DNA of 64,000 bases, taken from IMG/VR virus record IMGVR_UViG_3300017528_000567, positions 124,001 to 188,000 of that record; one strand, given 5' to 3'. The notes below the pieces were generated by a model. That model made no database searches, was not told where the DNA came from, and was given only the letters and a program-made list of their open reading frames with translations. This document shows positions 1 through 64,000 of the stretch, piece by piece. Positions within the stretch are counted from its first letter, which is position 1. The number at the start of each line of letters is the position of its first letter. The position numbers were made by a program, and so were the translations under genes.

Positions 1-3000
1 ACGCAACGGAGTTAGCTTTAAGTGCTGTTGACGGATCATCTAGGAAAGTGGTGACCCAGGTGGTTCCCCCGTCGAATGAAACCTCCGGCAGTATCGTTCC
101 AATCAAGGTACCAGCGGCCAGCTGAAAACCTACAGACCCGATGCCACTGGTCGCGATTTGAACTGCTGCATTCAGCGCACCTAGAGCTCCCGTTGCCGTT
201 ACATCTGGAGTGACAGTAGCGCTTGTGCTATTGGGCGAGACGGCCACTACCAACGCGGTGTCAGTCGCAAGTGCCGGGCTGCTGGCAGGCTTCACGGTGC
301 CAAAATTGGTGCCGTCCGTGATTCGGGCATTTGTATTTATTCGCCCGTTGACGTCGCCCGAAACACTCTGAATGTTGGTGCCATCATCGACCATTGAAAG
401 GGTGCCAGTAGCGGTCCCCCGAGCGGCGCCGTCAGCGTACTGAGACCCACCCCCAAACGTTGTGACTTGGTTGCCGGCGGCGTCGTAGATCGCGACATCC
501 AAGGGCTGGTGGTTCGCCCCCGAGGCGGTGCTCGTGAGATCTGCCGCCGCCGTGCTGCCCTTCGCGCCACCCCTGATGATGGCCTTGGCTGTACCGCCTG
601 TGAGGGTTGCATCCAAAGCCAGGCCGTTGGTGGTCCCGATGTTCGACGTTACTGTGCCGCTGACCGGAAGCGCGCTCTGGTCACTCGCCAAGACAACCGG
701 AGTAGAGGCCGCCGAAGTCTTTTGCCCGAGCGTGTTGATCCGACCCGTGAACGTTGCATCGGCTAGGCGGGTCGCAAGCGTCGCCTCGGTAGCAGCTCCT
801 GCGGGCAACGGAAGAGAGCCAGCACTGACCGAGACCGTATTGTTGGGTGAGACCGCGACAACAAGGGCTGTATCCGTGGCGACGGCAGCTGCACTCGCGG
901 GCTTGACGGTGCCAAAGTTAGTGCCATCCGTCACGCGTGCGTTCGTATTGAGACGGCCCGTAGTGTCACCAGAGACGCTCTGGATGTTGGTCCCGTCATC
1001 CACCATCAGGAGATTGCCGGTAGCCGTACCCCTGGCTACCCCATCAGCATACTGAGTGCCACCACCGCCAAACGACGTGACCTGATTGCCCGCTGCATCA
1101 TAGATGGCAACGTCCAACGCCTGATGGTTAGCGCCGGACGCACTGCTCGTGACATCTGCCGCCGTTGTGCTGCCCTTAGCACCACCTCGTGCAATGGCCT
1201 TCGCCGTGCCGCCCGTGAGGGTTGCATTCAAGGCAAGAGTACCTGCGGTGCCGATGTTCGCGGTCACCGTGCCGCTGACTGGGACCGCAGTTTGATCGGA
1301 TGCCAGAACCACAGGGGTCGAGCTCGCCGAAGTCTTCTGACCCAACGTGTTGACACGGGACGTGAACGTCGAATCCGCTAAGCGTGTTGCGAGCGTGACT
1401 TCCGTGGCTGCGCCGGTAGGCAAAGGAAGCGAAGTCGCGCTGATTGGCAGTGTGCTATTCGGAGAGATCGCGACCACGAGTGCCGGATCCGTGACCACGG
1501 CTGCTGTGCTCGCAGCCTTGACCGCAGCGACATTCGTGCCGTCGGTAATCTTGGTCTGTTGACTGCCACTTGTCTGATTGGTCTTGATAACCGACAAGTT
1601 GTCGTCGTCTGCGGCGATCGCTACCCTGAGAGTCGCAGTTGATGAATTGCCCTTGTCAACGTCGGTGTTCCGCCCGGCAACCTTAGCCAGGTCGATCTTC
1701 GAGGTCGACACAACACTGCTGATCTCGCTGTTGACATCACTGCCATGGACCTGGCCGCCGATCGCCCACAACGAATCCACCACCACTCCAGCAAGGGTGG
1801 AGTTCACGTTAGTAAACTCAAGGCCGACCGCGTAGTATGTGATCGCCGACAGGTCCCATCCGTTACCTACGCTGGCATTGGAAGTACCAAGCGGTGCGCG
1901 AAAGCTCTGCCAGACGCCTCCAACGGCACTACTATTCGCGACAGAAACACTCCACGAGTTATAGTTACTGTCATCGGTACCCAACCGGATGACTACGTTG
2001 TTTACGTTTGAGATGTTGGGTATGAACACAAGCAGCTGAACAAACGTGATGCCCGTCGCAAGATTCACAAGGTTTACAGCGGGGATGGTCTTCTGGATCA
2101 ACGCAAACGCACTGTTGGCAGCGCTGTTGACGACGTCGAACGATATGGCGCCTGTGCCTCGCACGTGATTGGTCGAGACAGCGATGTTTGTCACATCAGT
2201 GTTGACCGCGGTAATTCCAGTGGCAGAATCGAAGGTGTCTATTATGACGACCCCGCCAGGCGAAACCCTGAGCCGGCCCTTGTCATCGATGTTGAGCGTT
2301 GCATAGTCGCCTATGCTGCTCGAGCTGACCCCCACGGTATCCGGCTGATACACGCCGAGCATCGCAATCCCAGTGTCTCCTGAGGCCGCAGCGGCATCTT
2401 CCGCTTTACCGAGACTGGTCGACCCGACCCCCGGGATAACCGAGGTGATCGCCACGGAACCGTCAACCGTGAGCGACCCGCCGTTGTCGGTGACAGGCAG
2501 GGGCGCCTGATCGCTCGCCAGCACAACCGGCGTCGAGCTCGCCGAAGTCTTCGACCCGAGCGTGTTGATCCGCCCCGTGAAGGTAGCTTCTGCCAATCGG
2601 GTCGCGAGCGTCGCTTCTGTGGCGGCGCCAGTGGGCAGTGGCAGTGAAGCGGCCGAGATGGGTTGCGTGGTTGTCCCCGTGGGGTCGACGCGCAAAGGGT
2701 CCGAAAGGGTGCCCGTCTCAACCGAACCGCCTGCCGCGGACTTTCTGAGCACCGCGCCCAGCACATACTGGGACCCCGCGCCACTGTCGGCGTCAAAGAC
2801 CCGGACCGATTGCAGATTGGTACCGTCGGAGCCACCCATCTGCGAAGAAGAAGCCGGAGCCGCGGCGTTGTTGGGGCCGATGGACGCATCGGAGACAATA
2901 ACCGCCCCCGCCGGTGTGGAGGCTGTGCCGACCTTCGAAGAGGCCGTAGCGTAGACACCCGTGAAGGATGCGCCCGCCCCCGTGACTACCCAGCTGATCT

Positions 3001-3304
3001 TGACCGCCCCGCCGACGGTCGAGCCCAGCGCCGCCGTATAGACCCCTATGGCTGAGATCGAAGGCGTAGACGATATCGGGCCAAAGACGGCTGTCTGATC
3101 CCCCGGGTCAACCTCCTGAAGCGAGTAGGTCAGCGTCGGGGTCGTGCCTGTCGGGGCCGCCGTGACATTGACAACCAGTGTGACCTCTTTGGAGCCAACC
3201 CCGGTCATCACGATGGAGCCAGAAGCCGTGATGGTAGAGTTGCTATGTACGTATGTACTGCCGGAGTCAGGCTCGGTCGGAATGATCTGTTGTGGATATG
3301 TCAT
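1..3304 (-). CDS. Repeat-built fibre/virion protein, >1100 aa, running off the left edge (absent from the ORF track)
   Basis: Hand translation from ATG at 3304 (MTYPQQIIPTEPDSG...) found no stop in the segments read, down to the window edge. It shares the SLPLPxGAATEATLATRLADATF...GQK...STPVVLASDQ module and the GGSDGTNLQ...RVFDADSGAG module with 3307..6522. Confidence 0.85.
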   Translation of the reverse strand, partial: MTYPQQIIPTEPDSGSTYVHSNSTITASGSIVMTGVGSKEVTLVVNVTAAPTGTTPTLTYSLQEVDPGDQTAVFGPISSTPSISAIGVYTAALGSTVGGAVKISWVVTGAGASFTGVYATASSKVGTASTPAGAVIVSDASIGPNNAAAPASSSQMGGSDGTNLQSVRVFDADSGAGSQYVLGAVLRKSAAGGSVETGTLSDPLRVDPTGTTTQPISAASLPLPTGAATEATLATRLAEATFTGRINTLGSKTSASSTPVVLASDQAPLPVTDNGGSLTVDGSVAITSVIPGVGSTSLGKAEDAAAASGDTGIAMLGVYQPDTVGVSSSSIGDYATLNIDDKGRLRVSPGGVVIIDTFDSATGITAVNTDVTNIAVSTNHVRGTGAISFDVVNSAANSAFALIQKTIPAVNLVNLATGITFVQLLVFIPNISNVNNVVIRLGTDDSNYNSWSVSVANSSAVGGVWQSFRAPLGTSNASVGNGWDLSAITYYAVGLEFTNVNSTLAGVVVDSLWAIGGQVHGSDVNSEISSVVSTSKIDLAKVAGRNTDVDKGNSSTATLRVAIAADDDNLSVIKTNQTSGSQQTKITDGTNVAAVKAASTAAVVTDPALVVAISPNSTLPISATSLPLPTGAATEVTLATRLADSTFTSRVNTLGQKTSASSTPVVLASDQTAVPVSGTVTANIGTAGTLALNATLTGGTAKAIARGGAKGSTTAADVTSSASGANHQALDVAIYDAAGNQVTSFGGGGTQYADGVARGTATGNLLMVDDGTNIQSVSGDTTGRLNTNARVTDGTNFGTVKPASAAAVATDTALVVAVSPNNTVSVSAGSLPLPAGAATEATLATRLADATFTGRINTLGQKTSAASTPVVLASDQSALPVSGTVTSNIGTTNGLALDATLTGGTAKAIIRGGAKGSTAAADLTSTASGANHQPLDVAIYDAAGNQVTTFGGGSQYADGAARGTATGTLSMVDDGTNIQSVSGDVNGRINTNARITDGTNFGTVKPASSPALATDTALVVAVSPNSTSATVTPDVTATGALGALNAAVQIATSGIGSVGFQLAAGTLIGTILPEVSFDGGTTWVTTFLDDPSTALKANSVA

Positions 3305-5545
3305 ATCTAAGCCTTGCCTGCGATCGTTGCCGTAGCGGTTCTGCTGGTGCCGCTCTGCAACCTCACGTATCTCGCCCCAATCATATAGTTCCCACCAAAG
3401 TCACCGCCGCCTAAGCTCGATATCGTGATGGAGTCGACCGTGTAGAAGTTCGTGTTGTTCTGAGACACCTGGATCGAGATAGTCGTTGTTCCGTTAACAG
3501 TCCCAAACACGCTGACGTAGGGCGTGTACTGACAATCAATGGCTGTCGAGTTTCCGTTAGTTCCGGTAGAAACTGCATTCCACGCATTGGCATGCGTCCC
3601 TACCACAGCGGTCGGCGAAGGGGTCTGGTCGCTCGCGATAACGATCGGAACGCTGTTGGCCATGGTCTTCTGACCAACAGTTGGAGCTGTCGACCCGAGC
3701 CAAGCCCCGTTATTCGTGTCGAGTCTGCCGCCCACCAACGCTGCAGGGAGTTGCGGAGTGTCGACCGTGATCGAACCACCGTTATCAGTGATCGCGAGGG
3801 GGCTCTGGTCCGACGCCAAGACGACAGGGGTCGAGCTCGCCGCCGTTTTTTGCCCTAACGTGTTGATGCGAGCCGTGAAGGTCGCATCGGCTAGACGCGT
3901 GGCCAGCGTCGCTTCCGTCGCCGCGCCCGCGGGGAGAGGCAACGAAACTGCCGAAATAGGTTGTGTGGTTGTCCCCGTGGGATCGACCCGAAGAGGATCG
4001 GTCGCCGTACCCGCTTCTACAGAGCCGCCCGAGGCGGTCTTGCGGAGGGTCGCCCCAAGAACATACTGGGTGCCGGCGCCGCTATCCGCATCGAAGACAC
4101 GGATTGCCTGTAGGTTCGTGCCGTCAGAGCCGCCGATTTCAGTCGACGAAGTCGGCAACGCGGCGTTGTTGAGGCCGACCGAAAGGTTCGAAGTGGCGAC
4201 AGGGTTGTTCGGACTGATCGCGACCACCAGCGCCGGGTCCGTGGCAAGAGCAGCCGTTGAAGCAGGCTTCACGGCGGCATTGCTCGTGCCGTCAGTGATC
4301 CGCGTGCGCTGCGTACCGCCCGTCAACGTCGCGTCGAGAGCCAGACCATTCGTAGTCCCGATGTTGGCGGTAACCGTACCATCGATGGTCAGCGAGCCGC
4401 CCCCGTCAGAGATGGGTATCGAGGTCTGATCACTCGCCAACACAACCGGCGTGGAATCTGCCATCGCCTTCTGACCCAGCGTGTTTACCCGGGCCGTGAA
4501 GGTCGCATCCGCTAGCCTTGTTGCGAGTGTGGCTTCCGTGGCCGCGCCCGTCGGTAAAGGCAAGGACGTTGCTGAGATGGGCTGACTGGTCGTGCCCGTC
4601 GGATCAACTCGCAGGGGATCTGTGGCAGTGCCTGCCTCAACGGTGCCGCCCGCCGCACCCTTGCGAAGGATCGCGCCGAGCACAAATTGCGTACCGGCCC
4701 CGGTGTCCCCGTCGAAAACCCGGATTCCCCGCAAGGTGCTTCCATCAGTGCCACCTATGTGCGTGGAGAAACTGGGGACCGCTCCATTGTTGGTGGCCAC
4801 TGAAGCGTTTGAAGTTACGACGGTATTATTGGGGCTGAACGCTACGACAAGCGCTGGGTCTGCAGCGACTGCAGGTGTGCTCGCCGCTTTGACGGCGGCG
4901 TTGCTGGTGCCGTCAGTGATGCGAGTTCGAGCTGCTCCGCCCGTCAAAGTCGCATCAAGGGCAAGGCCGTTCGTAGTCCCGATGTTCGCGGTGATCGCCC
5001 CATCGATGGTCAACGACCCGCCCCCGTCGGAGATTGGCAGCGAGCTCTGGTCACTCGCCAGTACCACGGGCGTAGAGTCCGCCATGGCCTTTTGACCCAG
5101 CGTGTTGACCCGAGATGTGAACGTCGCTTCAGCTAATCTGGTGGCAAGGGTCGCTTCAGTGGCAGCCCCTGTCGGCAAAGGCAGAGATGCAGCCGTGATC
5201 GGGAGGGCTGTTTGGTCGCTCGAGACGACGACCGGCAGCGATGCTGCCATCGTCTTCTGGCCAACCGTGGGAGCCGTCGAGCCTAGCCACGCACCGCTGT
5301 TGACATCTAGACGGCTGCCAACCAGCGCGGCGGGAAGCTGCGGCGTATCGACGGTAATGGAGCCGCCGCCGTCCGCGATAGAGACAGGCGTCTGATCGCT
5401 CGCCAACACGACAGGGGTCGAGCCCGCCATGGCCTTCTGGCCTTGCGTGTTGATGCGAGCCGCGAAGGTGGCCTCAGCCACACGAGTGGCGAGCGTGGCC
5501 TCTGTGGCTGCACCCGCTGGCAAAGGCAGCGAGGTCGCTGAGATG
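690..5545 (-). repeat. Dispersed ~150-bp coding repeat, 7 diverged copies across the two fibre genes
   Basis: Copies at about 690-830, 1290-1440, 2510-2660, 3815-3955, 4430-4575, 5045-5195 and 5395-5545. The protein is nearly constant while the DNA is diverged. Confidence 0.85.
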
Positions 5546-6522
5546 GGCTGACTGGTTGTACCCGTCGGATCGGTGCGGAGAGGGTTTGAAGCAGTGCCTG
5601 CCTCAACGGTGCCACCAGACGCACTCTTGCGAAGGATCGCGCCTAGTACGTATTGGGTACCAGCGCCCGCATCCCCATCGAATACATGAGCGGCTTGAAG
5701 ATTACCGCTCTCATCTGGACCGCCAATCTGCGTAGACGATCCGGGAGCACCATCATTGTTATTTCCATCTGCGCCTGAGCTGACATTGCCGAAGACATAT
5801 AGAGCGCCATTTTGTGTCACACTGACATTACGATACCGAAGACTACCATCCTCAACAGAAATACCGGCAAGAACGGATTTGACCAGCGTGGCACTGGAGT
5901 CTACGCTACCATCCTCTGCAATCCGAACGGTATCAGCTCGCACGTCTTTATAGTGCAGAGTCGTGTGAATCCGGACGAATGATCCACTACCCGCACCGTT
6001 CAGATAAGAGACCCGAAAATAGTCGCCTCTGGGACCGGCTACATATGTTTTGCCTGGCCCAAGGTGATGTGTAAACCTCAGCGCCTCATCAGACTCATCG
6101 ACAGCAAAACTCCACCACAAGACAAGACCATCCGTCGCGCTGTCCAGCAACGAATAGACACTAACACTAACCGCCGCGACATCTGGTGCGTACACCCATT
6201 CGCCGACGAACGACTCATTGGGCGCAAACTCCCTAAACTCAACACTATTGGTCGCGTCGCGAACTGAAGGCGCGGAGACCCGCACCGGCTCGCCCGCGGC
6301 GTCTCCCTGGACAGTAAGAACACCGCCTGCCGGAGTCCCCGCTGTTCCCGCGCCAACGATGCTAAGCCGACCAGCAGCGTCCACCGCTATGATATGGGCG
6401 TCAGTCCCATCAGTGCCGGCCGCCAATAGAGCTTGGGTCCCCACCGGGATCGCAAGGCCATCCTCCACGGCCATCGCCACGCCGTTAGAGTCGAATAGGA
6501 TAACTGCGGGGGACTTAGCCAT
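3307..6522 (-). CDS. Repeat-built fibre/virion protein (1071 aa) with small beta-sandwich-like terminal domains
   Basis: T/A/G/S-rich, four full internal modules plus partial ones. The N-terminal (GEW..YFRVSYLNG) and C-terminal (ISIQVSQNN..ARYVRLQ) segments look related. SD-like GGAGG upstream. Confidence 0.8.
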   Translation of the reverse strand: MAKSPAVILFDSNGVAMAVEDGLAIPVGTQALLAAGTDGTDAHIIAVDAAGRLSIVGAGTAGTPAGGVLTVQGDAAGEPVRVSAPSVRDATNSVEFREFAPNESFVGEWVYAPDVAAVSVSVYSLLDSATDGLVLWWSFAVDESDEALRFTHHLGPGKTYVAGPRGDYFRVSYLNGAGSGSFVRIHTTLHYKDVRADTVRIAEDGSVDSSATLVKSVLAGISVEDGSLRYRNVSVTQNGALYVFGNVSSGADGNNNDGAPGSSTQIGGPDESGNLQAAHVFDGDAGAGTQYVLGAILRKSASGGTVEAGTASNPLRTDPTGTTSQPISATSLPLPAGAATEATLATRVAEATFAARINTQGQKAMAGSTPVVLASDQTPVSIADGGGSITVDTPQLPAALVGSRLDVNSGAWLGSTAPTVGQKTMAASLPVVVSSDQTALPITAASLPLPTGAATEATLATRLAEATFTSRVNTLGQKAMADSTPVVLASDQSSLPISDGGGSLTIDGAITANIGTTNGLALDATLTGGAARTRITDGTSNAAVKAASTPAVAADPALVVAFSPNNTVVTSNASVATNNGAVPSFSTHIGGTDGSTLRGIRVFDGDTGAGTQFVLGAILRKGAAGGTVEAGTATDPLRVDPTGTTSQPISATSLPLPTGAATEATLATRLADATFTARVNTLGQKAMADSTPVVLASDQTSIPISDGGGSLTIDGTVTANIGTTNGLALDATLTGGTQRTRITDGTSNAAVKPASTAALATDPALVVAISPNNPVATSNLSVGLNNAALPTSSTEIGGSDGTNLQAIRVFDADSGAGTQYVLGATLRKTASGGSVEAGTATDPLRVDPTGTTTQPISAVSLPLPAGAATEATLATRLADATFTARINTLGQKTAASSTPVVLASDQSPLAITDNGGSITVDTPQLPAALVGGRLDTNNGAWLGSTAPTVGQKTMANSVPIVIASDQTPSPTAVVGTHANAWNAVSTGTNGNSTAIDCQYTPYVSVFGTVNGTTTISIQVSQNNTNFYTVDSITISSLGGGDFGGNYMIGARYVRLQSGTSRTATATIAGKA

Positions 6523-6558
6523 CTAGGGTACCTCCTACCGCTTTAAACAAAAGCAGGT

Positions 6559-7686
6559 TCATGTGATGGTCCTCACTCGGCTAAGCTCGAACACGCCGGA
6601 ATAGGTCATCGTGTCTGTGACCGTGGCCAAGACCGTGACCCCGTCAGTGGAATAGACTTTCCACTGATCGGTAGCGACGGTGCTGTTCAAGTTATAGGTG
6701 ACCGTCTCCTCGACGATCTTTGAGACCTTGGCGGCATTGGTCCACCAGATCACTGAGCTCGGAAACGGGGTGGCCGCGGGCAACGTCTCTTGGTATGCCC
6801 CCGAGGCAAACCCCTCGTACGGCCCGCCCTCTTCCGCCAAATGGATAAGCTGGCGCAAGGTTTTGTGGCTGTCGATCGTGACCGTCGCCGAAGCACCCGC
6901 AAAGTGGTCAATAATCGTGCGGACTCGACTCAGCTCGAACACACCAGAGTACGAAATCGTGTCCGTGATCTCTGCCATCAGAGTCACGCCATCTGTGTCA
7001 TACACAACCCAGCTGTCACTCGCGATCGTGCTGTTCGGATTGTACGTGACCGTTTCTTCAAGAATCTTTGCGGTCTTGCTTGAGTCAGTCCACCAAGTCA
7101 CCAAGACAGGAAATGGGGTCGCCGATGGCAACGTTTCCTGAAAAGCGCCAGTGGTGAAACCCTCAAACGGTCCGCCTTCATCGGCCAAGTGGATCAGCTG
7201 CCGTAGCGCTTTATGCTCGGCCTCACTTAGACCCTCACTGCCACCAGTACCAACCGCCGCATCGAGCTCTTCAATCGCGCCTTGGACGTTGTTGGACGTC
7301 ACGTGAGTCAGACCGGTCGCGTCCAACCCAATCCGCTCCGCGCCGGATCGGTAATGAAAACTAATCGAGCCCCCGGTGGACGTCCCGATGCCCCCTAGAA
7401 CCGAAAACGAGGTGTCACTGAGCACCACGTCGACCGTGAACTTGCCGTTGCCCAGCCCGCCACTTGTCCCCGTGATGACCACGAAGTCTCCCGACTCAGC
7501 CGGATGATCCCTACCAAGCAGGATCCCTTCCCCATCCGCTGGAAGGTTGATCACGACCACCTTCGTGCCCGAGGTCGTGGATACTACCGTACTAGTCAGG
7601 TAGACGAATGTGCCGTCGCTTTCGAGCTCCTCTTGGTCGAGGAACTCGCTATCGACCACATCCGTCTTGCTGATCTGATTGACCAC
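6559..7686 (-). CDS. Virion structural protein with a tandemly duplicated C-terminal domain
   Basis: HKxLRQLIHLAxEGGP..GAxQETLP.ATPFP..WWT..EETVTYN..YSGVFELSRVRTI occurs twice; also carries the fibre-like motif NVQGAIEELD. Confidence 0.7.
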   Translation of the reverse strand: MVNQISKTDVVDSEFLDQEELESDGTFVYLTSTVVSTTSGTKVVVINLPADGEGILLGRDHPAESGDFVVITGTSGGLGNGKFTVDVVLSDTSFSVLGGIGTSTGGSISFHYRSGAERIGLDATGLTHVTSNNVQGAIEELDAAVGTGGSEGLSEAEHKALRQLIHLADEGGPFEGFTTGAFQETLPSATPFPVLVTWWTDSSKTAKILEETVTYNPNSTIASDSWVVYDTDGVTLMAEITDTISYSGVFELSRVRTIIDHFAGASATVTIDSHKTLRQLIHLAEEGGPYEGFASGAYQETLPAATPFPSSVIWWTNAAKVSKIVEETVTYNLNSTVATDQWKVYSTDGVTVLATVTDTMTYSGVFELSRVRTIT

Positions 7687-7689
7687 TCT

Positions 7690-8070
7690 CTAGCTCTTTT
7701 TGGCGCGTGCTCGCTTGATGGGCGTAACTGCCGCTTGAGGTTCCGGAGCGTTCTCGGCTGCCTCGCGCTTACGCTCGGCCTCCTCTTGCGACCGTTTCTG
7801 GCCAGCCTCCACAAAGCCGTTGACGATGCTGAACAGAATGGATGCCATCGTGGCGAAAGCGCCGGCTTGAGCGTCGGCTGCTGCGGCTTGGCGGCGAAGT
7901 GTCTCCGCCTGACTCAAAAGGCTCTGTCGCCGCCGATCAGCTTCCTGCCATGTCTGCAAAATAGTCTGCTCGTACATCCCCGCGGACTCCGGCGTCATGT
8001 AGCCTAGAGCCTGAAGATCGTTGACTCGCTTCCGAAGTTTCAACAAGTCAATCTGAAAACTGTTGTCCAT
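7690..8070 (-). CDS. Hypothetical coiled-coil protein
   Basis: 126-aa ORF tightly packed in the operon; helical, Ala/Gln-rich. Confidence 0.7.
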   Translation of the reverse strand: MDNSFQIDLLKLRKRVNDLQALGYMTPESAGMYEQTILQTWQEADRRRQSLLSQAETLRRQAAAADAQAGAFATMASILFSIVNGFVEAGQKRSQEEAERKREAAENAPEPQAAVTPIKRARAKKS

Positions 8071-8073
8071 ATT

Positions 8074-8304
8074 TCATCTCTTCTTTTGTCGTGCCATCGC
8101 GTTGGCGACCATCAAGCACGGCTCACAGTAAGTGCCGCTAACATTGTGATCGCCCGCGCTCGTAACTTGAAAAAACGCGGTGGGCAGGGGCGGTGTCCCC
8201 CGCCCCTCTCTCGACCAACTCTCCGGCGCTGTGTGCCCAGACGAGCACCACCTGCCGTGAGTCGCCGGCACCTGTTTGACCTGAAGATCAACCTTCGGTT
8301 GCAT
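8074..8304 (-). CDS. Small Cys/His protein
   Basis: 76 aa; CSSGH and CEPC motifs; its start abuts the upstream stop. Confidence 0.6.
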   Translation of the reverse strand: MQPKVDLQVKQVPATHGRWCSSGHTAPESWSREGRGTPPLPTAFFQVTSAGDHNVSGTYCEPCLMVANAMARQKKR

Positions 8305-9800
8305 CAGCCGTAAACGTAGTAGTTGATGTGATCGCCAAGCTTCTGCTTGGCGTAGAACGTCACCGTGGTGACGCTAGACTCAGCATAATCATCGCCATTG
8401 ATTACTGTGCCAGGGTCTCTCAGAATGCCGCGTGTATAGACACTGAGCCCCTTGCCGTTGTTGGTGCCATCCACCACATAGGTCGCGGCTCCCGGCAGCG
8501 TGTGCGCCGTGTTAGCAGGCAAATCGGCACCCAGGCGTTCGATGTAACGCACGACGTTCGCTCCGGCTATCGAGTCAGACAGCGCTTGCAGAGACGCAGC
8601 AATGGTCTGCCCATCGGTCAAAATCGGGCTGCTATAGTCGCGGTTTCCGATCTGTGCATTCAGCGTGTTGAGCGCCTCGGTCACAGATGGGTTTGCATCA
8701 GGTAGGGCAACAAACGGGAAGAACGCAGATGTATCGGTGAGCCCGTGGAGATACGTCTCACCGTCAGCGACGCCGATAACTTGCTGCAAGTCGGTAATGT
8801 CTTGGCGCAGAGTGCCAGACTCCTCCACCCCCAAGGTCTGGAGCGAGCGGAGGATGTAGTCACTAGCTTCATCTAGCTGCTCAAAGTACCCGTAGATGAG
8901 GTCGATCGTCGTCGGCTGTCCAGCTTCCCATGTGTATGGGTTTGACTGAGTCGAGAGATTGCCACCAAGCGGAACTGAAAAAAACCTAACCTCTACGGAG
9001 TTCGGACTTGTCGATGCCCCGGCGTAAGTCAGGCCGTAGATCTTCTTGCCGATATGGGTGCCACCTAGAACTTTGAGGTCGGTGCCGTCTGCAGTATTCG
9101 TAATGCGGACGTAACAAGCTAGGTAGTCATTTAGGTAGAGCGCTGTTGCGTCGTCGAAGCACGGAACACCAGTTTTGTCAGTGGTACCAGAATGCTTTAG
9201 GTTGCCAACGCTCGCGAGCGTGATCTGAGTGTTGGTAGCCGCAACGGTCGCTCCGACAAACTGGCGATTGAAGATAAAGCCGCGAGCATCCGTGGTCTTG
9301 CCAGCAATGTTGTTGAGATTCGCCGGGACATCGGTGCCAACCGCCGTCGGCCTCTCGTATGTCGGGATCGGATCACTATACAGAACACCCTTGATGGCCG
9401 CACGATCCGTCCGCTCGAAGTCGAGGTCGTCGTTCAAGCAATATGCGCGCCGCTCGGTCCACGTGAGACCTGTCTCGGGAGAAACGCCAGCAGCGTTGGA
9501 AATGACGACACTGTTCGCCGTGACGTATGCAACGATCAGGAACGTACCGTTGTTGCCCGGATTGGTGGCGCCGGAAACGGTCAAGAAGTTGCCAACCGAG
9601 CTGGCCGTCATTCCCGTCAAACCAGCGACGGTCGACTGACTAGCGTTGAACGCGGTGATGGTGCCAGCCACACCCGTCTGCCCGGTGGAGGCACCTAAGC
9701 CTGCAGGTTCGTCAGTCAGCACCCTCGTAGGGTCCTGTGAGAACGATCCCTGAATGTCTAGGATCTGGTCCAGTGCATTGAAGCGTGAAAATTGAGCCAC
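8304..9800 (-). CDS. Virion structural protein (498 aa)
   Basis: Thr/Gly-rich, beta-strand-like composition; C-terminal GILRDPG..DDYAES..TVTF motif related to the two neighbouring genes; GGAG upstream. Confidence 0.7.
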   Translation of the reverse strand: MAQFSRFNALDQILDIQGSFSQDPTRVLTDEPAGLGASTGQTGVAGTITAFNASQSTVAGLTGMTASSVGNFLTVSGATNPGNNGTFLIVAYVTANSVVISNAAGVSPETGLTWTERRAYCLNDDLDFERTDRAAIKGVLYSDPIPTYERPTAVGTDVPANLNNIAGKTTDARGFIFNRQFVGATVAATNTQITLASVGNLKHSGTTDKTGVPCFDDATALYLNDYLACYVRITNTADGTDLKVLGGTHIGKKIYGLTYAGASTSPNSVEVRFFSVPLGGNLSTQSNPYTWEAGQPTTIDLIYGYFEQLDEASDYILRSLQTLGVEESGTLRQDITDLQQVIGVADGETYLHGLTDTSAFFPFVALPDANPSVTEALNTLNAQIGNRDYSSPILTDGQTIAASLQALSDSIAGANVVRYIERLGADLPANTAHTLPGAATYVVDGTNNGKGLSVYTRGILRDPGTVINGDDYAESSVTTVTFYAKQKLGDHINYYVYG

Positions 9801-9811
9801 GGTTTATTCTC

Positions 9812-10348
9812 CTAAGAAGCCTTGTGGTAGCTCGCCAATAGACTGGACCTACCTACTGGAGAAAAAGTCAAAAGGTTTACCGTGTCGAACCCCGTCCCTA
9901 CCCCACCGCTCTCCTCGACGGTGAAGTCTCCTAGACTGGGATCCGACACCGGGGTCTGAACCAGGCGCCGGCCATTGTGCCAGAGCTCGATGGTCTTCCC
10001 GGTCCCGCCCAAGTCATGAACGAAGTGCTCCGGCGTTGTCCGAAACACGCGATTCATGCCGTTCATGGGACCGACCAGGCTCACCCCGATCCGGACAACG
10101 GCCGCCGAGCTCGAGCCCGACAGCTCCTTGAGCGACAAGATCCCGTCACTGAACAGGTCGTCGTACCAGTGCTCTGGAGCTGTCTCGCCAAAAATGATCT
10201 GGCGCAACCGGCTCAAGATGAAGACCTGGAGCTGCTCCTGCGTCTCGGAGGCGACCAAGGCCCCCGAGATGGCAGCGGACCCCTGCTGATCGTCTACGTC
10301 ATCCGTACGCCGAATGCTGTTGAAGCGTTTGAGCGTGTTTCCCATCAA
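9812..10348 (-). CDS. Virion structural protein, paralogue of 10345..10671
   Basis: NGRRL...DFTVEESGGVGTGFDTV motif. Confidence 0.65.
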   Translation of the reverse strand: MMGNTLKRFNSIRRTDDVDDQQGSAAISGALVASETQEQLQVFILSRLRQIIFGETAPEHWYDDLFSDGILSLKELSGSSSAAVVRIGVSLVGPMNGMNRVFRTTPEHFVHDLGGTGKTIELWHNGRRLVQTPVSDPSLGDFTVEESGGVGTGFDTVNLLTFSPVGRSSLLASYHKAS

Positions 10349-10671
10349 ATGGCCCGCAATATATAGTCGGCCAAGAGATGATCATCAGGCCGGGGCGCGG
10401 GAACCAAGAGCATGACTGTGTCAAACCCAGTCCCGGGGCCTCCGGACTCCATAACGAGATAGTCTTCCAGCAGCGCCAAGCGACTACCGTTGAAGAAGAT
10501 CGAGATGTCTAGGAACGGCAAATTATGCGAGAATTTCTCAAGCCCCGGTGTCGTAAACATCACGTTGAGCCCGTCCCGAGCTCCGACCAGATTCTGGCCG
10601 ACCCTATACCGGTCGACAGCTATGAATAGCTGCTGCGCAACCTGTAACGATAGCGGGTTGAGAAGATACAC
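10345..10671 (-). CDS. Virion structural protein, paralogue of 9812..10348
   Basis: NGSRL...DYLVMESGGPGTGFDTV motif. Confidence 0.65.
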   Translation of the reverse strand: MYLLNPLSLQVAQQLFIAVDRYRVGQNLVGARDGLNVMFTTPGLEKFSHNLPFLDISIFFNGSRLALLEDYLVMESGGPGTGFDTVMLLVPAPRPDDHLLADYILRAI

Positions 10672-10699
10672 ACGACCAGTCCTTTAGAATCAGAGTGCT

Positions 10700-12610
10700 T
10701 CAGCCAAGAGCCGCGATCGCAGCCGCGATCGCCGCATCAACGTAGGCTCGGGTCGCGACGTCCTGTGGCCCGACAGGGTCGAGCGCGTTACTAATCACCT
10801 TATCCCCAACGTCAAACTCAGTGGCAGGGTCATCGCGGATCGTCGCGCTCACGCTGGCCCAGCTCGCCGCTGCAGGGCCACTCGCAACAAGTGCCTGCCC
10901 AGCGCTCGGAGCCACAGCGGCCGACACCACAACCACGCTTGACGCCGTACGTACCCCCGAAGCCGTACGATCATTCGACAATCTCGGGTCCACGCCTTCC
11001 ACAAGATTTCCAGCGGATGAGCCAAACGGCGGCAAGCCATGCAAATGGTCGCTCCGAGCAAGCGTCGCAGCTGAACCAACTGCGCTCGCTCCGCCTACGG
11101 TGAGCGCAAGAGCAGCGGCCGTCGCTGGTAGTGCATGCACATGGTCACTCCGAGCAAGCGTCGCAGCTGAACCAGCCGCACTCGCGCCGGCCAAGGTAAG
11201 CGCCACGGGTGTTCCAGCCCCTGGCATTGCATGCACATGATCGCTCCGAGAAAGCGAAGCCGCCGTCCCAGCTACCACTGTCGAAGCAATCAAAAGAGCT
11301 GCTGGCGCCGCAGTCACAACATCGTGTAGATGGTCAAGCCGAGATGCACTCGGCGAAGCTCCAGCGCTCGCCGTTTGAGGCTTAACGGCAGCCGGCGCGA
11401 CGTTGCTGAGGGCAAGCGGCATCTTCCATGTCGCTGTATTTGACGACGTCGCAGTAAGCACGGCGTTCGTTGCGGGCGTGTCAGCCGCAACAGTCGACAC
11501 TATTGTCTGCTGCGCCGTGCGCAGACCGGTACTCGTGCGGTCATCAAACAATCTGGGATCGTTACCTTCCGCGAACGCCCCCGCAGTCGAACCAAAAATT
11601 GGAATTTCATGTGCGTGGTCTGCGCGTGACGCTTCATCCGATGTGCCGATCGCACTGGGCTGACCTGGGATCGACCCGAGCGGATCAATTGTCGACGTGA
11701 CCCCGCCACCGCCCGCTACTGTGGTCCAGCTCGCCGCCGTAGGCCCTTGTGCCGTGAGCACCTGCCCTGCACTCGGAGCCGCCGCAGTCGACACCGAGAC
11801 GACGCCTGCCGCGGTGCGTAGCCCCGAGGCTACCCTGTCATCAGACAGTCTTTCATCATCGCCTTCCGCGAACGTCCCAGAAATTTCACCAAAAGGCGGA
11901 AGACCATGGCGGTGATCCGCATGCGGAACTTCCGTCGAGGTACCCATCACGCTCGGCTGACCTGGCACCGATGGGGTGGGGACAATCGACGTTCCGTCCT
12001 GAGTCGATGGCTGAAGGTCGACCCCCAAAGCCAATCTCGCGGACATCGAGAAAGCTCCCCCACTCACATAGATGGTAGCGAGAGACCCCAAGAAGCTGAG
12101 CGAATGAGTCTCCGTTGTGCTTCCTGGGACATTGAAGGTTGCGCCGCCGTCTTCAGTTCCGATCTCGATGTCAGCATCGCACTGAAAGTTGAAATCGCGC
12201 ATCAACGGCAAGTCGAGCTGCTGCGTCCCGATAGGTGTGCCGGCTATGAGGATAAGCCCCGTGCTAGAAATGAAGCTAGCAGGCAAAACTAGAGTCATTG
12301 CCCCAGGCGTGCCCTCTACCCCGTTGGTCACAGTCACAAACTGCATCCAGAAGGCTATCCCATCCGGGATGCCATACGACGCCGGGTCAAAAACAATGCG
12401 AATCTGATCTTCCAGCGGCTGAACACTCAACTTTTGGCGATCGACATTCGGATCGAGAAACCCAATATTCGTCGACGTAAGGAGGAGCTGAGGGGACTGG
12501 TCAAAATTCTCAGCCCACTTCAAGCGATACCCTTCAACCCCCGGGACCCTCGGGGTCATGATGTTGACCACGTTGGGAAGTCGAGGGAAGATACTAAATA
12601 GTCGTTTCAT
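10700..12610 (-). CDS. Fibre protein with repeated DHxH metal-binding-type motifs
   Basis: Six DHxH motifs; three EGxDxRLxxDRxxxGxRTA repeats; C-terminal DVATRAYVD resembles the DAATKxYVD motif of phage fibres. Confidence 0.75.
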   Translation of the reverse strand: MKRLFSIFPRLPNVVNIMTPRVPGVEGYRLKWAENFDQSPQLLLTSTNIGFLDPNVDRQKLSVQPLEDQIRIVFDPASYGIPDGIAFWMQFVTVTNGVEGTPGAMTLVLPASFISSTGLILIAGTPIGTQQLDLPLMRDFNFQCDADIEIGTEDGGATFNVPGSTTETHSLSFLGSLATIYVSGGAFSMSARLALGVDLQPSTQDGTSIVPTPSVPGQPSVMGTSTEVPHADHRHGLPPFGEISGTFAEGDDERLSDDRVASGLRTAAGVVSVSTAAAPSAGQVLTAQGPTAASWTTVAGGGGVTSTIDPLGSIPGQPSAIGTSDEASRADHAHEIPIFGSTAGAFAEGNDPRLFDDRTSTGLRTAQQTIVSTVAADTPATNAVLTATSSNTATWKMPLALSNVAPAAVKPQTASAGASPSASRLDHLHDVVTAAPAALLIASTVVAGTAASLSRSDHVHAMPGAGTPVALTLAGASAAGSAATLARSDHVHALPATAAALALTVGGASAVGSAATLARSDHLHGLPPFGSSAGNLVEGVDPRLSNDRTASGVRTASSVVVVSAAVAPSAGQALVASGPAAASWASVSATIRDDPATEFDVGDKVISNALDPVGPQDVATRAYVDAAIAAAIAALG

Positions 12611-13062
12611 GAGGCAGCCTCTCGCTTGATGTGGGGATCGAAAGTCTTGGCGCTCGCCGCGGCTGCGCGAGCCGCATCCCGAGCTCCGTGCTCTCTATTC
12701 ACGCGCGCATAGGTAGACTGGTATGCCGCGTCCTTGGCCTCCGACCACGAACCAGTCACCTGCCCATTGTGGTTCGGAACCAGTCGCTTAGGCGTCACAT
12801 GGTCGCGCTCGCGGCGACCCATGATCTGCCGGCGAGCAGCTCTATACTTGTTCTCTTTGGTGGCCTTTGAAATCCAACCGCCAGCCTCACCGTCCTTCAA
12901 CACGAAGCTGACAGCCGACGGTTCGAACACGAGGTCCGGCTTTCCACCGCACGCACAGGCCAGCACGACAGTCCCCGAGCTCACCCCCTCATACTGCTCG
13001 AAGGAAAGCTTGCGTATCTCTTGCTTCTGACAAGTCGAACATTGCGTGTCGTATAGTGGCAT
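12607..13062 (-). CDS. FmdB-like zinc-ribbon protein
   Basis: MPLYDTQCSTC...CACGG pattern; start moved to the ATG at 13062. Confidence 0.7.
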   Translation of the reverse strand: MPLYDTQCSTCQKQEIRKLSFEQYEGVSSGTVVLACACGGKPDLVFEPSAVSFVLKDGEAGGWISKATKENKYRAARRQIMGRRERDHVTPKRLVPNHNGQVTGSWSEAKDAAYQSTYARVNREHGARDAARAAAASAKTFDPHIKREAAS

Positions 13063-13064
13063 AT

Positions 13065-13973
13065 CTAAATCTTTCGCTTTGCTACAGTCCAATCTTTCAC
13101 GTGAGCGAGTACAGCAGCCACGTGCTTACAGACTCGGTTGACCATCGTCGGGTCGCGAATCACCGGCACCGAGGCAGTCCCCCTGGGCTTGCCATCCAAG
13201 TAATCCTCCCGCTTCGAATGGTGCTCCGGCCCCTGCCAACGCCACGCCGGGCACGAGCAAGTAAGGTCCAGGTCCATCTTGGTTAGCTTCGTGATGCGCG
13301 CATTCCTGACCCCCTTGATCTTGACGACCCGGTCCACGTTCCCGCAGTTCACAGCCAAGAGCCATCGCAGGTTCTTTGTGTCAGCTCGCTTGAGCTTCAC
13401 ACCACAGCGTCGCGAGCGCCATTTCACCCTAGGATTCAACCCGCTTACGATCGAGTCTAAGCGCAGAGCGATCTTGGTCCGCTTGGCCGCTTCGATCCGC
13501 CTGACAGGAGCGTGCTCCGCATCCCATCTGGCAAGCACGAACTCGGCTGACGCATTCACCGTATTCGGGATGTCGTCACGGTACGGGTATTTGGTCTTAG
13601 GGCCTTCCCATTCACCCTTACCCCACGCTCCAATCCCATCGTGCTTGTTCGCGTTCTCGTCTTTGAATTCGATCCGCTCGCGATGCGTCAGCTGATCATC
13701 AGCGTTATCCGTGCGATAGATGCTCTCATCATCGCCCTTGTCGAAGTCACGAATGTCCTTCTCATCTTTGTCATGGACAGACGTTCCGGGGATCTTGTTG
13801 TCGAGCGACAACCCCTTGCTCGCGGGCTCATCATCACCCGGCAACTTCGCGCCATTGGACGGCCCGCCGCCTGGCAATCCCGACTCACCAAGGCGCTCGC
13901 CTCCCTTGGGCAGAGCTGGATCGCCCTCACCATAAGCAGGCCTGGTCATCAACGGTTGCTTCAGATCGGGCAC
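13065..13973 (-). CDS. SWIM zinc-finger protein with acidic, disordered N-terminus
   Basis: LTCSCPAW...VCKHVAAVL matches the SWIM CxC...CxH signature. Confidence 0.75.
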   Translation of the reverse strand: MPDLKQPLMTRPAYGEGDPALPKGGERLGESGLPGGGPSNGAKLPGDDEPASKGLSLDNKIPGTSVHDKDEKDIRDFDKGDDESIYRTDNADDQLTHRERIEFKDENANKHDGIGAWGKGEWEGPKTKYPYRDDIPNTVNASAEFVLARWDAEHAPVRRIEAAKRTKIALRLDSIVSGLNPRVKWRSRRCGVKLKRADTKNLRWLLAVNCGNVDRVVKIKGVRNARITKLTKMDLDLTCSCPAWRWQGPEHHSKREDYLDGKPRGTASVPVIRDPTMVNRVCKHVAAVLAHVKDWTVAKRKI

Positions 13974-13978
13974 TCACT

Positions 13979-15379
13979 CTAGACCTTCCAGGGATCCGAG
14001 CCCCCGCTAGCCTTCTTGAACTTGTCCTTGTACTTATCGGTGTTAGATTCCCACTCCTTCGCCTCCTCATCGGACATGTTGTCTGTAGGATCAGCCGGTT
14101 TGCCTTCTTCGAACCGTGACTCCTTCTCATCCGACGCGGATTTGAATTTGTCCTCGTACTTATCGGTATTGGCTTTCCATGCTTTGGCATCCTCTTCGGA
14201 CATGTCTTTCGTAGGATCCGCGGGCTTGCCCTCTTCGAATCTTGACTCCTTCTCATCCGACGCGGACTTGAACTTGTCCTCGTACTTATCGGTGTTGGCT
14301 TTCCATGCTTTGGCATCCTCTTCGGACATGTCTTTCGTAGGATCCGCGGGCTTACCCTCTTCGAACCGTGACTCCTTCTCATCCGACGCCAGCACCATCG
14401 AATCCATCACATCGGGCTTCAGGTAACGCCGCGCGAGCCGGACGGCCTTGCTCATACGAATGGCTAGACCTGCCACATCGCTCGCGCCGATGCTGTCACA
14501 CATGAGTCCGATCTCCGAGACGATGCTTGCCAGCTGGTCGAATGCCTGACGCATCTGGCTCCCCGAGGTGCCTCGAATATAGGCAATACGAGCAGCATCG
14601 CGGATATAATCAAAGCCAAGGGACATGTTGTATGGTCCATCAACCCCGAGGTCCCCAGCGTCGGCGGTCTTGACCCCTGCCGCCGCCTTGACCTCAAGAC
14701 TGTCTCCCAACACACGCCGGAGAATGGCCGCGAGCATTAGACGGCTCGGACGCTTCTTTTCATTGCCGAGCCCATGAGCCAGCCGACGCAGCGTTACCGC
14801 CACTTCTTGATTGGATGACGCAGTACGAACCGCGTCCCCCTCAAGGGAAGCGATCAGCCGAGTCAAAGACTCCGTATCGACATGTCCCGTCTCTTCGATC
14901 TGAGCGGCGACCCGCTTCAACTGTACTGCAGCATCTTGAACTCTCATGCGTGACTCCGGTTGTGATGACTTTCGCTTGACACGACGCACTCGGACGTCTT
15001 TCAGAGCGTCCTCCAGCTGTTCGACTTTCTCAGGTCTGAGGTCGTCTTTGATCTCTTCGTAATCCCATCGCGCTACGGCCATCGCTGCCGCATCCAATGA
15101 CTTGGTCACGCGCATCAAGGTGTCTGGGATGGCATGCAACAGATGGCCCGCGACCTCGAAAAAGTGGTCGCGGTGCTCCGACTTCTCGATCAGTTCGTTA
15201 GCCTCATCGATGTAGTTCTTGAGCTGATTAGTTCTAAGCCGAGCATCGCCAAGTTCCTCAAGGAGGAAGACAGAGATCCCCGAGGCTGTCTTGGCTTGCT
15301 TCAAGCACCGATCGTCCAATGGAACACGCTCCCAGGTCGCAAATGGGTCACGTGAGCGTTCCCACAAAGAAAACATCAC
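13979..15379 (-). CDS. Probable internal head protein with 3 x 42-aa C-terminal repeats
   Basis: Lies in the head module; KTAS, RTAS and KSAS motifs; tandem repeat. Confidence 0.65.
   Translation of the reverse strand: MMFSLWERSRDPFATWERVPLDDRCLKQAKTASGISVFLLEELGDARLRTNQLKNYIDEANELIEKSEHRDHFFEVAGHLLHAIPDTLMRVTKSLDAAAMAVARWDYEEIKDDLRPEKVEQLEDALKDVRVRRVKRKSSQPESRMRVQDAAVQLKRVAAQIEETGHVDTESLTRLIASLEGDAVRTASSNQEVAVTLRRLAHGLGNEKKRPSRLMLAAILRRVLGDSLEVKAAAGVKTADAGDLGVDGPYNMSLGFDYIRDAARIAYIRGTSGSQMRQAFDQLASIVSEIGLMCDSIGASDVAGLAIRMSKAVRLARRYLKPDVMDSMVLASDEKESRFEEGKPADPTKDMSEEDAKAWKANTDKYEDKFKSASDEKESRFEEGKPADPTKDMSEEDAKAWKANTDKYEDKFKSASDEKESRFEEGKPADPTDNMSDEEAKEWESNTDKYKDKFKKASGGSDPWKV
14009..14386 (-). 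repeat. Tandem 126-bp coding repeat x3
   Basis: Anchor tccttctcatccgacgc at 14121, 14247 and 14373 (126-bp period); unit SDEKESRFEEGKPADPTKDMSEEDAKAWKANTDKYEDKFKSA. Confidence 0.95.
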
Positions 15380-15403
15380 ACTTCAGGGCGCCGAGCCCGA
15401 CCT

Positions 15404-16477
15404 TCAGGCGAAGGCCTGAGGGAACAGCGCGAGGATCTGCGATTTGATGACTTCTTCTTCCGCAGCAAACACGGCACGCAGAATGTCTAGCCGGTCCTCA
15501 AAATCAGCCTGCAGCCGCGCCAGCTTCTTCTTTGTCGGGGCCGCGAAGTCGTAGGACTCCGGGAAGTCCGGGCAAAGGGCCTTGGCGATCCTCAGACGCA
15601 CCGCCGCACTCATCGGCGGTATGGCCGCCTTGACGGTAGGCTTTTTCACGGCTTTTGCGGTCGGGACGTTCGTATTCGAGAACGTGATGCCATCCTCGAC
15701 GGTCTTTGAGGTGACCTCCCCCACACTGGCCACAACCTCCGCGTCGCCGCCATCCCAGGTCTCGATCCCGCCGCCCGTGGACCCCGTGACGGTCATGCCC
15801 TCGGACGTCGTCTTGGACCCCGACGCTGTCTTTATCTTGCCAACGGTCTTACCGGACCCCGAGCTCGCCACCGCCTGCACATAGCTGGCTTTGACGGCCT
15901 CCTTCTTGAGCAAGTAGGCCTCCCGCTCCACATCGCTCATGCGCTCCAGCATCTCCTCTACGGAGATGCCCTGGCCAGGAGTGATGCTCACGTGGTCGAG
16001 CGCGTTCAGGACCTCCCGGGCCTCAGCTATGTTCGTGGTCGAGACCGCTGGGGTCTTGAGCTTACGCACCGGGACGCCATCCGATCCGGCTTCAGAGGCC
16101 GTGCGGCGATTGGCTGCCTTCGTGTTGGAGGCGTGCTCGCTGTAGTTCATCACGATGCGCTCATCCTGCTCGACAGTGGCGATCATCGTTTTGGGCTGGT
16201 CTCGCTCTGTCGCAGAACGCACCTGGATCTTAGCTGCGAGCGGCCGTCCGTATGCCGGGTCGGTTGAGTCGTAGCTCTCAGTCAGCACAATCCACGCCGC
16301 AGAGAGAGCCCCGCGGAGCTGGGGAAAAGCATATTCCGCACCAGCGTACTTCACCGTAGAGCCGTCGAACTCGAGCTCCGTGCCGTTCTCGACCCGCACA
16401 TTGAAGTTCCCAAGTGCGAAGCTACGAGTGGCCGTGAAGGCCTGGAACTCCCCTGTCTTAAATCTGATTTGGTCCAT
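15404..16477 (-). CDS. Hypothetical head-module protein
   Basis: Start moved to ATG 16477 (GGAG upstream, MDQIRF); folded-looking ends with an RTAS/KTAS-containing linker. Confidence 0.7.
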   Translation of the reverse strand: MDQIRFKTGEFQAFTATRSFALGNFNVRVENGTELEFDGSTVKYAGAEYAFPQLRGALSAAWIVLTESYDSTDPAYGRPLAAKIQVRSATERDQPKTMIATVEQDERIVMNYSEHASNTKAANRRTASEAGSDGVPVRKLKTPAVSTTNIAEAREVLNALDHVSITPGQGISVEEMLERMSDVEREAYLLKKEAVKASYVQAVASSGSGKTVGKIKTASGSKTTSEGMTVTGSTGGGIETWDGGDAEVVASVGEVTSKTVEDGITFSNTNVPTAKAVKKPTVKAAIPPMSAAVRLRIAKALCPDFPESYDFAAPTKKKLARLQADFEDRLDILRAVFAAEEEVIKSQILALFPQAFA

Positions 16478-16565
16478 TATGATCTCCATCGAAGGGCGTG
16501 AACGATGCCCTCCCAATAGGAAAACCATAGGTAGACTATTTATGCGGCAGCTTCTGATCTGGCCA

Positions 16566-16814
16566 TTAGACGTGGCCGGCGGTCTCGTTGTACCGTTTTG
16601 CCAACTGGTTGCGCTCGCGGATCGCGGCGTTGATAGCGTTGATAAGCGCGTTTCGCCGCCCGATGCTCGTAGCGTGACCCTTTTGAAAGGTCAGCGTCTT
16701 GAGCTTACTATCAAGCGCCGCGATCTCAGCCTTCATTTCCAGGGTAGTCATCAAGGGCGGACGCTGCGCGTGTGCCCAACGCTGAAGAACCCTGCTCGCC
16801 AATGCCTCGCTCAT
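16566..16814 (-). CDS. Small coiled-coil protein with N-terminal RVLQRW tag
   Basis: Begins MSEALASRVLQRWAHA, followed by a heptad-like helix. Confidence 0.65.
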   Translation of the reverse strand: MSEALASRVLQRWAHAQRPPLMTTLEMKAEIAALDSKLKTLTFQKGHATSIGRRNALINAINAAIRERNQLAKRYNETAGHV

Positions 16815-16850
16815 GTATGAGCCAGCAAAGGCACAGATTATTGCGACCGC

Positions 16851-17183
16851 TTACTTGACCAAGACCCCAGTGTTTTCCTTGACCTGCCGGGCCAAGTCAT
16901 CCCAGAGCTGCACCATCCTGAAATCCTTCTCGGCGGTCACCTCCAGCCGAACACCGAAGTGTTTCTCGGTCCAATCCTGGATGGCCTCGATGGCGAGCTC
17001 ACGCTCCGTGTACGTGGAGGCTGCGCGGGCAGTGAAGATCTTCACCGTCTTACCGTCTGCGAGCCAAGTCTCGACCCGAGCCGCCATCAATGGAATGGGC
17101 TCGCCGATGTGCTTGGGGCCGCGCCACTCATCGTAGTACGCAAGGGTCCCGTCCAAGTCTACTGCATACCAACCGTTTGCCAT
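16851..17183 (-). CDS. HAD-superfamily phosphatase (polynucleotide kinase/phosphatase-like)
   Basis: AVDLDGTLA (motif I), IFTAR (motif II), LWDD (motif IV). Confidence 0.85.
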   Translation of the reverse strand: MANGWYAVDLDGTLAYYDEWRGPKHIGEPIPLMAARVETWLADGKTVKIFTARAASTYTERELAIEAIQDWTEKHFGVRLEVTAEKDFRMVQLWDDLARQVKENTGVLVK

Positions 17184-17192
17184 ACAGCGGCG

Positions 17193-17199
17193 CTACACC
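17193..17199 (-). promoter_or_regulatory. GGTGTAG element 9 nt upstream of the HAD gene ATG
   Basis: GGTGTAG-CGCCGCTGT-ATG. Confidence 0.55.
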
Positions 17200-17206
17200 A
17201 GAGCAC

Positions 17207-17584
17207 TCAGCCGCCAACGCTGAACTGGCAGAACCACTCGTTGCCGCGCTGTTGCACCCTCTTGCACGTGACATTGGTTGCGTCGAAGATCGCATCCTTG
17301 AGGAACTTCTCGTCGAACTTGCCCGTAGGGTCAATAATCGTCAAAGACCCGTCGATCATTGCTGAATCGCTACCCACGCGAAACTTCGAGATCTGCGACT
17401 TGTCGAGGTCCAACTCCAACCCAAAGTTGCTAAGTTGCTCCGCAGCAATGCTAAGCGTCACGCGTGCGGCCTTCCTAGCAGCCTTCTTGGCTGTCTCCTC
17501 CACCTTTTGAATGTATGACTCAAAGGTATCGATCAAGTCACGTTGACCGGCCTGGCGGCGCCGAAAGTCGTATTGCATACCCAC
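17207..17584 (-). CDS. Hypothetical protein with YDFR N-terminal motif
   Basis: Begins MGMQYDFRRRQAG. Confidence 0.6.
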   Translation of the reverse strand: MGMQYDFRRRQAGQRDLIDTFESYIQKVEETAKKAARKAARVTLSIAAEQLSNFGLELDLDKSQISKFRVGSDSAMIDGSLTIIDPTGKFDEKFLKDAIFDATNVTCKRVQQRGNEWFCQFSVGG

Positions 17585-17602
17585 GCCAAGCGATAAAAGC
17601 TT

Positions 17603-18376
17603 TCAGGCGCGGTCCGGCAAGTACTCGCGGTACACAGCGTCATGAACGTCCCCAACAGCCCACTGCACGGCCTGATTGTCTGCGTTAGGAGCGTCCAGGT
17701 CGACGCCCTGATCACGAACGTACTGCTCGACAAGCTTCTCTGAAAACTTCCGCGCCATCACATCCGAGATGACCTTGGTCGTCATCTGGCGCTCGCGATC
17801 CTCGGGATTCCCGAATGGCTTGAAACCCAACGGTACAGCCCCGGATTGGACCGCCGAGATTGCCCGCTCAACATCTGGGCGAACGTACCGGTCGAAGTAC
17901 TGCTGAGTCAGCTCATTCACCGACTTCTGAAAATCAGACTCGATCTCCGAGATGTATTGCCTCAGAGCATCCTCGTTCTCGCGTGCCGCTTCAGCCATTG
18001 CACGCTCGATGACCACGAAGGTCCCATGATCCACCCGGTTGAGCTGGCTCTTCTTGCCCAGCTGTACCAGCTTATGCGTCATGCCGCTCGCGCGGTCCGA
18101 CAACTTCTCGTTGCCGTCGTGAGCTCGCCACATCACCACAAGCTGGCGGTCGGTGTCGTGCACCCACAGGTATTTGAACTTGCCGGCACCAGGCCCCATG
18201 ATGATCCGAGCATCACCCGCCCACTCTGCCTGCTCCTCTGCAGTACCTAGCGGGCCACCATCATCCGACAGGAAATACTTCTCGCCGTGAATCTTGATCA
18301 CGTGCGGATTCTTGACGTGCTTACCCCCGAACGGGATCACGTCGCCAGCAAGCCTGCCTCGGAAATCGTAGGTCAT
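17603..18376 (-). CDS. Hypothetical protein with YDFR N-terminal motif
   Basis: Begins MTYDFRGRLAG. Confidence 0.7.
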   Translation of the reverse strand: MTYDFRGRLAGDVIPFGGKHVKNPHVIKIHGEKYFLSDDGGPLGTAEEQAEWAGDARIIMGPGAGKFKYLWVHDTDRQLVVMWRAHDGNEKLSDRASGMTHKLVQLGKKSQLNRVDHGTFVVIERAMAEAARENEDALRQYISEIESDFQKSVNELTQQYFDRYVRPDVERAISAVQSGAVPLGFKPFGNPEDRERQMTTKVISDVMARKFSEKLVEQYVRDQGVDLDAPNADNQAVQWAVGDVHDAVYREYLPDRA

Positions 18377-18385
18377 ATCAGCGGG

Positions 18386-18703
18386 CTATATGCCGTACCG
18401 ATCGAGAACCTTCGCCAACTCCTCCAACGCCTTAGCTGCCTGGTCGGCGCTCGCCTTGATTCGTGGAAACTGGTCGATTGTAACAACAACGGCCGCATCA
18501 CTACCGGAAGTATGCCAACGAATCATGCCGAGCTGCCCAGCGCGAGCCTCACCCTTTCCGGTTTTTTCGTCGTACTTGACGTGGTTCCAGTGGTCGTTCA
18601 TGAGCTCGTAGAACTCATCGCCGTCATGACCAGCAACCTTACTGCGAGCCGCTACCCGTTCAGCCCTAAGCGCCGCTTCAAATTCATCGCGTACATTCGC
18701 CAT
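18386..18703 (-). CDS. Small hypothetical protein with RVAAR tag
   Basis: Contains LRAERVAARSKVAG near the N-terminus. Confidence 0.65.
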   Translation of the reverse strand: MANVRDEFEAALRAERVAARSKVAGHDGDEFYELMNDHWNHVKYDEKTGKGEARAGQLGMIRWHTSGSDAAVVVTIDQFPRIKASADQAAKALEELAKVLDRYGI

Positions 18704-18742
18704 ACTTCACCCCAAGATAAGAAGTTCTGCATCCGCAGCCCC

Positions 18743-18780
18743 AAAGAACAAGAGGCCAATCCATCTCTGGATCGGCCTCT
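18743..18780 (-). terminator. Intrinsic terminator downstream of the major capsid gene
   Basis: Minus-strand AGAGGCCGAUCCA-GAGA-UGGAUUGGCCUCU (13-bp stem including one G-U, GNRA loop) followed by UGUUCUUU. Confidence 0.85.
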
Positions 18781-18813
18781 CAGGTTACGTCAAGTCATTT
18801 CAAGCTACTTAGA

Positions 18814-19695
18814 TCAGACGCGGGTGATGACCACGCGGGTCAGACCACGCGGGTTGAACGCACCGATGCCCAAGTTCTCAAAACATGAGAAACCAATCGT
18901 ACGAGCCTTCGGATCGTCTGCCGAAAGGACGGTGATCTCGGTACGAACCGGGATACGACCGAACTGCTCGGGCTCGCAGCACACGTATGTGAAGCCAGCG
19001 GGCACGAGACGTGACGTGATGATCTGAGCTCCCCAGAGAACGGCCTGGAGACCTGTCTTGAGCAACGTGGCCTGGCTCTCAATGTCCAGGATGTCGCGAC
19101 CGAACTTACGAATGTCGGCATAGTCGACCGCGTTCATGTAGATGCGGGCGACACGTAGGTCGTGACGCTCAATCTCAGCAAACGCATCAGCCAAAACAGA
19201 CGGGCTGATCGGGGCGACAACCGGAACGTCCGGGTTCGTCTGGCCGGGCAGCGTGTCGAAACCAGAGACAGCGATGCTGTCCATGATCGCAAACGTACGC
19301 TCGTCTTCCGCGGCCTGAATCTGTGCCTTCGCAAGATCCTGAGCACGCTCGATCAGATCGAAGCGACGCTCCTTGATTTGCGTGAGCGGGATCTCCGGGT
19401 TCGAGGCAATCTCGAACAGCGGGAAGATCACGCGCCGTGGCTTCTGAATCGCAAGGATGTTCTCGCCCTCTTCGCCGACAACGAACGCCGTAACATCCGG
19501 GTCCTTGTCGTAGATTGGGAGAGCGCCATCAGGCAGCTGCTCGACCAGGAAGGTCTTACGACCTACAGCCGAATAGTCGCGACGCAGACGCAGGGGCTGC
19601 ACCATCGAAGCGGCGAGCTTCTGGCGGCCTGCAGCGGTCTTAATGTACTCACTAATGACCTGCTGCTTGAGTTGATTAGAAACTTGGTGTGCCAT
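18814..19695 (-). CDS. Major capsid protein, HK97-like fold (293 aa)
   Basis: Follows the protease, scaffold and decoration genes and precedes a strong terminator; HK97-like pattern (FEIASNPEIP..IKERRFDLIERAQ; LWGAQIITSRLVP; FENLGIGAFNPRG). Confidence 0.85.
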   Translation of the reverse strand: MAHQVSNQLKQQVISEYIKTAAGRQKLAASMVQPLRLRRDYSAVGRKTFLVEQLPDGALPIYDKDPDVTAFVVGEEGENILAIQKPRRVIFPLFEIASNPEIPLTQIKERRFDLIERAQDLAKAQIQAAEDERTFAIMDSIAVSGFDTLPGQTNPDVPVVAPISPSVLADAFAEIERHDLRVARIYMNAVDYADIRKFGRDILDIESQATLLKTGLQAVLWGAQIITSRLVPAGFTYVCCEPEQFGRIPVRTEITVLSADDPKARTIGFSCFENLGIGAFNPRGLTRVVITRV

Positions 19696-19733
19696 GGTTT
19701 TTCCTGGGCTCCTATTCTTCTTTGCCTAATGAC

Positions 19734-20360
19734 TCAGACCCGGAGGTCCAGGACTAGGAGTGAGGAGTTGGCGTCCGGAGCGACCTTGACGATACCAATC
19801 ACCGTGGCAACGCCAGGGGTGATGCTGTCCAGAGAGTCAGCGATGGTGTTCGTCAGCAGACCGTTGATCGAAGCATAGAGCTTGTCACCAACGGCATATG
19901 TGAGAGCAGCAAAACCGCCCGATTGCACCTTAGTCTCATAGATCGAAACGCCAACGCATGAGCCACTGCCGGTCACGTAAGGCGCACGACCTGATGCAAC
20001 ACCCGGCGTGTTCTCGAATGCGTTACCAAGCGCATCGTTCAAGAAGATCCCGAGAGGCAGGATGCCCGCAGCCACGCCACTGGCAGCCGCAGAGGCAGCC
20101 TTGGGGCCGCCGATATAGTTATTCCCGATGTCGCGGCGCGTGAAAGCCACCGATCCACCAAGAACGCCAACCTTAGTGATGCTGGCTAGAGTTGTAGACG
20201 TGGCGCCAATCGCGAGACCCCCGGGAGGATTAGCCTGTGTGAAACCATCCGGCGATAGCAGACCGACGCTGTTGCGGGTCACTACGTGGAACAGTTGAAC
20301 ACGACCAGACGTCTCACGGAAATCACCCGAGCTTTGGCCGCCGATTGCGAAAGTAGTCAT
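19734..20360 (-). CDS. Head decoration/cement protein
   Basis: Immediately upstream of the capsid gene; YAVGDKLYASINGLLT...IGIVKVAP pattern typical of cement proteins. Confidence 0.7.
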   Translation of the reverse strand: MTTFAIGGQSSGDFRETSGRVQLFHVVTRNSVGLLSPDGFTQANPPGGLAIGATSTTLASITKVGVLGGSVAFTRRDIGNNYIGGPKAASAAASGVAAGILPLGIFLNDALGNAFENTPGVASGRAPYVTGSGSCVGVSIYETKVQSGGFAALTYAVGDKLYASINGLLTNTIADSLDSITPGVATVIGIVKVAPDANSSLLVLDLRV

Positions 20361-20418
20361 TATTGACTTTTCTCCTTAGGGCGTGAAAACAGGGTGCTTT
20401 ACATTCGATCTAAATCTG

Positions 20419-20439
20419 AGGGGGAGCCGAGCTCCCCCT
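20419..20439 (-). other. GC-rich hairpin between the scaffold and decoration genes
   Basis: AGGGGGAG-CUCGG-CUCCCCCU with no U-tract; possible mRNA stabilising or processing element. Confidence 0.55.
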
Positions 20440-20446
20440 AAACACT

Positions 20447-21769
20447 TCACTTCAGGCCGAAGGCGTCACGGACATCCGGAGCCGACTGCCAGAGACTCGA
20501 CAACTTATCGACTACGGCGTTGTTACTAGCCGTCTTCGAAGTGCCGCCGCCTAGCTTGGACACGCCATCGCGGGGGCGGGTGCCAACGGTGCGAGTGCTC
20601 GCGGTACGACGCGAACCCTGCTTCTGTTGCGCCTGACCCTGGCCTTGACCCTGGTCCGACTCTTCTTCGTCGGCCTGCTCGTCCTGTGCGAACAGGGTGC
20701 GGAGGATCTCATCCTCGCCGGCAAGAACCACTTGATCCACGTCCATCGGCGCGGGCTCCATCTCGATATCGCCCTCTGCCATCGGGCCGCAAGACTCGTC
20801 CGCAAGCAGCTGCTCGAGCTCGTCATCATTGCCCACGGGGGCCTGTTGCTGTCCGAGGCCCTGCTGCTGGCCAAGACCTTGCTGCTGTCCGAGGCCCTGC
20901 TGCTGACCTACAGACTGTTGCTGTTGGCCCTGTTGCTGGCCTTGAGCCTGCTGAATCATCTGTTGCAGCTGCGACATCATCTGTTGCATCTGCGCTACCT
21001 GCTGCTGGTTCGCAGACTTGCTCGTGGGCCAGTTCTCATTGGACTTAGCGTTCTGATCGCCGCCATCGTCCTTCGACTGCTCCGAGCGCTTCTTCTTCGC
21101 CAAGAGTTTCCGAGCGGCAGCCTGCTTCTGCTGGCCGTCATCATCATCGTCGTCGTCGTCGTCGTCCTCGCCGCCCTGAGACTTCGCCTTCATCTTCTCG
21201 ATGTTCTCTTTGAACTGAGGGGGCACCTCACCGGCCTGCTTCTCCTGACCTTCGTCAGCATCGTCATCATCTTCGGCGAAGCCGTCATCATCATCGGCCT
21301 CCTCCTCGTCATCCGCCTCGGTCTGCTCAGCAGCCAACCGCTTGTGCGTATTGATGAGCTCCTGGTCCGGCACATACATGAGAGCGAACGCCTGGTCCTC
21401 GATTGCATCGATTCCCGCGACCTTGCCGCCCTTCAACATAAGCTTCGCAACCGCGACACAGAGCTCAGCCTTCTTCAGGCGAACTCGGTCAGAGGCAGTC
21501 TTCTCAGCGTGGTTAAACGTGTCTTTACGCATCTCCGGTAGTCCGATCTCATCGCGTGCAGTCTGGCCATCCGAGTACTCGGCTTCCCAAGTGTTGGGTG
21601 AATGAACATCTTCGGCGAAGTCAGACGGGTCGCCGATCACGTACTCGTCCATTCCAGGTTGAGGGTGATCTTGGTTCATCGAATAGATATCGCCCGCGAC
21701 TTCAGCTGCCTGCTTCTTGGCAGCCTGCCTCGCGATCTCTTGAAGATTCCAGGTTGAGCGTTCACGCAT
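20447..21769 (-). CDS. Capsid scaffolding protein
   Basis: Acidic, Gln-rich low-complexity protein between the protease and capsid genes; many KxA motifs. Confidence 0.7.
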   Translation of the reverse strand: MRERSTWNLQEIARQAAKKQAAEVAGDIYSMNQDHPQPGMDEYVIGDPSDFAEDVHSPNTWEAEYSDGQTARDEIGLPEMRKDTFNHAEKTASDRVRLKKAELCVAVAKLMLKGGKVAGIDAIEDQAFALMYVPDQELINTHKRLAAEQTEADDEEEADDDDGFAEDDDDADEGQEKQAGEVPPQFKENIEKMKAKSQGGEDDDDDDDDDDGQQKQAAARKLLAKKKRSEQSKDDGGDQNAKSNENWPTSKSANQQQVAQMQQMMSQLQQMIQQAQGQQQGQQQQSVGQQQGLGQQQGLGQQQGLGQQQAPVGNDDELEQLLADESCGPMAEGDIEMEPAPMDVDQVVLAGEDEILRTLFAQDEQADEEESDQGQGQGQAQQKQGSRRTASTRTVGTRPRDGVSKLGGGTSKTASNNAVVDKLSSLWQSAPDVRDAFGLK

Positions 21770-21817
21770 GGCAGGGTTTCCTTTTTTCCTCGTAGGCTTG
21801 CAGTTGTATAGAAAGAA

Positions 21818-23383
21818 TCACGACCGACCTAAGGCGTAGAGTCTGCCCTTCTCAAGAAGCTTACTCGCCTCAGAGCCGGTCACTACCCGGCCAATTACCT
21901 GACGGCACGCCGCCAAGTAGGTCTCATCATCTTCATATGGAGCGGTACCGCCCACACTTAGTACCGTCCTATAAACTCTTGTTTCACCAGCCATTGACGA
22001 TTTCTTCGTCAAAACATCCAGCATGCGAGAAACCGCGAGGATCTCTCGGCCTGTTAGACCGGCTTGCCTCACTCGACGCCATCCACCATTCTTCTGGAGG
22101 ATCAGCCCTTGTAAGACCCGCTTGGCTTGAGCTTTTCCAACAAACGAAAGAACGATCCTAGCAATGCGGCGCCACTGAGGGTGCACTAGAGCCGAGCGGA
22201 TCAAGCTCTCATTCTGTTTGTTGTTGTCGACGACTTCACGAACCTCGTTCGGTCCGCCCTTGCTGATCTCTTCGCGAACATGCTCGATGGCCTTGTCCCG
22301 CAACGCAGTAGAGAGATCCTTGACCGCCTTGTTGATGGGGTCTTCATCTTCACCTCCGGGGGGAGCTGGCGCCGGTGCACCCTCCGCGGGAGCTTCCGCA
22401 GGAGCTTGACCCTGCTCGGGAGCGGCCTGCTCTGCGGGCGCTTGCTCTGCCGGTGCTTGTTGCTGTGCAGGGGCCTCTGTCTGCTGCTGTTGCCCTTGGC
22501 CAAACAGTGAGCGAGCGGCTTTCGCGACCCCTCCTGGGATCGGCGCCGGGGCGGCTTTCGAGAAAGCCATGTGGAGCTTGTTTTCAACCTGCGCGACTTC
22601 TTTGGCAGACAGCACCCCACGCAACACCGCACCCTTGAAGGCCGGGTTAGCTACCCACGAGGCCTCGATAAACCTAACCGACGTAGGGTCCGTGTGGTGC
22701 CCGCAGAGCTCGGCCACTTTTCGTGGGGTCGCCGATTCGTCCACGAACTGCTGACCCTTGAAATAGCGGATGCACGCACACAACTGCGTTTCGTCTTTGG
22801 CGACGTTGCCGCACTTCGTGCAGGTCGTTGAGCTCGTGGAGCAACCCATGGAGAGCGTCCCGAGCTGGCCAGACTTGATCGAGCGGATGAGCGCCGCGTG
22901 CTTCAAGTCGTTGGCGATCAGAATGTCGACGTAGACCGAATCCCCGATGTCACGAGCCGCCGCATCAATGATGCGTCCCTGAGAGAGCTCGGGGATCTGG
23001 ACGTGCTCGATGTACGACTGCGCCCCAACAAACGACTTGAACGATGACATGAGCAGCTTGCGCTCGAACGCATCGTTGTTGTTGTTGATAAACCGCTGCG
23101 TTGCGGGCGTGACGTAGTAGTCCTGAAAGGGCCGGTTAACCTCGAAGCCCTCGACAAAGTGACGTCCAACAGGGGCGCTCGCGTTGTCAACGTCAACGGA
23201 TGCGACGATCGTCGCGTGACTCAACATGTACCTGCTGGGGTCGTACTCCTGTAGGATGACCCGAGCGGTCCGCTTCTGAAAATCGAGCTCCGGCAAGATC
23301 GCTGTACGACGCAAAGCATCCCACTCGGCGAACTTGATTCCCGGCTTCTGGAGTTTTGCTTTAGCGAACTTGAGAAACGCCAA
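21818..23383 (-). CDS. Prohead (maturation) protease, HK97/assemblin-type, with Cys-rich insert
   Basis: YIEHVQ...GRIIDA (candidate His), GQLGTLSMGC (candidate Ser), RFIEASWVANPAF; CTKC..CAC insert; upstream of the scaffold. Confidence 0.8.
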   Translation of the reverse strand: MAFLKFAKAKLQKPGIKFAEWDALRRTAILPELDFQKRTARVILQEYDPSRYMLSHATIVASVDVDNASAPVGRHFVEGFEVNRPFQDYYVTPATQRFINNNNDAFERKLLMSSFKSFVGAQSYIEHVQIPELSQGRIIDAAARDIGDSVYVDILIANDLKHAALIRSIKSGQLGTLSMGCSTSSTTCTKCGNVAKDETQLCACIRYFKGQQFVDESATPRKVAELCGHHTDPTSVRFIEASWVANPAFKGAVLRGVLSAKEVAQVENKLHMAFSKAAPAPIPGGVAKAARSLFGQGQQQQTEAPAQQQAPAEQAPAEQAAPEQGQAPAEAPAEGAPAPAPPGGEDEDPINKAVKDLSTALRDKAIEHVREEISKGGPNEVREVVDNNKQNESLIRSALVHPQWRRIARIVLSFVGKAQAKRVLQGLILQKNGGWRRVRQAGLTGREILAVSRMLDVLTKKSSMAGETRVYRTVLSVGGTAPYEDDETYLAACRQVIGRVVTGSEASKLLEKGRLYALGRS

Positions 23384-23389
23384 GACTAC

Positions 23390-24109
23390 TCACCATCCAA
23401 TCGGTTCACCCAGTGGCCCAACGAGTGCGTCGGACTTGAGCAAAAAGAGGTCTTTCGGGCACGCGAACAAACGGACGCGGGCGCCCTTGTCCATCTTGTA
23501 GGTTGTGCGACGCATCTCGGTCGCACACTTTGGGCAACGAGGCTTGCCGACCTCGACTTCACCTGTGGTGAGCCGATACTGGCGGTTCTGTGCAACCCAG
23601 TATGCTGCCGTCTTTGCAATGTGCTGCTTGATCCGCAGGTCCCGCAGCCGCTCCCCCAGTCGATAGAACTTCTGAACTTCGGCCCGTAGCCCGTCATCAT
23701 CCACGCCTTGAGCGGCGTATCGATGCCACGCGTCATCGTAAGCGGCCACCTCAGAAGAGCCCGACGCCCAGCTCTTAGCTAGGCTTGTGTAGAACCCACG
23801 CGGGAGCTTAGAGCCGGCCCATGGGCTCGTAGTCGCCCACTTCTTACGGGCCTTCTCGATATCGTAACTGCTGTAAGACTGGTCGAACTCAGGGGGCAAG
23901 AATTGCGCGACCGCTGGGTTGACCTTGACAACATCATCCGCGCTCACTCGTTCGTTGCCGTGAGGCCATTGAACGTCTAAGTAGCCAAGGCCGCGGTGGA
24001 CCGCCGTCACCCTACCAACGAAAGGCGACAATGCGATGGACGTCGGCACAAACCTATGCACGATGTCCCCTCGCTTGAAACCAGCCGCAAGTTTCCAGAG
24101 GTCTATCAT
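23390..24109 (-). CDS. Hypothetical protein with SH3-like N-terminus and C-terminal zinc ribbon
   Basis: FKRGDIVHRF..VGRV..DVQWP at the N-terminus; CPKC...LFAC at the C-terminus. Confidence 0.65.
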   Translation of the reverse strand: MIDLWKLAAGFKRGDIVHRFVPTSIALSPFVGRVTAVHRGLGYLDVQWPHGNERVSADDVVKVNPAVAQFLPPEFDQSYSSYDIEKARKKWATTSPWAGSKLPRGFYTSLAKSWASGSSEVAAYDDAWHRYAAQGVDDDGLRAEVQKFYRLGERLRDLRIKQHIAKTAAYWVAQNRQYRLTTGEVEVGKPRCPKCATEMRRTTYKMDKGARVRLFACPKDLFLLKSDALVGPLGEPIGW

Positions 24110-24171
24110 CGACTTTCCTCGTACTTCTTCAGATGTCCCCTTGGAACGATTGCAGGCATGGATCTTTCAGT

Positions 24172-27100
24172 TCACTTAGCTAGCGGGCGACCGGAAGTAG
24201 ACTTTCCAGTGTGGACCGCCGATGACTGGTCATCCTTGTAGGCCTTCATGTACGGCTCGTCAGCCTCGGTCTGAATCGGCTGCATTGGATTCTTGAACGC
24301 GTCCATGTACTTCTCATCGGAGTCACGCTGGAGCACCTGAGCCAGCTTCCCCCGACCGATCTCGCTCGCCTGGCGATTCAGCAGCGAATCAGTCCCGTAG
24401 GTAGCGGTTTCGAGGTCATCAGCGATCTTATCGATCGCGTTCACCAGATTCTTAGCCGCCGTGAAGTCCATCCCCCACTTGCTGTGGTTAGACTGGACAA
24501 CAGAGGCCACGCGGTCCAAGCGGGCCAACAGCTTGTCGGCTTGGGCGGTCTCGAGTTGAAGTTTGTTGTTCGGCATGGTGTTCCTCGCAGTTCGTGATCT
24601 AACCGTCAGTAAGGTCTCGTCCTCAGACACGCCCGCTAGGCGCGCCAAAAGCTTGTTGTAAACAGTCGGATGGATTGCGTGGTCGTAGTTCTCAGCGCGC
24701 AATGCGAGGTCCAGTGCGGCACGCAACTGGGTGTCGCGAACAACGCCATCGATCTTCGTCGACAACGCGGGCGTGGAGAGCCACTCGCGAGCTGCCTTTA
24801 GCAGTCGGGTATAGTCCGACGCAGCCAGGTCTCTAGCCTGTGGCTGCTCCCACCCGCGGTAAGGCTCAAACCCCTCGTGGCCTTTCGGATAGGGGGCAAC
24901 ACCCCAATAGACAGCTGATCGATCCATCGGACTAGTAGCGGAATAAAAGGAAAAGGTGTGCCCCGAGCTCCTGGCCGCTACGCGCAGAGCGATGCTCTGG
25001 TCCGAGGCGAACCGAGACATGAAGCTGTCCCAAACGGCTGATGAGGCGTCCGCCAACCACTTCGGGACCTTGGCCTTCCCGGTATACCTAGGCGGCTTGA
25101 TCGGTATCTGCGGGGCTATGATGTTCGACTGGAGTAGACGATCTTCGACCTTGAGAGGTCGCTTCCCAGGTTTGCCACCAGCCTTCTTCTTCGCTTTGTA
25201 TTCCTTGAGCTCGGCGTCGTATTCCTGGGTCGCCCGTTCCTTGTGCTTTTCGTAGCCCTTGGCGGCCTTCTCATACTGTTTCAGGTCTTTGTCGTACCGC
25301 CGACTGTCATCGTGATCGAACAACTCCTGCACGGCACTCAGCTTCTCCGGCCGGAGGCCTGCGAGCTGTTTCATCACACGGTCGCGAAATGTCCGGTGCG
25401 TATCCTGGACCGTTGTGCCCTGGGGATAGCGCTTGTCCTTTTCCTCCAGATAGGCGCTGGCCTCACGGATACCTTCCGCGATTTCTTTGGGGGACTGATG
25501 CTCGGAAATGTTCTTTCCGTCCGCCGAAGTCAGAAACAGCTTCCGGGCCTGACGATAGTCATTGGCCTGGCAATAACCGACGATCAGCTTCTGCATCGCC
25601 GGATCCTTGGTCGAGCTCAAGAGCTTCTGAACCTCCTGATCTGACACTGGCGGCACAGGCGTTCTTTTATCCAAGCCTGCCTTGAACAGGTCGGAGGCCT
25701 CTTGCGTCGCCCGCTGGAAACGATCAGTGGGCATCTCTGAAAAGCTAGACAGCGCGAAGTTAGACATCACGCTTGCGAGCTCCTTGGGAGTTCCGCGCTG
25801 CTGAAAGCTACCAGCCAGCGCGTCTTGAGCCGCCAGGCTCATCGCAACGCCTTGGACTTGATGCTTACGGTTAGCTCGCGCCTTCTCGACTGGGTCCGTA
25901 ATACTATCGAAGGGGACGGTGCTCCCATCGGCCAATTCGACCGTTGTGGGAGACGCCACCGCATTCGGATCAGTGGTGTAGAATGGCGCCGCCTGTTTCA
26001 GTAGAGATTGGATATCCTTGGGGGCCGGCGTCGCCCTCGCCACATTGTAGTCTTTGATGATCTGCTGTATCTCATCCGGGTGATAGCTCGGCTTGGAGAA
26101 CATCAGCTTTTTGGCGATGTCCATCGGAAACGTCTGCATTAGAAGGCGGTCTGCCGCCGCGACTTCAGAGTGTCGGACGGGGCGCTGCGGTTGTGATGGG
26201 TCAAACTTAGGCGGGGGTTCCTCCTCGCTCTGGCTCTTGCCCTTGCCTTTACCCTTGCCTTTACCCTTGCCTGCAGGTGGCTGACCCGCGGCGGGTGCAG
26301 CGGCGCCAGGTGCTGGCGGAGCTCCGGTTGCGGGTGGGGTCGGTTGAGCCGGTGCAGCAGGAGCTCCGGGGGCTGCTCCTGGTTGCGCTGGCGCTGCACC
26401 TGGGGCTGGCGCTGCACCCGGTTGTGCAGGGGCCGCTCCTGGTTGTGCTGGGGCTGCTCCTGGAGCGGGCGCCGCGCCTGGTTCTGCGGGCGGGGTACCT
26501 TCGGCGGCAGGGGCTGGCGGGGCTCCGGGGGCCGGGCCTTTAGGCTTTTTCTGTTTCGGCTTTTTCTGCGCAGCAGCTTCTGCTTGCTCTTTTGCGGCGA
26601 GAGCGGCTTTTGTCTCTGCCAGCTCCTTGGCGATCTGGTCATATTCCGCGAGCGCCTTGAGAGCCTCCTTGATGGCAGCTCTGTCCGCCTTTGCGCCCTC
26701 CGACTTCGGATCCTCTTTCAGCTCCTCCTTAATGCCTTTCAAACGCTCTTGGAGCTGAGCACGATCTCGGCTCGTATCAACCGGCTTGGCCTCCTGCTCT
26801 GGTTCCTTAGCACCAGGTTTCTTTGGGCCTTTCTTGGGCTTCGGTGCTTCGCCTTGAACGGCAAGAACCCGCGCGAGGTCCCCCATCGTCTTGACACCCT
26901 CGGGCGGGGTCTTGCCCTGCATGAACGCCTTAGCGCTATACCCGGGGTTATTCTTAGCGAACTGGGAACTGTCCGACTCGGGCTTCCGGAATGACTTTAG
27001 GAAGCTGTCGAACTTGGGATCGTCCTTCGCCAACTCTCGCAGCGCATCACGCGCCGCCATGTCCTTCTCGACATTCCCAGGGGCCGGCGCGTCGGACTGC

Positions 27101-27516
27101 GGGGCCTTCTTCTCTTCTGGCTTAGGCTTGCCCTTTGACTTGAACGTCTCCTCTGCGGAATCGTCCGCGAGCTCATATTTACCAGGCAGCTCCTTAAGTT
27201 TGTCTTCACTGATCTGACCAACCCAGCCAGTGGCTTTGGATCGGACTTTGACCTTCTTGGCTTCGGGCTTAGTAGCCTTGGTCCCCGGAGCCGCGGCCCA
27301 CCGGCGCAAAACCCTCGCCGCGACCGACCCCCCGATGTCTTTGAAGTTCTTAGAGAGGTCCTTATCCCTACCGGCTAGGTCAGGATCGTCGTCGACTTCC
27401 ACCCGCTCCCTACGTAGGTCATGCCGTGCCGGCTTAACCTTGGGGCTCGGGCGAACAAGCCTCTCGACTTCTTCATCCTCCCGCTCTCCGCGGCTTTTCG
27501 TAGCTTCGCGATCCAT
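24172..27516 (-). CDS. Large multi-segment head-associated protein (1114 aa)
   Basis: Between the portal and protease genes; Pro/Ala linker of PAQPGAA repeats; RVLRRW and RVAAR tags. Confidence 0.7.
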   Translation of the reverse strand: MDREATKSRGEREDEEVERLVRPSPKVKPARHDLRRERVEVDDDPDLAGRDKDLSKNFKDIGGSVAARVLRRWAAAPGTKATKPEAKKVKVRSKATGWVGQISEDKLKELPGKYELADDSAEETFKSKGKPKPEEKKAPQSDAPAPGNVEKDMAARDALRELAKDDPKFDSFLKSFRKPESDSSQFAKNNPGYSAKAFMQGKTPPEGVKTMGDLARVLAVQGEAPKPKKGPKKPGAKEPEQEAKPVDTSRDRAQLQERLKGIKEELKEDPKSEGAKADRAAIKEALKALAEYDQIAKELAETKAALAAKEQAEAAAQKKPKQKKPKGPAPGAPPAPAAEGTPPAEPGAAPAPGAAPAQPGAAPAQPGAAPAPGAAPAQPGAAPGAPAAPAQPTPPATGAPPAPGAAAPAAGQPPAGKGKGKGKGKGKSQSEEEPPPKFDPSQPQRPVRHSEVAAADRLLMQTFPMDIAKKLMFSKPSYHPDEIQQIIKDYNVARATPAPKDIQSLLKQAAPFYTTDPNAVASPTTVELADGSTVPFDSITDPVEKARANRKHQVQGVAMSLAAQDALAGSFQQRGTPKELASVMSNFALSSFSEMPTDRFQRATQEASDLFKAGLDKRTPVPPVSDQEVQKLLSSTKDPAMQKLIVGYCQANDYRQARKLFLTSADGKNISEHQSPKEIAEGIREASAYLEEKDKRYPQGTTVQDTHRTFRDRVMKQLAGLRPEKLSAVQELFDHDDSRRYDKDLKQYEKAAKGYEKHKERATQEYDAELKEYKAKKKAGGKPGKRPLKVEDRLLQSNIIAPQIPIKPPRYTGKAKVPKWLADASSAVWDSFMSRFASDQSIALRVAARSSGHTFSFYSATSPMDRSAVYWGVAPYPKGHEGFEPYRGWEQPQARDLAASDYTRLLKAAREWLSTPALSTKIDGVVRDTQLRAALDLALRAENYDHAIHPTVYNKLLARLAGVSEDETLLTVRSRTARNTMPNNKLQLETAQADKLLARLDRVASVVQSNHSKWGMDFTAAKNLVNAIDKIADDLETATYGTDSLLNRQASEIGRGKLAQVLQRDSDEKYMDAFKNPMQPIQTEADEPYMKAYKDDQSSAVHTGKSTSGRPLAK

Positions 27517-27542
27517 TCGATAGGAACGGATTCATCGAAAGA

Positions 27543-29318
27543 TCACCCAAAGCGGTCATCGGGGGGCGCCTCTTGCTCCACCTTCTTGAGGCCAAGAGTC
27601 TTGATCAGGCGATCCGTCACGTCAGTCTTGCCGATCAGTTCAGTCGATACCGCGCCGTAGATACCGCGCATCAGCTCGTTGAACAGAGCGTCGTTGACCG
27701 TGAACAGGTCGCGCTCCAACTTCACTCTGGTGTCATCGGGGTCGATGTTGAACATCTCCAGGATGAGCGAGATATCGATCGAGCCCTTGTTGTAGAGATT
27801 GAACAGGGCGTCGTACGTGTCCTGCGAATCGCGCAAAGGCAACCGGGTGAACGAGAGGCGCGGAAACAACACAACCTCCCCGCCCCACTGGTTCTTCTCA
27901 ACGAAACCCTTACGGCGAGCCACGGGCTTGAAAATGTGCTTCTCGACATATTCCTGCAGCATCTCGCGCAGGAACATGTACCGGGTGTTGATCACCTCCA
28001 GCTTGAGGCGATCTCCCGAGTACAGTTGCTCGCCGGAGAGCAAGCTCTCTGTAACGCCAAGCCCAGCGAACAGCTGCTTATCTGTGATCTCGTACTCGCT
28101 CGAGAGGTCCAGCAGCCGGTCCTTGGACCCCATTTCCTCCCAATGGACCTCGTAGTTCGCGACGATCGAGTAGTCCGGATCCACCAGCGACAGGTCGACC
28201 TGCTCGCGTAGATCCATCACGTCGAGCTCGGAGATTTTGTCACCCCAAACGATGCGCTTCGGTGTCATGGCGCGGGATGCGATCTGCGTCTGCGCTTGCC
28301 GCAACTTCTCGCGGTACATCAAAGTGCGCAGTACGCGATCGAGAATGCTCTGACCAAGGTCCTCACCCGCACCGCGGCGACCCGCCAAGTAATAGACGAA
28401 TGAGCCCTCATCCGCGTCGGTCCCCAGTGGGATGAGCTTGCCCTGCTCTAGGTGGTTGCGCACCTCTTCCGGGATCTCGCGAACCATCTCCTCCGCGAAG
28501 TCATCGCCGGCCTTGGCTTGCTCGATGAGCGCGCGGTCGCGGTCTGCCGGGATCAACTCGACCTTCATCTTGTCGGTGAACGAATAGGTGGTGACCTTCA
28601 CCTGGTCGATCGGCAAGACGATGATCCGGTCCCATCCTCGGTAGTATTTCTGATAGTACGCGAGCTCCTGGTCCTCTCGGTCGGGCCGCTCAACCCGAGT
28701 GACGTCATCTTCTTCGACCGCTTCGCCGTCCTCGGTGACCTTCGATTTTGTCCCAACCGACTTCGAGTCAAACCCGACGTCATCGGGAACATCCACGGTC
28801 GAGTCCTCTGCGAACGAGAACACCGACCCATCCAGCCAGTAGTGGTGAACCATCGTCACCAACCGCTGAAACAGCTTGATTCGGTCGCACATCTCTTGAA
28901 AGAACCAAAGGATGTAGTTGCCGTAGTCGTGCGCGTCCTTGAATCCTTCCGGAAAGGACGTTGGCTTGGGCGTAGCAAGTCGCACCTTGGACAGCGGGAG
29001 CTCGGTATGCAGGTCGATCGATTGCCCAACGATCGGGTCCGTGTTGTAAAAGTGCCGGTAGAGCTCGCGCTTCTCGCGCAGAGACTGCGGCAACTCCAGG
29101 AAGTCGGTTGAGAGCTGCGGCGAGAAGAACTGGCCAGCTGTGGCCAGCGACGTGTTCATCGAACCGCCATCATTGGCCTTCTTCAGTCGCCGGGCCTCTC
29201 GCTCCTTCTCAGTAAGCCCGTTGACCGGGCTCTTGGCCACGTACGGGCGGCTCTGAAGCTTCGTGGTCTGGGGTAGCTGTACCCCGCGTCTAACGTTGGT
29301 GAAATCTTTTGCCATCAC
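27543..29318 (-). CDS. Portal protein
   Basis: 591 aa downstream of the terminase; portal-like N-terminus (YRHFYNTDPIVGQSIDLHTELP) and GVTESLLSG segment. Confidence 0.8.
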   Translation of the reverse strand: MMAKDFTNVRRGVQLPQTTKLQSRPYVAKSPVNGLTEKEREARRLKKANDGGSMNTSLATAGQFFSPQLSTDFLELPQSLREKRELYRHFYNTDPIVGQSIDLHTELPLSKVRLATPKPTSFPEGFKDAHDYGNYILWFFQEMCDRIKLFQRLVTMVHHYWLDGSVFSFAEDSTVDVPDDVGFDSKSVGTKSKVTEDGEAVEEDDVTRVERPDREDQELAYYQKYYRGWDRIIVLPIDQVKVTTYSFTDKMKVELIPADRDRALIEQAKAGDDFAEEMVREIPEEVRNHLEQGKLIPLGTDADEGSFVYYLAGRRGAGEDLGQSILDRVLRTLMYREKLRQAQTQIASRAMTPKRIVWGDKISELDVMDLREQVDLSLVDPDYSIVANYEVHWEEMGSKDRLLDLSSEYEITDKQLFAGLGVTESLLSGEQLYSGDRLKLEVINTRYMFLREMLQEYVEKHIFKPVARRKGFVEKNQWGGEVVLFPRLSFTRLPLRDSQDTYDALFNLYNKGSIDISLILEMFNIDPDDTRVKLERDLFTVNDALFNELMRGIYGAVSTELIGKTDVTDRLIKTLGLKKVEQEAPPDDRFG

Positions 29319-29740
29319 TCAGCACCACTTGCGTCCCCGTCCACCACTGCTTGGATGACGCCATCCGTGAGGTCTGAGTCTTCTCCATACATATTGAGCA
29401 GAGACTCCACTGGAGTGGAGGCCACGGGGGCCTGCTTGAGAGGTGGTTTGACAATAGATTCTGCAGCTGCGGGTTCAGGAGTTAGGCCCTTGAGAATCCT
29501 GGCCCCCACCGACGCTCGTTTAATCCCTTGCCCCGCCATGCCCGCAAACCGAGACCATGTCGTCGCGAACCGCATGTAAATAGCCGTGTTGTCGTTGGCC
29601 GGAGCTCGGCGCACCCGCTGGTAAAGGCTCTGAGAGAGGCCGTGGATACGTGCCACGCGAGACTGCAGCTCCTGATGGAGGGTATTGATCTCCGCGACAA
29701 TGGCAGCGGGCTCCATGCGATCGGGCGGAGTCAGATTCAT
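29315..29740 (-). CDS. Hypothetical protein upstream of the portal gene
   Basis: Start moved to ATG 29740, which overlaps the upstream stop (ATGA). Confidence 0.65.
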   Translation of the reverse strand: MNLTPPDRMEPAAIVAEINTLHQELQSRVARIHGLSQSLYQRVRRAPANDNTAIYMRFATTWSRFAGMAGQGIKRASVGARILKGLTPEPAAAESIVKPPLKQAPVASTPVESLLNMYGEDSDLTDGVIQAVVDGDASGAE

Positions 29741-30306
29741 AGACTGGTCTGAATCCCTAGGAAGAATTGATTGATCGGAGCGGGCCGCTGGATCACAAAA
29801 CCGGTGAAGAAACACGGGGCAAATGGTAGTGCCGGAGCCATCGAAGCTTCATCCTCATTGGTCCAAAGTCCACGCCGCGAGAAAAAGAGCGGGTCCTTAG
29901 GGGTATACACCAATGGAACGTAGGGGCCGCCCGCAACCCTAGACGCGTATGTGTAGCGCTCGTAGCTCGAGGTTGACATGATGGCGTTGCCGGCCATCAT
30001 CACAGCGCTGCTGGGGTGCACAAGCTGAGACCTGGTGCTGCTTACGAATTGGTCTGCCGATTCATCGCTCCCCCACAGCATGAAGCCGCCGTAGAGCCCG
30101 GTCGAATAGCTCACCACAACGTCCTGCAGCGGTGAGTCGACCCACGTAACCCCCTGACCGCCGGCCCAACCGCCCTGCAGCATGGCTTCATCAACCGTGA
30201 CAACGTGAGAGTCCCCCTTGCCAAAGATGACGCAATCCCGCGAGCGGACAATGTCTAGCCCACGGAAGTCAATTTCGAATGATCCGACTGGAGGTGGAAA
30301 GGACAT
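29737..30306 (-). CDS. Decoration-like paralogue 3
   Basis: GWAGGQG..GGFMLWGSDE..YERYT..LFFSRRGLWTNEDE. Confidence 0.7.
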   Translation of the reverse strand: MSFPPPVGSFEIDFRGLDIVRSRDCVIFGKGDSHVVTVDEAMLQGGWAGGQGVTWVDSPLQDVVVSYSTGLYGGFMLWGSDESADQFVSSTRSQLVHPSSAVMMAGNAIMSTSSYERYTYASRVAGGPYVPLVYTPKDPLFFSRRGLWTNEDEASMAPALPFAPCFFTGFVIQRPAPINQFFLGIQTSL

Positions 30307-30821
30307 TAGAGGGCCGTCTGAACCATGAGTTGAAAGTTATTCTGACTTGAAGGGGCTTGAATGACCGAGCCGATTAGGAAGCCGTTTGAGCCTCGGGGAT
30401 CGCCAGAAACGCTCCACTCGTCCTCGGGTGTCCAAAGCCCCCGTAGGCTGAATCTGAGCCGAAGCCCTACAGGGTAGTCGTTTAGAACAAGGGGGCCGGT
30501 CAGCCTCGACTGCAGCGTGTACTTCTCATAGGAGACCGTCGAGATCACCCAAGTCCCAAAGCAACACACGCCAAATGTGTACTTGATCTGGTTCCCGGTA
30601 TAGGCGATGAACTGGTCTGCGGGCTCATCTGATCCCCACAGCAGAAAGCCGCCGTATGTCCCATCAGAGTAGGTGACGAGGAAGGTGTCGGAGCTCGACG
30701 CGGTCCACGTTGCACCCGAGCCCCCGGTCCAGCCATTGGTGACCATCGCTTGGTCGACCATCACCGGCACCGACAAATCTGTGACGAGCGCAATGCACTC
30801 TCGAGTGCGTGGCAAATCCAT
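30306..30821 (-). CDS. Decoration-like paralogue 2
   Basis: GWTGGSG..GGFLLWGSDE..YEKYT..LRFSLRGLWTPEDE..IGSVIQAP. Confidence 0.7.
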   Translation of the reverse strand: MDLPRTRECIALVTDLSVPVMVDQAMVTNGWTGGSGATWTASSSDTFLVTYSDGTYGGFLLWGSDEPADQFIAYTGNQIKYTFGVCCFGTWVISTVSYEKYTLQSRLTGPLVLNDYPVGLRLRFSLRGLWTPEDEWSVSGDPRGSNGFLIGSVIQAPSSQNNFQLMVQTAL

Positions 30822-30849
30822 CAGCCAGTCCTTTCCCCGGTGTCCATCA

Positions 30850-31368
30850 TCAGATGCTCACCTGTATTCCGAGGTGCCAATTGCGCTCTTCAATGGGTCT
30901 CTGTGTGACGAATGCAATGAAATAGCTATTAGGTCCCCTCGGGTCGCCCGAGAGGGTCCACTCGTCTTCCGTGGTAAAAAGGCCGGCCAAGCTAAAGACC
31001 AGCCGGTCACTTGCGTGATAGTCGATCGGCACAAGTGGCCCGCCGCCCGTGCGCGAGGCATAGGTGTACTTTTCGTAGTTCGCCGTGGAGATCGTCCAAC
31101 CGCCAGCACCAAGGACCACGAACTTGTAGGCCGGCTGGTTCCGGGTCATGGCCGTAAAATCGTCTGAAACCTCATCGGAGCCCCAGAGTGCGAAGCCCGC
31201 ATAGAGCCCGTCTGACTTCGTGACGATAAGCCGGTCTTCAGTAGTGTTAGCCCATTGGAAGCCTTGGCCGCCTTTCCACCCACTCACAGCGTCAGCCTCG
31301 GTCACGTCAACCGTTATGGTTGCCCCCTTGAAGAACGTGATCACGTCTCGAGTGCGAGGTATTTCCAT
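30850..31368 (-). CDS. Decoration-like paralogue 1
   Basis: GWKGGQG..AGFALWGSDE..YEKYT..LVFSLAGLFTTEDE. Confidence 0.7.
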   Translation of the reverse strand: MEIPRTRDVITFFKGATITVDVTEADAVSGWKGGQGFQWANTTEDRLIVTKSDGLYAGFALWGSDEVSDDFTAMTRNQPAYKFVVLGAGGWTISTANYEKYTYASRTGGGPLVPIDYHASDRLVFSLAGLFTTEDEWTLSGDPRGPNSYFIAFVTQRPIEERNWHLGIQVSI

Positions 31369-31619
31369 TAGACAACCCTCTTGAGCTCAATTTTGCGCAT
31401 CGGCATTTTCCCCCAGGCCGTCACGACATTGCGGAGCAGCTCCAGTTGCGAATGGTCACCGTCCAACAGGGCGATCCAGGAGCCCCCAATTTGCCGAAAC
31501 ACCAGCCGAATCGACGTAAAGTCTTCCCAGCTAGGGGCCAGCTCCTCCGACACGCCGTGTTGGATCAGCTGCAAGATAACCTTGTTCGCCAGAACTGTTG
31601 GTTTCTGCTCTTGATCCAT
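31368..31619 (-). CDS. Small hypothetical protein
   Basis: 83-aa ORF translationally coupled within the operon. Confidence 0.6.
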   Translation of the reverse strand: MDQEQKPTVLANKVILQLIQHGVSEELAPSWEDFTSIRLVFRQIGGSWIALLDGDHSQLELLRNVVTAWGKMPMRKIELKRVV

Positions 31620-31646
31620 CGTAGTAGGAGCTACCCAAAAAGATTC

Positions 31647-33734
31647 TCACCGGACGCCGCGGGGCGTGCGAGGTCGGACCATCCGATGCCTGGCTGCCGG
31701 GTTCCTGTCCGAGTGCAGCCCGTGGTTGCGAGCTCGCATCATCTGGTAGCGCTGCGCCGTCATCGCCCCAGTATCGGCGAGACGCATACCGGGCAAGGCC
31801 CCATAGACATACTTCTGGTTGCGCATGCGCTCCGCAGTCAGCCAGACGGCGCGAGTGAAGGCGTCACTCATATCATCGTGGTAGTCGACCCCCTGTGGGG
31901 CCGCGACCTCAACGATATTTTTGCTCTTGATCTTGGCTTCAAGCATCAGCAGCTCCTGAATGAAGGCGGAGTGCTTCTTCCCGGAGATCTCACCCATGAT
32001 GAATTTCGGGTAGTCGTACAGTAAGAGGCGCCTATCGAACATGAGCATCTTCGCGTTCTGGTAGATGCGCGATCGAAGGTCGGGGGTGAAGAACTCGCAC
32101 TTGAACTGTGTCAGCCCCTTCTTGAGCAGGGCCTGCTCAAGCGGTATCCCGTTCCAACGGTCGAAGATGCCCTCCGTGACGTAAAAACGCTTCGTGAGCT
32201 TGTAGATCCACTCCCCGATCTCATCGAACTCGAGCCGCGGGGCATCCCCCAACAGCCGGCAATAGTCGGTTGAATACTCGTTGCCAAGGTGCGGATTCGA
32301 CTTCTTCCATTCGACGCCCGCCTGCCAGACCTCGTGATAGATCAGAGTAACCTTGCCGCCAATCTCGGCCGTGATGAAGATAGCCGTGCCGTCACGCATG
32401 AGCCCGATGTCGATCCCCATCTGGTGCGGATACCGCGGAATGCCGAGATTCTGCGGGCGGTGCTCCTCCTCCACGCACGCCATGAGGTCTTCTTCCCGCT
32501 CGATCCAGCCGCGAACACGGCTGCTGAACTGAGCGCCGTGCTCGGTGAGGAACACCGCGGGGTCTTCGTGGTACTTCTGCTTGTAGTAGTCCGGCGAAAC
32601 CGTGGGGTTGATCTCCCAGGTCGGCGCCTGGATGGCGAGCATGTTCTCCGAGCCGGGGCCAGCGGACATCGCAAGGTGATACAGGTCGTAGAACTTGCCG
32701 CTCTTGTTCAAGGGCGACGAAATGGCGATGACCCTCGACTCGACGGGATAGGAGGTCCCGTCAGGCTTGAGCATCGTCATGCCCGTCTTCGGGTCTTTCG
32801 GAGAGTACGTCGCGGTCGACGGCGTCACCGAATCATAGATATCCTTGGCGCTCGACTGGCCACTATCCTGGTAGTGCGCCATCTCGTCCATGATAACCAC
32901 GGCATTGGAGTGACCGCGGAGACCCTTCGCGATGCACGATTTGAACGTGACTCGCAGCGTGGCCTTACCATTGAAGCTGACGAACTTGCCGTTTTGGTGT
33001 CGGGACGTTGGCCCGTAGCGCTCGATATCGTACGGCGTCCTAAACTTGATCTGCGACTGAGTGTTGTTGGCGATGTACGGCTTGAAGTAGTCGCACTTCG
33101 CGAGGTGAGTGGTCACCTCATTGAACAAGATACCCGCTTGGTCCTTGTCTGTTGCGACCGAGATGATCTGAATCAGGTTGCCGTTCGGAAAGCCGTAGTA
33201 GGCTTGCGGGTTGCCGAAGTTCAGCAGGCGGTAGATCTCATAGCTGGCGAAGATCGAGCTCAGGGTCGTCTTGCCACCACGGCGGCCGATCGAAAGCACC
33301 AGCTGCCGACGCTCGCGATCCTGCTCACCGATATTGCAGCGGCCCTCGTTGTGCAAGAAGGTCAGGTACTCACGCTCAGTGAAGCGGTACAGGACCTTCG
33401 TGCCGAGCATGTCTTTGATCTCAATGCTCTTCTCCGTTTCGTCCAACGGCATGAAATAGTAGAGCTTGACCAGGAAGCGCTGCACCGGGTAGAGCCGCAT
33501 CCCGAGGCCCCAACTAGACTCGATGTAGTCCAGGATGTTGAAGATCTTGGGCCGGAACGGCTTGACCTCGTCAATGACGAACTCCGCCTCTATCCCAGAC
33601 TCATCCTGTTCAGCCTGTGCTGCCGCCGCGGTCGCCGCTGCCGACTTCTGCTCGGACTCTAGTTTAGCCTGGGACGCGGCCTCTCGAATGAATCGAGCGA
33701 CGCCCTCCCCGGTTCGTTTCTTCTGCCCTGCCAC
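31647..33734 (-). CDS. terL: Terminase large subunit
   Basis: Walker A GRRGGKT, Walker B VVIMDE, coupling motif ISSP, nuclease acidic residues GIDIG and HDDMSDA. Confidence 0.93.
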   Translation of the reverse strand: MAGQKKRTGEGVARFIREAASQAKLESEQKSAAATAAAAQAEQDESGIEAEFVIDEVKPFRPKIFNILDYIESSWGLGMRLYPVQRFLVKLYYFMPLDETEKSIEIKDMLGTKVLYRFTEREYLTFLHNEGRCNIGEQDRERRQLVLSIGRRGGKTTLSSIFASYEIYRLLNFGNPQAYYGFPNGNLIQIISVATDKDQAGILFNEVTTHLAKCDYFKPYIANNTQSQIKFRTPYDIERYGPTSRHQNGKFVSFNGKATLRVTFKSCIAKGLRGHSNAVVIMDEMAHYQDSGQSSAKDIYDSVTPSTATYSPKDPKTGMTMLKPDGTSYPVESRVIAISSPLNKSGKFYDLYHLAMSAGPGSENMLAIQAPTWEINPTVSPDYYKQKYHEDPAVFLTEHGAQFSSRVRGWIEREEDLMACVEEEHRPQNLGIPRYPHQMGIDIGLMRDGTAIFITAEIGGKVTLIYHEVWQAGVEWKKSNPHLGNEYSTDYCRLLGDAPRLEFDEIGEWIYKLTKRFYVTEGIFDRWNGIPLEQALLKKGLTQFKCEFFTPDLRSRIYQNAKMLMFDRRLLLYDYPKFIMGEISGKKHSAFIQELLMLEAKIKSKNIVEVAAPQGVDYHDDMSDAFTRAVWLTAERMRNQKYVYGALPGMRLADTGAMTAQRYQMMRARNHGLHSDRNPAARHRMVRPRTPRGVR

Positions 33735-33758
33735 ATATCACCAGGAACGCAGCTAGAC

Positions 33759-34385
33759 CTATCTAACGAGGTCCGCCGCTCTCTCTTCCCAGCCATCCAT
33801 CGCCGTAGTCAAACGATTGAAAAACAGGTCGAGTTGCTCGGCTCCGAGGGTTGCGACTGCCGCATCCTTGACTATCTCGATCCAGAGCTGGAAAACACGC
33901 TGCAGCTTCTCGCCATGCAAGTCGATCTGGTCAAAGCCGATCTTGTGCATCTCGAGTTCAATGTCTGCAATCTTCTTCAGTGCATCGATACGGCGACCAG
34001 AGATCGAGCTCGAGTCTCGACCCATGCGCTCGTTGATTATGCGCTGGTATGCGAGGCTGGCCGTCTCCCTCGCGACCTCCTTCTTCAGGGCTGAAAGCAG
34101 CTGCAGAGGGTCCCGACCGGCTGCATTCTGAACTACAGGGTCCCCGGCTACGAACTGCTCGCGTTCTTCCTGCAGAGCCTCGTAGTATTCGAGGTCCTCC
34201 TGTGATGGACGATTGCGCACCATTGAGCGTGGCCTAGTGCCAAGAGCCTTACCCCCGGTCGGATTCTTCGGCGGGACAAACAGCACTTGTATCGTTGGTT
34301 GAGCTGGCTGTCTTTTTTCCTCTGGGCCGGTGATCTCCGCTAGGAGCTCATCGGCATCCTTGTCATCCAATATATCGCTGCTCAT
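33759..34385 (-). CDS. Candidate terminase small subunit
   Basis: Helical 208-aa protein directly upstream of terL; positional evidence only. Confidence 0.45.
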   Translation of the reverse strand: MSSDILDDKDADELLAEITGPEEKRQPAQPTIQVLFVPPKNPTGGKALGTRPRSMVRNRPSQEDLEYYEALQEEREQFVAGDPVVQNAAGRDPLQLLSALKKEVARETASLAYQRIINERMGRDSSSISGRRIDALKKIADIELEMHKIGFDQIDLHGEKLQRVFQLWIEIVKDAAVATLGAEQLDLFFNRLTTAMDGWEERAADLVR

Positions 34386-34388
34386 ATC

Positions 34389-34802
34389 TCATTTTCCGAC
34401 GGCCCTACTGCCGCCCCCACCATCGGTCTCCACCAAATACTGACTGAGGTTGCTGACCGTGGCGTAACCCTTGTCTTTGGGGATCTGCTTTCGGAGCGCC
34501 GTCTCCATGTCCCGGTAGTCATCGCTTACACCTGGCCAACCCTTGTTCACCAGGTCGACGACATTCATATTCCTCGGCTTTGGCTGAAACACATCCTGGG
34601 GGCGCAAGTCTCGGCTGCTTGGGTCCACAGTATCAGGGCGTCTAAGGTCGGTCTTGACATAGTCCTTGATTGTGGTGCTAGACATGCCTTTGGCCTTGTT
34701 GATCGGCTTGACCAGGTCCTTGACCTCTTTCCGTATATTTGACTGTTGCGCTGCTTGCTTGAAGCGGGCCGCAACGCGCTTGGCTATGTGACGGGAGGTC
34801 AA
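34389..34802 (-). CDS. Small basic protein with N-terminal RVAARF tag
   Basis: Begins (TTG)TSRHIAKRVAARFKQAA. Confidence 0.7.
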   Translation of the reverse strand: MTSRHIAKRVAARFKQAAQQSNIRKEVKDLVKPINKAKGMSSTTIKDYVKTDLRRPDTVDPSSRDLRPQDVFQPKPRNMNVVDLVNKGWPGVSDDYRDMETALRKQIPKDKGYATVSNLSQYLVETDGGGGSRAVGK

Positions 34803-36796
34803 AGCTTCACCTCGCCTTGGCCAAACATGATCGTGACGTCCCGGGGAGTTTCAGTAGCTTTGACATCGATCACGATGTCGTTCTGCATCTGGAACTCATC
34901 CACCATCGAAGCCCCGTTGTTCACGAGCTCCGCGTAGGCGATTGACGTCGAGCTACCAGACGCCAGGACGGCGCGCTGCTGCGCCGTCTTGTCCATGTAG
35001 GGCGGCTCGCTGACCAGCGGCTTGTTGATTTTCGAGCAATGCCCAGTCTTCACCTGGTGCACACAGCTCATGCACTTCGAGCCGTACTTGAGGTAGGGCA
35101 CCCCGCGCGAGCCATGAAGGCGGCTCGCCTCATCGCAGCCCTTGCCGTAATCGTCATACACAGACGGGTCGACGTAGTAGATGCCCTGCAGCCCCTGCTC
35201 GGCGAAGACCTTCCGGAGCTCGGCCTTGGACGCCTTGATATCGCGAGGGTCGAATCGAGCCTTGAGAGCAGTGGCAAGGTCACTGCCGTACAGGCCCTCG
35301 TTCATGTACCGGGAGGCCTGCTTGATGATCTCCTTGCGCGCCACACCGCTTGTCGCGTACTCGGGGGTCCCGCCATAGAAGCCGGTCATCGCTCCGAGAC
35401 GCACGGGGGCACTTGCCGCCCACCCAGCGGAGACTCGAACAACTTGATGAATTGCCTTCAGCGCCTGACTTGGGGTGCTCCCCCAGCTCGCCGCAGTCCT
35501 TGTGCTCACATTCGGCAACCGACCAGCCGTGCGATGCTCCAGCAGGACGGCGTCGACCGTTTCCTGGGTGAGAATATCCGCGGCTTGTTTCACCAGCGGC
35601 TTGCCGTAGAGCAGGCAGCGGGTCTTGTTGTAGATGCACGACCCACACTTCGCGCCGGCCACGATTGCCCGGACCGTCGGGTTGTGCTTCGCCAGGAAAT
35701 CAGCGCCCTCGTGACAATCTTGGAAGCTGGCCTGCTTCGAGTAGATCACGCCGTAGAGGCCCGATTCTTTGAGAACGGGCGCCCAATGAGGGCTCGTGCG
35801 AACCAGCAGACTTTCGTCGAATGCCAGCCTGAGAGAAGAAGCGAGCTCAGCGTGCGAGAGGCCCTTCACCATCTCACGGTGGAGAAAATCGAGCACGGGC
35901 TTGGCTTCAACTGCCAACTGCTCCTGAGCCCGCTTGCCCTTCAAGAGCGACGTGGCCTCGATCAACTGCTCACGCGCTTGCACCGGGGTTGGCAGCGCCG
36001 GCTTGTGCTGGCTGATGCCCTGTCCGGCGTATGCCCCGGATCGTTCGGGCCGCGGGGCCAGGTAAGCCGCCCTGATGCGCTCTTTGGCAGAGACCGCACC
36101 CGAGGCCTGGATGATGCGACCACGGGCCGCCTGAGACTGCTCAACGGCGCTCGCGAGCTTGTCCGTGTACGGCACCTCAGTGACGAGCTCGCGCCCGAAC
36201 TGGCTGCAATGCCCAGCGCCACCTGGCTGCGCCGTGTGGCAATGTGGGCATCCGCCGCACGCGGTCTTCGAGAGAACGTACCGAGCGGTGGGGGCGTGCT
36301 TGTTGATGAACGAGCTGGCCTTTGCCGGGTCGAGCCCGGCGAAGTCTTCCGCCACAACGTAGTAGCGGCCCACAAGCCCGCGCTCCTGCAGCACCGAGGC
36401 CAACACCGTACGGTGCTCCTGCAGGGTCTCCGCTGGGTAGCGGCGTCGGAGCTCGCTGCGCATCCGCCCGAGGTCATCTGACTGCAGCAGAGCCAGGCGC
36501 GCGATCTTGGCAATCTCTTCGGCCCTCGAGCGAAGCTTGCCGTGCGCCTGAGACATATCACCCATCGTATGGGGATCGTTGATCCCAACATTGGGCACCG
36601 GCACCACGTTCGGGACCAAGAATGCCGTGGCCGACTCACCCTGACGGTCCCACAGAGCTTCCAGGTCCGGTCCGATGTTGAGGTTCTGCTTAGGCAACAC
36701 CGCTTCCGCGCGATACTTCTCTTCATCAACGTCAAGCCAGTCGAGATCGGCAACCGACGCATCTTTCAGAAAATCACTTAGGTCTAGTTCAGCCAT
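34799..36796 (-). CDS. Head-module protein with three Cys-rich repeated modules
   Basis: CGGC..C, CGSC..C and CMSC..C, each followed by (E/P)LV and preceded by GLxGxxY. Confidence 0.75.
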   Translation of the reverse strand: MAELDLSDFLKDASVADLDWLDVDEEKYRAEAVLPKQNLNIGPDLEALWDRQGESATAFLVPNVVPVPNVGINDPHTMGDMSQAHGKLRSRAEEIAKIARLALLQSDDLGRMRSELRRRYPAETLQEHRTVLASVLQERGLVGRYYVVAEDFAGLDPAKASSFINKHAPTARYVLSKTACGGCPHCHTAQPGGAGHCSQFGRELVTEVPYTDKLASAVEQSQAARGRIIQASGAVSAKERIRAAYLAPRPERSGAYAGQGISQHKPALPTPVQAREQLIEATSLLKGKRAQEQLAVEAKPVLDFLHREMVKGLSHAELASSLRLAFDESLLVRTSPHWAPVLKESGLYGVIYSKQASFQDCHEGADFLAKHNPTVRAIVAGAKCGSCIYNKTRCLLYGKPLVKQAADILTQETVDAVLLEHRTAGRLPNVSTRTAASWGSTPSQALKAIHQVVRVSAGWAASAPVRLGAMTGFYGGTPEYATSGVARKEIIKQASRYMNEGLYGSDLATALKARFDPRDIKASKAELRKVFAEQGLQGIYYVDPSVYDDYGKGCDEASRLHGSRGVPYLKYGSKCMSCVHQVKTGHCSKINKPLVSEPPYMDKTAQQRAVLASGSSTSIAYAELVNNGASMVDEFQMQNDIVIDVKATETPRDVTIMFGQGEVKL

Positions 36797-38709
36797 TACC
36801 GCTCTCCGTCCTTCTGATTGATGTATGGCCCCTCATCGTCCCGTTGGTACAAGGGATCCGGACGCATATTGCGGGTTGAATGGTCCCACTTCACGTAAGG
36901 TTGATTCTGCTCGTGCCGGTAACCAAGGCCAGGTTGAACATCCATTGAATGGTCGTACGAGGCATCAGCCTCCGAAGGCAGCTCAGAGTCTGCAAACATG
37001 TGCTCGCGATAATGCGCGGGCCGCGGTGTTACAGGTCTAGGTTGACCTGGAAAAGCCTGGTCCGGCATCTTGGAGGAACCGACGTTGCTCGGTCCCACAT
37101 TCACCGGATTCGAGCCCTTGTCGCCGCTCCGGTAATAGTCAGATCTGGCAACAGGAGGCTGACCATCGTTAGGCAAATGCGACTGGCCTCTATGCGCTTG
37201 CCGGTTGCTCCGGCCCATCTCCATCTCGATAGACGGCGTTGTGTCGCTTTCATCATCGTGCAGCTTGCCGCCCGGATCGCTCGGCAACTTGGACGATGGT
37301 CCAAAGACGCCCTTTCCATCAGGGTCCTTTTCACCGTAGCCGCCCGCCCCTTGGCCATGAGCATCATCGCCGTCGCCGTACCCGATACCAAAATCCCAAC
37401 CTTCTGTTGGCGTGTTGTCGGTATAACGGCCTGGCATCCTGGAGTCGGCGCTCTTCAACAGGCCCCGCTGATCCATCAGCATGAAACCGTCGAGGTCCTT
37501 TTTCGTAAGCTTGTACTTCCGCGCACCGTGGGTGTTCAGGATCTGAGCTGGCGGTCGCCCCTTCTTGAGCAAATCCACGATGCCCCGAATCGTGTTCATG
37601 TCCGGGGCATCCACGTTCATTCGCGGGTCGTAGTCGTAGTCAGTAAGCGATGGCCAGGCCGCTGACTTGTCTGGCAGCGCATTCTCCCACTCAGACTCGT
37701 AAAGGTAGTCCTTCCCAGCCCCGTCCTCCCTGCTCCACTCATCCTTCATGGACGGCGGTTCATCCTGGTTGTAGGAGCCGAATGGACCCGTTTGGTCGGT
37801 ATCTGCGCGGTCCATGTGCTGGACTCGAGGCCCGCCCGACATGGTTTCCACAGGGATCGAGGAATTCGCGAACCGCTTCGCGATACGTGCGATCATGGGG
37901 TCAACCCAGGATGCGGTCTTTACCTTGGCAGACTCGCTGTCAGGCATGTCCCGCGCGTCGGGGACCCCAGCCCCTTCTTCATCCTCGTCTTCTTCATCCT
38001 CGTCTTCATCATCCTCATCGTCATCCTTCTTTTTCATGGAGGGTGGCGGAGGTGGAGGGTGAAAGCGCTGGTCGGACTCGGGGTTATTGACTTCACCCTC
38101 TTCTAGCTCGGCTTGCTCGCCCGATTCCTCCGCCTTGTTCAAACCATCCTCTACGAAGGATTCATCTTCGGGGTTCTCTAAGACGCGCTCGGCGTCCCCA
38201 ACCAAGCGCTCGACACCCTCGACGTCTTGGCTTTCGAGCTCGCCCAACTTTGGGCGCCAGTGCGGTGCGTGGAGCTCATCGTGGATCGTGTCCGAAACAG
38301 ATGAGATGGCCTCGCACGCATCGTGCAGCGCGCCACGAACATCCTTGACTGACATCACATAGCCCCGCCCGCCAATGAGCCCATCGGGAGAGATGGTCGC
38401 CGACTTCAACTTCGTAAACTCTCGGTGCGCCGACATCGCATGCCCGAGCGAGATACTCAGCGTCCATAGCATCCGAGCCAGTGGCTTCAGGGCTTGGGGG
38501 TCGTAGTCGAAATCTTTCGGGATGGCCCGCCGCATCGTGGTCGAGGGACCGCTCGACGCCCTATCCGGACGCTCCGGTTGCGCTGCCACACCTGCGGGCT
38601 CAACGTCATCCTCCAGCCCAGCCAGTCGCATCTGGTGCTTGAGGTTCATTCGTTCGGACGCACGCACGTGGCGCCGTAGAGCCGCTATGGTCTTCTTGCG
38701 AGATTCCAC
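36796..38709 (-). CDS. Acidic, largely disordered probable internal head protein (637 aa)
   Basis: D/E/G/P-rich; KTAS, KSAA and KSAD motifs; RIAKRF tag. Confidence 0.7.
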   Translation of the reverse strand: MESRKKTIAALRRHVRASERMNLKHQMRLAGLEDDVEPAGVAAQPERPDRASSGPSTTMRRAIPKDFDYDPQALKPLARMLWTLSISLGHAMSAHREFTKLKSATISPDGLIGGRGYVMSVKDVRGALHDACEAISSVSDTIHDELHAPHWRPKLGELESQDVEGVERLVGDAERVLENPEDESFVEDGLNKAEESGEQAELEEGEVNNPESDQRFHPPPPPPSMKKKDDDEDDEDEDEEDEDEEGAGVPDARDMPDSESAKVKTASWVDPMIARIAKRFANSSIPVETMSGGPRVQHMDRADTDQTGPFGSYNQDEPPSMKDEWSREDGAGKDYLYESEWENALPDKSAAWPSLTDYDYDPRMNVDAPDMNTIRGIVDLLKKGRPPAQILNTHGARKYKLTKKDLDGFMLMDQRGLLKSADSRMPGRYTDNTPTEGWDFGIGYGDGDDAHGQGAGGYGEKDPDGKGVFGPSSKLPSDPGGKLHDDESDTTPSIEMEMGRSNRQAHRGQSHLPNDGQPPVARSDYYRSGDKGSNPVNVGPSNVGSSKMPDQAFPGQPRPVTPRPAHYREHMFADSELPSEADASYDHSMDVQPGLGYRHEQNQPYVKWDHSTRNMRPDPLYQRDDEGPYINQKDGER

Positions 38710-38710
38710 G

Positions 38711-38980
38711 TTAGCCCTTCAGAGCCTCTCCGTTGTCGTCAAACAGGCGCTCGATAAAATATTGCCCATCCGCCTCCTTCTTGAGCGCCCAAAGGTCGCG
38801 CTCACTCCGGTGAATCAGCGTCTCAGCTGATAGGCGAATGAACGACTGGAGGTCCCCCATCGAGGCCACCTTCTTGCGCCCCGATCCATGCGGCTTCAGA
38901 ATGTGGTCCTCGCGCTGAAGCATGGCATCCAAGCCAACTGCACCGGACATCATCATATTGCCTAGATCAAAATCGGCCAT
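38711..38980 (-). CDS. Small hypothetical protein
   Basis: Start moved to 38980 (GAGGGAAG upstream); ends LIHRSERDLW..YFIERLFDDNG. Confidence 0.65.
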   Translation of the reverse strand: MADFDLGNMMMSGAVGLDAMLQREDHILKPHGSGRKKVASMGDLQSFIRLSAETLIHRSERDLWALKKEADGQYFIERLFDDNGEALKG

Positions 38981-38987
38981 CTTCCCC

Positions 38988-39896
38988 TCACGCAATGTTG
39001 AGTGTGACAACAACGTCCACGCTCATGTTAGTGCTATACCCGGTGATCCTCAGCGTCTCCATATAGACGCCCGACATCATCCCGGTCGGCGGCGCCACCG
39101 CGACGATAACAGGCTGCATGCCCCCGCTATTGATCGAACCATAGACGGGCGAGACACTCGCAAGCCAAGGTACACCCACCAGGCTGCGAATCTGATAGTC
39201 GAGTACGCTAGTAGACGGCCCGGTGTTGAATAGCGAAATCTGCTGAGACGGGATTGGCGGAAAGACTCCAGTCAACGGCAACCCCACGTAGAACGACAGG
39301 GCCGTGGGCGCCGGGGCGATCGTCGCCTTCGGTCTGACCGTCACCGCGACAGGTATTAACTGCGGACTGTTAGAAGCCGCGCTACTCTGCACAGTCAGCC
39401 CCGCAGTGTATGGGCTCCCGCTTGCAAGCAGGTACGTGCTGTCAACGGACACGTCAAAGCTGCCCGATGCGTTGGCAACCAGCCCGCTCACGTTGGCCGG
39501 CATCGCAATCACGTAAGGAGCCGACGACGTGACCTGGATACTCAGCAGTGACCCCAAGATGCCGTTGTTCGTAACCCGGATCGGCACCGAGGCCGACACC
39601 CCACGGCCCTCATCAACCACAAAGACCAGCGAAGCCGGGTCGAGCAGGATCGACGGTGGGTACGCCAGGAGAACCTGCTGGATCGAATCCGCCATCTCCT
39701 GCACGACTTCGCCGGGGATCGGGATCGAATCCCGCAGCAAGCCGTACGGCGTGATCACGTCCCGGATCTCTGTCTGGACTTGCGCCTTCGAGACATCCAC
39801 ACGCGTAGTCCACCGCCAAGTCCCGCTCGCAAGCGACACCTCGAACTGATAGTCCTGGAACCGGAGTAGGGATTGGATCGCCAAGGAAGCCCTCAA
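38988..39896 (-). CDS. Tandem Ig-like (BACON-type) domain virion protein
   Basis: Two beta-sandwich-like repeats with APYV/VPWL..SP..G patterns. Confidence 0.65.
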   Translation of the reverse strand: MRASLAIQSLLRFQDYQFEVSLASGTWRWTTRVDVSKAQVQTEIRDVITPYGLLRDSIPIPGEVVQEMADSIQQVLLAYPPSILLDPASLVFVVDEGRGVSASVPIRVTNNGILGSLLSIQVTSSAPYVIAMPANVSGLVANASGSFDVSVDSTYLLASGSPYTAGLTVQSSAASNSPQLIPVAVTVRPKATIAPAPTALSFYVGLPLTGVFPPIPSQQISLFNTGPSTSVLDYQIRSLVGVPWLASVSPVYGSINSGGMQPVIVAVAPPTGMMSGVYMETLRITGYSTNMSVDVVVTLNIA

Positions 39897-39954
39897 CTAC
39901 CCCCAGGATACAAAAGGAATCAGGGACCGAGCGGCGCTTCGCTCCACCCCACGT

Positions 39955-40581
39955 CTACAGACAGCGGTCGAGGCCGCGATTGCTCCACTGCGGAAGACTC
40001 ACGGCGCGTAGGATGTTGAACTTCTTTGATGAGATCGAGGTGAAGATCTTTTCGTACGGCCGAAAGAGCTCGTTGTGCGCCGCCGCGATCTTGAGCTTAC
40101 TGACCGCCTTGAAGAAGCGGTGCCGGACGCGCCCCTGGGTTAGCTGGAGGCTGTTGGCAACCTCCGACTGACAGGTGGTCTGCCACATGCCGACCAGGAT
40201 ATCGACGTCGATCTGCTCGAACAGCTCGCAGAGGTCTTCGCGCAGCTCCTCTTCCGTGACAGCGGGGATGGCCAGCAAGAACTTCAGCCGCTGGATCCCC
40301 CTGTCTAGGCGGTAGCTAATCGCCGCTTGCGTCACATCAAAGATCTCAGCGATGTCCGCTTGCCGCTTCTTGCACACATAGTACAGGTAGATCAAATCGG
40401 CTTCGCGCTCAGGGATCCGGTCCAACAGCGGAGCGATCCTTGTCTCATAGTCGCCGCTAGAGAACAACGCGGAGACATCCTCCGACTCGGGCGGCGCCTC
40501 GTCATCTAAGAGCACCGCGGGAGCCGCGAAGCGATTGGCCAACTCGGCGGGGTCGACAGGGATCACATAACCGTTGGACAT
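39955..40581 (-). CDS. Sigma70 region-4-like protein with two tandem HTH units
   Basis: LDRIPEREADLIYLYY..RQADIAEIFDVTQAAISYRL and CQSEVANSLQLTQGRVRHR; no region-2 motif seen; GAGGAGG upstream. Confidence 0.75.
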   Translation of the reverse strand: MSNGYVIPVDPAELANRFAAPAVLLDDEAPPESEDVSALFSSGDYETRIAPLLDRIPEREADLIYLYYVCKKRQADIAEIFDVTQAAISYRLDRGIQRLKFLLAIPAVTEEELREDLCELFEQIDVDILVGMWQTTCQSEVANSLQLTQGRVRHRFFKAVSKLKIAAAHNELFRPYEKIFTSISSKKFNILRAVSLPQWSNRGLDRCL

Positions 40582-40602
40582 GGTGCCTCCTCAAAACGGT
40601 AA

Positions 40603-42309
40603 TCACATGCCCACGTCGGACACGGCTTCGGTGCGTCGTGACGCCTCGAAAAATGCCGTCAAGATTGGGTCCGGACGAATGTTCAGCGCCTTGATCCGTG
40701 CGCGGGCGGCCTCTTGATCTTTGTTTGGTTTGATTTGGCTGAATGGGACGTCGCATAGAGACATGAGCTCTACGTTCAGCAACACCTGCTTCTCACTAGC
40801 CCGAAGGCTCACGGCTTGCGTCTTGCTCAAGCCGGCGAGATTTGACTTGAAGAGACTGCTAACCGTTCCGTACGGCTTCAACGCCTTCGCGGCCGTCTTC
40901 AAGCCAAAGCCCGGCGCACCAGGGATATGGTCAGAAGTGTCCCCACTGATCGCGCGTAGCTGCACCATCGAGCGCGGCGGGACCCCATACTCAGCCTCGA
41001 CGGCAGCGGGATCGTACAACTTCTCTTTGCCGCCGCCCATGGCCGGGCACAGCTGATGCGTGAAGTCGTTGACCACCTGAAGTAGGTCTCGATCAGAGGT
41101 GATGATCAAGTTAGTCGCACCACTAAGCGGGCCTCGCACAAGAGCGGCCATCACGTCGTCAGCCTCCTCTTCAGCATTGAAGGCTTGATGCACACCCAGC
41201 ATTGGCAGAACCTCGCGTAACCAAGCCCAGCCAAAGGAGGGCGTCTCGGACCGTGGGATCCGGTTACCCTTGTACCCCACAAATATCGCTTTTCGACGTT
41301 GAGAGCTACCATCCCAACAAATATAGATAGAACACCGAGGAAATCGCTTGCGGTACGCAGCCACACTGCGCAGAAACCCGACGACCCCTCCAGTGCGTTG
41401 CCCCTGACTATCAGTCAGACCCGAGAGCCCCGGCGCCTCGGAGCACCGGATAAACAGTTGGGTCCCGTCAATGACCACATTTAATCCCGAGCTTTGTTGT
41501 TCCATAGGTGTAACCGGTTCCGAGTTCAGCCGATGTGACAGCGCCTCCAGGGTCCCAAGGGCGCGCGACTTTTCCACAAGGAGCGAGAGGTCTAGTACCG
41601 AGTAGAAAGCGTTGAACCAGCGGTACAGAGACACGCTCCGGTCAACCCAGCCATCTAGGCGGTAGACGGTCTCCGCCCGCTCCTTCAGCCCGTCCAGCTT
41701 ATTAGCCGGCCACTGGGAAACCTTGCGAACCGACTCAACCCAAGCCCCTATGCGCCGGACCCGTTCCCGATACGCCGTATCCGGCGACTTACACTCCAGC
41801 CGAAGGAAAGCTCTTGGCAACGTAACTAGTCGATCGGTCGACCTCAGGTGGATGTGCACCACAACCGAGTCTTGCTCCAGGATCTCCTCACGAACGGTCG
41901 CCTTGATATTCTTGTAGGGGCCGGAGATGATCGTCACCGCATCCCCGACCTCGATGCCTTGGTCCACCTCGACCGTGATCTGAGCTCGCAGAGTCTCGAT
42001 CTGGCCGTTGGTGACGGTCGCCAGCTTCTTCTCTCGCCGATTGCCCGTCACATGATAGAGCGGCGCCTGAACGTACTTCGTTTCTTCTAGCCGCAGATAG
42101 CAGTGGTCCGGATGTCTATGGCGAACGAACGCGTAGCCGTCTACCAGATACTTAAACTCCCGGATGGGTCCGCGTTCGACCACCGAGGCGGGTATGAAAA
42201 CCTCAGCATCCCTGATGTGGTGTCGAATCGAGGCTGCGATTGCAGCCGGGTCCGCACCCTCTGCCTTGGAGGTAAGTTCAAGGACCACCCATTGAATGTC
42301 ACAACTCAT
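40603..42309 (-). CDS. Fusion of NusG-like (NGN+KOW) and 5'-3' exonuclease (FEN/PolI N-terminal) domains
   Basis: N-terminal WVVL..VFIP..DGYAFV and KOW motif VGDAVTIISGPYKNIKATV; C-terminal VIDG, CWDG, YKGNR, EADD, SDRD, GDTSD and GFGLKTA. Confidence 0.88.
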   Translation of the reverse strand: MSCDIQWVVLELTSKAEGADPAAIAASIRHHIRDAEVFIPASVVERGPIREFKYLVDGYAFVRHRHPDHCYLRLEETKYVQAPLYHVTGNRREKKLATVTNGQIETLRAQITVEVDQGIEVGDAVTIISGPYKNIKATVREEILEQDSVVVHIHLRSTDRLVTLPRAFLRLECKSPDTAYRERVRRIGAWVESVRKVSQWPANKLDGLKERAETVYRLDGWVDRSVSLYRWFNAFYSVLDLSLLVEKSRALGTLEALSHRLNSEPVTPMEQQSSGLNVVIDGTQLFIRCSEAPGLSGLTDSQGQRTGGVVGFLRSVAAYRKRFPRCSIYICWDGSSQRRKAIFVGYKGNRIPRSETPSFGWAWLREVLPMLGVHQAFNAEEEADDVMAALVRGPLSGATNLIITSDRDLLQVVNDFTHQLCPAMGGGKEKLYDPAAVEAEYGVPPRSMVQLRAISGDTSDHIPGAPGFGLKTAAKALKPYGTVSSLFKSNLAGLSKTQAVSLRASEKQVLLNVELMSLCDVPFSQIKPNKDQEAARARIKALNIRPDPILTAFFEASRRTEAVSDVGM

Positions 42310-42324
42310 TCTTAGTGATCGGCT

Positions 42325-42331
42325 CTACACC
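42325..42331 (-). promoter_or_regulatory. GGTGTAG element 15 nt upstream of the NusG-exonuclease ATG
   Basis: GGTGTAG-AGCCGATCACTAAGA-ATG. Confidence 0.5.
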
Positions 42332-42336
42332 TGAAC

Positions 42337-43773
42337 CTAAGAATCTGGATTCCAAACTGTTCTTTTTCGATATAGCCGCATTAACTCTCCTCGCCACTCG
42401 GCTGGCTCCAGGAGCTGGTGATTACCCCGTGGCTTGGACTGAGCCGGCGCTGGCGCCTGATTGGCGCGTGAACGGGGCGCCTGTTGCTCAGATACCGTCT
42501 TCTCCATGGCCGAATTGGGCGTCGGGTCTGGAAAGCCAAGCCCAAACTCTGCGCCTACAGGTGCAATCGGCATTGCTCCAGAACCAGTACTTTTACGGGG
42601 CGAGCTCGGCGCGACCGGGGGCAAAGACTCGACAGGAGCTCGCTCTGGAACGGTCTCTTGCGACGGCGGCGGCGCCACTGCAATTTGAGGTGCCTGACTA
42701 GCGAACACCACTGGCGGCGGTGCCATCTCCGGGGGCAAGTTCCTAGCGTTCTGAGAGAAAGCCAGAACGTCTAGCTCTAGAGCTAGACGGGTAACACTGC
42801 GATGCCCCAAAAACCACTTGGCGAATCTGACCACATGGTCCTGATACTTATCGTAGACCTGCTCGGCTAAGGTCTTGTCGACGTAGGCGAGATCGGCATA
42901 CCAGCCATGAGCCATCCGATAGGTGTTCATGGCTGCTTCAGCCAGACCGGCTGCAACCTCATCTGCGGGCGTCGCCTCGCACGCTTGACGAACCAAATCG
43001 ATGGCCTTGAGCGGGTTGTCGAGGCTCAGGAGGATCTGATAGTACAGGGTTACCACAGAGAGATTCAGATACTCTCTGACACTTGCTACGGTGATCGGCC
43101 CGAGCTGCGCCATCATCTCGAGATTGTTGAGCACGTTGCGGACGTGCCCCCCGGCCCGATCGATGATGATCAAGACAGCGTCATCCTCGTGCTGGACCCC
43201 CTGCTCGTTGAGCACCATCTTCATGCGGGGCAACACGTCGTCCCGCGTCACCTTCTTGATCGTGTACTCCTCACACCTTGAGCGTATCGCACCACGGATC
43301 TTTTCCGCCTCCGTGGTGCAGAGCATTGCGACCATCTTCTTTTCTTCGATGGGCTTCAACAGCACATCTTGAGCCGCGTGGTGCATACGCTGGCACTCGT
43401 CGATCAGATAGATCCGCTTCGGGGCGTTTGGGAGCATGTACGGGAGCTCCTCGACCAAGCTCCGCATGCTGTCCGTTGATCCGCTGCTTGCGGCGTCGCG
43501 CTCAGTGAACGCCTCAGACTGCTCTTGCAGGATAGCTTTGCAGCTGTCGCATGCCCCGCACGGCTCGGGGTCGGCCTTGTCCAAATCCTGGCAAAGCATC
43601 GCCATCGCGTGGATACGGCTCAGGGTCGTTTTTCCCTGGCCGTACCCACCCGCGAAGATGTAGCTAGTCTCAAACGCCGTACCCCTACTGATCCGAGTTT
43701 TGAGAAGCCGCACACTGCCGGCCTGACCCAGAACGTCCGAATACTTGCGTGGCCGATACAAAATATCCCACAC
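42337..43773 (-). CDS. dnaX: DNA polymerase III gamma/tau clamp-loader subunit
   Basis: LYRPRKYSDVLGQ, Walker A GYGQGKTT, zinc motif PCGACDSC, DAAS, IDE, IRSRC. Confidence 0.92.
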   Translation of the reverse strand: MWDILYRPRKYSDVLGQAGSVRLLKTRISRGTAFETSYIFAGGYGQGKTTLSRIHAMAMLCQDLDKADPEPCGACDSCKAILQEQSEAFTERDAASSGSTDSMRSLVEELPYMLPNAPKRIYLIDECQRMHHAAQDVLLKPIEEKKMVAMLCTTEAEKIRGAIRSRCEEYTIKKVTRDDVLPRMKMVLNEQGVQHEDDAVLIIIDRAGGHVRNVLNNLEMMAQLGPITVASVREYLNLSVVTLYYQILLSLDNPLKAIDLVRQACEATPADEVAAGLAEAAMNTYRMAHGWYADLAYVDKTLAEQVYDKYQDHVVRFAKWFLGHRSVTRLALELDVLAFSQNARNLPPEMAPPPVVFASQAPQIAVAPPPSQETVPERAPVESLPPVAPSSPRKSTGSGAMPIAPVGAEFGLGFPDPTPNSAMEKTVSEQQAPRSRANQAPAPAQSKPRGNHQLLEPAEWRGELMRLYRKRTVWNPDS

Positions 43774-43790
43774 GGTTCAATCGGCCCTTT

Positions 43791-44276
43791 CTAGGCTTGG
43801 ATCTGTGTCTGCGCAATCGTCTCCACTACCTCCTGTGCGCGAGCCTCAAGGTTCAAGCGCTGCGCGACTTCCACCATGCCGGAAAGCTCGTCCGTCCATG
43901 CGCCATGCCGGTTGAGGATCGACGTGAATTCCTTGACGTCTGCCTCACGCATCACCCACTTCATTGCGCCACTCTTCTCATCCTCGACGCCGGTGCACGA
44001 TTCGAGTAGGTGGTCTACGAGCGCATTACGCTGCCGCTCGGAGAGCTCGTTCCAGCCATCCAGCGCAACCTCCAGCAAGAAGTCCCGCTCCAATAGGAAC
44101 TCGAGTGCCCCTGATATCTTGCGGGCCTTACCGAGCACCGCCCGCCCCGCCTTCTTACCGGCCTTGTCCACGAAGATGTAGACAATGCGCGCTGTCGCGA
44201 GCTCAGGGTGATAGGTTGGGATCAAACGAAGCGCAATCTCTTCTACCGTTTCTGCTGGGCCGTATTCTCTAGCCAT
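43791..44276 (-). CDS. Putative phage metallopeptidase-family protein with degenerate HExxH
   Basis: The family-like pattern ends in ALVDHLLES where HELxH would be expected. Confidence 0.6.
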   Translation of the reverse strand: MAREYGPAETVEEIALRLIPTYHPELATARIVYIFVDKAGKKAGRAVLGKARKISGALEFLLERDFLLEVALDGWNELSERQRNALVDHLLESCTGVEDEKSGAMKWVMREADVKEFTSILNRHGAWTDELSGMVEVAQRLNLEARAQEVVETIAQTQIQA

Positions 44277-44292
44277 CTGAAGTCTCCTATTT

Positions 44293-44982
44293 TCACCCGA
44301 GGGGGTCTTTAGCTCTGGTCAGCTCTTGGATGAACGGGATGAATCGCGAGTCGCCCCATGCTTCCCACAAGTCTCCCGGGTCCTTGACGCTGCCGGGTGT
44401 TGGATACGACACGATATACACCTCGAGCTCACCACCGTGATCTCGCGCGAAGCCCGCACAACCACGGCGACCCGCCGCATCCATGTCATACCCAACCCAA
44501 ACGCGGTCAACGACTCGTTTGAGCAGCCTCGCGAACCTGGGGTTGGCCCGAGCTGTCAGCGTGGCCACCACAGGGGCAAAGGCCCGTTGGATCGGAAATA
44601 GATCGAAGGCGCCTTCAACGATGAACGCTGAACGCGTCTCGCTCATGGGTTTGGCCGCCTGACCAAGCCCAAATAGACAAGCCTCATGCAGATCAGGCAG
44701 ATAGTCCGAATACCCAGACTTCCCCCGCTCGACATTGCGAACCTGGAACCCTTTGACCTCGCCGTGTGCATTGGTCAGCGGAAACAGCAGGACGTCCTTG
44801 GTCTTACCCGCCGCCCAGGCACGGAACTCGTCCGGCACCCCCTCGGGCAACTCGTTGTCCAGATAGCCAATCCCGTATTGGGCCATCTGGGAGTCAGAAA
44901 CTCCGCGGTCAAGCAGTGCGTCTCGGACCCGGTCGTCAACCCGAGTGACCGCATAGCCGACCAAATCATCCATCCAGCTCAT
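44293..44982 (-). CDS. dnaG: DnaG-type primase catalytic core (TOPRIM) without N-terminal zinc domain
   Basis: YGIGY, LLFPLTN..GFQVR, LFGL, IVEGAFD, GYDMDAAG, KDPGD; start at 44982 overlaps the upstream stop. Confidence 0.85.
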   Translation of the reverse strand: MSWMDDLVGYAVTRVDDRVRDALLDRGVSDSQMAQYGIGYLDNELPEGVPDEFRAWAAGKTKDVLLFPLTNAHGEVKGFQVRNVERGKSGYSDYLPDLHEACLFGLGQAAKPMSETRSAFIVEGAFDLFPIQRAFAPVVATLTARANPRFARLLKRVVDRVWVGYDMDAAGRRGCAGFARDHGGELEVYIVSYPTPGSVKDPGDLWEAWGDSRFIPFIQELTRAKDPLG

Positions 44983-45512
44983 GGGGCCACTGCCACAAAG
45001 CAACGGTCCACACGATAGGCAAGCACGCCCACATAGTCCCCAACCCTGGTATGGAGCCCAGCCGCGGAGGGCTCAGCCACCAAGAGCGCGAGCCCATCGG
45101 AGAAGCCCCCGTCCAACACCCTCACGTCACCCGGGCCGCCCCCCAGCCACGGCCCGCCCACCAGGTGATAGGGCTTGACCCCGTGGTCCGACATCACGCG
45201 CAATGCCTCGCCCACGGTAGAGGCTGCAGAGCGCCAGCCGTTCACGTTTGTCCTGTCGAGCAGCACCCGATGGAACTCCTGCAAAAGCGTGCCTTCCTGT
45301 TTCACGGAACACTCCGAAAAGCCGTACCTTGCGTAGCCCGCGCTCGACACCCTGCTCTGTAAGAAGGTCCCGCGAGTCGTTGTAATCAGGAGAGGCTCAA
45401 TCGAGCGGTCCTGAACATCAACCTCGGAAGCGAGAGGCATCGAGTACCCAACTTGGCCGGCGCGCAGCCGATGCCTCTCTGTAATGAAGATCTCAGACAA
45501 TAGGGTGAGCAT
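44979..45512 (-). CDS. Hypothetical protein
   Basis: Start moved to ATG 45512, just after the upstream stop. Confidence 0.6.
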   Translation of the reverse strand: MLTLLSEIFITERHRLRAGQVGYSMPLASEVDVQDRSIEPLLITTTRGTFLQSRVSSAGYARYGFSECSVKQEGTLLQEFHRVLLDRTNVNGWRSAASTVGEALRVMSDHGVKPYHLVGGPWLGGGPGDVRVLDGGFSDGLALLVAEPSAAGLHTRVGDYVGVLAYRVDRCFVAVAP

Positions 45513-45514
45513 CT

Positions 45515-46033
45515 TCACCCCTCGGGGGGTAATAGGGCCGGGGCGGCGCGAACAAGGGGCTCTGGTCGGATTTGCAGTAGGCGAAAAAGAAGCGCCTTCC
45601 ACCATGGCAGCCTAGGGACCATCTCCGACCCAAGAGCCCACAGGAGACCGTAGACCTCTGGCAGGTTCGCGCTGACCCACTCAAGATCGCGGAGCTCCCC
45701 CTTGAACTGTTCCTCTAGCAGCGCCTTGTTAAGGACGGAGGAAAAATATGGACAACGCTTCGCATCGATCGGGTCCTCACAAATAGTCCCCGGCCACGAA
45801 GTAGGGTCCTCCGCACCCAACATACACAACCCGATCACCGGCAAGCTTTTGCCCGCGATACGGTTGTACTGCTCATTTTCCTCGCCAGCGACTTCTTTGC
45901 GGACATCCAGGGGGTGCCGGCGATTATGACGACAGAGGTGCGGGAGTCGAGCGCTAGCCTCCGCAACCCTCCGGTCAACTTCTAGAGTCAACAGGTAGCG
46001 TATTCGGTCTTGGACTTCCAGCTCGGTTCTCAT
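45515..46033 (-). CDS. Hypothetical Cys/His-containing protein
   Basis: CRHN, GLCM, TICE and RCPYF; hydrophobic/basic C-terminus. Confidence 0.65.
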   Translation of the reverse strand: MRTELEVQDRIRYLLTLEVDRRVAEASARLPHLCRHNRRHPLDVRKEVAGEENEQYNRIAGKSLPVIGLCMLGAEDPTSWPGTICEDPIDAKRCPYFSSVLNKALLEEQFKGELRDLEWVSANLPEVYGLLWALGSEMVPRLPWWKALLFRLLQIRPEPLVRAAPALLPPEG

Positions 46034-46698
46034 GACTTGCCCAACCTCTGCAGATCCACATGGGGGAGGCCCTCGGAACCGACACGCTCGGTAGCCCGAT
46101 ATGCAACGTTGGCGTGCTCCAAGAACGCAGGCTTGTGCGTGACCAAGAGAATAGAGAAGCCTGTCTTCTCGGCCAGCCCTTTCAGGAATGCCCCGGTCTG
46201 GTCAATGTAATCATCCGAGACGGCCGCCAAAGTCTCATCGAGCACGAGTAGCGGCCATTTTCCTAGGCGGGTCATGGTTAGGACTTTCAGAATCAGTGAG
46301 GCCACACTGCTCGGCCCACCCCCAAAAGCCTCCAGGGGGTGAGCTCTGATCGACACGCGCTTGTGGTCCTGCCGAAGGTAGAAATCGATGGCCACCTTGT
46401 TGTAGCGCTGCTGGACCTCTGCCTCGAACACCATCGTCTGATCGTCAAAGACTGCTCTCAGGCCCTCCGTGACCACCATTTCAATCGACCTGACATGTGC
46501 CATGACGAGCATGTCCATCAAGGACCGGAACAGCTCGCTCACCTTGGCAAGGACATCGAGCCTACGCGTGAGCTCGCCAACGTCCTTGCTCTTGGCCTCT
46601 CTGTCCTGCAGCAGTCTCCGGCGAAGCGTCTGGTGAGCGACAGCCGCTTGCCGCACTTCGATCAATCGATCCCGGGTGCGAACCTGGTCACTCGACAT
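46030..46698 (-). CDS. SbcC/Rad50 C-terminal half (ABC-ATPase)
   Basis: Signature-like FGGG, Walker B/D-loop LLVLDETLAAVS, H-loop LLVTH; short coiled coil. Confidence 0.85.
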   Translation of the reverse strand: MSSDQVRTRDRLIEVRQAAVAHQTLRRRLLQDREAKSKDVGELTRRLDVLAKVSELFRSLMDMLVMAHVRSIEMVVTEGLRAVFDDQTMVFEAEVQQRYNKVAIDFYLRQDHKRVSIRAHPLEAFGGGPSSVASLILKVLTMTRLGKWPLLVLDETLAAVSDDYIDQTGAFLKGLAEKTGFSILLVTHKPAFLEHANVAYRATERVGSEGLPHVDLQRLGKS

Positions 46699-47942
46699 TC
46701 ATACGCCCCCTTAGGTGGGTACTCCGTGTCTGCTGGCGGGTTATCGCTTAGGCCTCCGACGACCACGCCATCCTCACTCAGCAGGAAGCCATCGATCGTT
46801 CTGAACATGAAACGGTCCTTGGGCCGGCGCTCGTCAGCAGGGATCACCTTGATCCTGAACTCCACCTTGTCGCCGCGAATCCCCTCAAAAAGATGCAGCA
46901 TCTGGTTCACGTTTACGTTCATCGCCAGAGGCTCGGAGACCTTGACCTCGATCTTCTCCGTGGGCACCGGGTCAGAGGACAGCGTGTTGCTCTCCTCCGC
47001 ACTCGATAACCTGATGACCCCCGTAGCTGGATCAAAATGCATGCGGATCTTCGTCTTGGTCTTGTCCTTGTCCTTCGCCAAGCTGTCTCGCATGTACTTG
47101 AGCTGCGACCCGATCTGGTCACGGGCAACCCGGACGACCACCTCATCGGTCTTGGCGTAGTAGCTGAATTTCTTGTACTCGATCGTGTGCCGTGGCCAAC
47201 CGAGCACGTCGCCCCGCCCATTGATCATGTAGACCTTGGTGTCGGTCTGGTACGTCGAGACGTTCCCCGTGGAGCGGCCCAAGAAGGACTCGATCAAGCC
47301 CAGGTGCTGGGCTGGCAAGGACAGGTCCTTGTCCATGAAGGCCGGGCACTGCACGTAACAGATCTCTTTGCTGTTGGACGCGAGCATGTAGCCGTTCGCC
47401 CGTGCGAGCTCGGGGTCAGCGTTGCCAAAGATTCGAATCGTTTTGAAAACGTCCTGGTCAAGCACGTCCCCTGACTTAGGCAAAAAAGACTTTGCCAACC
47501 CGAGCCCGAACTGAAGGATCTTGATCGAGAACTCCTTCGGAGGCACCGACTCCTGCGCAGCGGCGATATCCCTCTCGAACATGTGGGTGCTTCGTGGGTC
47601 AAACGAGACCCGCTCATTAGAGCCCGACTCGCCGAACGTGTACTTGACCTTGCAAGCACCGTTCTCTTCAGTGGCCTTGAAGTTGATCGACCCAGAGATA
47701 TGACCCAACCCCTTGATGGCCTCAGAGGGTAGGATGAAGGCACCTTCGCCAGTTACATCAAAGATCGGGAATGACGAGCGCGCCTCGTGCTTGCCATCTC
47801 GCGAGTACACATCGCAGGTGTCCCGACGAACCATCATGAGATACCCGCCGCCCGTCTGCGGGGTGACTTGGGGGGCAACGATTGAGGCGATCCCGATCGC
47901 CCGGTTCAGAGCCGATGCGTCAACTGTGAATGTGATTTCCAT
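46662..47942 (-). CDS. dnaN: DNA polymerase III beta sliding clamp (divergent)
   Basis: N-terminus MEITFTVDASALNRAI..DVYSRDG..EGAFILP follows the DnaN pattern; late segment AMNVNVNQMLHLF..VEF; clamp-loader genes nearby. Confidence 0.65.
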   Translation of the reverse strand: MEITFTVDASALNRAIGIASIVAPQVTPQTGGGYLMMVRRDTCDVYSRDGKHEARSSFPIFDVTGEGAFILPSEAIKGLGHISGSINFKATEENGACKVKYTFGESGSNERVSFDPRSTHMFERDIAAAQESVPPKEFSIKILQFGLGLAKSFLPKSGDVLDQDVFKTIRIFGNADPELARANGYMLASNSKEICYVQCPAFMDKDLSLPAQHLGLIESFLGRSTGNVSTYQTDTKVYMINGRGDVLGWPRHTIEYKKFSYYAKTDEVVVRVARDQIGSQLKYMRDSLAKDKDKTKTKIRMHFDPATGVIRLSSAEESNTLSSDPVPTEKIEVKVSEPLAMNVNVNQMLHLFEGIRGDKVEFRIKVIPADERRPKDRFMFRTIDGFLLSEDGVVVGGLSDNPPADTEYPPKGAYECRVTRFAPGID

Positions 47943-47956
47943 CTGGGTCTCTCTCG

Positions 47957-48226
47957 TTACTTGATAGATGGGAAGCCTTGCAGAGCGTTCTCAACTTCTG
48001 CCAACTCTGCCTCATGCTTGGCGATCTCTTTCACCAACTCGGCCCGCGCTTGATCGCGAATCTGTGTGATCTGCTTTGGGTCAAACCCGGAGTCACGAAT
48101 CTCCTGTACGATCGCAGAAAGCTCATCCTTGCGCGCCTGTAATTGCCCAGCGGCGGTCGCCTTGCGCTGCATGACTTCGGCGTGGCGGCGCTGCAGAGCC
48201 TCAATACGCTTCTGAATCTCATCCAA
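47957..48226 (-). CDS. Small coiled-coil protein
   Basis: 89 aa, heptad-rich; GAGGTGAG upstream of a TTG start. Confidence 0.65.
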   Translation of the reverse strand: MDEIQKRIEALQRRHAEVMQRKATAAGQLQARKDELSAIVQEIRDSGFDPKQITQIRDQARAELVKEIAKHEAELAEVENALQGFPSIK

Positions 48227-48243
48227 AACTCACCTCACCTAAA

Positions 48244-49140
48244 TCAAAAGCTGACGTCGCCCTCCTCTACACCGCGCTTTCGATCCGCTGTTCGCTGGGC
48301 CTTGAACTCATCCGACTGCACCTTCTTGCCCTCTTTGCACTGAGACAAAAACTTGCAAAACTTGCACATAAAGCCCGGCGTAGGAGGGAACAGCTGGAAG
48401 GGGTCAGCGCCTTGCTCGATCCGCTTGATAGCCACCCCCACCTCTTCCAGCGCCCCCACAACCGCGCCCCGCAGGTCTCTTAAGTCTTGAGTAGTCGGGG
48501 TGCTCCAATCCATGCTCTCAGCCGGTTCGGACCGCCAATAGAGAAACCCGACCTTGTCTGGGATGACTCCGTGCTTCATCTCGTAAAGCATCGAGTACCA
48601 TCGAAGCTGCCGATGATTCGTATAGGTGTCGCGGTACCTCGACCCCTTGCCGTCGACCAACACCAGGTCTTTGGTCTGAACCCGAGTCATCACAAAGTCG
48701 GCACGACCGCCGATACGATGCCCACCAAAGTCAACGTCCAGATTCAACTCTGCCTTGGCATCTAGGCCAATCAGACCATGCTGCCGTATGCTGCTCAACC
48801 CCCGAGGGATCGTAGTACGGACCTCGGAGATCACCTCATCTAGAGACTTGGTCCCCTCCTTCAGCGATGGGTCCTTCCAATTGAAGACCCCGCCCTTTTC
48901 GGTCTCCTTGGTAAGGATGCGCTCGATGGTCGGCGTAACCAACGCTTGAAGCCTCGCGGTAGTGTTCGACCGCCAGATCTCATCCCTATAGAAGGCCTCG
49001 AAGATCTTGCCTACAGCATCGCCGTAGAGCATGTTGACCCGGTTCTCTGGTTCCTCGAGCCGGACCTTGGCGATGTAGCCCAGGTAGTATGATTTGCGGC
49101 ACGACGCCAAAATGTCGTAGCCAGAATATGAAATATACAT
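48244..49140 (-). CDS. Cas4/RecB-like PD-(D/E)XK nuclease with probable Fe-S cluster
   Basis: GRADF, LVDGK, QLRWY; one N-terminal Cys plus a C-terminal CKFC..C. Confidence 0.85.
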   Translation of the reverse strand: MYISYSGYDILASCRKSYYLGYIAKVRLEEPENRVNMLYGDAVGKIFEAFYRDEIWRSNTTARLQALVTPTIERILTKETEKGGVFNWKDPSLKEGTKSLDEVISEVRTTIPRGLSSIRQHGLIGLDAKAELNLDVDFGGHRIGGRADFVMTRVQTKDLVLVDGKGSRYRDTYTNHRQLRWYSMLYEMKHGVIPDKVGFLYWRSEPAESMDWSTPTTQDLRDLRGAVVGALEEVGVAIKRIEQGADPFQLFPPTPGFMCKFCKFLSQCKEGKKVQSDEFKAQRTADRKRGVEEGDVSF

Positions 49141-50114
49141 CAGCCGCCCCTCGGTTGAGCCAGGTACTTGAGCGCGAGCTCACGGACATCGGCCGCGAAG
49201 TCCATGGCCTCGATGTTCGATTCAATAGTCTTCGTGGGGTCGAAACTGGCGTCTGCCTGCAACAGTTGAACGAACGCGTCGATACTGCGGGCTTCAGCCT
49301 CACCCCGCTCTTTACGCTCCATGTCAAACACATCGGCAGCCGGAGCCACCACCAGCGGGTGTTCGGTCGTCTGAATCAGTGACGGCGAGAACTCCACCAA
49401 CGAAACCTTGGGAGCTCGCTCAGTGTTCTCTCTAGTGAGAGCGCCGCGCGACACGGCCCCCTGGTTCACGAAGCGTTTGCCGGCGAGCTCAACGATCCCT
49501 TGATCTCGGTGCCAGTGACCGAACATCCAAACATCCGGCCCGTCCGGCGTCGCCAGGTCGGCATATCGAAACACCGGCTCCCCGAAAAAGTCCTCTACTT
49601 TAGAGGGTGGGTTCTCACTTGCCAGGGCGTGCACTACGGCCACTAGGAAGTCGTCACCGGGTTTCTTCTGAATCGCGAGCAGATCAGCGAGTGACCTCCG
49701 CGGGTCATAGGGCACCCCGACCACCCGAACACGCAAGCCGCCATCCTCGAACACGGCCTCCCGCAAGTGGCGGAACACGCCGCAGCTGTACAGGACCCCG
49801 AGGGGCTGATGCTCGATGCTGGCCAGATTGTTGTACTCGAGATCGTGGTTGCCCTCGACACAGAACACGGGGCAGGGGTAGCCCTTGTGGAGCTCCGCCG
49901 TTTGGCGGATGGCCCCGTGGCTCGTTCGTCGCGCCGTCTTGATGTGAAAATAGTCGCCCCCATCAAGGACGGCAGTTGCGTCTCGCGCCTTGGCGAGCTG
50001 CCCGATCTGTTCAAGGTTGGACCAAATCTCAGCCGGGTAGTCGCCCTTCCACGATGCCGGGCTCTTGTCCGCGACGTGAGTATCAGTGCGGAAAACCAGA
50101 GCTACTCTAGGCAT
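49140..50114 (-). CDS. sbcD: SbcD/Mre11 metallophosphoesterase nuclease
   Basis: TDTH, GGDYFH, GNHD, HAL and GHWH motifs. Confidence 0.9.
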   Translation of the reverse strand: MPRVALVFRTDTHVADKSPASWKGDYPAEIWSNLEQIGQLAKARDATAVLDGGDYFHIKTARRTSHGAIRQTAELHKGYPCPVFCVEGNHDLEYNNLASIEHQPLGVLYSCGVFRHLREAVFEDGGLRVRVVGVPYDPRRSLADLLAIQKKPGDDFLVAVVHALASENPPSKVEDFFGEPVFRYADLATPDGPDVWMFGHWHRDQGIVELAGKRFVNQGAVSRGALTRENTERAPKVSLVEFSPSLIQTTEHPLVVAPAADVFDMERKERGEAEARSIDAFVQLLQADASFDPTKTIESNIEAMDFAADVRELALKYLAQPRGG

Positions 50115-51345
50115 GGGCAGTCCCCCCGTGTAGATGCTCAGAGATCTGGATCGGTTGCCTGCAGGTTGGGCACACCGCCAGCGCTTTGAACTCTGCTAGT
50201 ACCGCTGCCACTTCTGCTTCAGCCGAATCCGTGGCCTTCTGCAGTTGAATCGCGGCAGTTTCTACACCGGACATTTTCGCCGCCCACCCGGACATTGTCC
50301 GGTAGGTCTCGTGCAGCGATACGAGCCGTGAGTTATCGGGCACGGTTGCGGCCTCAGCCGCTTTGAACTTCGCAAAGAAAGCCTTCATCGCAACAAGCTG
50401 GGACGTCCAGCTCTCAAGCCTGGAGCGGGTCGCCGCTTGAGCTGTGATGCGCGAAAGATCGGGGATCGATACGTCGGCAACACCTTTGAGCGCTGCCACT
50501 GATGCAGATTTGACCTGGATGAAATCAAGCCACCTAGTCAACGCCTTCAGCTTCGCCGATTGCTCCGTGACCTGTGCCAACGAACTGAGCTCGAGCTCCC
50601 CGATAGGCGCCAAAGCACTGATCGCACTGGTCACAGCTTCCGATGCTGCAGTGAGTCGATCGAGGGTCTTTAGCTTGGATTCGAGACTCGCGACCGCCTC
50701 GCCTCCCGCTTCAACAGCTTTGACCCGTGCGAGCACTGCATCCAGGTCGGCGTACAGCGCGAGCGTGTCGTCGAGCTCCTTGAGGTCCTTCTCCCGCACC
50801 CTGCGTGTGGCCGCAGATTCTCGCCGGTCCCGCTCAACCGCACGGGACGCATCGTTGATTTGGTCGAGCTTCGCAACATCCGACAGCACGTCTGCGACAG
50901 CTGTTCCCGAGCGATCCAATATGAACAACGGTCGAAACTGATCAGCCACCTGCAAGAGAGTCGCGGTCGTGTCGCCGCCGATGTGTATGGGCGCGAACCC
51001 GGGGCCGAGAAACTCAGGCGTACCTTTACCCACCACGGTGTGCTCAGTGCCGTTGTGGACGTAGCGATTGACCGAATCGCCCTTCTCCCAGAGCAGGTCC
51101 AGCCCGGGGCCTTGAAGCCGCACCGAGCAGAAGCATTTGCAGCTCTTGGAGCCCTTCAGGAGGCGCTGGCAGTCGGGACCGTGGCGAACGTACGTATCCG
51201 CGGGCGCGCCGGTCAGGGACGCCTTGATGGCCCTGACCAGCGCGCTCTTGCCGATGTTGCTCCGCCCAACCACCACAGAGAAGCCGTCGATATCGACGAC
51301 CCCGTCCTGGATGGATTGGAAGTCATGCACCTCGACACGAACCAT
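50107..51345 (-). CDS. SbcC/Rad50 N-terminal half
   Basis: DFQSI, Walker A GRSNIGKS, Q-loop VADQF, long coiled coil, ends at the zinc-hook-like CPTC. Confidence 0.85.
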   Translation of the reverse strand: MVRVEVHDFQSIQDGVVDIDGFSVVVGRSNIGKSALVRAIKASLTGAPADTYVRHGPDCQRLLKGSKSCKCFCSVRLQGPGLDLLWEKGDSVNRYVHNGTEHTVVGKGTPEFLGPGFAPIHIGGDTTATLLQVADQFRPLFILDRSGTAVADVLSDVAKLDQINDASRAVERDRRESAATRRVREKDLKELDDTLALYADLDAVLARVKAVEAGGEAVASLESKLKTLDRLTAASEAVTSAISALAPIGELELSSLAQVTEQSAKLKALTRWLDFIQVKSASVAALKGVADVSIPDLSRITAQAATRSRLESWTSQLVAMKAFFAKFKAAEAATVPDNSRLVSLHETYRTMSGWAAKMSGVETAAIQLQKATDSAEAEVAAVLAEFKALAVCPTCRQPIQISEHLHGGTAHA

Positions 51346-51347
51346 TG

Positions 51348-52616
51348 TTACTCCGCGGCGTCCTCTGCGATGATCTCTTCGGCAACCGCTTCAACAGCAG
51401 CCGACACATCGTCATCGTCCGACTCGTCAACATCACCCAACGCTGTGATGAACTCGTCCTCCTCGGGATCTTCCTCTGCAGCCACTGCACCCGAGTTGAC
51501 CACCTGGGCCAGCTTGAGCCGCAGCGCGTCATACACCGTGGGGTTGTCCATCAGATACTTGCGGAAGGCATCACGCCCCTTGAAGCGTTCGGTTCCAAGC
51601 GTATAGAACCCGCCGCCCTCCTTCCGGACCAACTTGTAGGCCACGCCCGTCTCGATGACCGAGAAGTAGTCGTCGATGCCACTACCGAATCGAATGAAGA
51701 TCTGAGTCGAGTGCCCCTGCTTCGCGTCGATCTTTGACTTCACCACTTTGACGTCAGTGACGTTGCCGTACGGGTAGCGCTTCTTTCTCCCGGTCATAGG
51801 ATCGATTCGCTCAATGACCTCCGCTTTGATCTTCGCCAGCCGCAACCGCTCGTAGGCGAAGAACTTGAGTGCTTTACCGCCGCTCGTGTTCTCCTGCTCC
51901 CCGCCGCCACCTCCGTAGCCGCCCGTATTGATCAGAGCTCGCACCTGGTTGATGAACACCAAGGCAGTTCCCGGATGATTCGGGTCCCGAACCTTCTTCT
52001 CTTTGTCTCCAGGGAGGACCGGATACCGGTTTAGCCAAGACACAAACTTTGGGAGCTCGCGCGAGAACTTCGCCGCCACGGCACCGATCTTTGCCGCATC
52101 GTCAAACCCCTTCTCGAGCTCCGCCTTGGGCACCATCGCGGCGACCGAGTCTACGCCGATGATATCGTACCCGGCCATGATACCGAGGTACATCACGTTG
52201 AACCCGGCCTCCATATTGTCAGGCTGGTAGACGAGGATCTTATCCTCGTCCATCGACAGACCGAGCTTCTGCGCGTAGCTCAGGTCAAGGCTGTGCTCGA
52301 AGTCGATCAGGAGCGCCTTGCCTCCCGCTTTCTGTGCCTGGACCATCGCCGAGATGAGCAGCGTGGTCTTGCCGCTAGACTCCGCACCATAAACTTCCGT
52401 GATCCGACGACGCGGGAAGCCGGGGCAAATGACGCCCTTACCATCCAGCGTCTTGGTCCCTCCGATCAACATGTCCACCGAAAACGATCCGGTAGAGACA
52501 TAGCCGTACGAGTGGGAGCCTGGCTGTAGAGGCTTCATGCCCGTAGCTTTCAGAATGGCAGCACGTGCCCGCGCCGCAACTGATGAGTTTGCAGATGGAG
52601 TCTTCTTCTCTGGCAT
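51348..52616 (-). CDS. recA: RecA recombinase
   Basis: STGSFSVD, EVYGAESSGKTT, IDFEH, VDSVAAMVP, FINQVR, SGGKALKF. Confidence 0.95.
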   Translation of the reverse strand: MPEKKTPSANSSVAARARAAILKATGMKPLQPGSHSYGYVSTGSFSVDMLIGGTKTLDGKGVICPGFPRRRITEVYGAESSGKTTLLISAMVQAQKAGGKALLIDFEHSLDLSYAQKLGLSMDEDKILVYQPDNMEAGFNVMYLGIMAGYDIIGVDSVAAMVPKAELEKGFDDAAKIGAVAAKFSRELPKFVSWLNRYPVLPGDKEKKVRDPNHPGTALVFINQVRALINTGGYGGGGGEQENTSGGKALKFFAYERLRLAKIKAEVIERIDPMTGRKKRYPYGNVTDVKVVKSKIDAKQGHSTQIFIRFGSGIDDYFSVIETGVAYKLVRKEGGGFYTLGTERFKGRDAFRKYLMDNPTVYDALRLKLAQVVNSGAVAAEEDPEEDEFITALGDVDESDDDDVSAAVEAVAEEIIAEDAAE

Positions 52617-52630
52617 TGGCTTCTATTTCC

Positions 52631-53272
52631 TCATGGTAGTGAACTGAATCGGAAGTACCGTTGGTTCTCTTTGAAGACAGCCCCCGTGTAGACTGTTTGA
52701 CCGGCCCGCTTGCCGCGTACAAACGTGTGCTCCCTGGAGAAGGCTTGATATTCAGAGGGTGTGAGATCGTCGATCGTGATCTCACCGCGTAGGAGCGACC
52801 AGAACCGGGCCGCGAAACGAGCGATGTGATAGGCGTCTGCTTCGTCGGCATTCCAGCGACTAACATCAGTGTCCAGCTTCGCCGCGTCGATCATGTCTGA
52901 CTTGAACATCTTGCCCTTGCGTTGCTTCGGGTCCTGCTTGGCAAGCATCTTCACTGTGCCGGGATCAAAATGAACAACGTCGCGACGCCTGGACCACACT
53001 GCCTCATTGACCATCACGAACAGGGCGTACAGGCCCTCGCTGAACTGCTCTCCAAACGGAGGCGACTCTACGCCGACAGCTTCGATCACCAGGTAGCGGT
53101 CTAAGAGAGATTTGACTTGCTCTCTGAGCTCAACATATCGAGAGACCCAGATCTCCTTGGGAGACGTGGACCACCGCCCCTTCGCCATCACGCGCTCCTT
53201 GCCAGAGGCAAGCGAGTTGTGGACGCACCAACCAAACCCCGTGAGGGACGGATCTAGACCGAGGGTTATCAT
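52631..53272 (-). CDS. ruvC: RuvC-like Holliday junction resolvase
   Basis: LGLDPS, VGVES and DEADA; start moved to ATG 53272. Confidence 0.85.
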   Translation of the reverse strand: MITLGLDPSLTGFGWCVHNSLASGKERVMAKGRWSTSPKEIWVSRYVELREQVKSLLDRYLVIEAVGVESPPFGEQFSEGLYALFVMVNEAVWSRRRDVVHFDPGTVKMLAKQDPKQRKGKMFKSDMIDAAKLDTDVSRWNADEADAYHIARFAARFWSLLRGEITIDDLTPSEYQAFSREHTFVRGKRAGQTVYTGAVFKENQRYFRFSSLP

Positions 53273-53319
53273 GATGAATGCGGGTCGAGAGCCGCAGCCC
53301 TCGACCCGCACCCCTCCCT

Positions 53320-54231
53320 TCAAACGCCTGACAGCATATCGTTGAAGTTGTCGGCAGAGGCATCAACACCGCCGCTGCCTTCATCACTCGAGCTACTACC
53401 GCCACCAATACCCAGCTTCTCTCGGAGCTGGTCTGTCGTCATCTCGCGAAACGGATTCAGCTTGTCGTACAGATTCAGAGCACCAGTCAAAACGGCAGCC
53501 TTCATCTTCTCGTTGCGCTGCCATGTCGCCGGACCAGCGGCTACCACTTTGACCCCCTGGAACTTCGGGTTGTCACAGGTGATCTTAACGTCCTGAGAGG
53601 CAAGGCTCAGTCCGTTGTCCCGCAGCCCTTCGTTGCACCCGTAAATCTCATCGTACGTCTTCCCACTGAAACGCCACGGCACAAGCTTCAACTTGGCAGT
53701 GTGGACTTGATTCGCGAGCGCCTCCTTGTTGATCGAGCCCTCGCTGTCCGTGGGATAGATGAGAAGCAGCGTCGTGAAGTATGACTTCACCGGGCCGATC
53801 TTTTTCCAGACCAGATCCGCGTCTGGTCCATCCTTGCCATACCGTGAAATCACGTAGCCCACGTCATCGTGAAAATGAGCCTTGAGCGACTTGAAGTGCG
53901 CGACCGTTGTGTCCAGCCGCTCGATAGCAGACAACTGATCTACCGACTTGCCCAAGTCCTGTGCACGCTTGGTTAGAGCCGCTTTTGCAACTGCGACGGT
54001 CTCCTCACGCGACAAGCGCTTACCGGCCTTACCGGCGTCCTTCATGGCCTTCTGAACCGCGTTGGCGTCGAGCGTGTACAGGTACACGAACGCCGCGCGA
54101 ATCATCTGCCCCTTGTTGCCGAACTTGAACCACTCTTGCCGGTCACGCCCGGCGTTCTTTTGATCGGGCTCAAGAGAGGCGTCGTCGTCGAAAGAGTAAT
54201 CTGTATCCAATTCCAGATCGTCGTCAGACAT
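53320..54231 (-). CDS. Probable single-stranded DNA-binding protein (gp32-like)
   Basis: Aromatic-rich core, Gly/Ser/acidic C-terminal tail ending DNFNDMLSGV, adjacent to recA and ruvC. Confidence 0.55.
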   Translation of the reverse strand: MSDDDLELDTDYSFDDDASLEPDQKNAGRDRQEWFKFGNKGQMIRAAFVYLYTLDANAVQKAMKDAGKAGKRLSREETVAVAKAALTKRAQDLGKSVDQLSAIERLDTTVAHFKSLKAHFHDDVGYVISRYGKDGPDADLVWKKIGPVKSYFTTLLLIYPTDSEGSINKEALANQVHTAKLKLVPWRFSGKTYDEIYGCNEGLRDNGLSLASQDVKITCDNPKFQGVKVVAAGPATWQRNEKMKAAVLTGALNLYDKLNPFREMTTDQLREKLGIGGGSSSSDEGSGGVDASADNFNDMLSGV

Positions 54232-54395
54232 ACTTCAGCTTCCTTATTGTTTCAGGCCGCCCCGACCACAAATGCCAGCTAGGCGGGAAGTCGGGAATCG
54301 GCAGGCTTTGGAGTTGTCAGTCCGGAAGATCCCAGTGAGGTCCCGGGAGCGTTAGTTGACTGCCAAGTGTCCTATGGAGAAATCACACAAGGCGA
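54232..54395 (-). promoter_or_regulatory. Structured 5' leader of the SSB-like gene
   Basis: Largest intergenic gap in the window; minus-strand pairings GGCAG/CUGCC, CAGUC/GACUG, CCGGGA/UUCCGG, CCCGAC/GUCGGG and GCCG/CGGC. Confidence 0.45.
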
Positions 54396-55148
54396 TTACA
54401 CATCCTTGAGTAGGTCCTCCCAATCCGCGTTCTCGACTGCCGTTGCCGTTCCAACCAACCGCCGCGGTACACCCTCACTGAGGAATCTTAGTGCGTCAGA
54501 TTCAGCTCCCTCTACACTGAGCTCAGCGGGCTGCGACGTGTTCTCAGAAGAAAGTTGATCTGAATTCTCGGCGGTGGGCGGGGGCTCCGACAACATCTGA
54601 GCGAGCTCCTCAGTGGTCATACCGCCGCCGTCATCTTCCCCGGGCCGCAGCGATGTAGTCCTCTCATCGCCGTAGAACGATCCGCTGCGTATCTCGGCGG
54701 TCATGAGCCGCTTCTGATCTCGAATCGCTGTCATCGTGGCGTGCAGTTCCTTGTTCCGGTAAGCAACCACTTTGTGCACAGCCTTCAGACTGTGCAGACG
54801 ACCACGAGCCTCAGTGAGCGCCGCACGTTGTTCTCGTAGACGCCAACCAACCGCCGCTTTACGATCCTCGATGGATGACCCGAGGTCCTTCACACTCTGG
54901 TCGTTGGCGAGAATGTCATCGTGCTCGAGCTCATAGGCAGCCTCCAAGCGCCTGACTTCCGAGCTCACAGTCAGGTGCTCGCGATCCAACTCATTGAGCA
55001 CCAGCCCCACACGATTCAGATAGTTCCGACAGGTGGCGATCAAGTCCTGGAAATATTGCGGACCCAACGAGCTCGGGTCCGACGCCAATTCAATCACGAG
55101 CCCATCCATCTCTTTGAAGATGGCGTCTATACGCTGATCGTTGAGCAT
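54396..55148 (-). CDS. Coiled-coil protein with acidic amphipathic tail
   Basis: 250 aa, helical; ends ENADWEDLLKDV. Confidence 0.7.
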   Translation of the reverse strand: MLNDQRIDAIFKEMDGLVIELASDPSSLGPQYFQDLIATCRNYLNRVGLVLNELDREHLTVSSEVRRLEAAYELEHDDILANDQSVKDLGSSIEDRKAAVGWRLREQRAALTEARGRLHSLKAVHKVVAYRNKELHATMTAIRDQKRLMTAEIRSGSFYGDERTTSLRPGEDDGGGMTTEELAQMLSEPPPTAENSDQLSSENTSQPAELSVEGAESDALRFLSEGVPRRLVGTATAVENADWEDLLKDV

Positions 55149-55156
55149 GCCCGGCC

Positions 55157-55163
55157 CTACACC
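55157..55163 (-). promoter_or_regulatory. GGTGTAG element 8 nt upstream of ATG 55148
   Basis: GGTGTAG-GGCCGGGC-ATG. Confidence 0.55.
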
Positions 55164-55203
55164 GCGAGGGGCACCGATAGTCCTTCAATATGCACGGGTG
55201 AGT

Positions 55204-55842
55204 ATGGAGTCTGAGAGTCGCGTGCTACGGCGGTTTAAGCGTGCCCAAGAGGAAGCGCTGGAAGAACTCGCCGACCACGTAGCAGACGAATTTCTGCAGG
55301 AGCTGAGTGGCTTGGGCATCTTCAGTGAGGACCGGGTTTCCACGGCACTCACTGTGAAGGGGCTCACCGCCGACAGCCTCAACTCCATCTCCGAGGGAAA
55401 GACCGCTGGCCCCGTGATCAAAGCTCTAGGAGGGCTCGTTCTACGCGGGGTCTGGTACGCCCTAAGCCACCCGTTCGTCATTCTCGGAAAGCTCATCAGC
55501 TCCGGGAAGTTCCGTGCAGAGATCAAGGGGGCCTTCAAGAAGGCACTCCACAGAGACCTCCGAGCAACGCGCCATCTTGGAAGCGTGGCCAGCCGCTGGG
55601 CGAACGGCGAAGCGATTCACCCCGAAGAGTTCAAGGCTGCCAAGCAACACCTGCTACGCATCCTCATCAAGATTGTGTTGATCTATTTTGCCGGCCCGGG
55701 GGTCGCCGGGGTCTTCTCGGGCGGAATTTGGAAAGCGGTCAGTGCCATAGGGTTCTCCGCTGAAGAAATCATCCTATTGCTGCTCGAGCGCCCTCTAAGT
55801 GCCGCCATGAAAAAGCTCATGAGCGGTCCCACTGCCGCCTAG
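55204..55842 (+). CDS. Lone plus-strand gene: RVLRRF-tagged protein with hydrophobic C-terminal helices
   Basis: Fills the gap between two minus-strand genes; begins MESESRVLRRFKRA; contains KTAG; hydrophobic LLRILIKIVLIYFAGPGVAGVFSGG. Confidence 0.7.
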   Translation: MESESRVLRRFKRAQEEALEELADHVADEFLQELSGLGIFSEDRVSTALTVKGLTADSLNSISEGKTAGPVIKALGGLVLRGVWYALSHPFVILGKLISSGKFRAEIKGAFKKALHRDLRATRHLGSVASRWANGEAIHPEEFKAAKQHLLRILIKIVLIYFAGPGVAGVFSGGIWKAVSAIGFSAEEIILLLLERPLSAAMKKLMSGPTAA

Positions 55843-58016
55843 CCGGCTAAGCACGCCCCGAAGACCGTGTTGCGCTGTTGAACCTTCGCGTTCGCCACGG
55901 CCTTCAAGACAGCGTCGACCTCTCCCAATAGCCAGACCTTCTTTCGAGCACGGGTGATCGCGGTATAGAAAAGGTTGCGCTGGAGCATGCGTCCATGGCC
56001 TCGAACGAGGGGTAGAATCACGGTCTCGAACTCTTCACCCTGGCTCTTGTGCACGGTGACCGCATACGCAAGCTTGAGCATCGTCGGGGCGATGTCTCTA
56101 GGGATGTCAACCACAGTGTCAGGGTGACGGCCGATCCCGTGGATACGGATGCTAAGGCGATCCCGGTGAACCTCTAAGAGCTTGCCGATGTCGCCGTTAT
56201 ACACGTTGAGCTTGTAGTCATTCTTAATGACCATCAAGCGATCGCCAACGCGGACATTGAAGCTCAGGAAGTCACATGATGATTGCCCAACATCAGGGTT
56301 GAGAGCATCGCGGAGCCTCGCATTGAGGTTGTCGACGCCGACGGCGCCCTCGTACTTCGGTGACAAAACCTGAAAGTTCGCATCGCGCTCTTTGAGCTTG
56401 CGCGCCATTCTCACGATGAGCTCGGCGATCGTCTCCTCGTTGGAGACTTCAACGAATTGAAACTCCGTGGCTTCCTTTGGCGGCAAGCCCAGCGGCGATT
56501 CCCCTCGACGGATCTTGTGCGCCGCCAAAACGATATCGCTGCTCTCTGCTTGTCGAAACACATGCTCCAAGCGGATGGTCGGGATCCGGGGACAGGCGAT
56601 CAGCTCCCGCAGAACATTGCCAGCGCCAACCGATGGAAGCTGCGCGTCATCCCCCACCAGCACGAGCATCGTGGTCGGCTCGAGCGCGTCAAGGAGCCGG
56701 TAGAAGAGCTCCTGATCGACCATGGACAGCTCGTCCACGATCACGGCCTGAGTGTCGAGCTTCTGGGTGCCGTCAAAGCCCCACCTAAAGCCGTCGTACT
56801 TCAACGCTCGGTGAATCGTGGATGCCAGCGCCCCAGTGACATGCGACAAACGCTTGGACGCGATCCCGGTGGGCGCCATCAGCGCGTGGGAGATACCAAG
56901 AGAGCTGAACAGGTGAACGAAGGTTTTGATCAGCGTGGTCTTGCCGGTGCCGGGAGCGCCAGTCACCACCAACACGCGATTCGAGATGAGCCGCACCACC
57001 GCTTCACGCTGGAGGTTTGATAGCTCGATACCGTTCGTGGCCTCGTACTCCGGCAGGAACTGCTCCGAGTCCAAGGTGAGCTCCACGGGGGTCAGAAACC
57101 CGGCCAGCATGGCAGCACCGCTGCGCTCGTACATGTAGAGCTCCGGGAGATACACGCCGACATCCGGGTCAACCTTCACCGCGTCGTGCTGCTCAAGCCC
57201 CACCAAGGCGTCGGAGACCGCTTGCGTGAGGTCCGGCACAGGGAACGGGGCCACGGCCGACCGTGTCACGAGCTCGGACAGCAACGGGACGATCTCGCCG
57301 CGCCGCAAGTACAGGTGGCCGTACTGTCGTGTCTGGTCTCGAATTGTCCACAGGACCGCGGCGGCTAGGCGGCGTGGGTCGCCGGGGTCAACGCCCCGCT
57401 TCTCGGCGATATGATCGGCCCGCTGAAACGAGATGCCGTCGATCTCCACCAACCGATACGGGTTCGCGGCCAACACCTCGACCGAGTCAAAGCCAAACTT
57501 CTGGAACACCGCGGCGATCAGGCTGGCCCCGAGCTCGTACTCCTGCAGGAAGTCGGCGAGTGCAGCAAGCCCTCGGATCACACGCCATCGAGCACACGCT
57601 TGGTCCAGTGCGACCTCTGCAATCTCATTGTCTGCCGCGAACATGTGGACACTATCGCCCATCAAGACATGGTATGAGTCGTTGCCGAAACATTCTACGA
57701 AGCGATCCATCAGGTCGTTGTCCTCGAACACCGTGACCGCAAACCTAAAGAATGCTTTGACGTCCAGCGAGTGCCTAGACCACGGCCGCCAGCTGCGGAT
57801 CTTGAACTGGCGGCCATACTTGATGTGCGTAATCCACTCCCCGTCGAGCTCAAACACCAAGCCCCGGAAGACCTGAGTTAGCCCAAACAAGTGTCCTGTG
57901 GCTTTCGTGGACTTGCCTGACACATAGCCGGAGCCCTCAAGGACGCTGAACGCGAGCACGTAAAAGGTGCCGCTCGCGTGAACGACCCTCTCTACTTGAC
58001 CTCGAATATAGCTCAC
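55839..58016 (-). CDS. recD2: RecD2-like SF1B helicase
   Basis: N-terminal OB-like region, HhH (ISFQRADHIA), GAPGTGKTT, VDELSM, VGDDAQLPSVG, AYAVTVHKSQG, YTAITRAR. Confidence 0.93.
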   Translation of the reverse strand: MSYIRGQVERVVHASGTFYVLAFSVLEGSGYVSGKSTKATGHLFGLTQVFRGLVFELDGEWITHIKYGRQFKIRSWRPWSRHSLDVKAFFRFAVTVFEDNDLMDRFVECFGNDSYHVLMGDSVHMFAADNEIAEVALDQACARWRVIRGLAALADFLQEYELGASLIAAVFQKFGFDSVEVLAANPYRLVEIDGISFQRADHIAEKRGVDPGDPRRLAAAVLWTIRDQTRQYGHLYLRRGEIVPLLSELVTRSAVAPFPVPDLTQAVSDALVGLEQHDAVKVDPDVGVYLPELYMYERSGAAMLAGFLTPVELTLDSEQFLPEYEATNGIELSNLQREAVVRLISNRVLVVTGAPGTGKTTLIKTFVHLFSSLGISHALMAPTGIASKRLSHVTGALASTIHRALKYDGFRWGFDGTQKLDTQAVIVDELSMVDQELFYRLLDALEPTTMLVLVGDDAQLPSVGAGNVLRELIACPRIPTIRLEHVFRQAESSDIVLAAHKIRRGESPLGLPPKEATEFQFVEVSNEETIAELIVRMARKLKERDANFQVLSPKYEGAVGVDNLNARLRDALNPDVGQSSCDFLSFNVRVGDRLMVIKNDYKLNVYNGDIGKLLEVHRDRLSIRIHGIGRHPDTVVDIPRDIAPTMLKLAYAVTVHKSQGEEFETVILPLVRGHGRMLQRNLFYTAITRARKKVWLLGEVDAVLKAVANAKVQQRNTVFGACLAG

Positions 58017-59935
58017 GAGACCCCGATGACTTTGAGCAGCTCATCCTCAGACACGCAGTTCGTGCCGTTCTTCCTAGCCGCTTGAGCCTTCGAGCTGGTT
58101 GAGCTCGGATCAGCCATCACGAGGTACGTGAGTTTCTTCCCAACCGATGTCTTGACCTCACCGCCAGCCTGCTTGACCAGGTTCTCGAGCTCCGCGCGAG
58201 GCCTCGCCAAGCTGCCGGTGAAGCACACGCTCATGCCGGACAGCGTGCCGTGCCGCTTGCCTTCAATCTCCACACCGAGGAGCAGGAGCTTGTCGATCAG
58301 CCAGGCATGATTGGCCAACCAGCCGTGAATGTTGCGTGCCCGCACCGGGCCTAACCCCTCCACAGACATGAGCTGCTCGACCGTGATGGACTTGAAGCGC
58401 GCCAAGGTGTCGAAGCCGGCGTCCATGGCCAGCTTGATGCAGCTCGGGCCGCAGAGCGGGATAGAGAGCGAGCCCAGCAGTGTATCGAGCGGCACCTTGC
58501 GCTTGGCCCAGAGGGTCTTGATGACCTTCGCCGCAGATTTCGGCCCCATCCTATCCACGTCGGCAAGCTGCGCCTCCGACAGCTTGTAGAGGTCACCGAC
58601 GTCAGCTACGAGCTCCATCTCCACAAGCTTCTCGATCAGCGTCTCGCCCCACTCCTTGATGTCGAGCACCGAGACGTAACGCTTGATGCGCCCGACCGCC
58701 TGAGCAGAGCACTCCATCGAGTTCGTGCAGATCAGGTATTCGCCGTCCATCTGCGTTGCGCCCTCGCAGCACGGACAGGTCAGCGGAGGAGCGGCCACGG
58801 TGCCAGTCGGCTTGCGTACAGCGGCGACCCTCGGGATCACATCCTGTGCACGAGCGATCAGGATCGTGGCCCCGATGTCTATCCCGAGGGTGTTGATGTA
58901 CGCGACGTTGTACAGCGAAGCGTTCGTGATCTCCGTGCCCAGCACACGCACGGGATCGAATATAGCAACGGGCGTGATGCGACCAGACCCACCAACCTGC
59001 CAATCGATGCGCCGCAACGTTGACTCGCGAGTCATGGGGGCAAACTTGAAAGCGACCGCGCCTTTCGGTCGATTGTCCACCTCACCCAGAGCGAGCTGAT
59101 TCGCCAAGTCGTTGACGCGCACCACAAGGCCGTCGATCTCGTAGTTCAGCTCGGCGCGCTTGAACTGCTGATATTCCAACCACAGATCGTGAGGCGTTCG
59201 GATCCCCGGCGTCATGGCCGTGACATACCAGTTCGGCACCTTGAGCCCCTGCTGCACAAGCCACGTGAACTGGTCGCCCTCCGACTCGAAGTCTTCCCCA
59301 TCGGCGACCTGGTAGAACATGATCGTCAGGTGCTCGCACCCGTGGCCATCGTAACGCTTGGCGATACCACTCGCGGCGTTACGAGGGTTTGCGTATTGCG
59401 GAAAATGCGCGGCGTGATCGCTCTTCGTGAGCACGATCTCGCCGCGAAGCGTGCCGGTGAATGCCTTGGGCAAGCGACCAGGAACGCCTTGCATCCTGGC
59501 AACATTCGCAGATATGTCTTCGCCAGTAACGCCATCACCTCGAGTGGCGGCGCGGGAAAATGTCCCCTTCACGTAGTCGACAGCGATCGAGATGCCGTCG
59601 AGTTTCTCAGTCACCAGAAGCGCCGCGAATTTCGAGCTACCCGTGGACATCACCCACGAAGTCAGCTCTTCCAAGGTGTTGATCTTGCTCAACGAGCCCA
59701 TGGCGATCGTGTGCGAGACCTTGGTCCACTCGGAAACTGGCGCTGCACCGACCTGAGTGACCGCGGCGCTATCGTGCTTCAGAGCTGAGAGCTCATCCAC
59801 CCACGCGTCGTAGGCCTCGTCGACGATCGTCGGCGTGCTGTTGTAGTACGCGTGTCGAGCTTGCTGGATGAGCCCCTCCAGTTCGATGATTCGATTTGAA
59901 GTGGCCTCATCCAACAGTTCCGGGAAATCTTCCAT
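58013..59935 (-). CDS. ligA: NAD-dependent DNA ligase
   Basis: EKLDG, TRGDG, RGE, NPRNAASG, EIDGLV, AFKF, zinc finger, HhH and C-terminal BRCT (CFTGSL). Confidence 0.96.
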   Translation of the reverse strand: MEDFPELLDEATSNRIIELEGLIQQARHAYYNSTPTIVDEAYDAWVDELSALKHDSAAVTQVGAAPVSEWTKVSHTIAMGSLSKINTLEELTSWVMSTGSSKFAALLVTEKLDGISIAVDYVKGTFSRAATRGDGVTGEDISANVARMQGVPGRLPKAFTGTLRGEIVLTKSDHAAHFPQYANPRNAASGIAKRYDGHGCEHLTIMFYQVADGEDFESEGDQFTWLVQQGLKVPNWYVTAMTPGIRTPHDLWLEYQQFKRAELNYEIDGLVVRVNDLANQLALGEVDNRPKGAVAFKFAPMTRESTLRRIDWQVGGSGRITPVAIFDPVRVLGTEITNASLYNVAYINTLGIDIGATILIARAQDVIPRVAAVRKPTGTVAAPPLTCPCCEGATQMDGEYLICTNSMECSAQAVGRIKRYVSVLDIKEWGETLIEKLVEMELVADVGDLYKLSEAQLADVDRMGPKSAAKVIKTLWAKRKVPLDTLLGSLSIPLCGPSCIKLAMDAGFDTLARFKSITVEQLMSVEGLGPVRARNIHGWLANHAWLIDKLLLLGVEIEGKRHGTLSGMSVCFTGSLARPRAELENLVKQAGGEVKTSVGKKLTYLVMADPSSTSSKAQAARKNGTNCVSEDELLKVIGVS

Positions 59936-59943
59936 CCCGGGAG

Positions 59944-59950
59944 CTACACC
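59944..59950 (-). promoter_or_regulatory. GGTGTAG element 8 nt upstream of the ligA ATG
   Basis: GGTGTAG-CTCCCGGG-ATG. Confidence 0.55.
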
Positions 59951-59955
59951 AAACG

Positions 59956-60174
59956 CTAGACGTCAACCTCCCCCAGTTCGATCATCTCCGCCAGCGTGGC
60001 GATCACGTCTAAAGGAGTGATAATCAAGCGAACTTCTTTGCCTTGGTGCAGACCAAGCACCTCCTGCATATCGAGGTACTCATTGGTCCCATTCGCTTGC
60101 GGGATACGTAGCACCCACTGTCCGCTCATGGGGTCCAGCTCCACGAAGCCCTCAGTCATCAAACCTAGATCCAT
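59956..60174 (-). CDS. Small hypothetical protein
   Basis: Start moved to ATG 60174 (AAGGGGG upstream). Confidence 0.55.
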   Translation of the reverse strand: MDLGLMTEGFVELDPMSGQWVLRIPQANGTNEYLDMQEVLGLHQGKEVRLIITPLDVIATLAEMIELGEVDV

Positions 60175-60185
60175 TGGAACCCCCT

Positions 60186-62489
60186 TCACACGATCTGGCA
60201 GAACCCGCCCGCACAAGCGGCCTCAGCGGAAAGCACGGTCCCATCTTCAGTCTCGAGTATCGCTGTGTAATCGATGGGCTTGTAGCAAGAGACGAGCTCG
60301 AGCCACCGCCGCTCGTCAGCCTCCGTTGTCACGGCTTCCAGTGGAGCGAACGCGTAATCTTTGTCTGCCGACGCCGGCAGCAACGAGATGCCCGTGAAGT
60401 CATCGCGGTGCGCCCAAATGTAGCTCGCCACGGCCTCCCACTCGTCGGGCTGAACCGTGACGGTATTCGACACATTGTGATGCCCGCCGTTGTATCCGGG
60501 GTGCATGCGGTCGGTCCCCGGGACAACCCAGTTGACTTGCGTGGACCGCACAGCATCCAAGAACTGCATCGCCGTCTGATCACCCTTGAGGATCGCCCCG
60601 TCCGGCGCCTGCACGGGGAACTCAACGACCCATTTGCCGTCTGGCTTTCGCTGGCACATTTTCGGATTCGCCGCCATGAACGCCTGAAAGACCGGCTCCA
60701 GCTCATCCGCTGTGACGCGGCGAATGTACCGGCGTGCATGGTGCGGGTGGATCCCGGAGCCAATGCACCCGAGGGCCAGTGACGTAGTTCCCGACGGTTT
60801 CACGCACGTCGTACGCGCCGCCGAGTTGATGCCCAGGCGAGCCGCATACTCCCGGTTCCACTCCTTCACCTTCACGGCGACCTGGCGCTGGTACTCTGCG
60901 TTGAGAGCAATCTGCGGGGCGTCCATGATGCCAGTCATGCCGATGCCCAGCAGGGCGTCGCGTTTGGCGATCTCCGACGACGCCCAGCCCAAGTACGGCA
61001 TATCCGTGTAGGCGGCCTGCACGGTCCCGATGAGCGTCGCGGCTTTGGCAGCCTCGACGAAGTCCTCGTAGCTGGTGAGCTTGGATGCATTGATCTCGCA
61101 CAGATTGCAGAACGCCCAGCCCGTGTGACGGCTGTCCGCCTCGACCGAGATGCCACGGGTAGCGAGTCGCGCCTGAATCTCCGGGGTCACCGTTACAACG
61201 GGGTACAGGTTGATCTCGCAGCACGGATTAGTCGCGTGATCGTAGTCGCTGACGAAAAAGAATCCCGGCTCACCCCACTCGCGCGTCATCTGAAAAATGC
61301 GCTTGAATTGCTTCTTCTTTACCTCATCGCGCTTCAGCACGACGGAATTGTTCGAATTGGCGAACCAAGGATCGGTCTGCCACCAGTTGCCCGTTTTGGC
61401 GAACATCATCTCGCTGTCTTCAAGCGAGAAAAGGCAGATCATCGCGCTTCTCCGGATGCCGCCAGACAGCACAGCATCAGCAGCGAAGCACATGATGCGA
61501 TACGCCTCAATCGGACGGAGCTTGCGACCCTGCGCAGCCAAGAGGGTGGCGCGCACCCGCTCCAACGACTCTTTCAGCTTCAAATGACCCGGAGCTCGAC
61601 CGCCGGAAGTCTTCAGCGGAGAACCAGCGGGCCGGACCTTGTGATAGCTCAGCTCGAGATTGGTCCCTTTTTGAAAGCTGTTGATCAGCGCCTTGAGCGC
61701 GTCAGCCCAGCCTTCAATCGTATCCTGCACCACGTGATGCTGGACCCTCTTCGGATCGATATGCGCCACCGGGGAGAGCCGCTCCACGTGATCGAACTGC
61801 ACGGAGAATCCAACGCCGCAACCTGACAGCAGCAGATACAGCGACTCACTGAATGCTTCCCAACGATCGACATGAGTCGCAGAGCAATTGTAGAGTCGAT
61901 TGTGATTCGCGAGGATCGCCGGACCGCCGAACTGCATCGAGCGCATCGAAGGCAAGACACGCTTGCTGTAGACGAGCTTGAACGCTTCACGGATCTCATC
62001 CGCCATGCCGGGGAACCGACCCAAGTGCATCCCCTCTACGCGGGCGACGGTCTCTTCATACACTTCACGGCGCAGCAACTCAGGCAGATAGCGTGCGTAC
62101 TTGCTCGCGTGGATGTAATCAGAGAGCCCCTTCGGATCGATCGCTTTCTCATGCAGCTGCCGCATCTCCTGACGGTGATGCCGATACAAGATGTAAGCTT
62201 TGGCGACCTTGTACTGATGGAGCCGCATCAACGCGATCTCCACAGCATTCTGAATCAGCTCAACGTCAACCACGTCACCCGGCAGCGAGAGCACCACTGT
62301 GGTGACCACCTCGTTGATGGCCTTATCGTCGGCAGCTCCTACGCTATCTACCCACGCGGCGTAGATAGCATTGCGCAGCTTCAAAGGATCGAAGGGCTGG
62401 ACAGTGACACCATCTCGCTTGCGGATCGAGCTCGGCTGGTGACTGTAGCTGACATGAGAGCCGTTGTGGACTTGAGGTTGGGCCTGCAT
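60186..62489 (-). CDS. nrdJ: Class II (adenosylcobalamin-dependent) ribonucleotide reductase with N-terminal ATP cone
   Basis: RKRDG..FD ATP-cone start, LYNCS, GCGVGFS, GGIRRSA, GEPGF, NPCCEI, CNLCEIN, TCVKPSGT, C-terminal ACAGGFC. Confidence 0.9.
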   Translation of the reverse strand: MQAQPQVHNGSHVSYSHQPSSIRKRDGVTVQPFDPLKLRNAIYAAWVDSVGAADDKAINEVVTTVVLSLPGDVVDVELIQNAVEIALMRLHQYKVAKAYILYRHHRQEMRQLHEKAIDPKGLSDYIHASKYARYLPELLRREVYEETVARVEGMHLGRFPGMADEIREAFKLVYSKRVLPSMRSMQFGGPAILANHNRLYNCSATHVDRWEAFSESLYLLLSGCGVGFSVQFDHVERLSPVAHIDPKRVQHHVVQDTIEGWADALKALINSFQKGTNLELSYHKVRPAGSPLKTSGGRAPGHLKLKESLERVRATLLAAQGRKLRPIEAYRIMCFAADAVLSGGIRRSAMICLFSLEDSEMMFAKTGNWWQTDPWFANSNNSVVLKRDEVKKKQFKRIFQMTREWGEPGFFFVSDYDHATNPCCEINLYPVVTVTPEIQARLATRGISVEADSRHTGWAFCNLCEINASKLTSYEDFVEAAKAATLIGTVQAAYTDMPYLGWASSEIAKRDALLGIGMTGIMDAPQIALNAEYQRQVAVKVKEWNREYAARLGINSAARTTCVKPSGTTSLALGCIGSGIHPHHARRYIRRVTADELEPVFQAFMAANPKMCQRKPDGKWVVEFPVQAPDGAILKGDQTAMQFLDAVRSTQVNWVVPGTDRMHPGYNGGHHNVSNTVTVQPDEWEAVASYIWAHRDDFTGISLLPASADKDYAFAPLEAVTTEADERRWLELVSCYKPIDYTAILETEDGTVLSAEAACAGGFCQIV

Positions 62490-62512
62490 GATTACCTAAG
62501 ATCTCCTTGTTT

Positions 62513-63475
62513 TCATTGTGCCATCGATAGGATGACCATCTCGATCATCGTTCGCTTGAATGGGGAAGACGACTTCACATCAACATCTAATTTGCTGAGC
62601 TGTCCCATGTAGCGAACGAGTGACCGCAGCTCATGTTTGCGGGCCGTAGGCGCTACGGCATTATTGAAGCGCCAGAGATTCTGGCCGAGAAGTCCCGCCA
62701 CATCCGCCGCTGACATCCCTTTGTCAAACATGCTGCGGACCACGGTTGTGTTTTCGACGTGCTTCATCAGCTGATAGACCACGGCGCCGTACTGGGTTTC
62801 GCCCGACTTGGCGCAGACTGCTCCAAACAGCTGCAAAGCGCGTTTGACGTCCTTTGCCATCACCGCCTCAGCCACGAGGCTGGGCTCCGCCTCGGGGGCC
62901 TGCGTAGCAATCTGAGCTACATGTGCTTCTGTGATCTCGCCGACACTCCCGGCATAGATCGCAAGCTTTTTGATCTCATTGGCGAGCCGATACAGGTCAG
63001 GGCCTGTTGATTGGTACAGCAACTCCACCGCTCGCTTTCGAATCGCGACGCCATTACGTGTCGCCTCCTTGCTGATGAAGTCGGTGTGATATGCCTCCTT
63101 GTCCCAAGGCTTGCACTTTTTCCATTCCAGAGACTTGCCCTTGCTGGCAACAAACGACCACAGCTCCGACAAGCTCTCAGACCTAACGATGGCCGCCAGT
63201 ATCACCGATTGATCAACAGGGTTGCGCCTCTCGACATAGCGCCGCAGTTCCTTGTTCCCCTTCAGCTCTTGAGCATTGTCTAACACAATGGTCCTGGGGT
63301 CCTCCGAGCTAGCTTCGCAGAGCTCAACGAGCTCAATGTCAGTGAGCCCGTCGCCGTCCAACAAGAGCACGCGGCGACGACTCTGCCTGGTCTGTTCAAT
63401 GTAACGGTCGAGGTAAAAAGGCTCACCGCCATATGCGACGTAGAACGCGTTGAATGTGGATCCCTTGCCAGCCAC
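62513..63475 (-). CDS. holA: DNA polymerase III delta subunit
   Basis: YVAYGGEPFYL, LYRLANEIKKL, C-terminal LDVDVKS..MIEMVI. Confidence 0.8.
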   Translation of the reverse strand: MAGKGSTFNAFYVAYGGEPFYLDRYIEQTRQSRRRVLLLDGDGLTDIELVELCEASSEDPRTIVLDNAQELKGNKELRRYVERRNPVDQSVILAAIVRSESLSELWSFVASKGKSLEWKKCKPWDKEAYHTDFISKEATRNGVAIRKRAVELLYQSTGPDLYRLANEIKKLAIYAGSVGEITEAHVAQIATQAPEAEPSLVAEAVMAKDVKRALQLFGAVCAKSGETQYGAVVYQLMKHVENTTVVRSMFDKGMSAADVAGLLGQNLWRFNNAVAPTARKHELRSLVRYMGQLSKLDVDVKSSSPFKRTMIEMVILSMAQ

Positions 63476-63488
63476 ACATCACCCCGCC

Positions 63489-64000
63489 TTAGACGAACGA
63501 TTCTGCGAGCACGGTCTTGAACTGGAAGGACAGATTGACGCTGACCTTGTTGGCGGTGTCTCGCAATGCCCCGACCTTCCGAGCAAGTTTGACCCACGCC
63601 GCCATTGGCACTTTCGCGCCCAGGGCAACGAGTGTATCGGTCACATCCACGTTGGTAGCCCGCAGAGGGTCGAGCCCGCAGATGAGCACGTCGTGAATGA
63701 CCTGCTCCATGAACTGCGCGGCTAATTCCAGGTCCTTCTTCATGGCATCTACCAAAGAAAACACTGCCCAGAGGTCTTTCTCCACGCTCGCGTGGAGGGC
63801 CTTCACGACCTGGTCTCGTAGGACTAACCTACTAGCGTTACAGTAGTCGATCGCTCTACCGGCCGATCCGTCACCCATTCGGCTATAGACAAGTGCTTTA
63901 GTAGGGTCCTCTTCGGACCGCTGAACTATCGATAGGATGAAGTCATCCGGCAAGCGGCGGTATGTGACTACCCCACAACGCGAACGAATCGTCAGCGGCA
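63489..64000 (-). CDS. holB: DNA polymerase III delta-prime subunit, C-terminal part (truncated by the window edge)
   Basis: The frame stays open to the edge and reads PLTIRSRC; GSAGRA motif and collar helices ending NLSFQFKTVL. Confidence 0.75.
   Translation of the reverse strand, partial: PLTIRSRCGVVTYRRLPDDFILSIVQRSEEDPTKALVYSRMGDGSAGRAIDYCNASRLVLRDQVVKALHASVEKDLWAVFSLVDAMKKDLELAAQFMEQVIHDVLICGLDPLRATNVDVTDTLVALGAKVPMAAWVKLARKVGALRDTANKVSVNLSFQFKTVLAESFV

What the first reader, a model, noticed from the sequence alone, without database searches (positions are those of the whole stretch)
40603..42309. NusG/Spt5-family factor fused to a 5'-3' exonuclease with intact catalytic motifs
Seen: one uninterrupted ORF with NGN+KOW (about 41800-42309), a ~100-aa helical linker and a FEN/PolI-type nuclease (about 40680-41483) retaining all the acidic motifs (DG, WDG, EADD, SDRD, GDTSD). 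Established: NusG clamps onto elongating RNA polymerase; this nuclease family removes primers and flaps and degrades RNA in hybrids; 5'-3' exonucleases act as termination torpedoes (eukaryotic Xrn2, Bacillus RNase J1). I do not know this fusion from characterised proteins. Inference: a nuclease tethered to RNA polymerase, for torpedo termination or host shut-off, R-loop removal, or resolving transcription-replication conflicts.
Basis: partly seen in the sequence, partly recalled or inferred. Interest (0 to 1): 0.82.

Follow-up and report, generated by a model that had tools for sequence, protein, structure and literature searches.

The report
Huge-phage NusG paralog fused to flap nuclease
A giant soil phage makes one protein that joins a NusG-type RNA-polymerase rider to an intact flap/primer-removing DNA nuclease, a conserved but uncharacterised combination that probably links phage transcription to DNA replication.

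Summary
Window 40603-42309 (-) is one 568-aa ORF: NGN+KOW (1-175), three long helices (176-261), a disordered hinge (263-271), then a PolI/FEN 5' nuclease (277-545) with every catalytic carboxylate. Independent contigs from four studies show no indels, and dN/dS is 0.02-0.19 in every segment, so it is not an assembly or lost-stop artefact. M269 is not conserved. The element is a huge soil phage (434-kb contig).

At least 55 representatives at 50% identity carry the fusion. It is absent from cellular genomes apart from three tiny MAG contigs.

- The constant partner of this NusG-like module is a sigma-region-4 protein encoded directly downstream. Rare fusions join the module to a full sigma factor or to that sigma4 protein.
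- The nuclease is an add-on. A sister clade has a bare 165-190-aa NusG-like gene in the same slot.
- Several lineages split the gene exactly at the hinge into overlapping genes.

The NusG loop that contacts Rho is replaced. My best reading is a phage-specific NusG paralog that rides RNA polymerase and carries the replication flap nuclease to transcription-replication encounters. Torpedo termination is unlikely. RNAP binding is untested.

The parts
40603..42309 (-). Whole ORF, 568 aa plus stop: NusG-like module, helical linker, hinge, FEN nuclease, C-terminal motif
41980..42309 (-). NGN domain (residues 1-110). Carries the conserved W7-V8 strand, P40, and the L55/G58-Y59-A60-F61 strand that matches the NusG 'FPGYVFV' strand
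   Evidence: dN/dS 0.048
41785..41958 (-). KOW beta-barrel (residues 118-175). Has G-D-x-V-x-I-x-x-G-P-Y. The loop L155-R156-S157 replaces the NusG I-F-G Rho-contact loop. Ends with the family signature L164-P165-R166-x-F-L
   Evidence: dN/dS 0.017 for codons 111-175
41524..41784 (-). Linker of three long helices (residues 176-262). Variable in sequence and length among orthologs, but under purifying selection
   Evidence: dN/dS 0.13; it stays with the NusG half in split lineages
41482..41523 (-). Disordered hinge (residues 263-276) containing the non-conserved M269. This is the position where split lineages are cut
40984..41481 (-). FEN/PolI 5' nuclease N-terminal (PIN-like) domain, residues 277-442. 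Carboxylates D281, D333, E382, D384, D385, D406, D408; arch residues Y346, K347, R350
40690..40983 (-). FEN H3TH/SAM-fold domain, residues 443-540, with D457, D460 and the GFGLKTA duplex-binding turn
40648..40671 (-). Conserved C-terminal peptide [DE]-x-[ILV]-L-x-A-F-F (residues 547-554). Candidate sliding-clamp-binding motif, untested
   Evidence: F553 in 109/116, F554 in 105/116 sequences
39955..40581 (-). Sigma-region-4-like two-HTH protein (208 aa), 21 nt downstream. The invariant neighbour of the NusG-like module in all lineages examined
   Evidence: contexts
42337..43773 (-). DnaX-like clamp-loader ATPase, 27 nt upstream. Conserved upstream neighbour
46662..47942 (-). Divergent beta-type sliding clamp (426 aa). 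Possible partner of the C-terminal motif

Best explanation
The gene encodes a huge-phage-specific paralog of the transcription elongation factor NusG that carries the phage's flap/primer-removal nuclease as covalent cargo.

Proposed mechanism: the NGN domain sits on the beta' clamp helices of the host RNA polymerase that the phage redirects with its own sigma-like proteins. The KOW domain has lost the Rho-contacting loop of housekeeping NusG and carries a new invariant surface. Like RfaH, LoaP and UpxY, the module would then keep polymerase elongating through the very long, single-strand-oriented phage operons and would exclude host NusG. A three-helix spacer and a flexible hinge hold a catalytically complete PolI/FEN 5' nuclease within reach of the upstream DNA and RNA-exit side of the elongation complex. 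There the nuclease would remove RNA from RNA:DNA hybrids and cut 5' flaps where phage replisomes meet transcribing polymerases: R-loops, and transcripts used as primers after co-directional collisions. The same nuclease also serves ordinary Okazaki-fragment maturation.

Shown here: the domain identities, the intact active site, the reality and conservation of the fusion, its phage restriction, the linkage to sigma-type proteins, the loss of the Rho-loop residues, and the interchange of fused and split states.

Inferred: RNAP binding, antitermination, and the substrates and timing of the nuclease.
For: Domains.

Active site: all nine carboxylates, arch Y346/K347/R350 and the H3TH motif are invariant in 61 homologs.

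The fusion is real: contigs from four studies show no indels; strain variants are 11 synonymous to 3 non-synonymous; dN/dS against an 86%-identical ortholog is 0.05 for NGN, 0.02 for KOW, 0.13 for the linker and 0.09 for FEN.

Conservation: more than 110 clusters at 90% identity and 55 representatives at 50% identity carry the fusion. It lies on contigs of up to 549 kb with the same gene order.

Link to RNA polymerase: a sigma-r4 gene lies directly downstream in nine of nine loci with enough sequence (window, L001, L002, L005, L006, L008, L009, L011, L092). There is a sigma70-NusG fusion, P0178, and a NusG-FEN-sigma4 fusion, P0093.

Link between the NusG module and FEN beyond adjacency: fused and split states interconvert at several places in the tree. 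Splits fall exactly at the hinge, the two genes overlap by 4-26 nt, and the helical linker stays on the NusG half. In the two stand-alone loci sampled (L008, L011) there is no FEN gene at this position, and the 165-190-aa proteins have no linker.

Rho loop: NusG I164-F165-G166 contact Rho (PMC7593976). The family has invariant L155-R156-S157 at the aligned positions.

Geometry: the NGN binds the upstream face of the elongation complex, and the KOW lies near the upstream duplex and RNA exit (bioRxiv 10.1101/324400).

Precedent for a nuclease docked on a KOW: FttA-Spt5.

Context: the gene lies between the replication genes and the late structural genes. All are on one strand, and the 36.5-48.5 kb stretch scanned shows no excess of terminator-like sites.
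Against: No direct test of RNAP binding, antitermination or nuclease substrate was possible. The host is unknown, and only 64 kb of a 434-kb genome was visible, so a phage-encoded RNAP cannot be excluded.

The window protein's own NusG scores are far below curated cut-offs. The assignment rests on the family profile, the predicted structure and transitivity through relatives.

The nuclease is dispensable at this position in the sister clade and is a separate polypeptide in several lineages, so covalent tethering is not essential.

pTM of 0.55 gives no fixed inter-domain geometry.

FEN enzymes need a free 5' end, which a growing R-loop behind a polymerase does not obviously offer.
Confidence: 0.4

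Rival explanations
1. Fusion of convenience. A phage NusG-type antiterminator and an ordinary replication flap nuclease are neighbouring genes in one operon and became joined by loss of a stop codon. The two halves work independently, and the join only secures co-expression.
For: The FEN gene is absent from this position in the two sampled loci of the sister clade. Several lineages have two genes. The hinge is disordered and the least constrained segment apart from the short C-terminal tail. pTM of 0.55 shows no fixed domain packing. The same operon also produced a read-through fusion with the next gene, P0093, which shows that such joins arise easily here.
Against: The fusion persists across at least 55 representatives at 50% identity, down to about 38% identity. 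The 90-190-aa helical linker is seen only where a FEN is present. It is under purifying selection (dN/dS 0.13) and stays on the NusG half in split lineages, whose genes overlap as is typical of subunits made in fixed ratio. A mere stop-loss join would not need such a linker.
Confidence: 0.27
2. Replisome adaptor. The NusG-like module does not bind RNA polymerase. It uses its KOW or NGN surface to dock the flap nuclease on a replication protein such as the clamp loader, primase, SSB or helicase.
For: The gene lies immediately after primase, metallopeptidase and clamp loader in every lineage. The KOW partner loop differs from the Rho/S10-binding loop of NusG and is invariant. KOW is the most constrained segment.
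Against: The stand-alone form exists without any nuclease to dock. The module is fused to a complete sigma70-family factor in P0178, and a sigma-r4 gene always follows it. The NGN strand motifs that build the RNAP-binding face in NusG are conserved.
Confidence: 0.1
3. Clamp-coupled late transcription. The protein bridges the phage sliding clamp (through the C-terminal FF peptide on the nuclease) and RNA polymerase (through the NGN domain). The sigma4-like partner holds the beta flap. Late genes would then be switched on only on replicating DNA, as in T4 with gp45, gp33 and gp55.
For: There is a conserved C-terminal [DE]x[ILV]LxAFF peptide. The phage has its own beta-type clamp and clamp loader nearby. 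The sigma4-like partner lacks region 2. The pair lies just upstream of the structural-gene block on the same strand. NGN and sigma region 2 use the same clamp-helix site (my own knowledge of Sevostyanova et al. 2008, cited within).
Against: Clamp binding is only a motif resemblance. The peptide has high model confidence up to residue 550 and may simply be part of the fold. Some split FENs have degenerate versions of the motif. The stand-alone clade has no FEN, and so no such peptide, yet keeps the sigma4 partner.
Confidence: 0.1
4. Torpedo terminator or host shut-off nuclease. The RNAP-tethered nuclease degrades nascent RNA 5'-3' to dislodge polymerase, or destroys host transcripts or DNA.
For: There is precedent for nucleases docked on the Spt5 KOW that terminate transcription: FttA and INTS11. 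The active site is intact.
Against: The nuclease belongs to the PolI/FEN family that works on duplex-flanked 5' flaps and hybrids, and its H3TH duplex-binding motif is intact. It has no similarity to XRN, RNase J or beta-CASP enzymes. NusG paralogs that have lost the Rho loop are antiterminators in all studied cases. A terminator riding every polymerase would be harmful on operons tens of kilobases long.
Confidence: 0.06

Closest known systems
Specialised NusG paralogs (RfaH, LoaP, UpxY, TaA)
   Same: Two-domain NGN+KOW factor encoded inside the long operon or mobile element it would serve. It has lost the Rho-contact loop residues of housekeeping NusG, as RfaH has. NCBIfam gives weak in-register hits to nusG, LoaP and UpxY.
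   Different: It reaches none of the curated cut-offs of those families. It carries a helical linker of about 90 aa plus a 290-aa nuclease. AF2 predicts the KOW as a beta-barrel, with no RfaH-like helical state. The partner gene is a sigma4-like protein, not UpxZ or an ops or RNA element.
Bacterial and phage PolI-type 5' nucleases / FEN (Taq PolI 5' nuclease, M. smegmatis FenA, T5 D15, E. coli ExoIX)
   Same: Same fold: TM 0.78 to FenA, Foldseek E 4e-18. Same carboxylates, arch residues and H3TH. It lies in a replication module with clamp, clamp loader, primase and ligase.
   Different: None of the 50 top-ranked PDB or BFVD structural matches spans both an NGN-KOW module and the nuclease. No GenBank phage record matches more than the nuclease half.
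Archaeal FttA-Spt4/5 and eukaryotic INTS11-Spt5 termination complexes
   Same: A nuclease is held at the elongation complex by the KOW domain of a NusG/Spt5 factor whose NGN sits on RNAP (PMC11616081).
   Different: In those systems the link is non-covalent, the nuclease is a metallo-beta-lactamase/beta-CASP ribonuclease acting on single-stranded nascent RNA, and the outcome is termination. Here the link is covalent (or an overlapping gene pair), and the nuclease is a FEN-family DNA-structure enzyme.
T4 late-transcription coupling (gp45 clamp, gp33, gp55)
   Same: Phage-encoded partial sigma-like proteins and replication-clamp machinery are encoded together. There is a possible C-terminal hydrophobic clamp-binding peptide. 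The T4 system itself is cited from my own knowledge.
   Different: There is no sequence relationship to gp33 or gp55. The RNAP-binding element here is a NusG-type NGN domain, and clamp binding is untested.

Membership tests
NusG/Spt5 family | N-terminal NGN domain (alpha/beta fold with the conserved strand motifs) | tested here: met
   With the family profile, the top nine PDB hits are all NusG, best E 4.9e-9, and one alignment covers NGN residues 4-140. Foldseek matches E. coli NusG 6gov_G at E 3e-10. Relatives P0191 and P0202 pass the Pfam PF02357 cut-off. Caveat: the window protein alone gets no Pfam NusG hit, and TIGR00922 scores only 29.8 bits against a cut-off of 135.7.
NusG/Spt5 family | KOW domain following the NGN | tested here: met
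   The Pfam KOW hit covers residues 121-151 at 17.4 bits, below the 22.3 cut-off, but relatives pass it. AF2 gives a five-stranded barrel at 124-173. The profile aligns to NusG KOW structures 1nz9 and 2mi6.
NusG/Spt5 family | NGN binds the RNAP clamp helices and gate loop | not testable with these tools
   Only indirect evidence is available: the conserved G58-Y59-A60-F61 strand, the sigma-factor fusions and the sigma4 neighbour.
Housekeeping NusG (equivalog TIGR00922) | KOW loop I164-F165-G166 that contacts Rho (and S10) | tested here: not met
   The aligned positions are an invariant L155-R156-S157. The loop's role is taken from PMC7593976. The score is far below the equivalog cut-off.
RfaH | Autoinhibited alpha-helical KOW state and an ops-binding NGN face | tested here: inconclusive
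   AF2 predicts a beta-barrel KOW. PRK09014 RfaH is not among the hits for the window protein. A single predicted state cannot exclude fold switching.
5'-3' exonuclease / FEN (PF02739 + PF01367) | Both Pfam domains above the curated cut-offs | tested here: met
   81.4 bits against a cut-off of 34.3, and 52.7 bits against 40.
5'-3' exonuclease / FEN (PF02739 + PF01367) | Complete set of metal-binding carboxylates | tested here: met
   D281, D333, E382, D384, D385, D406, D408, D457 and D460 align to Taq D18, D67, E117, D119, D120, D142, D144, D188 and D191, and are invariant in 61 homologs.
5'-3' exonuclease / FEN (PF02739 + PF01367) | Helical arch basic/aromatic residues and the H3TH duplex-binding motif | tested here: met
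   Y346, K347 and R350 are invariant. G456, P463, G464 and K471 are invariant, and the segment aligns to Taq 'GIGEKTA'. The fold matches FenA with TM 0.78.
5'-3' exonuclease / FEN (PF02739 + PF01367) | Structure-specific 5' nuclease activity | not testable with these tools
   This needs an enzyme assay.
Torpedo exoribonucleases (Xrn2/Rat1, RNase J1, FttA/CPSF73) | XRN or metallo-beta-lactamase/beta-CASP catalytic domain | tested here: not met
   No such family appears in the Pfam, NCBIfam, PHROG, PDB or Foldseek results.
Clamp-binding replication proteins | Short C-terminal clamp-binding peptide | tested here: inconclusive
   A conserved [DE]x[ILV]LxAFF peptide lies at residues 547-554, and the phage has a beta-type clamp. 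This is a motif resemblance only, and the peptide is partly well ordered in the model.

The most novel reading that the evidence does not exclude
The NusG-like module and the sigma4-like partner together act as a phage-made, two-piece replacement for sigma or NusG on host RNA polymerase. The NGN domain would take over the clamp-helix site from sigma region 2 at promoter escape, a hand-off made explicit in the sigma-NusG fusion P0178. The attached flap nuclease, through its C-terminal FF peptide, would hook this polymerase to the phage sliding clamp. That would give a direct physical coupling of transcription elongation to the replication fork in bacteria, built from a universal elongation factor.
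Probability: 0.12. Interest if true: 0.85.

Novelty: new variant of a known kind. Interest (0 to 1): 0.62.

Why it matters
NusG/Spt5 is the only transcription factor conserved in all life. Its KOW domain is known as a docking platform for Rho, ribosomes and, in archaea and eukaryotes, termination nucleases.

A large, well-conserved phage family in which a NusG paralog is covalently or translationally coupled to a DNA flap nuclease, and genetically locked to a sigma-like partner, would be the first bacterial-world case of a NusG factor delivering a nuclease. It would offer a natural handle on how very large phage genomes reconcile simultaneous transcription and replication.

The family offers fused, split and nuclease-free natural variants, so the question is directly testable by biochemistry.

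Tried and rejected
Assembly or lost-stop artefact: rejected. Four independent studies' contigs show no indels, and one 37.9-kb contig spans the whole stretch. More than 110 orthologous clusters share the architecture, and dN/dS is low everywhere.

Internal start at M269: rejected as a conserved feature. The column is mostly R/A/S/N/T in 116 homologs, and I see no obvious Shine-Dalgarno sequence upstream by inspection.

Stop-codon recoding: the one interrupted ortholog (L004) has a single in-frame TGA in the linker, while the neighbouring genes called on that contig have lengths close to their window counterparts. I treat it as a point mutation or sequencing error.

GenBank phages: only the nuclease half matches, and there is no nucleotide match.

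Literature: six searches found no description of the fusion.

Promoter and terminator scan of 36.5-48.5 kb: no more sites than in shuffled sequence.

tRNA scan: none found.

PDB sequence search for the clamp-like protein: nothing found. Its identity rests on the language-model atlas search and a weak PHROG hit.

Names or accessions for NCBI-sourced homologs: none available.

Host inference from species genomes: uninformative. Only Pol I nuclease domains of diverse phyla matched, plus three tiny MAG contigs.

Tails of clade-A members with extra sequence: no Pfam domain.

The careful tree search did not finish, so the quick IQ-TREE tree with a midpoint root was used. Clade statements are therefore sides of well-supported branches, not rooted clades.
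Full report
**1. What is there**

Window 40603-42309 on the minus strand is a single 568-aa ORF with an ATG start.

The C-terminal half is an unambiguous PolI/FEN-type 5' nuclease. Pfam 5_3_exonuc_N covers residues 278-442 (E 8e-23) and 5_3_exonuc covers 443-523 (E 6e-14), both above the curated cut-offs. NCBIfam aligns residues 278-523 to the first 250 residues of DNA polymerase I. The best PDB sequence hit is the Taq polymerase 5' nuclease (E 8e-25). In that alignment D281, D333, E382, D384, D385, D406, D408, D457 and D460 face Taq D18, D67, E117, D119, D120, D142, D144, D188 and D191. All nine, plus the arch residues Y346, K347 and R350 and the H3TH glycines and lysine, are invariant in a 61-sequence family alignment.

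The N-terminal half is weak as a single sequence. KOW scores 17.4 bits against a cut-off of 22.3. TIGR00922 nusG gives E 4.7e-7, and LoaP and UpxY give about 1e-4, all far below their cut-offs. A profile of 46 family N-termini resolves this. The nine best PDB hits are all NusG, led by Thermotoga maritima NusG at E 4.9e-9 across both NGN and KOW, and another NusG aligns from residue 4 to 140.

An AlphaFold2 model built on the family alignment has mean pLDDT 88. It shows:
- an NGN-type alpha/beta domain (6-110);
- a five-stranded KOW barrel (124-173);
- three long helices (176-198, 202-236, 241-261);
- a disordered hinge (263-271);
- the nuclease.

Foldseek matches M. smegmatis FenA (E 4e-18, TM 0.78 on the target) and E. 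coli NusG from the lambda-N antitermination complex (E 3e-10). Relatives from the same N-terminal family pass Pfam's curated cut-offs for the NusG NGN and KOW domains.

**2. It is not an artefact**

Near-identical sequence is present in soil and rhizosphere metagenomes from at least four studies. One independent 37.9-kb contig covers the whole stretch with 20 substitutions and no gap. A 1.5-kb contig from another study bridges 41043-42573, which includes the whole linker and hinge. No indel or joint was seen in the gene.

Of the 14 strain variants inside the ORF, 11 are synonymous, including two in the linker and hinge. Against an 86%-identical ortholog (L092), dN/dS is 0.048 for NGN, 0.017 for KOW, 0.131 for the linker, 0.194 for the hinge and 0.086 for the nuclease.

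M269 is not conserved. The column is mostly R, A, S, N or T in 116 homologs, and I see no obvious ribosome-binding sequence before it by inspection.

**3. What element this is**

The window carries a terminase large subunit, portal and prohead protease. It also carries RecA, SbcCD-like proteins, a PD-(D/E)XK nuclease, a RecD2 helicase, an NAD-dependent ligase and a ribonucleotide reductase, with nearly every gene on the minus strand. The protein's own contig is 433,843 bp, and homologs lie on contigs of up to 549 kb. This is a huge phage of soil.

The ORF lies 27 nt after a DnaX-like clamp loader. Upstream of that are a phage metallopeptidase, a Toprim primase, an ATPase and a divergent beta-type clamp. 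The ORF lies 21 nt before a 208-aa protein with a sigma-70 region-4 domain. Promoter-like and terminator-like sites in 36.5-48.5 kb are no more frequent than in shuffled sequence.

**4. How widespread, and in what forms**

A word-indexed search of 5.8 billion proteins returned more than 110 clusters at 90% identity with the full-length architecture, down to about 38% identity. JGI's pipeline labels many of them '5'-3' exonuclease/transcription antitermination factor NusG'. In the family alignment the N-terminal module is as conserved as the nuclease, while the linker varies in sequence and length.

An exhaustive HMM search of 1.84 billion representatives with the N-terminal profile found 357 proteins at E <= 0.001. 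They fall into three forms:
- fusions of 540-690 aa;
- proteins of 280-390 aa with the same N-terminus and a tail but no nuclease;
- stand-alone proteins of 165-190 aa.

All three share a family signature at the end of the KOW domain, L-P-[RK]-x-F-L.

A quick maximum-likelihood tree (midpoint root, SH-aLRT support) separates two sides of a branch supported at 96. One side has 68 stand-alone or N-terminally extended proteins and no fusion. The other has all 55 fusions, with nuclease-less 'tail' forms nested among them at several places.

Contexts resolve these forms.
- In L005, L006 and L009 the NusG-plus-linker gene (312, 369 and 386 aa) overlaps by 4 to 26 nt, in another frame, a separate FEN gene (289-297 aa). 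That FEN gene begins four to six residues before the position of N277, exactly at the hinge. The sigma-r4 gene follows.
- In L008 and L011, from the other side of the tree, the same primase, metallopeptidase and clamp-loader series is followed by a bare 171- or 186-aa NusG-like gene and then the sigma-r4 gene. There is no nuclease and no linker.
- In L002 a 171-aa form overlaps a sigma-r4 gene.
- L004 is a fused gene interrupted by one in-frame TGA in the linker.

Two further fusions matter. P0178 is a complete sigma-70-family factor (regions 2 to 4) followed by this NusG-like module, which is 40% identical to the window's. P0093 reads from NusG-FEN into the sigma-r4 partner.

In 185,579 species-representative genomes the full-length form occurs only on three MAG contigs of 2.8-7 kb. 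Almost all other listed matches cover the nuclease half only. GenBank phages and the BFVD structure library hold separate FENs and separate NusG/RfaH-like proteins, and none of the listed hits spans both halves.

**5. Interpretation**

The invariant unit is the NusG-like module plus the sigma4-like protein. With the sigma fusions, this ties the module to RNA polymerase more strongly than homology alone does.

The partner has a sigma region-4 fold (TM about 0.8 to SigF, SigD and SigR region 4), a second helix-turn-helix and conserved termini, but no region 2.

In NusG the loop I164-F165-G166 contacts Rho, and RfaH lost it early (PMC7593976). At the aligned positions this family has invariant L155-R156-S157. 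The module is therefore a specialised paralog, not a housekeeping NusG. KOW is the most constrained part of the protein, so it presumably binds some other fixed partner. Specialised NusG paralogs characteristically serve long operons, and this phage has tens of kilobases of co-oriented genes.

The nuclease is an add-on of one clade, but it is not a casual one. The helical linker appears only together with the nuclease. It stays on the NusG half when the gene is split, the split genes overlap, and the fused state persists over deep divergence.

Structures of NusG and RfaH on elongation complexes place the NGN on the upstream face and the KOW near the upstream duplex and RNA exit (bioRxiv 10.1101/324400). 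A nuclease on a helical spacer there would reach the region where RNA:DNA hybrids form behind the polymerase.

I therefore favour a NusG paralog that rides polymerase and delivers the replication flap nuclease to transcription-replication encounters (confidence about 0.4). The main rival is a fusion of convenience between two independently acting proteins (about 0.27). That last idea fits poorly with a DNA-structure-specific FEN and with antiterminator-type NusG paralogs.

**6. Comparison with known systems, and novelty**

Both domains are members of known families. The membership tests on fold, motifs and catalytic residues are met, while RNAP binding and nuclease activity were not testable.

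The closest functional precedents are archaeal FttA and eukaryotic INTS11. Both are nucleases held on the Spt5 KOW at the RNA exit (PMC11616081). They are non-covalent, belong to another nuclease family, and terminate transcription.

The 2021 review of NusG diversity lists extra domains such as Thermotoga DII but no nuclease (PMC7819879), and six full-text searches found no description of this architecture. Automatic annotation has noticed the two COGs.

I rate it a new variant of a known kind, with interest about 0.6. It is real, conserved, phage-specific and experimentally tractable, but its mechanism is still inferred.

Noticed in passing
window 39955-40581 (-): A 208-aa sigma-region-4-like protein with a second HTH, a conserved N-terminal GYVIPVDPSELANRF motif, an acidic spacer and no sigma region 2. 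It is the invariant downstream neighbour of the NusG-like gene in every lineage examined.
   Followed up: partly
L007 3612-5237 (protein P0178): A complete sigma-70-family factor (regions 2-4) fused to the same NusG-like module, 40% identical to the window's. It lies on a different phage-like contig that carries Ku and a helicase.
   Followed up: partly
protein P0093 (840 aa, no locus fetched): NusG-FEN reads through into the complete sigma4 partner (63% identical to the window's), giving a triple fusion. It has four member sequences on one 6-kb contig, so it could be real or a sequencing error.
   Followed up: partly
L004 3207-5159: An ortholog interrupted by a single in-frame TGA inside the helical linker (...YVRL*DWLL...). 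Gene callers split it into 220-aa and 421-aa ORFs.
   Followed up: yes
L010 2414-3310 (protein P0184): A NusG-like module fused to a phage CI-repressor-type HTH, next to a resolvase. This is another effector attached to the same N-terminal family.
   Followed up: no
protein P0229 (3604 aa): A giant protein with nine separate matches to the NGN part of the N-terminal profile.
   Followed up: no
window 46662-47942 (-): A 426-aa divergent beta-type sliding clamp. Pfam and PDB sequence searches do not see it. Only a weak PHROG hit and the language-model atlas search recognise it.
   Followed up: partly
window 36796-38709 (-): A 637-aa protein with a proline run followed by a long Asp/Glu run, and no family hit in Pfam or PHROGs. 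A protein of similar size follows the module in related loci.
   Followed up: no
C-termini of divergent orthologs (for example P0141, P0144, P0148, P0162): A second short motif, G-F-[LVM]-K, at the extreme C-terminus after the FF motif. It is absent from the window protein.
   Followed up: no
L001 19974-21932; L005 16653-16939: In L001 the large gene downstream of the module carries an intein (Intein_splicing, LAGLIDADG_3) within an MJ0330_N-type protein. The corresponding gene in L005 shows only the MJ0330_N hit in the part fetched.
   Followed up: no
window 1-64000: Almost every long ORF is on the minus strand, and the windowed GC skew is negative in all but the first few bins (cumulative -1.9). 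This fits a single replication and transcription direction over at least about 60 kb. No tRNA genes were found.
   Followed up: no

What the first reader, a model, noticed from the sequence alone, without database searches (positions are those of the whole stretch)
42337..64000. Phage carrying a complete bacterial-type clamp and clamp-loader set with cellular-style repair genes
Seen: DnaX, HolA, HolB and a DnaN-like clamp, together with DnaG core, LigA, RecA, RuvC, RecD2 and SbcCD. Established: T4-like phages use their own gp44/62/45 system, and a full gamma-delta-delta-prime loader is a cellular feature. Inference: a largely host-independent Pol III-type replisome; a DnaE and a helicase should lie outside the window.
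Basis: partly seen in the sequence, partly recalled or inferred. Interest (0 to 1): 0.6.

Follow-up and report, generated by a model that had tools for sequence, protein, structure and literature searches.

The report
Huge phage with full bacterial clamp loader

Summary
The gene calls hold. On the minus strand lie a DnaX-type ATPase (42337-43773), a HolA-type delta (62513-63475), a HolB-type delta-prime (63489 to 436 nt past the window end) and a 426-aa protein (46662-47942). That protein has no Pfam match but folds at high confidence as a three-domain bacterial beta clamp. LigA, RecA, RuvC-like, RecD2, an SbcD-like nuclease and a Toprim protein are also there.

The window is part of a phage: terminase, portal and head protease lie in it. 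It belongs to a 433,843-bp metagenome contig.

The Pol III inference fails. No DnaE is found in the 255-kb record, in a complete 447,761-bp relative with terminal repeats, or in two other relatives. All carry a roughly 950-1020-aa family A polymerase, and this record also carries a DnaB-type helicase.

The three loader subunits plus the clamp are conserved across this clade. Five cultured jumbo phages with a DnaX-like gene have only that one subunit. In a tree, the phage DnaX and HolB each sit on a long stem among their bacterial orthologues, with no supported bacterial sister, so they are not recent captures.

Best reading: a phage-owned gamma3-delta-delta-prime loader and beta ring that probably serve the family A polymerase. 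That last link is inferred, and the one docking test gave no answer.

The parts
42337..43773 (-). DnaX-type (gamma/tau-like) clamp-loader ATPase, 478 aa. Walker A, a Cys zinc module, Walker B DE and the SRC motif are intact. A Pro-rich linker (about aa 345-450) is followed by a short C-terminal helix-like segment.
   Evidence: PF13177 1.8e-25; TIGR02397 184 bits; motifs read from the sequence and invariant in 4 clade members; falls on the bacterial DnaX side of the tree.
46662..47942 (-). Highly divergent three-domain beta sliding clamp (DnaN fold), 426 aa, pI 6.2.
   Evidence: AF2 pLDDT 92.1, pTM 0.88. All listed Foldseek PDB matches are bacterial DnaN, E about 5e-18, TM 0.67/0.77, about 12% identity. 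The family profile hits T. maritima DnaN domain I, E 4.5e-5. phrog_947 over aa 1-96. Family of 44 homologues, none with a Pfam domain.
62513..63475 (-). HolA-type delta subunit (the 'wrench'), 320 aa, with no nucleotide-binding motifs.
   Evidence: TIGR01128 120 bits, above the 80 cut-off; PF21694; profile vs PDB finds B. subtilis delta 3zh9 at 3.6e-22 and E. coli delta at 5e-9; AF2 plus Foldseek top hits are delta chains.
63489..64000 (-). C-terminal 170 codons of the HolB-type delta-prime subunit. The full gene is 315 aa and runs 436 nt past the window end. Its P-loop is degenerate, Walker B reads DGAD (no catalytic Glu), and the SRC arginine finger is kept.
   Evidence: PF13177 2.8e-33; TIGR00678 holB is the best model at 129 bits; top PDB hit is E. 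coli delta-prime 1a5t, 3e-17; motifs; groups with bacterial HolB, split support 99.
40603..42309 (-). 5'-3' exonuclease (FEN / Pol I N-terminal type), 568 aa, with an unassigned 270-aa N-terminal extension. Likely removes primers.
   Evidence: PF02739 8e-23 and PF01367 6e-14.
44293..45003 (-). Toprim protein resembling the DnaG catalytic core, 236 aa (229 aa as called by JGI). Possibly one half of a split primase.
   Evidence: PF13155 1.3e-6; TIGR01391 positions 202-353, E 5e-13. A separate DnaG-type Zn-ribbon protein lies beside the DnaB gene, outside the window.
58013..59935 (-). NAD-dependent DNA ligase (LigA) with OB, HhH and BRCT domains.
   Evidence: PF01653 1.4e-41, PF03120, PF00533.
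51348..52616 (-). RecA recombinase.
   Evidence: PF00154 9.7e-44.
52631..53323 (-). RuvC-like Holliday junction resolvase.
   Evidence: phrog_159 1.6e-13.
55839..58016 (-). RecD2-type SF1 helicase.
   Evidence: PF13604, PF14490, PF18335, PF23139, PF13538.
49140..50114 (-). SbcD/Mre11-like metallophosphoesterase.
   Evidence: PF00149 6.6e-13.
50107..51345 (-). N-terminal (Walker A) half of an SbcC/Rad50-like ATPase, 412 aa.
   Evidence: AAA_23/AAA_15/AAA_29 over aa 3-50; SMC_N positions 4-49.
46030..46698 (-). 222-aa ATPase matching the C-terminal half of an SMC/Rad50 head. Overlaps the clamp gene's 3' end by 37 nt.
   Evidence: PF02463 positions 110-213, E 0.0011; phrog_15167 5e-20.
48244..49140 (-). 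PD-(D/E)XK nuclease.
   Evidence: PF12705 6.9e-17.
60186..62489 (-). Class II (B12-dependent) ribonucleotide reductase with an ATP-cone.
   Evidence: TIGR02505 5.8e-69; PF03477.

Best explanation
The window is the replication-recombination module of a huge tailed phage (parent contig 433,843 bp). The phage encodes its own processivity system of bacterial ancestry: a ring-type beta clamp, very diverged in sequence, and a three-part loader.

By analogy with the E. coli gamma complex, three copies of the active DnaX ATPase would assemble with one delta and one delta-prime into a pentamer. Delta is the clamp-opening wrench. Delta-prime is an inactive stator that still supplies an arginine finger. 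The pentamer would load the phage clamp onto primed DNA.

The polymerase it serves is most likely the phage's own family A enzyme (984 aa, with a 3'-5' exonuclease domain, a Pro-rich linker and a conserved roughly 75-aa C-terminal domain). This polymerase would work with a DnaB-type helicase, a DnaG-type primase that may be split in two, a separate FEN and LigA. The result is a hybrid replisome: Pol III-style accessory factors around a Pol I-family catalytic core.

Shown: the identity of the four accessory proteins, their catalytic-motif status, their conservation as a set across the clade, the absence of DnaE and the presence of PolA. Inferred: the 3:1:1 stoichiometry, that the loader acts on the phage clamp, and that PolA is the clamp's main client.
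For: - Identity of the parts.
- DnaX has intact Walker A/B, zinc module and SRC. HolB has a degenerate P-loop, no Walker B Glu and an invariant SRC.
- The set is conserved. DnaX-like, HolB-like and HolA-like genes occur in G002, G003 and G004, with the same adjacent HolA/HolB pair. LR745208.1 has a DnaX-like gene, a HolA-like gene and a weak second PF13177 hit beside it. Clamp homologues are in G002-G004 and LR745208.1. Clamp and HolA families share parent contigs of 433,843, 195,771, 150,561, 43,432, 40,799 and 329,533 bp.
- The clamp family's pI is about 6, the range that PMC3201878 links with ring clamps that need loaders.
- No PF07733 or PolB in G000. PolA and DnaB are present. PolA without DnaE in the complete G003, in G004 and in LR745208.1.
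- The PolA + polIII-beta + polIII-gamma combination is already reported for phages RSL1 and Ma-LMM01 (PMC3201878).
Against: - No direct evidence that PolA binds the clamp. No canonical QL[SD]LF motif was found. The one docking test (clamp against PolA residues 900-984) gave no answer.
- The clamp and DnaX genes sit among recombination and repair genes, about 130 kb from PolA and DnaB in the record. The clamp could mainly serve repair, recombination-dependent synthesis or Okazaki-fragment maturation.
- 171 kb of the parent contig is unseen, so a DnaE there cannot be strictly excluded.
- DnaX and HolB score below NCBIfam's equivalog cut-offs.
Confidence: 0.65

Rival explanations
1. One reading: the clamp and loader serve a phage-encoded Pol III alpha (DnaE or PolC) that lies outside the window, giving a true Pol III-type replisome.
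For: All four accessory proteins are of the Pol III holoenzyme type. 171 kb of the parent contig could not be searched. Iyer et al. 2021 (PMC7824862) report both host-like and minimal split Pol III alpha versions in other jumbo phage groups.
Against: PF07733 gives no candidate in the 255-kb record, the complete 447,761-bp relative G003, G001, G002 or LR745208.1. The only hit, in G004, is not significant (E 0.04 for the protein alone), and its G000 homologue has no Pfam match. Every sufficiently long relative has a large PolA.
Confidence: 0.07
2. The clamp and loader are mainly a repair and recombination platform. The ring would organise LigA, FEN, the nucleases and recombination-dependent DNA synthesis, rather than acting as the processivity factor of the replicative polymerase.
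For: Gene neighbourhood: the clamp lies between PD-(D/E)XK/SbcD/RecA and an SMC-like ATPase. DnaX lies next to FEN. HolA and HolB lie next to RNR and LigA. PolA, DnaB and the Zn-ribbon primase are about 130 kb away. Bacterial beta clamps bind ligase (PDB 5frq is listed).
Against: The two roles do not exclude each other. Genomes of this size would be expected to need a processive replicase, and PMC3201878 finds that clamps and loaders track genome size. No second polymerase was found.
Confidence: 0.2
3. The genes are host DNA, either recently captured or bacterial sequence within a mis-called 'provirus' record, and not a long-standing phage system.
For: IMG/VR labels the record 'provirus' with CheckV completeness 54%. 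JGI's automatic names call the HolA homologues 'DNA polymerase III delta subunit'.
Against: - GC is uniform at about 0.585 and nearly all genes share one strand across 255 kb.
- TerL, portal and protease lie 9-20 kb away on the same strand.
- Beyond the 'provirus' cut the contig continues with ORFans.
- A relative has direct terminal repeats.
- No close DnaX relative was found in 185,579 species genomes.
- The best bacterial HolB matches are 25-38% identical and spread over many phyla.
- Phage DnaX and HolB clades sit on stems of 2.6 and 2.1 substitutions per site.
- The clamp is about 12% identical to any solved DnaN.
Confidence: 0.03
4. Some of the loader subunits act on the host's beta clamp, for example a delta-like protein that strips host clamps to shut down host replication, rather than forming a cognate loader for the phage clamp.
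For: From general knowledge, E. coli delta alone can open and unload beta. Phages are known to target the host clamp (PDB 7evp, the Gp168-beta-clamp complex, is listed).
Against: The phage carries its own clamp, and clamp, delta, delta-prime and DnaX are co-conserved across distant clade members. Delta-prime keeps the SRC finger expected of a working pentamer.
Confidence: 0.05

Closest known systems
E. coli / B. subtilis Pol III clamp loader (gamma/tau3-delta-delta-prime) with beta clamp (PDB 1jr3, 3glf, 8giy; delta 3zh9; delta-prime 1a5t)
   Same: The same three subunit types with the same division of labour as read from the motifs: an active DnaX, a motif-less delta, and an inactive delta-prime that keeps SRC. 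The clamp is a three-domain beta clamp.
   Different: - Encoded by a phage.
- The clamp is about 12% identical and about 55 aa longer.
- DnaX lacks recognisable tau domains IV-V and has no canonical frameshift site.
- chi and psi were not looked for.
- The partner polymerase is family A, not Pol III alpha.
Ralstonia phage RSL1 and Microcystis phage Ma-LMM01 (Kazlauskas & Venclovas 2011, PMC3201878)
   Same: Large phages that combine a family A polymerase with a polIII-beta homologue and a polIII-gamma homologue.
   Different: Only the gamma subunit was found in those phages, and the authors left open how the loader is completed. This clade encodes delta and delta-prime as well. Neither phage was searched here, although a DnaX match in Ma-LMM01 (AB231700.1) appeared.
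Cultured jumbo phages with one DnaX-like gene (PaBG, Lu11, Yoloswag, HRDY3, Tunturi_5; subgroup 3.1 of Iyer et al. 2021, PMC7824862)
   Same: A DnaX-like clamp-loader gene next to SbcC-like genes and metallopeptidase genes. According to PMC7824862, subgroup 3.1 jumbo phages have a T7-like PolA and part of them a DnaB; this was not checked here for these five phages.
   Different: Each has one PF13177 gene and no separate holA-type gene. This clamp family's profile detects no member in them.
T4 gp44/gp62 loader with gp45 clamp
   Same: A phage-encoded clamp and pentameric AAA+ loader serving the phage's own polymerase.
   Different: The T4 system is of the RFC/PCNA type, with a two-domain trimeric clamp and a family B polymerase (PMC4889955). 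The system here is of the bacterial beta/gamma type. T4 loader chains are only distant fold matches (rank 45).

Membership tests
DnaN / beta sliding clamp | Three tandem clamp-fold domains in one chain of about 370 aa | tested here: met
   AF2 model pLDDT 92.1. All listed Foldseek PDB matches are DnaN, aligned over about 440 columns, TM 0.67 by query and 0.77 by target.
DnaN / beta sliding clamp | Sequence match to the Pfam DnaN domain models (PF00712 tested in the genome; PF02767 and PF02768 covered by the Pfam scan of the protein) | tested here: not met
   No Pfam or NCBIfam match. There is only profile-level similarity to domain I: phrog_947 at 5e-6 and T. maritima DnaN at 4.5e-5. It is therefore a homologue by fold, outside the current sequence family models.
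DnaN / beta sliding clamp | Head-to-tail dimer forming a closed ring; hydrophobic partner-binding pocket between domains II and III | not tested
   No dimer model was made. The acidic to neutral pI (6.2; family median 6.0) fits ring clamps that need loaders, according to PMC3201878.
DnaX (gamma/tau) | AAA+ module with Walker A, zinc module, Walker B DExx, sensor 1 and SRC | tested here: met
   All are present and invariant in 4 clade members. PF13177 1.8e-25. Falls on the DnaX side of the tree.
DnaX (gamma/tau) | Reaches the NCBIfam equivalog score (TIGR02397, 250 bits) | tested here: not met
   184 bits: a divergent member.
DnaX (gamma/tau) | tau-specific C-terminal domains that bind DnaB and the polymerase; gamma made by frameshift or slippage | tested here: inconclusive
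   Beyond the AAA+ modules there is a Pro-rich linker and a short C-terminal segment, but no recognisable tau domains. There is no A AAA AAG site and no homopolymer run.
HolA (delta) | Full-length match to the holA equivalog model above its cut-off | tested here: met
   TIGR01128 120.4 bits against a cut-off of 80, model positions 1-316. The relatives G003, G004 and G002 are also above the cut-off.
HolA (delta) | Three-domain delta fold without nucleotide-binding motifs | tested here: met
   The profile hits B. subtilis delta 3zh9 at 3.6e-22 over the full length. Foldseek's top hit is 3zh9 at 3.5e-16, followed by E. coli delta chains. No P-loop in the sequence.
HolA (delta) | Domain I element that binds and opens the clamp | not tested
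HolB (delta-prime) | AAA+ fold with inactive ATP site but retained SRC arginine finger | tested here: met
   The P-loop varies (GVGKR, GTGRK, GVGRK, GTGRR). Walker B reads DGAD, DGVD or DGAN, without Glu. RSRC is invariant.
HolB (delta-prime) | Orthology to bacterial holB rather than a phage duplicate of dnaX | tested here: met
   The best NCBIfam model is holB, at 129 bits against 99 for dnaX. The top PDB hit is E. coli delta-prime. In the tree it lies on the bacterial HolB side of a branch with SH-aLRT 99 (quick search, long branches present).
HolB (delta-prime) | Reaches the NCBIfam score for TIGR00678 (180.6 bits) | tested here: not met
   129 bits: a divergent member.
   No PF07733 in G000, G001, G002, G003 (complete) or LR745208.1, and only a non-significant hit in G004. 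A family A polymerase is present instead. 171 kb of the parent contig is unseen.

The most novel reading that the evidence does not exclude
A family A DNA polymerase is the clamp-dependent replicase of a whole clade of roughly 400-500-kb phages. It would be organised like a Pol III holoenzyme. A phage-owned gamma3-delta-delta-prime loader would load a beta ring that has drifted beyond sequence recognition. The Pro-rich tail of DnaX would act as a tau-like tether. The polymerase would be recruited through its conserved C-terminal domain or through a non-canonical acidic-hydrophobic terminal motif that it shares with the phage LigA.
Probability: 0.4. Interest if true: 0.7.

Novelty: new variant of a known kind. 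Interest (0 to 1): 0.5.

Why it matters
Earlier surveys of phage replication genes found only the gamma-type subunit of the bacterial loader in phages. They left open how such loaders are completed, by borrowing host delta and delta-prime or by some phage-specific subunit (PMC3201878; PMC4889955). In this clade the phage supplies delta and delta-prime itself.

The clamp, which jumbo-phage surveys reported as undetected for PolA phages with a loader (PMC7824862), is present but recognisable only by fold.

The set offers a compact and evolutionarily distant bacterial-type clamp and loader for comparison. It is also a candidate natural case of a Pol I-family enzyme used as a clamp-tethered replicase. 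Finally, the 44-member clamp family gives annotators a seed for a new profile.

Tried and rejected
- **Docking.** Complex prediction with the clamp (alignment A1) against PolA residues 900-984 (alignment A5) gave 'no answer', ipSAE 0.00 in both runs, and the controls were not run. This is no evidence either way.
- **Clamp by sequence.** Pfam, NCBIfam, phmmer against PDB and tblastn against 50,697 phage records all came back blank for the clamp. Only the fold and the family profile worked.
- **Parent contig.** The 433,843-bp parent contig is not held and could not be searched. One step showed ORFans and a Topo IB-like gene beyond the record's start. A first look-up failed because my start codon differed from the called gene.
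- **Cryptic DnaE.** A weak PF07733 hit in G004 is not significant, and its G000 homologue has no Pfam match.
- **Clamp-binding motif.** No canonical motif of the QL[SD]LF type was found in PolA, LigA, FEN, DnaX, HolA or HolB.
- **dnaX frameshift.** No canonical slippery site was found.
- **HolA against phage records.** tblastn found only 2 weak hits, which look like bacterial DNA within 'phage' records. It missed the HolA of LR745208.1 that the HMM finds, so tblastn absence is weak evidence.
- **Literature.** Six searches found no paper describing delta or delta-prime homologues in phages. The library lacks most subscription-journal papers, so this is not proof that none has been reported.
- **The search for related loci with A1** failed for lack of a conserved stretch. 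A narrower alignment worked.

Full report
**Where the window lies.** The window is bases 124,001-188,000 of a 255,478-bp IMG/VR record that is labelled 'provirus', with CheckV completeness 54%. GC is a uniform 0.585 or so, and nearly all genes are on the minus strand. The record equals bases 178,366-433,843 of JGI contig Ga0187305_1079523 (433,843 bp). I derived this from the position of the clamp gene.

Beyond the record's left end, the contig continues with small ORFs that have no family match and a 1,192-aa protein with a Topoisom_I hit. This looks like more phage, not a host chromosome, so the 'provirus' cut is probably an artefact. The window itself holds a large terminase (31647-33734), a portal (27543-29318) and a head maturation protease (21818-23383). 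It is a phage.

**Checking the observation.** All named genes are on the minus strand.

- DnaX-like (42337-43773, 478 aa) matches PF13177 at 1.8e-25 and TIGR02397 at 184 bits, below the 250 cut-off.
- HolA-like (62513-63475, 320 aa) matches PF21694, and matches TIGR01128 over its full length at 120 bits, above the 80 cut-off. A profile of 32 family members hits B. subtilis delta (3zh9) at 3.6e-22 over the full length and E. coli delta at 5e-9. An AF2 model (pLDDT 88.3) has 3zh9 and the E. coli delta chains as its best Foldseek matches.
- HolB-like is cut by the window end. The window holds only the last 170 codons (63489-64000). The whole gene is 315 aa. Its best NCBIfam model is holB (129 bits, against 99 for dnaX, both below their cut-offs), and its top PDB match is E. 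coli delta-prime.
- The clamp (46662-47942, 426 aa) has no Pfam, NCBIfam, PDB-sequence or phage tblastn match. It has only a PHROG 'processivity factor' hit over residues 1-96. With an alignment of 34 homologues, AF2 gives pLDDT 92.1 and pTM 0.88. Every listed Foldseek PDB match is a bacterial DnaN, with E about 5e-18, TM 0.67/0.77 and about 12% identity. The family profile also reaches T. maritima DnaN at 4.5e-5, over domain I only.
- LigA, RecA, RecD2, RuvC-like and SbcD-like are clear matches.
- The 'DnaG core' is a short Toprim protein.
- 'SbcC' is present only as two separate halves of an SMC/Rad50-type head.

**Motifs.**

- DnaX has Walker A (GxGKTT), a Cys-x2-Cys-x2-Cys zinc module, Walker B (DE) and SRC. 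All are invariant in four clade members. After the AAA+ modules comes a Pro-rich linker of about 100 aa and then a short C-terminal segment. No canonical frameshift heptamer or homopolymer run is present.
- HolB has a drifting P-loop (GVGKR, GTGRK, GVGRK, GTGRR), a Walker B without the catalytic Glu (DGAD, DGVD, DGAN) and an invariant RSRC. This is the delta-prime pattern: an inactive stator that still supplies an arginine finger.
- HolA has no nucleotide-binding motifs.

**The polymerase is not Pol III.** PF07733 (the Pol III alpha core) finds no candidate in the 255-kb record. It also finds nothing in G003, a 447,761-bp relative with direct terminal repeats that is rated 100% complete, nor in G001, G002 or the 485-kb LR745208.1. 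G004 (407 kb) gives one sub-threshold hit, which is not significant for the protein alone (E 0.04). Its G000 homologue has no Pfam match. There is no family B polymerase either.

Instead, the record has a 984-aa family A polymerase at record bases 34,520-37,474. It also has a DnaB-type helicase of 493 aa and a DnaG-type Zn-ribbon protein next to it. G001, G003, G004 and LR745208.1 all carry the same kind of PolA. The word search returns at least 374 relatives of this PolA. The 120 best listed are at least 47% identical and lie on contigs of up to 659 kb.

The PolA has a DxE exonuclease motif in a region read as its 3'-5' exonuclease domain (residues about 110-330), with the polymerase domain at 380-768. 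After these come a moderately conserved stretch, a Pro-rich linker and a conserved C-terminal domain of about 75 aa. Near-invariant residues there are L913, Q920, G934, L937, D941, L965 and L970. The 5'-3' exonuclease is a separate gene next to dnaX.

**Conservation of the set.** G002, G003 and G004 each have a DnaX-like gene (466-491 aa) and an adjacent pair of HolA-like and HolB-like genes, as here. LR745208.1 has a DnaX-like gene (interrupted), a HolA-like gene at 75 bits and a weak second PF13177 hit beside it. The clamp family has members in G002, G003 and G004 (56, 31 and 25% identity) and in LR745208.1. The clamp family (44 proteins) and the HolA family (30 proteins) are listed with the same parent contig lengths several times.

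By contrast, five cultured jumbo phages that have a DnaX-like gene each have exactly one PF13177 gene. These are Tunturi_5, HRDY3, Lu11, PaBG and Yoloswag. Their only hit to the holA model is a weak cross-hit on that same gene, and the clamp profile finds nothing in them.

**Age of the genes.** Peptide patterns specific to the clade's DnaX find no relative in 185,579 species genomes. With the HolB alignment, at least 593 bacterial genes match. The best 80 are 25-38% identical and are spread over Acidobacteriota, Desulfobacterota, Planctomycetota, Bacteroidota, Bacillota, Chloroflexota, Pseudomonadota and others.

I built a tree of 85 rows with a quick IQ-TREE search under LG+C20 PMSF. Three loci without a clean ORF were left out, and long branches were flagged. 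The tree splits at SH-aLRT 99 into a HolB side and a DnaX side. The four phage HolB form one clade (support 100, stem 2.1) on the HolB side. The four phage DnaX form one clade (support 100, stem 2.63) on the DnaX side. Neither has a supported bacterial sister.

So delta-prime is an orthologue of bacterial delta-prime, not a phage-internal copy of DnaX, and neither gene is a recent capture. The tree is unrooted and the search was quick.

**How it probably works.** By analogy with the solved E. coli complex, three DnaX, one delta and one delta-prime would form the pentamer that opens and loads the phage beta ring at primer ends. This is inference from motif status and co-conservation; I could not model the pentamer within the size limit.

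I take the PolA as the clamp's main client for four reasons:
- it is the only polymerase found;
- PMC3201878 found that clamps and loaders become more frequent as viral genome size grows;
- the same PolA + beta + gamma combination was described for RSL1 and Ma-LMM01 in that paper;
- the PolA has an unusual conserved C-terminal appendage on a flexible linker.

This link is not shown. No canonical clamp-binding motif is present. My one docking job (clamp against PolA 900-984) returned 'no answer', and I do not count it either way.

The gene neighbourhood (RecA, SbcCD-like, PD-(D/E)XK, RuvC-like, RecD2, FEN, LigA) makes a role in recombination-dependent synthesis, repair and Okazaki maturation at least as well supported as a pure fork role. 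The two roles do not exclude each other.

**Comparison with what is known.** Kazlauskas & Venclovas 2011 found only polIII-gamma homologues in phages. They asked whether such phages borrow host subunits or use an unknown phage subunit (PMC3201878). [quoted passage not shown] Iyer et al. [quoted passage not shown] The 2020 huge-phage paper uses the clamp-loader gene only as a marker (PMC7162821).

I found no paper that reports delta and delta-prime homologues in phages. The library is incomplete, and JGI's pipeline already auto-names some of these proteins 'DNA polymerase III delta subunit'. I therefore rate this as a new variant of a known kind: the known PolA/beta/gamma phage replicase, here with a complete loader and a clamp visible only by fold.

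**Limits.**
- 171 kb of the parent contig was not seen.
- The host is unknown.
- The stoichiometry, ring formation and all protein contacts are inferred.
- Two of the three loader subunits fall below NCBIfam's equivalog cut-offs.
- Absence of delta and delta-prime from other phages rests on five cultured genomes plus an insensitive tblastn.

Noticed in passing
Whole record; L043:1-7039 (parent contig bases 171,327-178,365): The IMG/VR 'provirus' record is the right-hand 255 kb of a 433,843-bp contig. The cut-off part continues with ORFans and a 1,192-aa protein with a eukaryotic-type Topoisom_I (PF01028) hit. The provirus boundary therefore looks like an artefact, and the phage is probably about 430-450 kb.
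   Followed up: partly
window 50107-51345 (-) and 46030-46698 (-): An SbcC/Rad50-like ATPase seems to be split. The 412-aa protein matches SMC_N positions 4-49 (Walker A end). A 222-aa protein, 3.4 kb downstream and overlapping the clamp gene's end by 37 nt, matches positions 110-213 (signature and Walker B end).
   Followed up: partly
window 44293-45003 (-); record bases 37,859-38,494 (L004:674-1309, -): The DnaG-type primase may be split. A Toprim-only protein lies in the window. A separate CHC2 Zn-ribbon protein (PF01807, 1.9e-6) lies next to the DnaB-type helicase, about 130 kb away.
   Followed up: partly
window 53320-54231 (-) and 54396-55148 (-): Two unassigned proteins near RecA give weak language-model and structure leads. 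One points to T4 gp32-type SSB (score 0.86; TM 0.47) and the other to UvsY (0.86). If real, a T4-style recombination mediator set sits beside bacterial-style RecA. These are leads only.
   Followed up: partly
record bases 34,520-37,474 (PolA N-terminus); window 58013-59935 (LigA N-terminus); window 34799-36796; window 54396-55148 (C-terminus): An acidic-hydrophobic motif of the form [DE][LFIMW]x[DEA][LFIM][LFIM] occurs 9 times in the genome. Three occurrences lie in the first 25 residues of proteins (PolA, LigA and a 665-aa unknown), and one lies in the last 25 residues of the UvsY-like protein. I defined the pattern after seeing it, so the enrichment is biased. It is a candidate non-canonical clamp-binding motif.
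   Followed up: partly
LR745208.1 (W01) 285,077-288,784 and 421,674-422,654; PolA family members P0065, P0083, P0133, P0164: In relatives, the PolA and DnaX genes are interrupted. One example is a 1,763-aa frame with three separated PF00476 pieces. Several PolA homologues of 1,300-1,400 aa carry PF14528 (LAGLIDADG-type). Both suggest inteins in the replication genes of this clade.
   Followed up: no
window 40603-42309 (-): The FEN-type 5'-3' exonuclease has an unassigned 270-aa N-terminal extension with a weak KOW motif (E 0.004). In Tunturi_5, the gene next to the clamp loader is annotated 'transcription antiterminator'.
   Followed up: no
window 39955-40581 (-): A 208-aa protein with sigma-70 region 4 (PF04545, 3.4e-15) lies between the replication module and the structural genes. 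It is a likely phage sigma factor or a regulator resembling an anti-sigma factor.
   Followed up: no
record bases 234,497-235,477 (L125:5498-6478, -): An MT-A70 family adenine methyltransferase (PF05063, 1.2e-19) is encoded elsewhere in the record.
   Followed up: no
window 43791-44276 (-): A 'phage metallopeptidase' (PF18894, 2e-26) sits between the Toprim gene and dnaX. Metallopeptidase genes also lie just upstream of the DnaX-like gene in PaBG and HRDY3, so this neighbourhood may be conserved.
   Followed up: no
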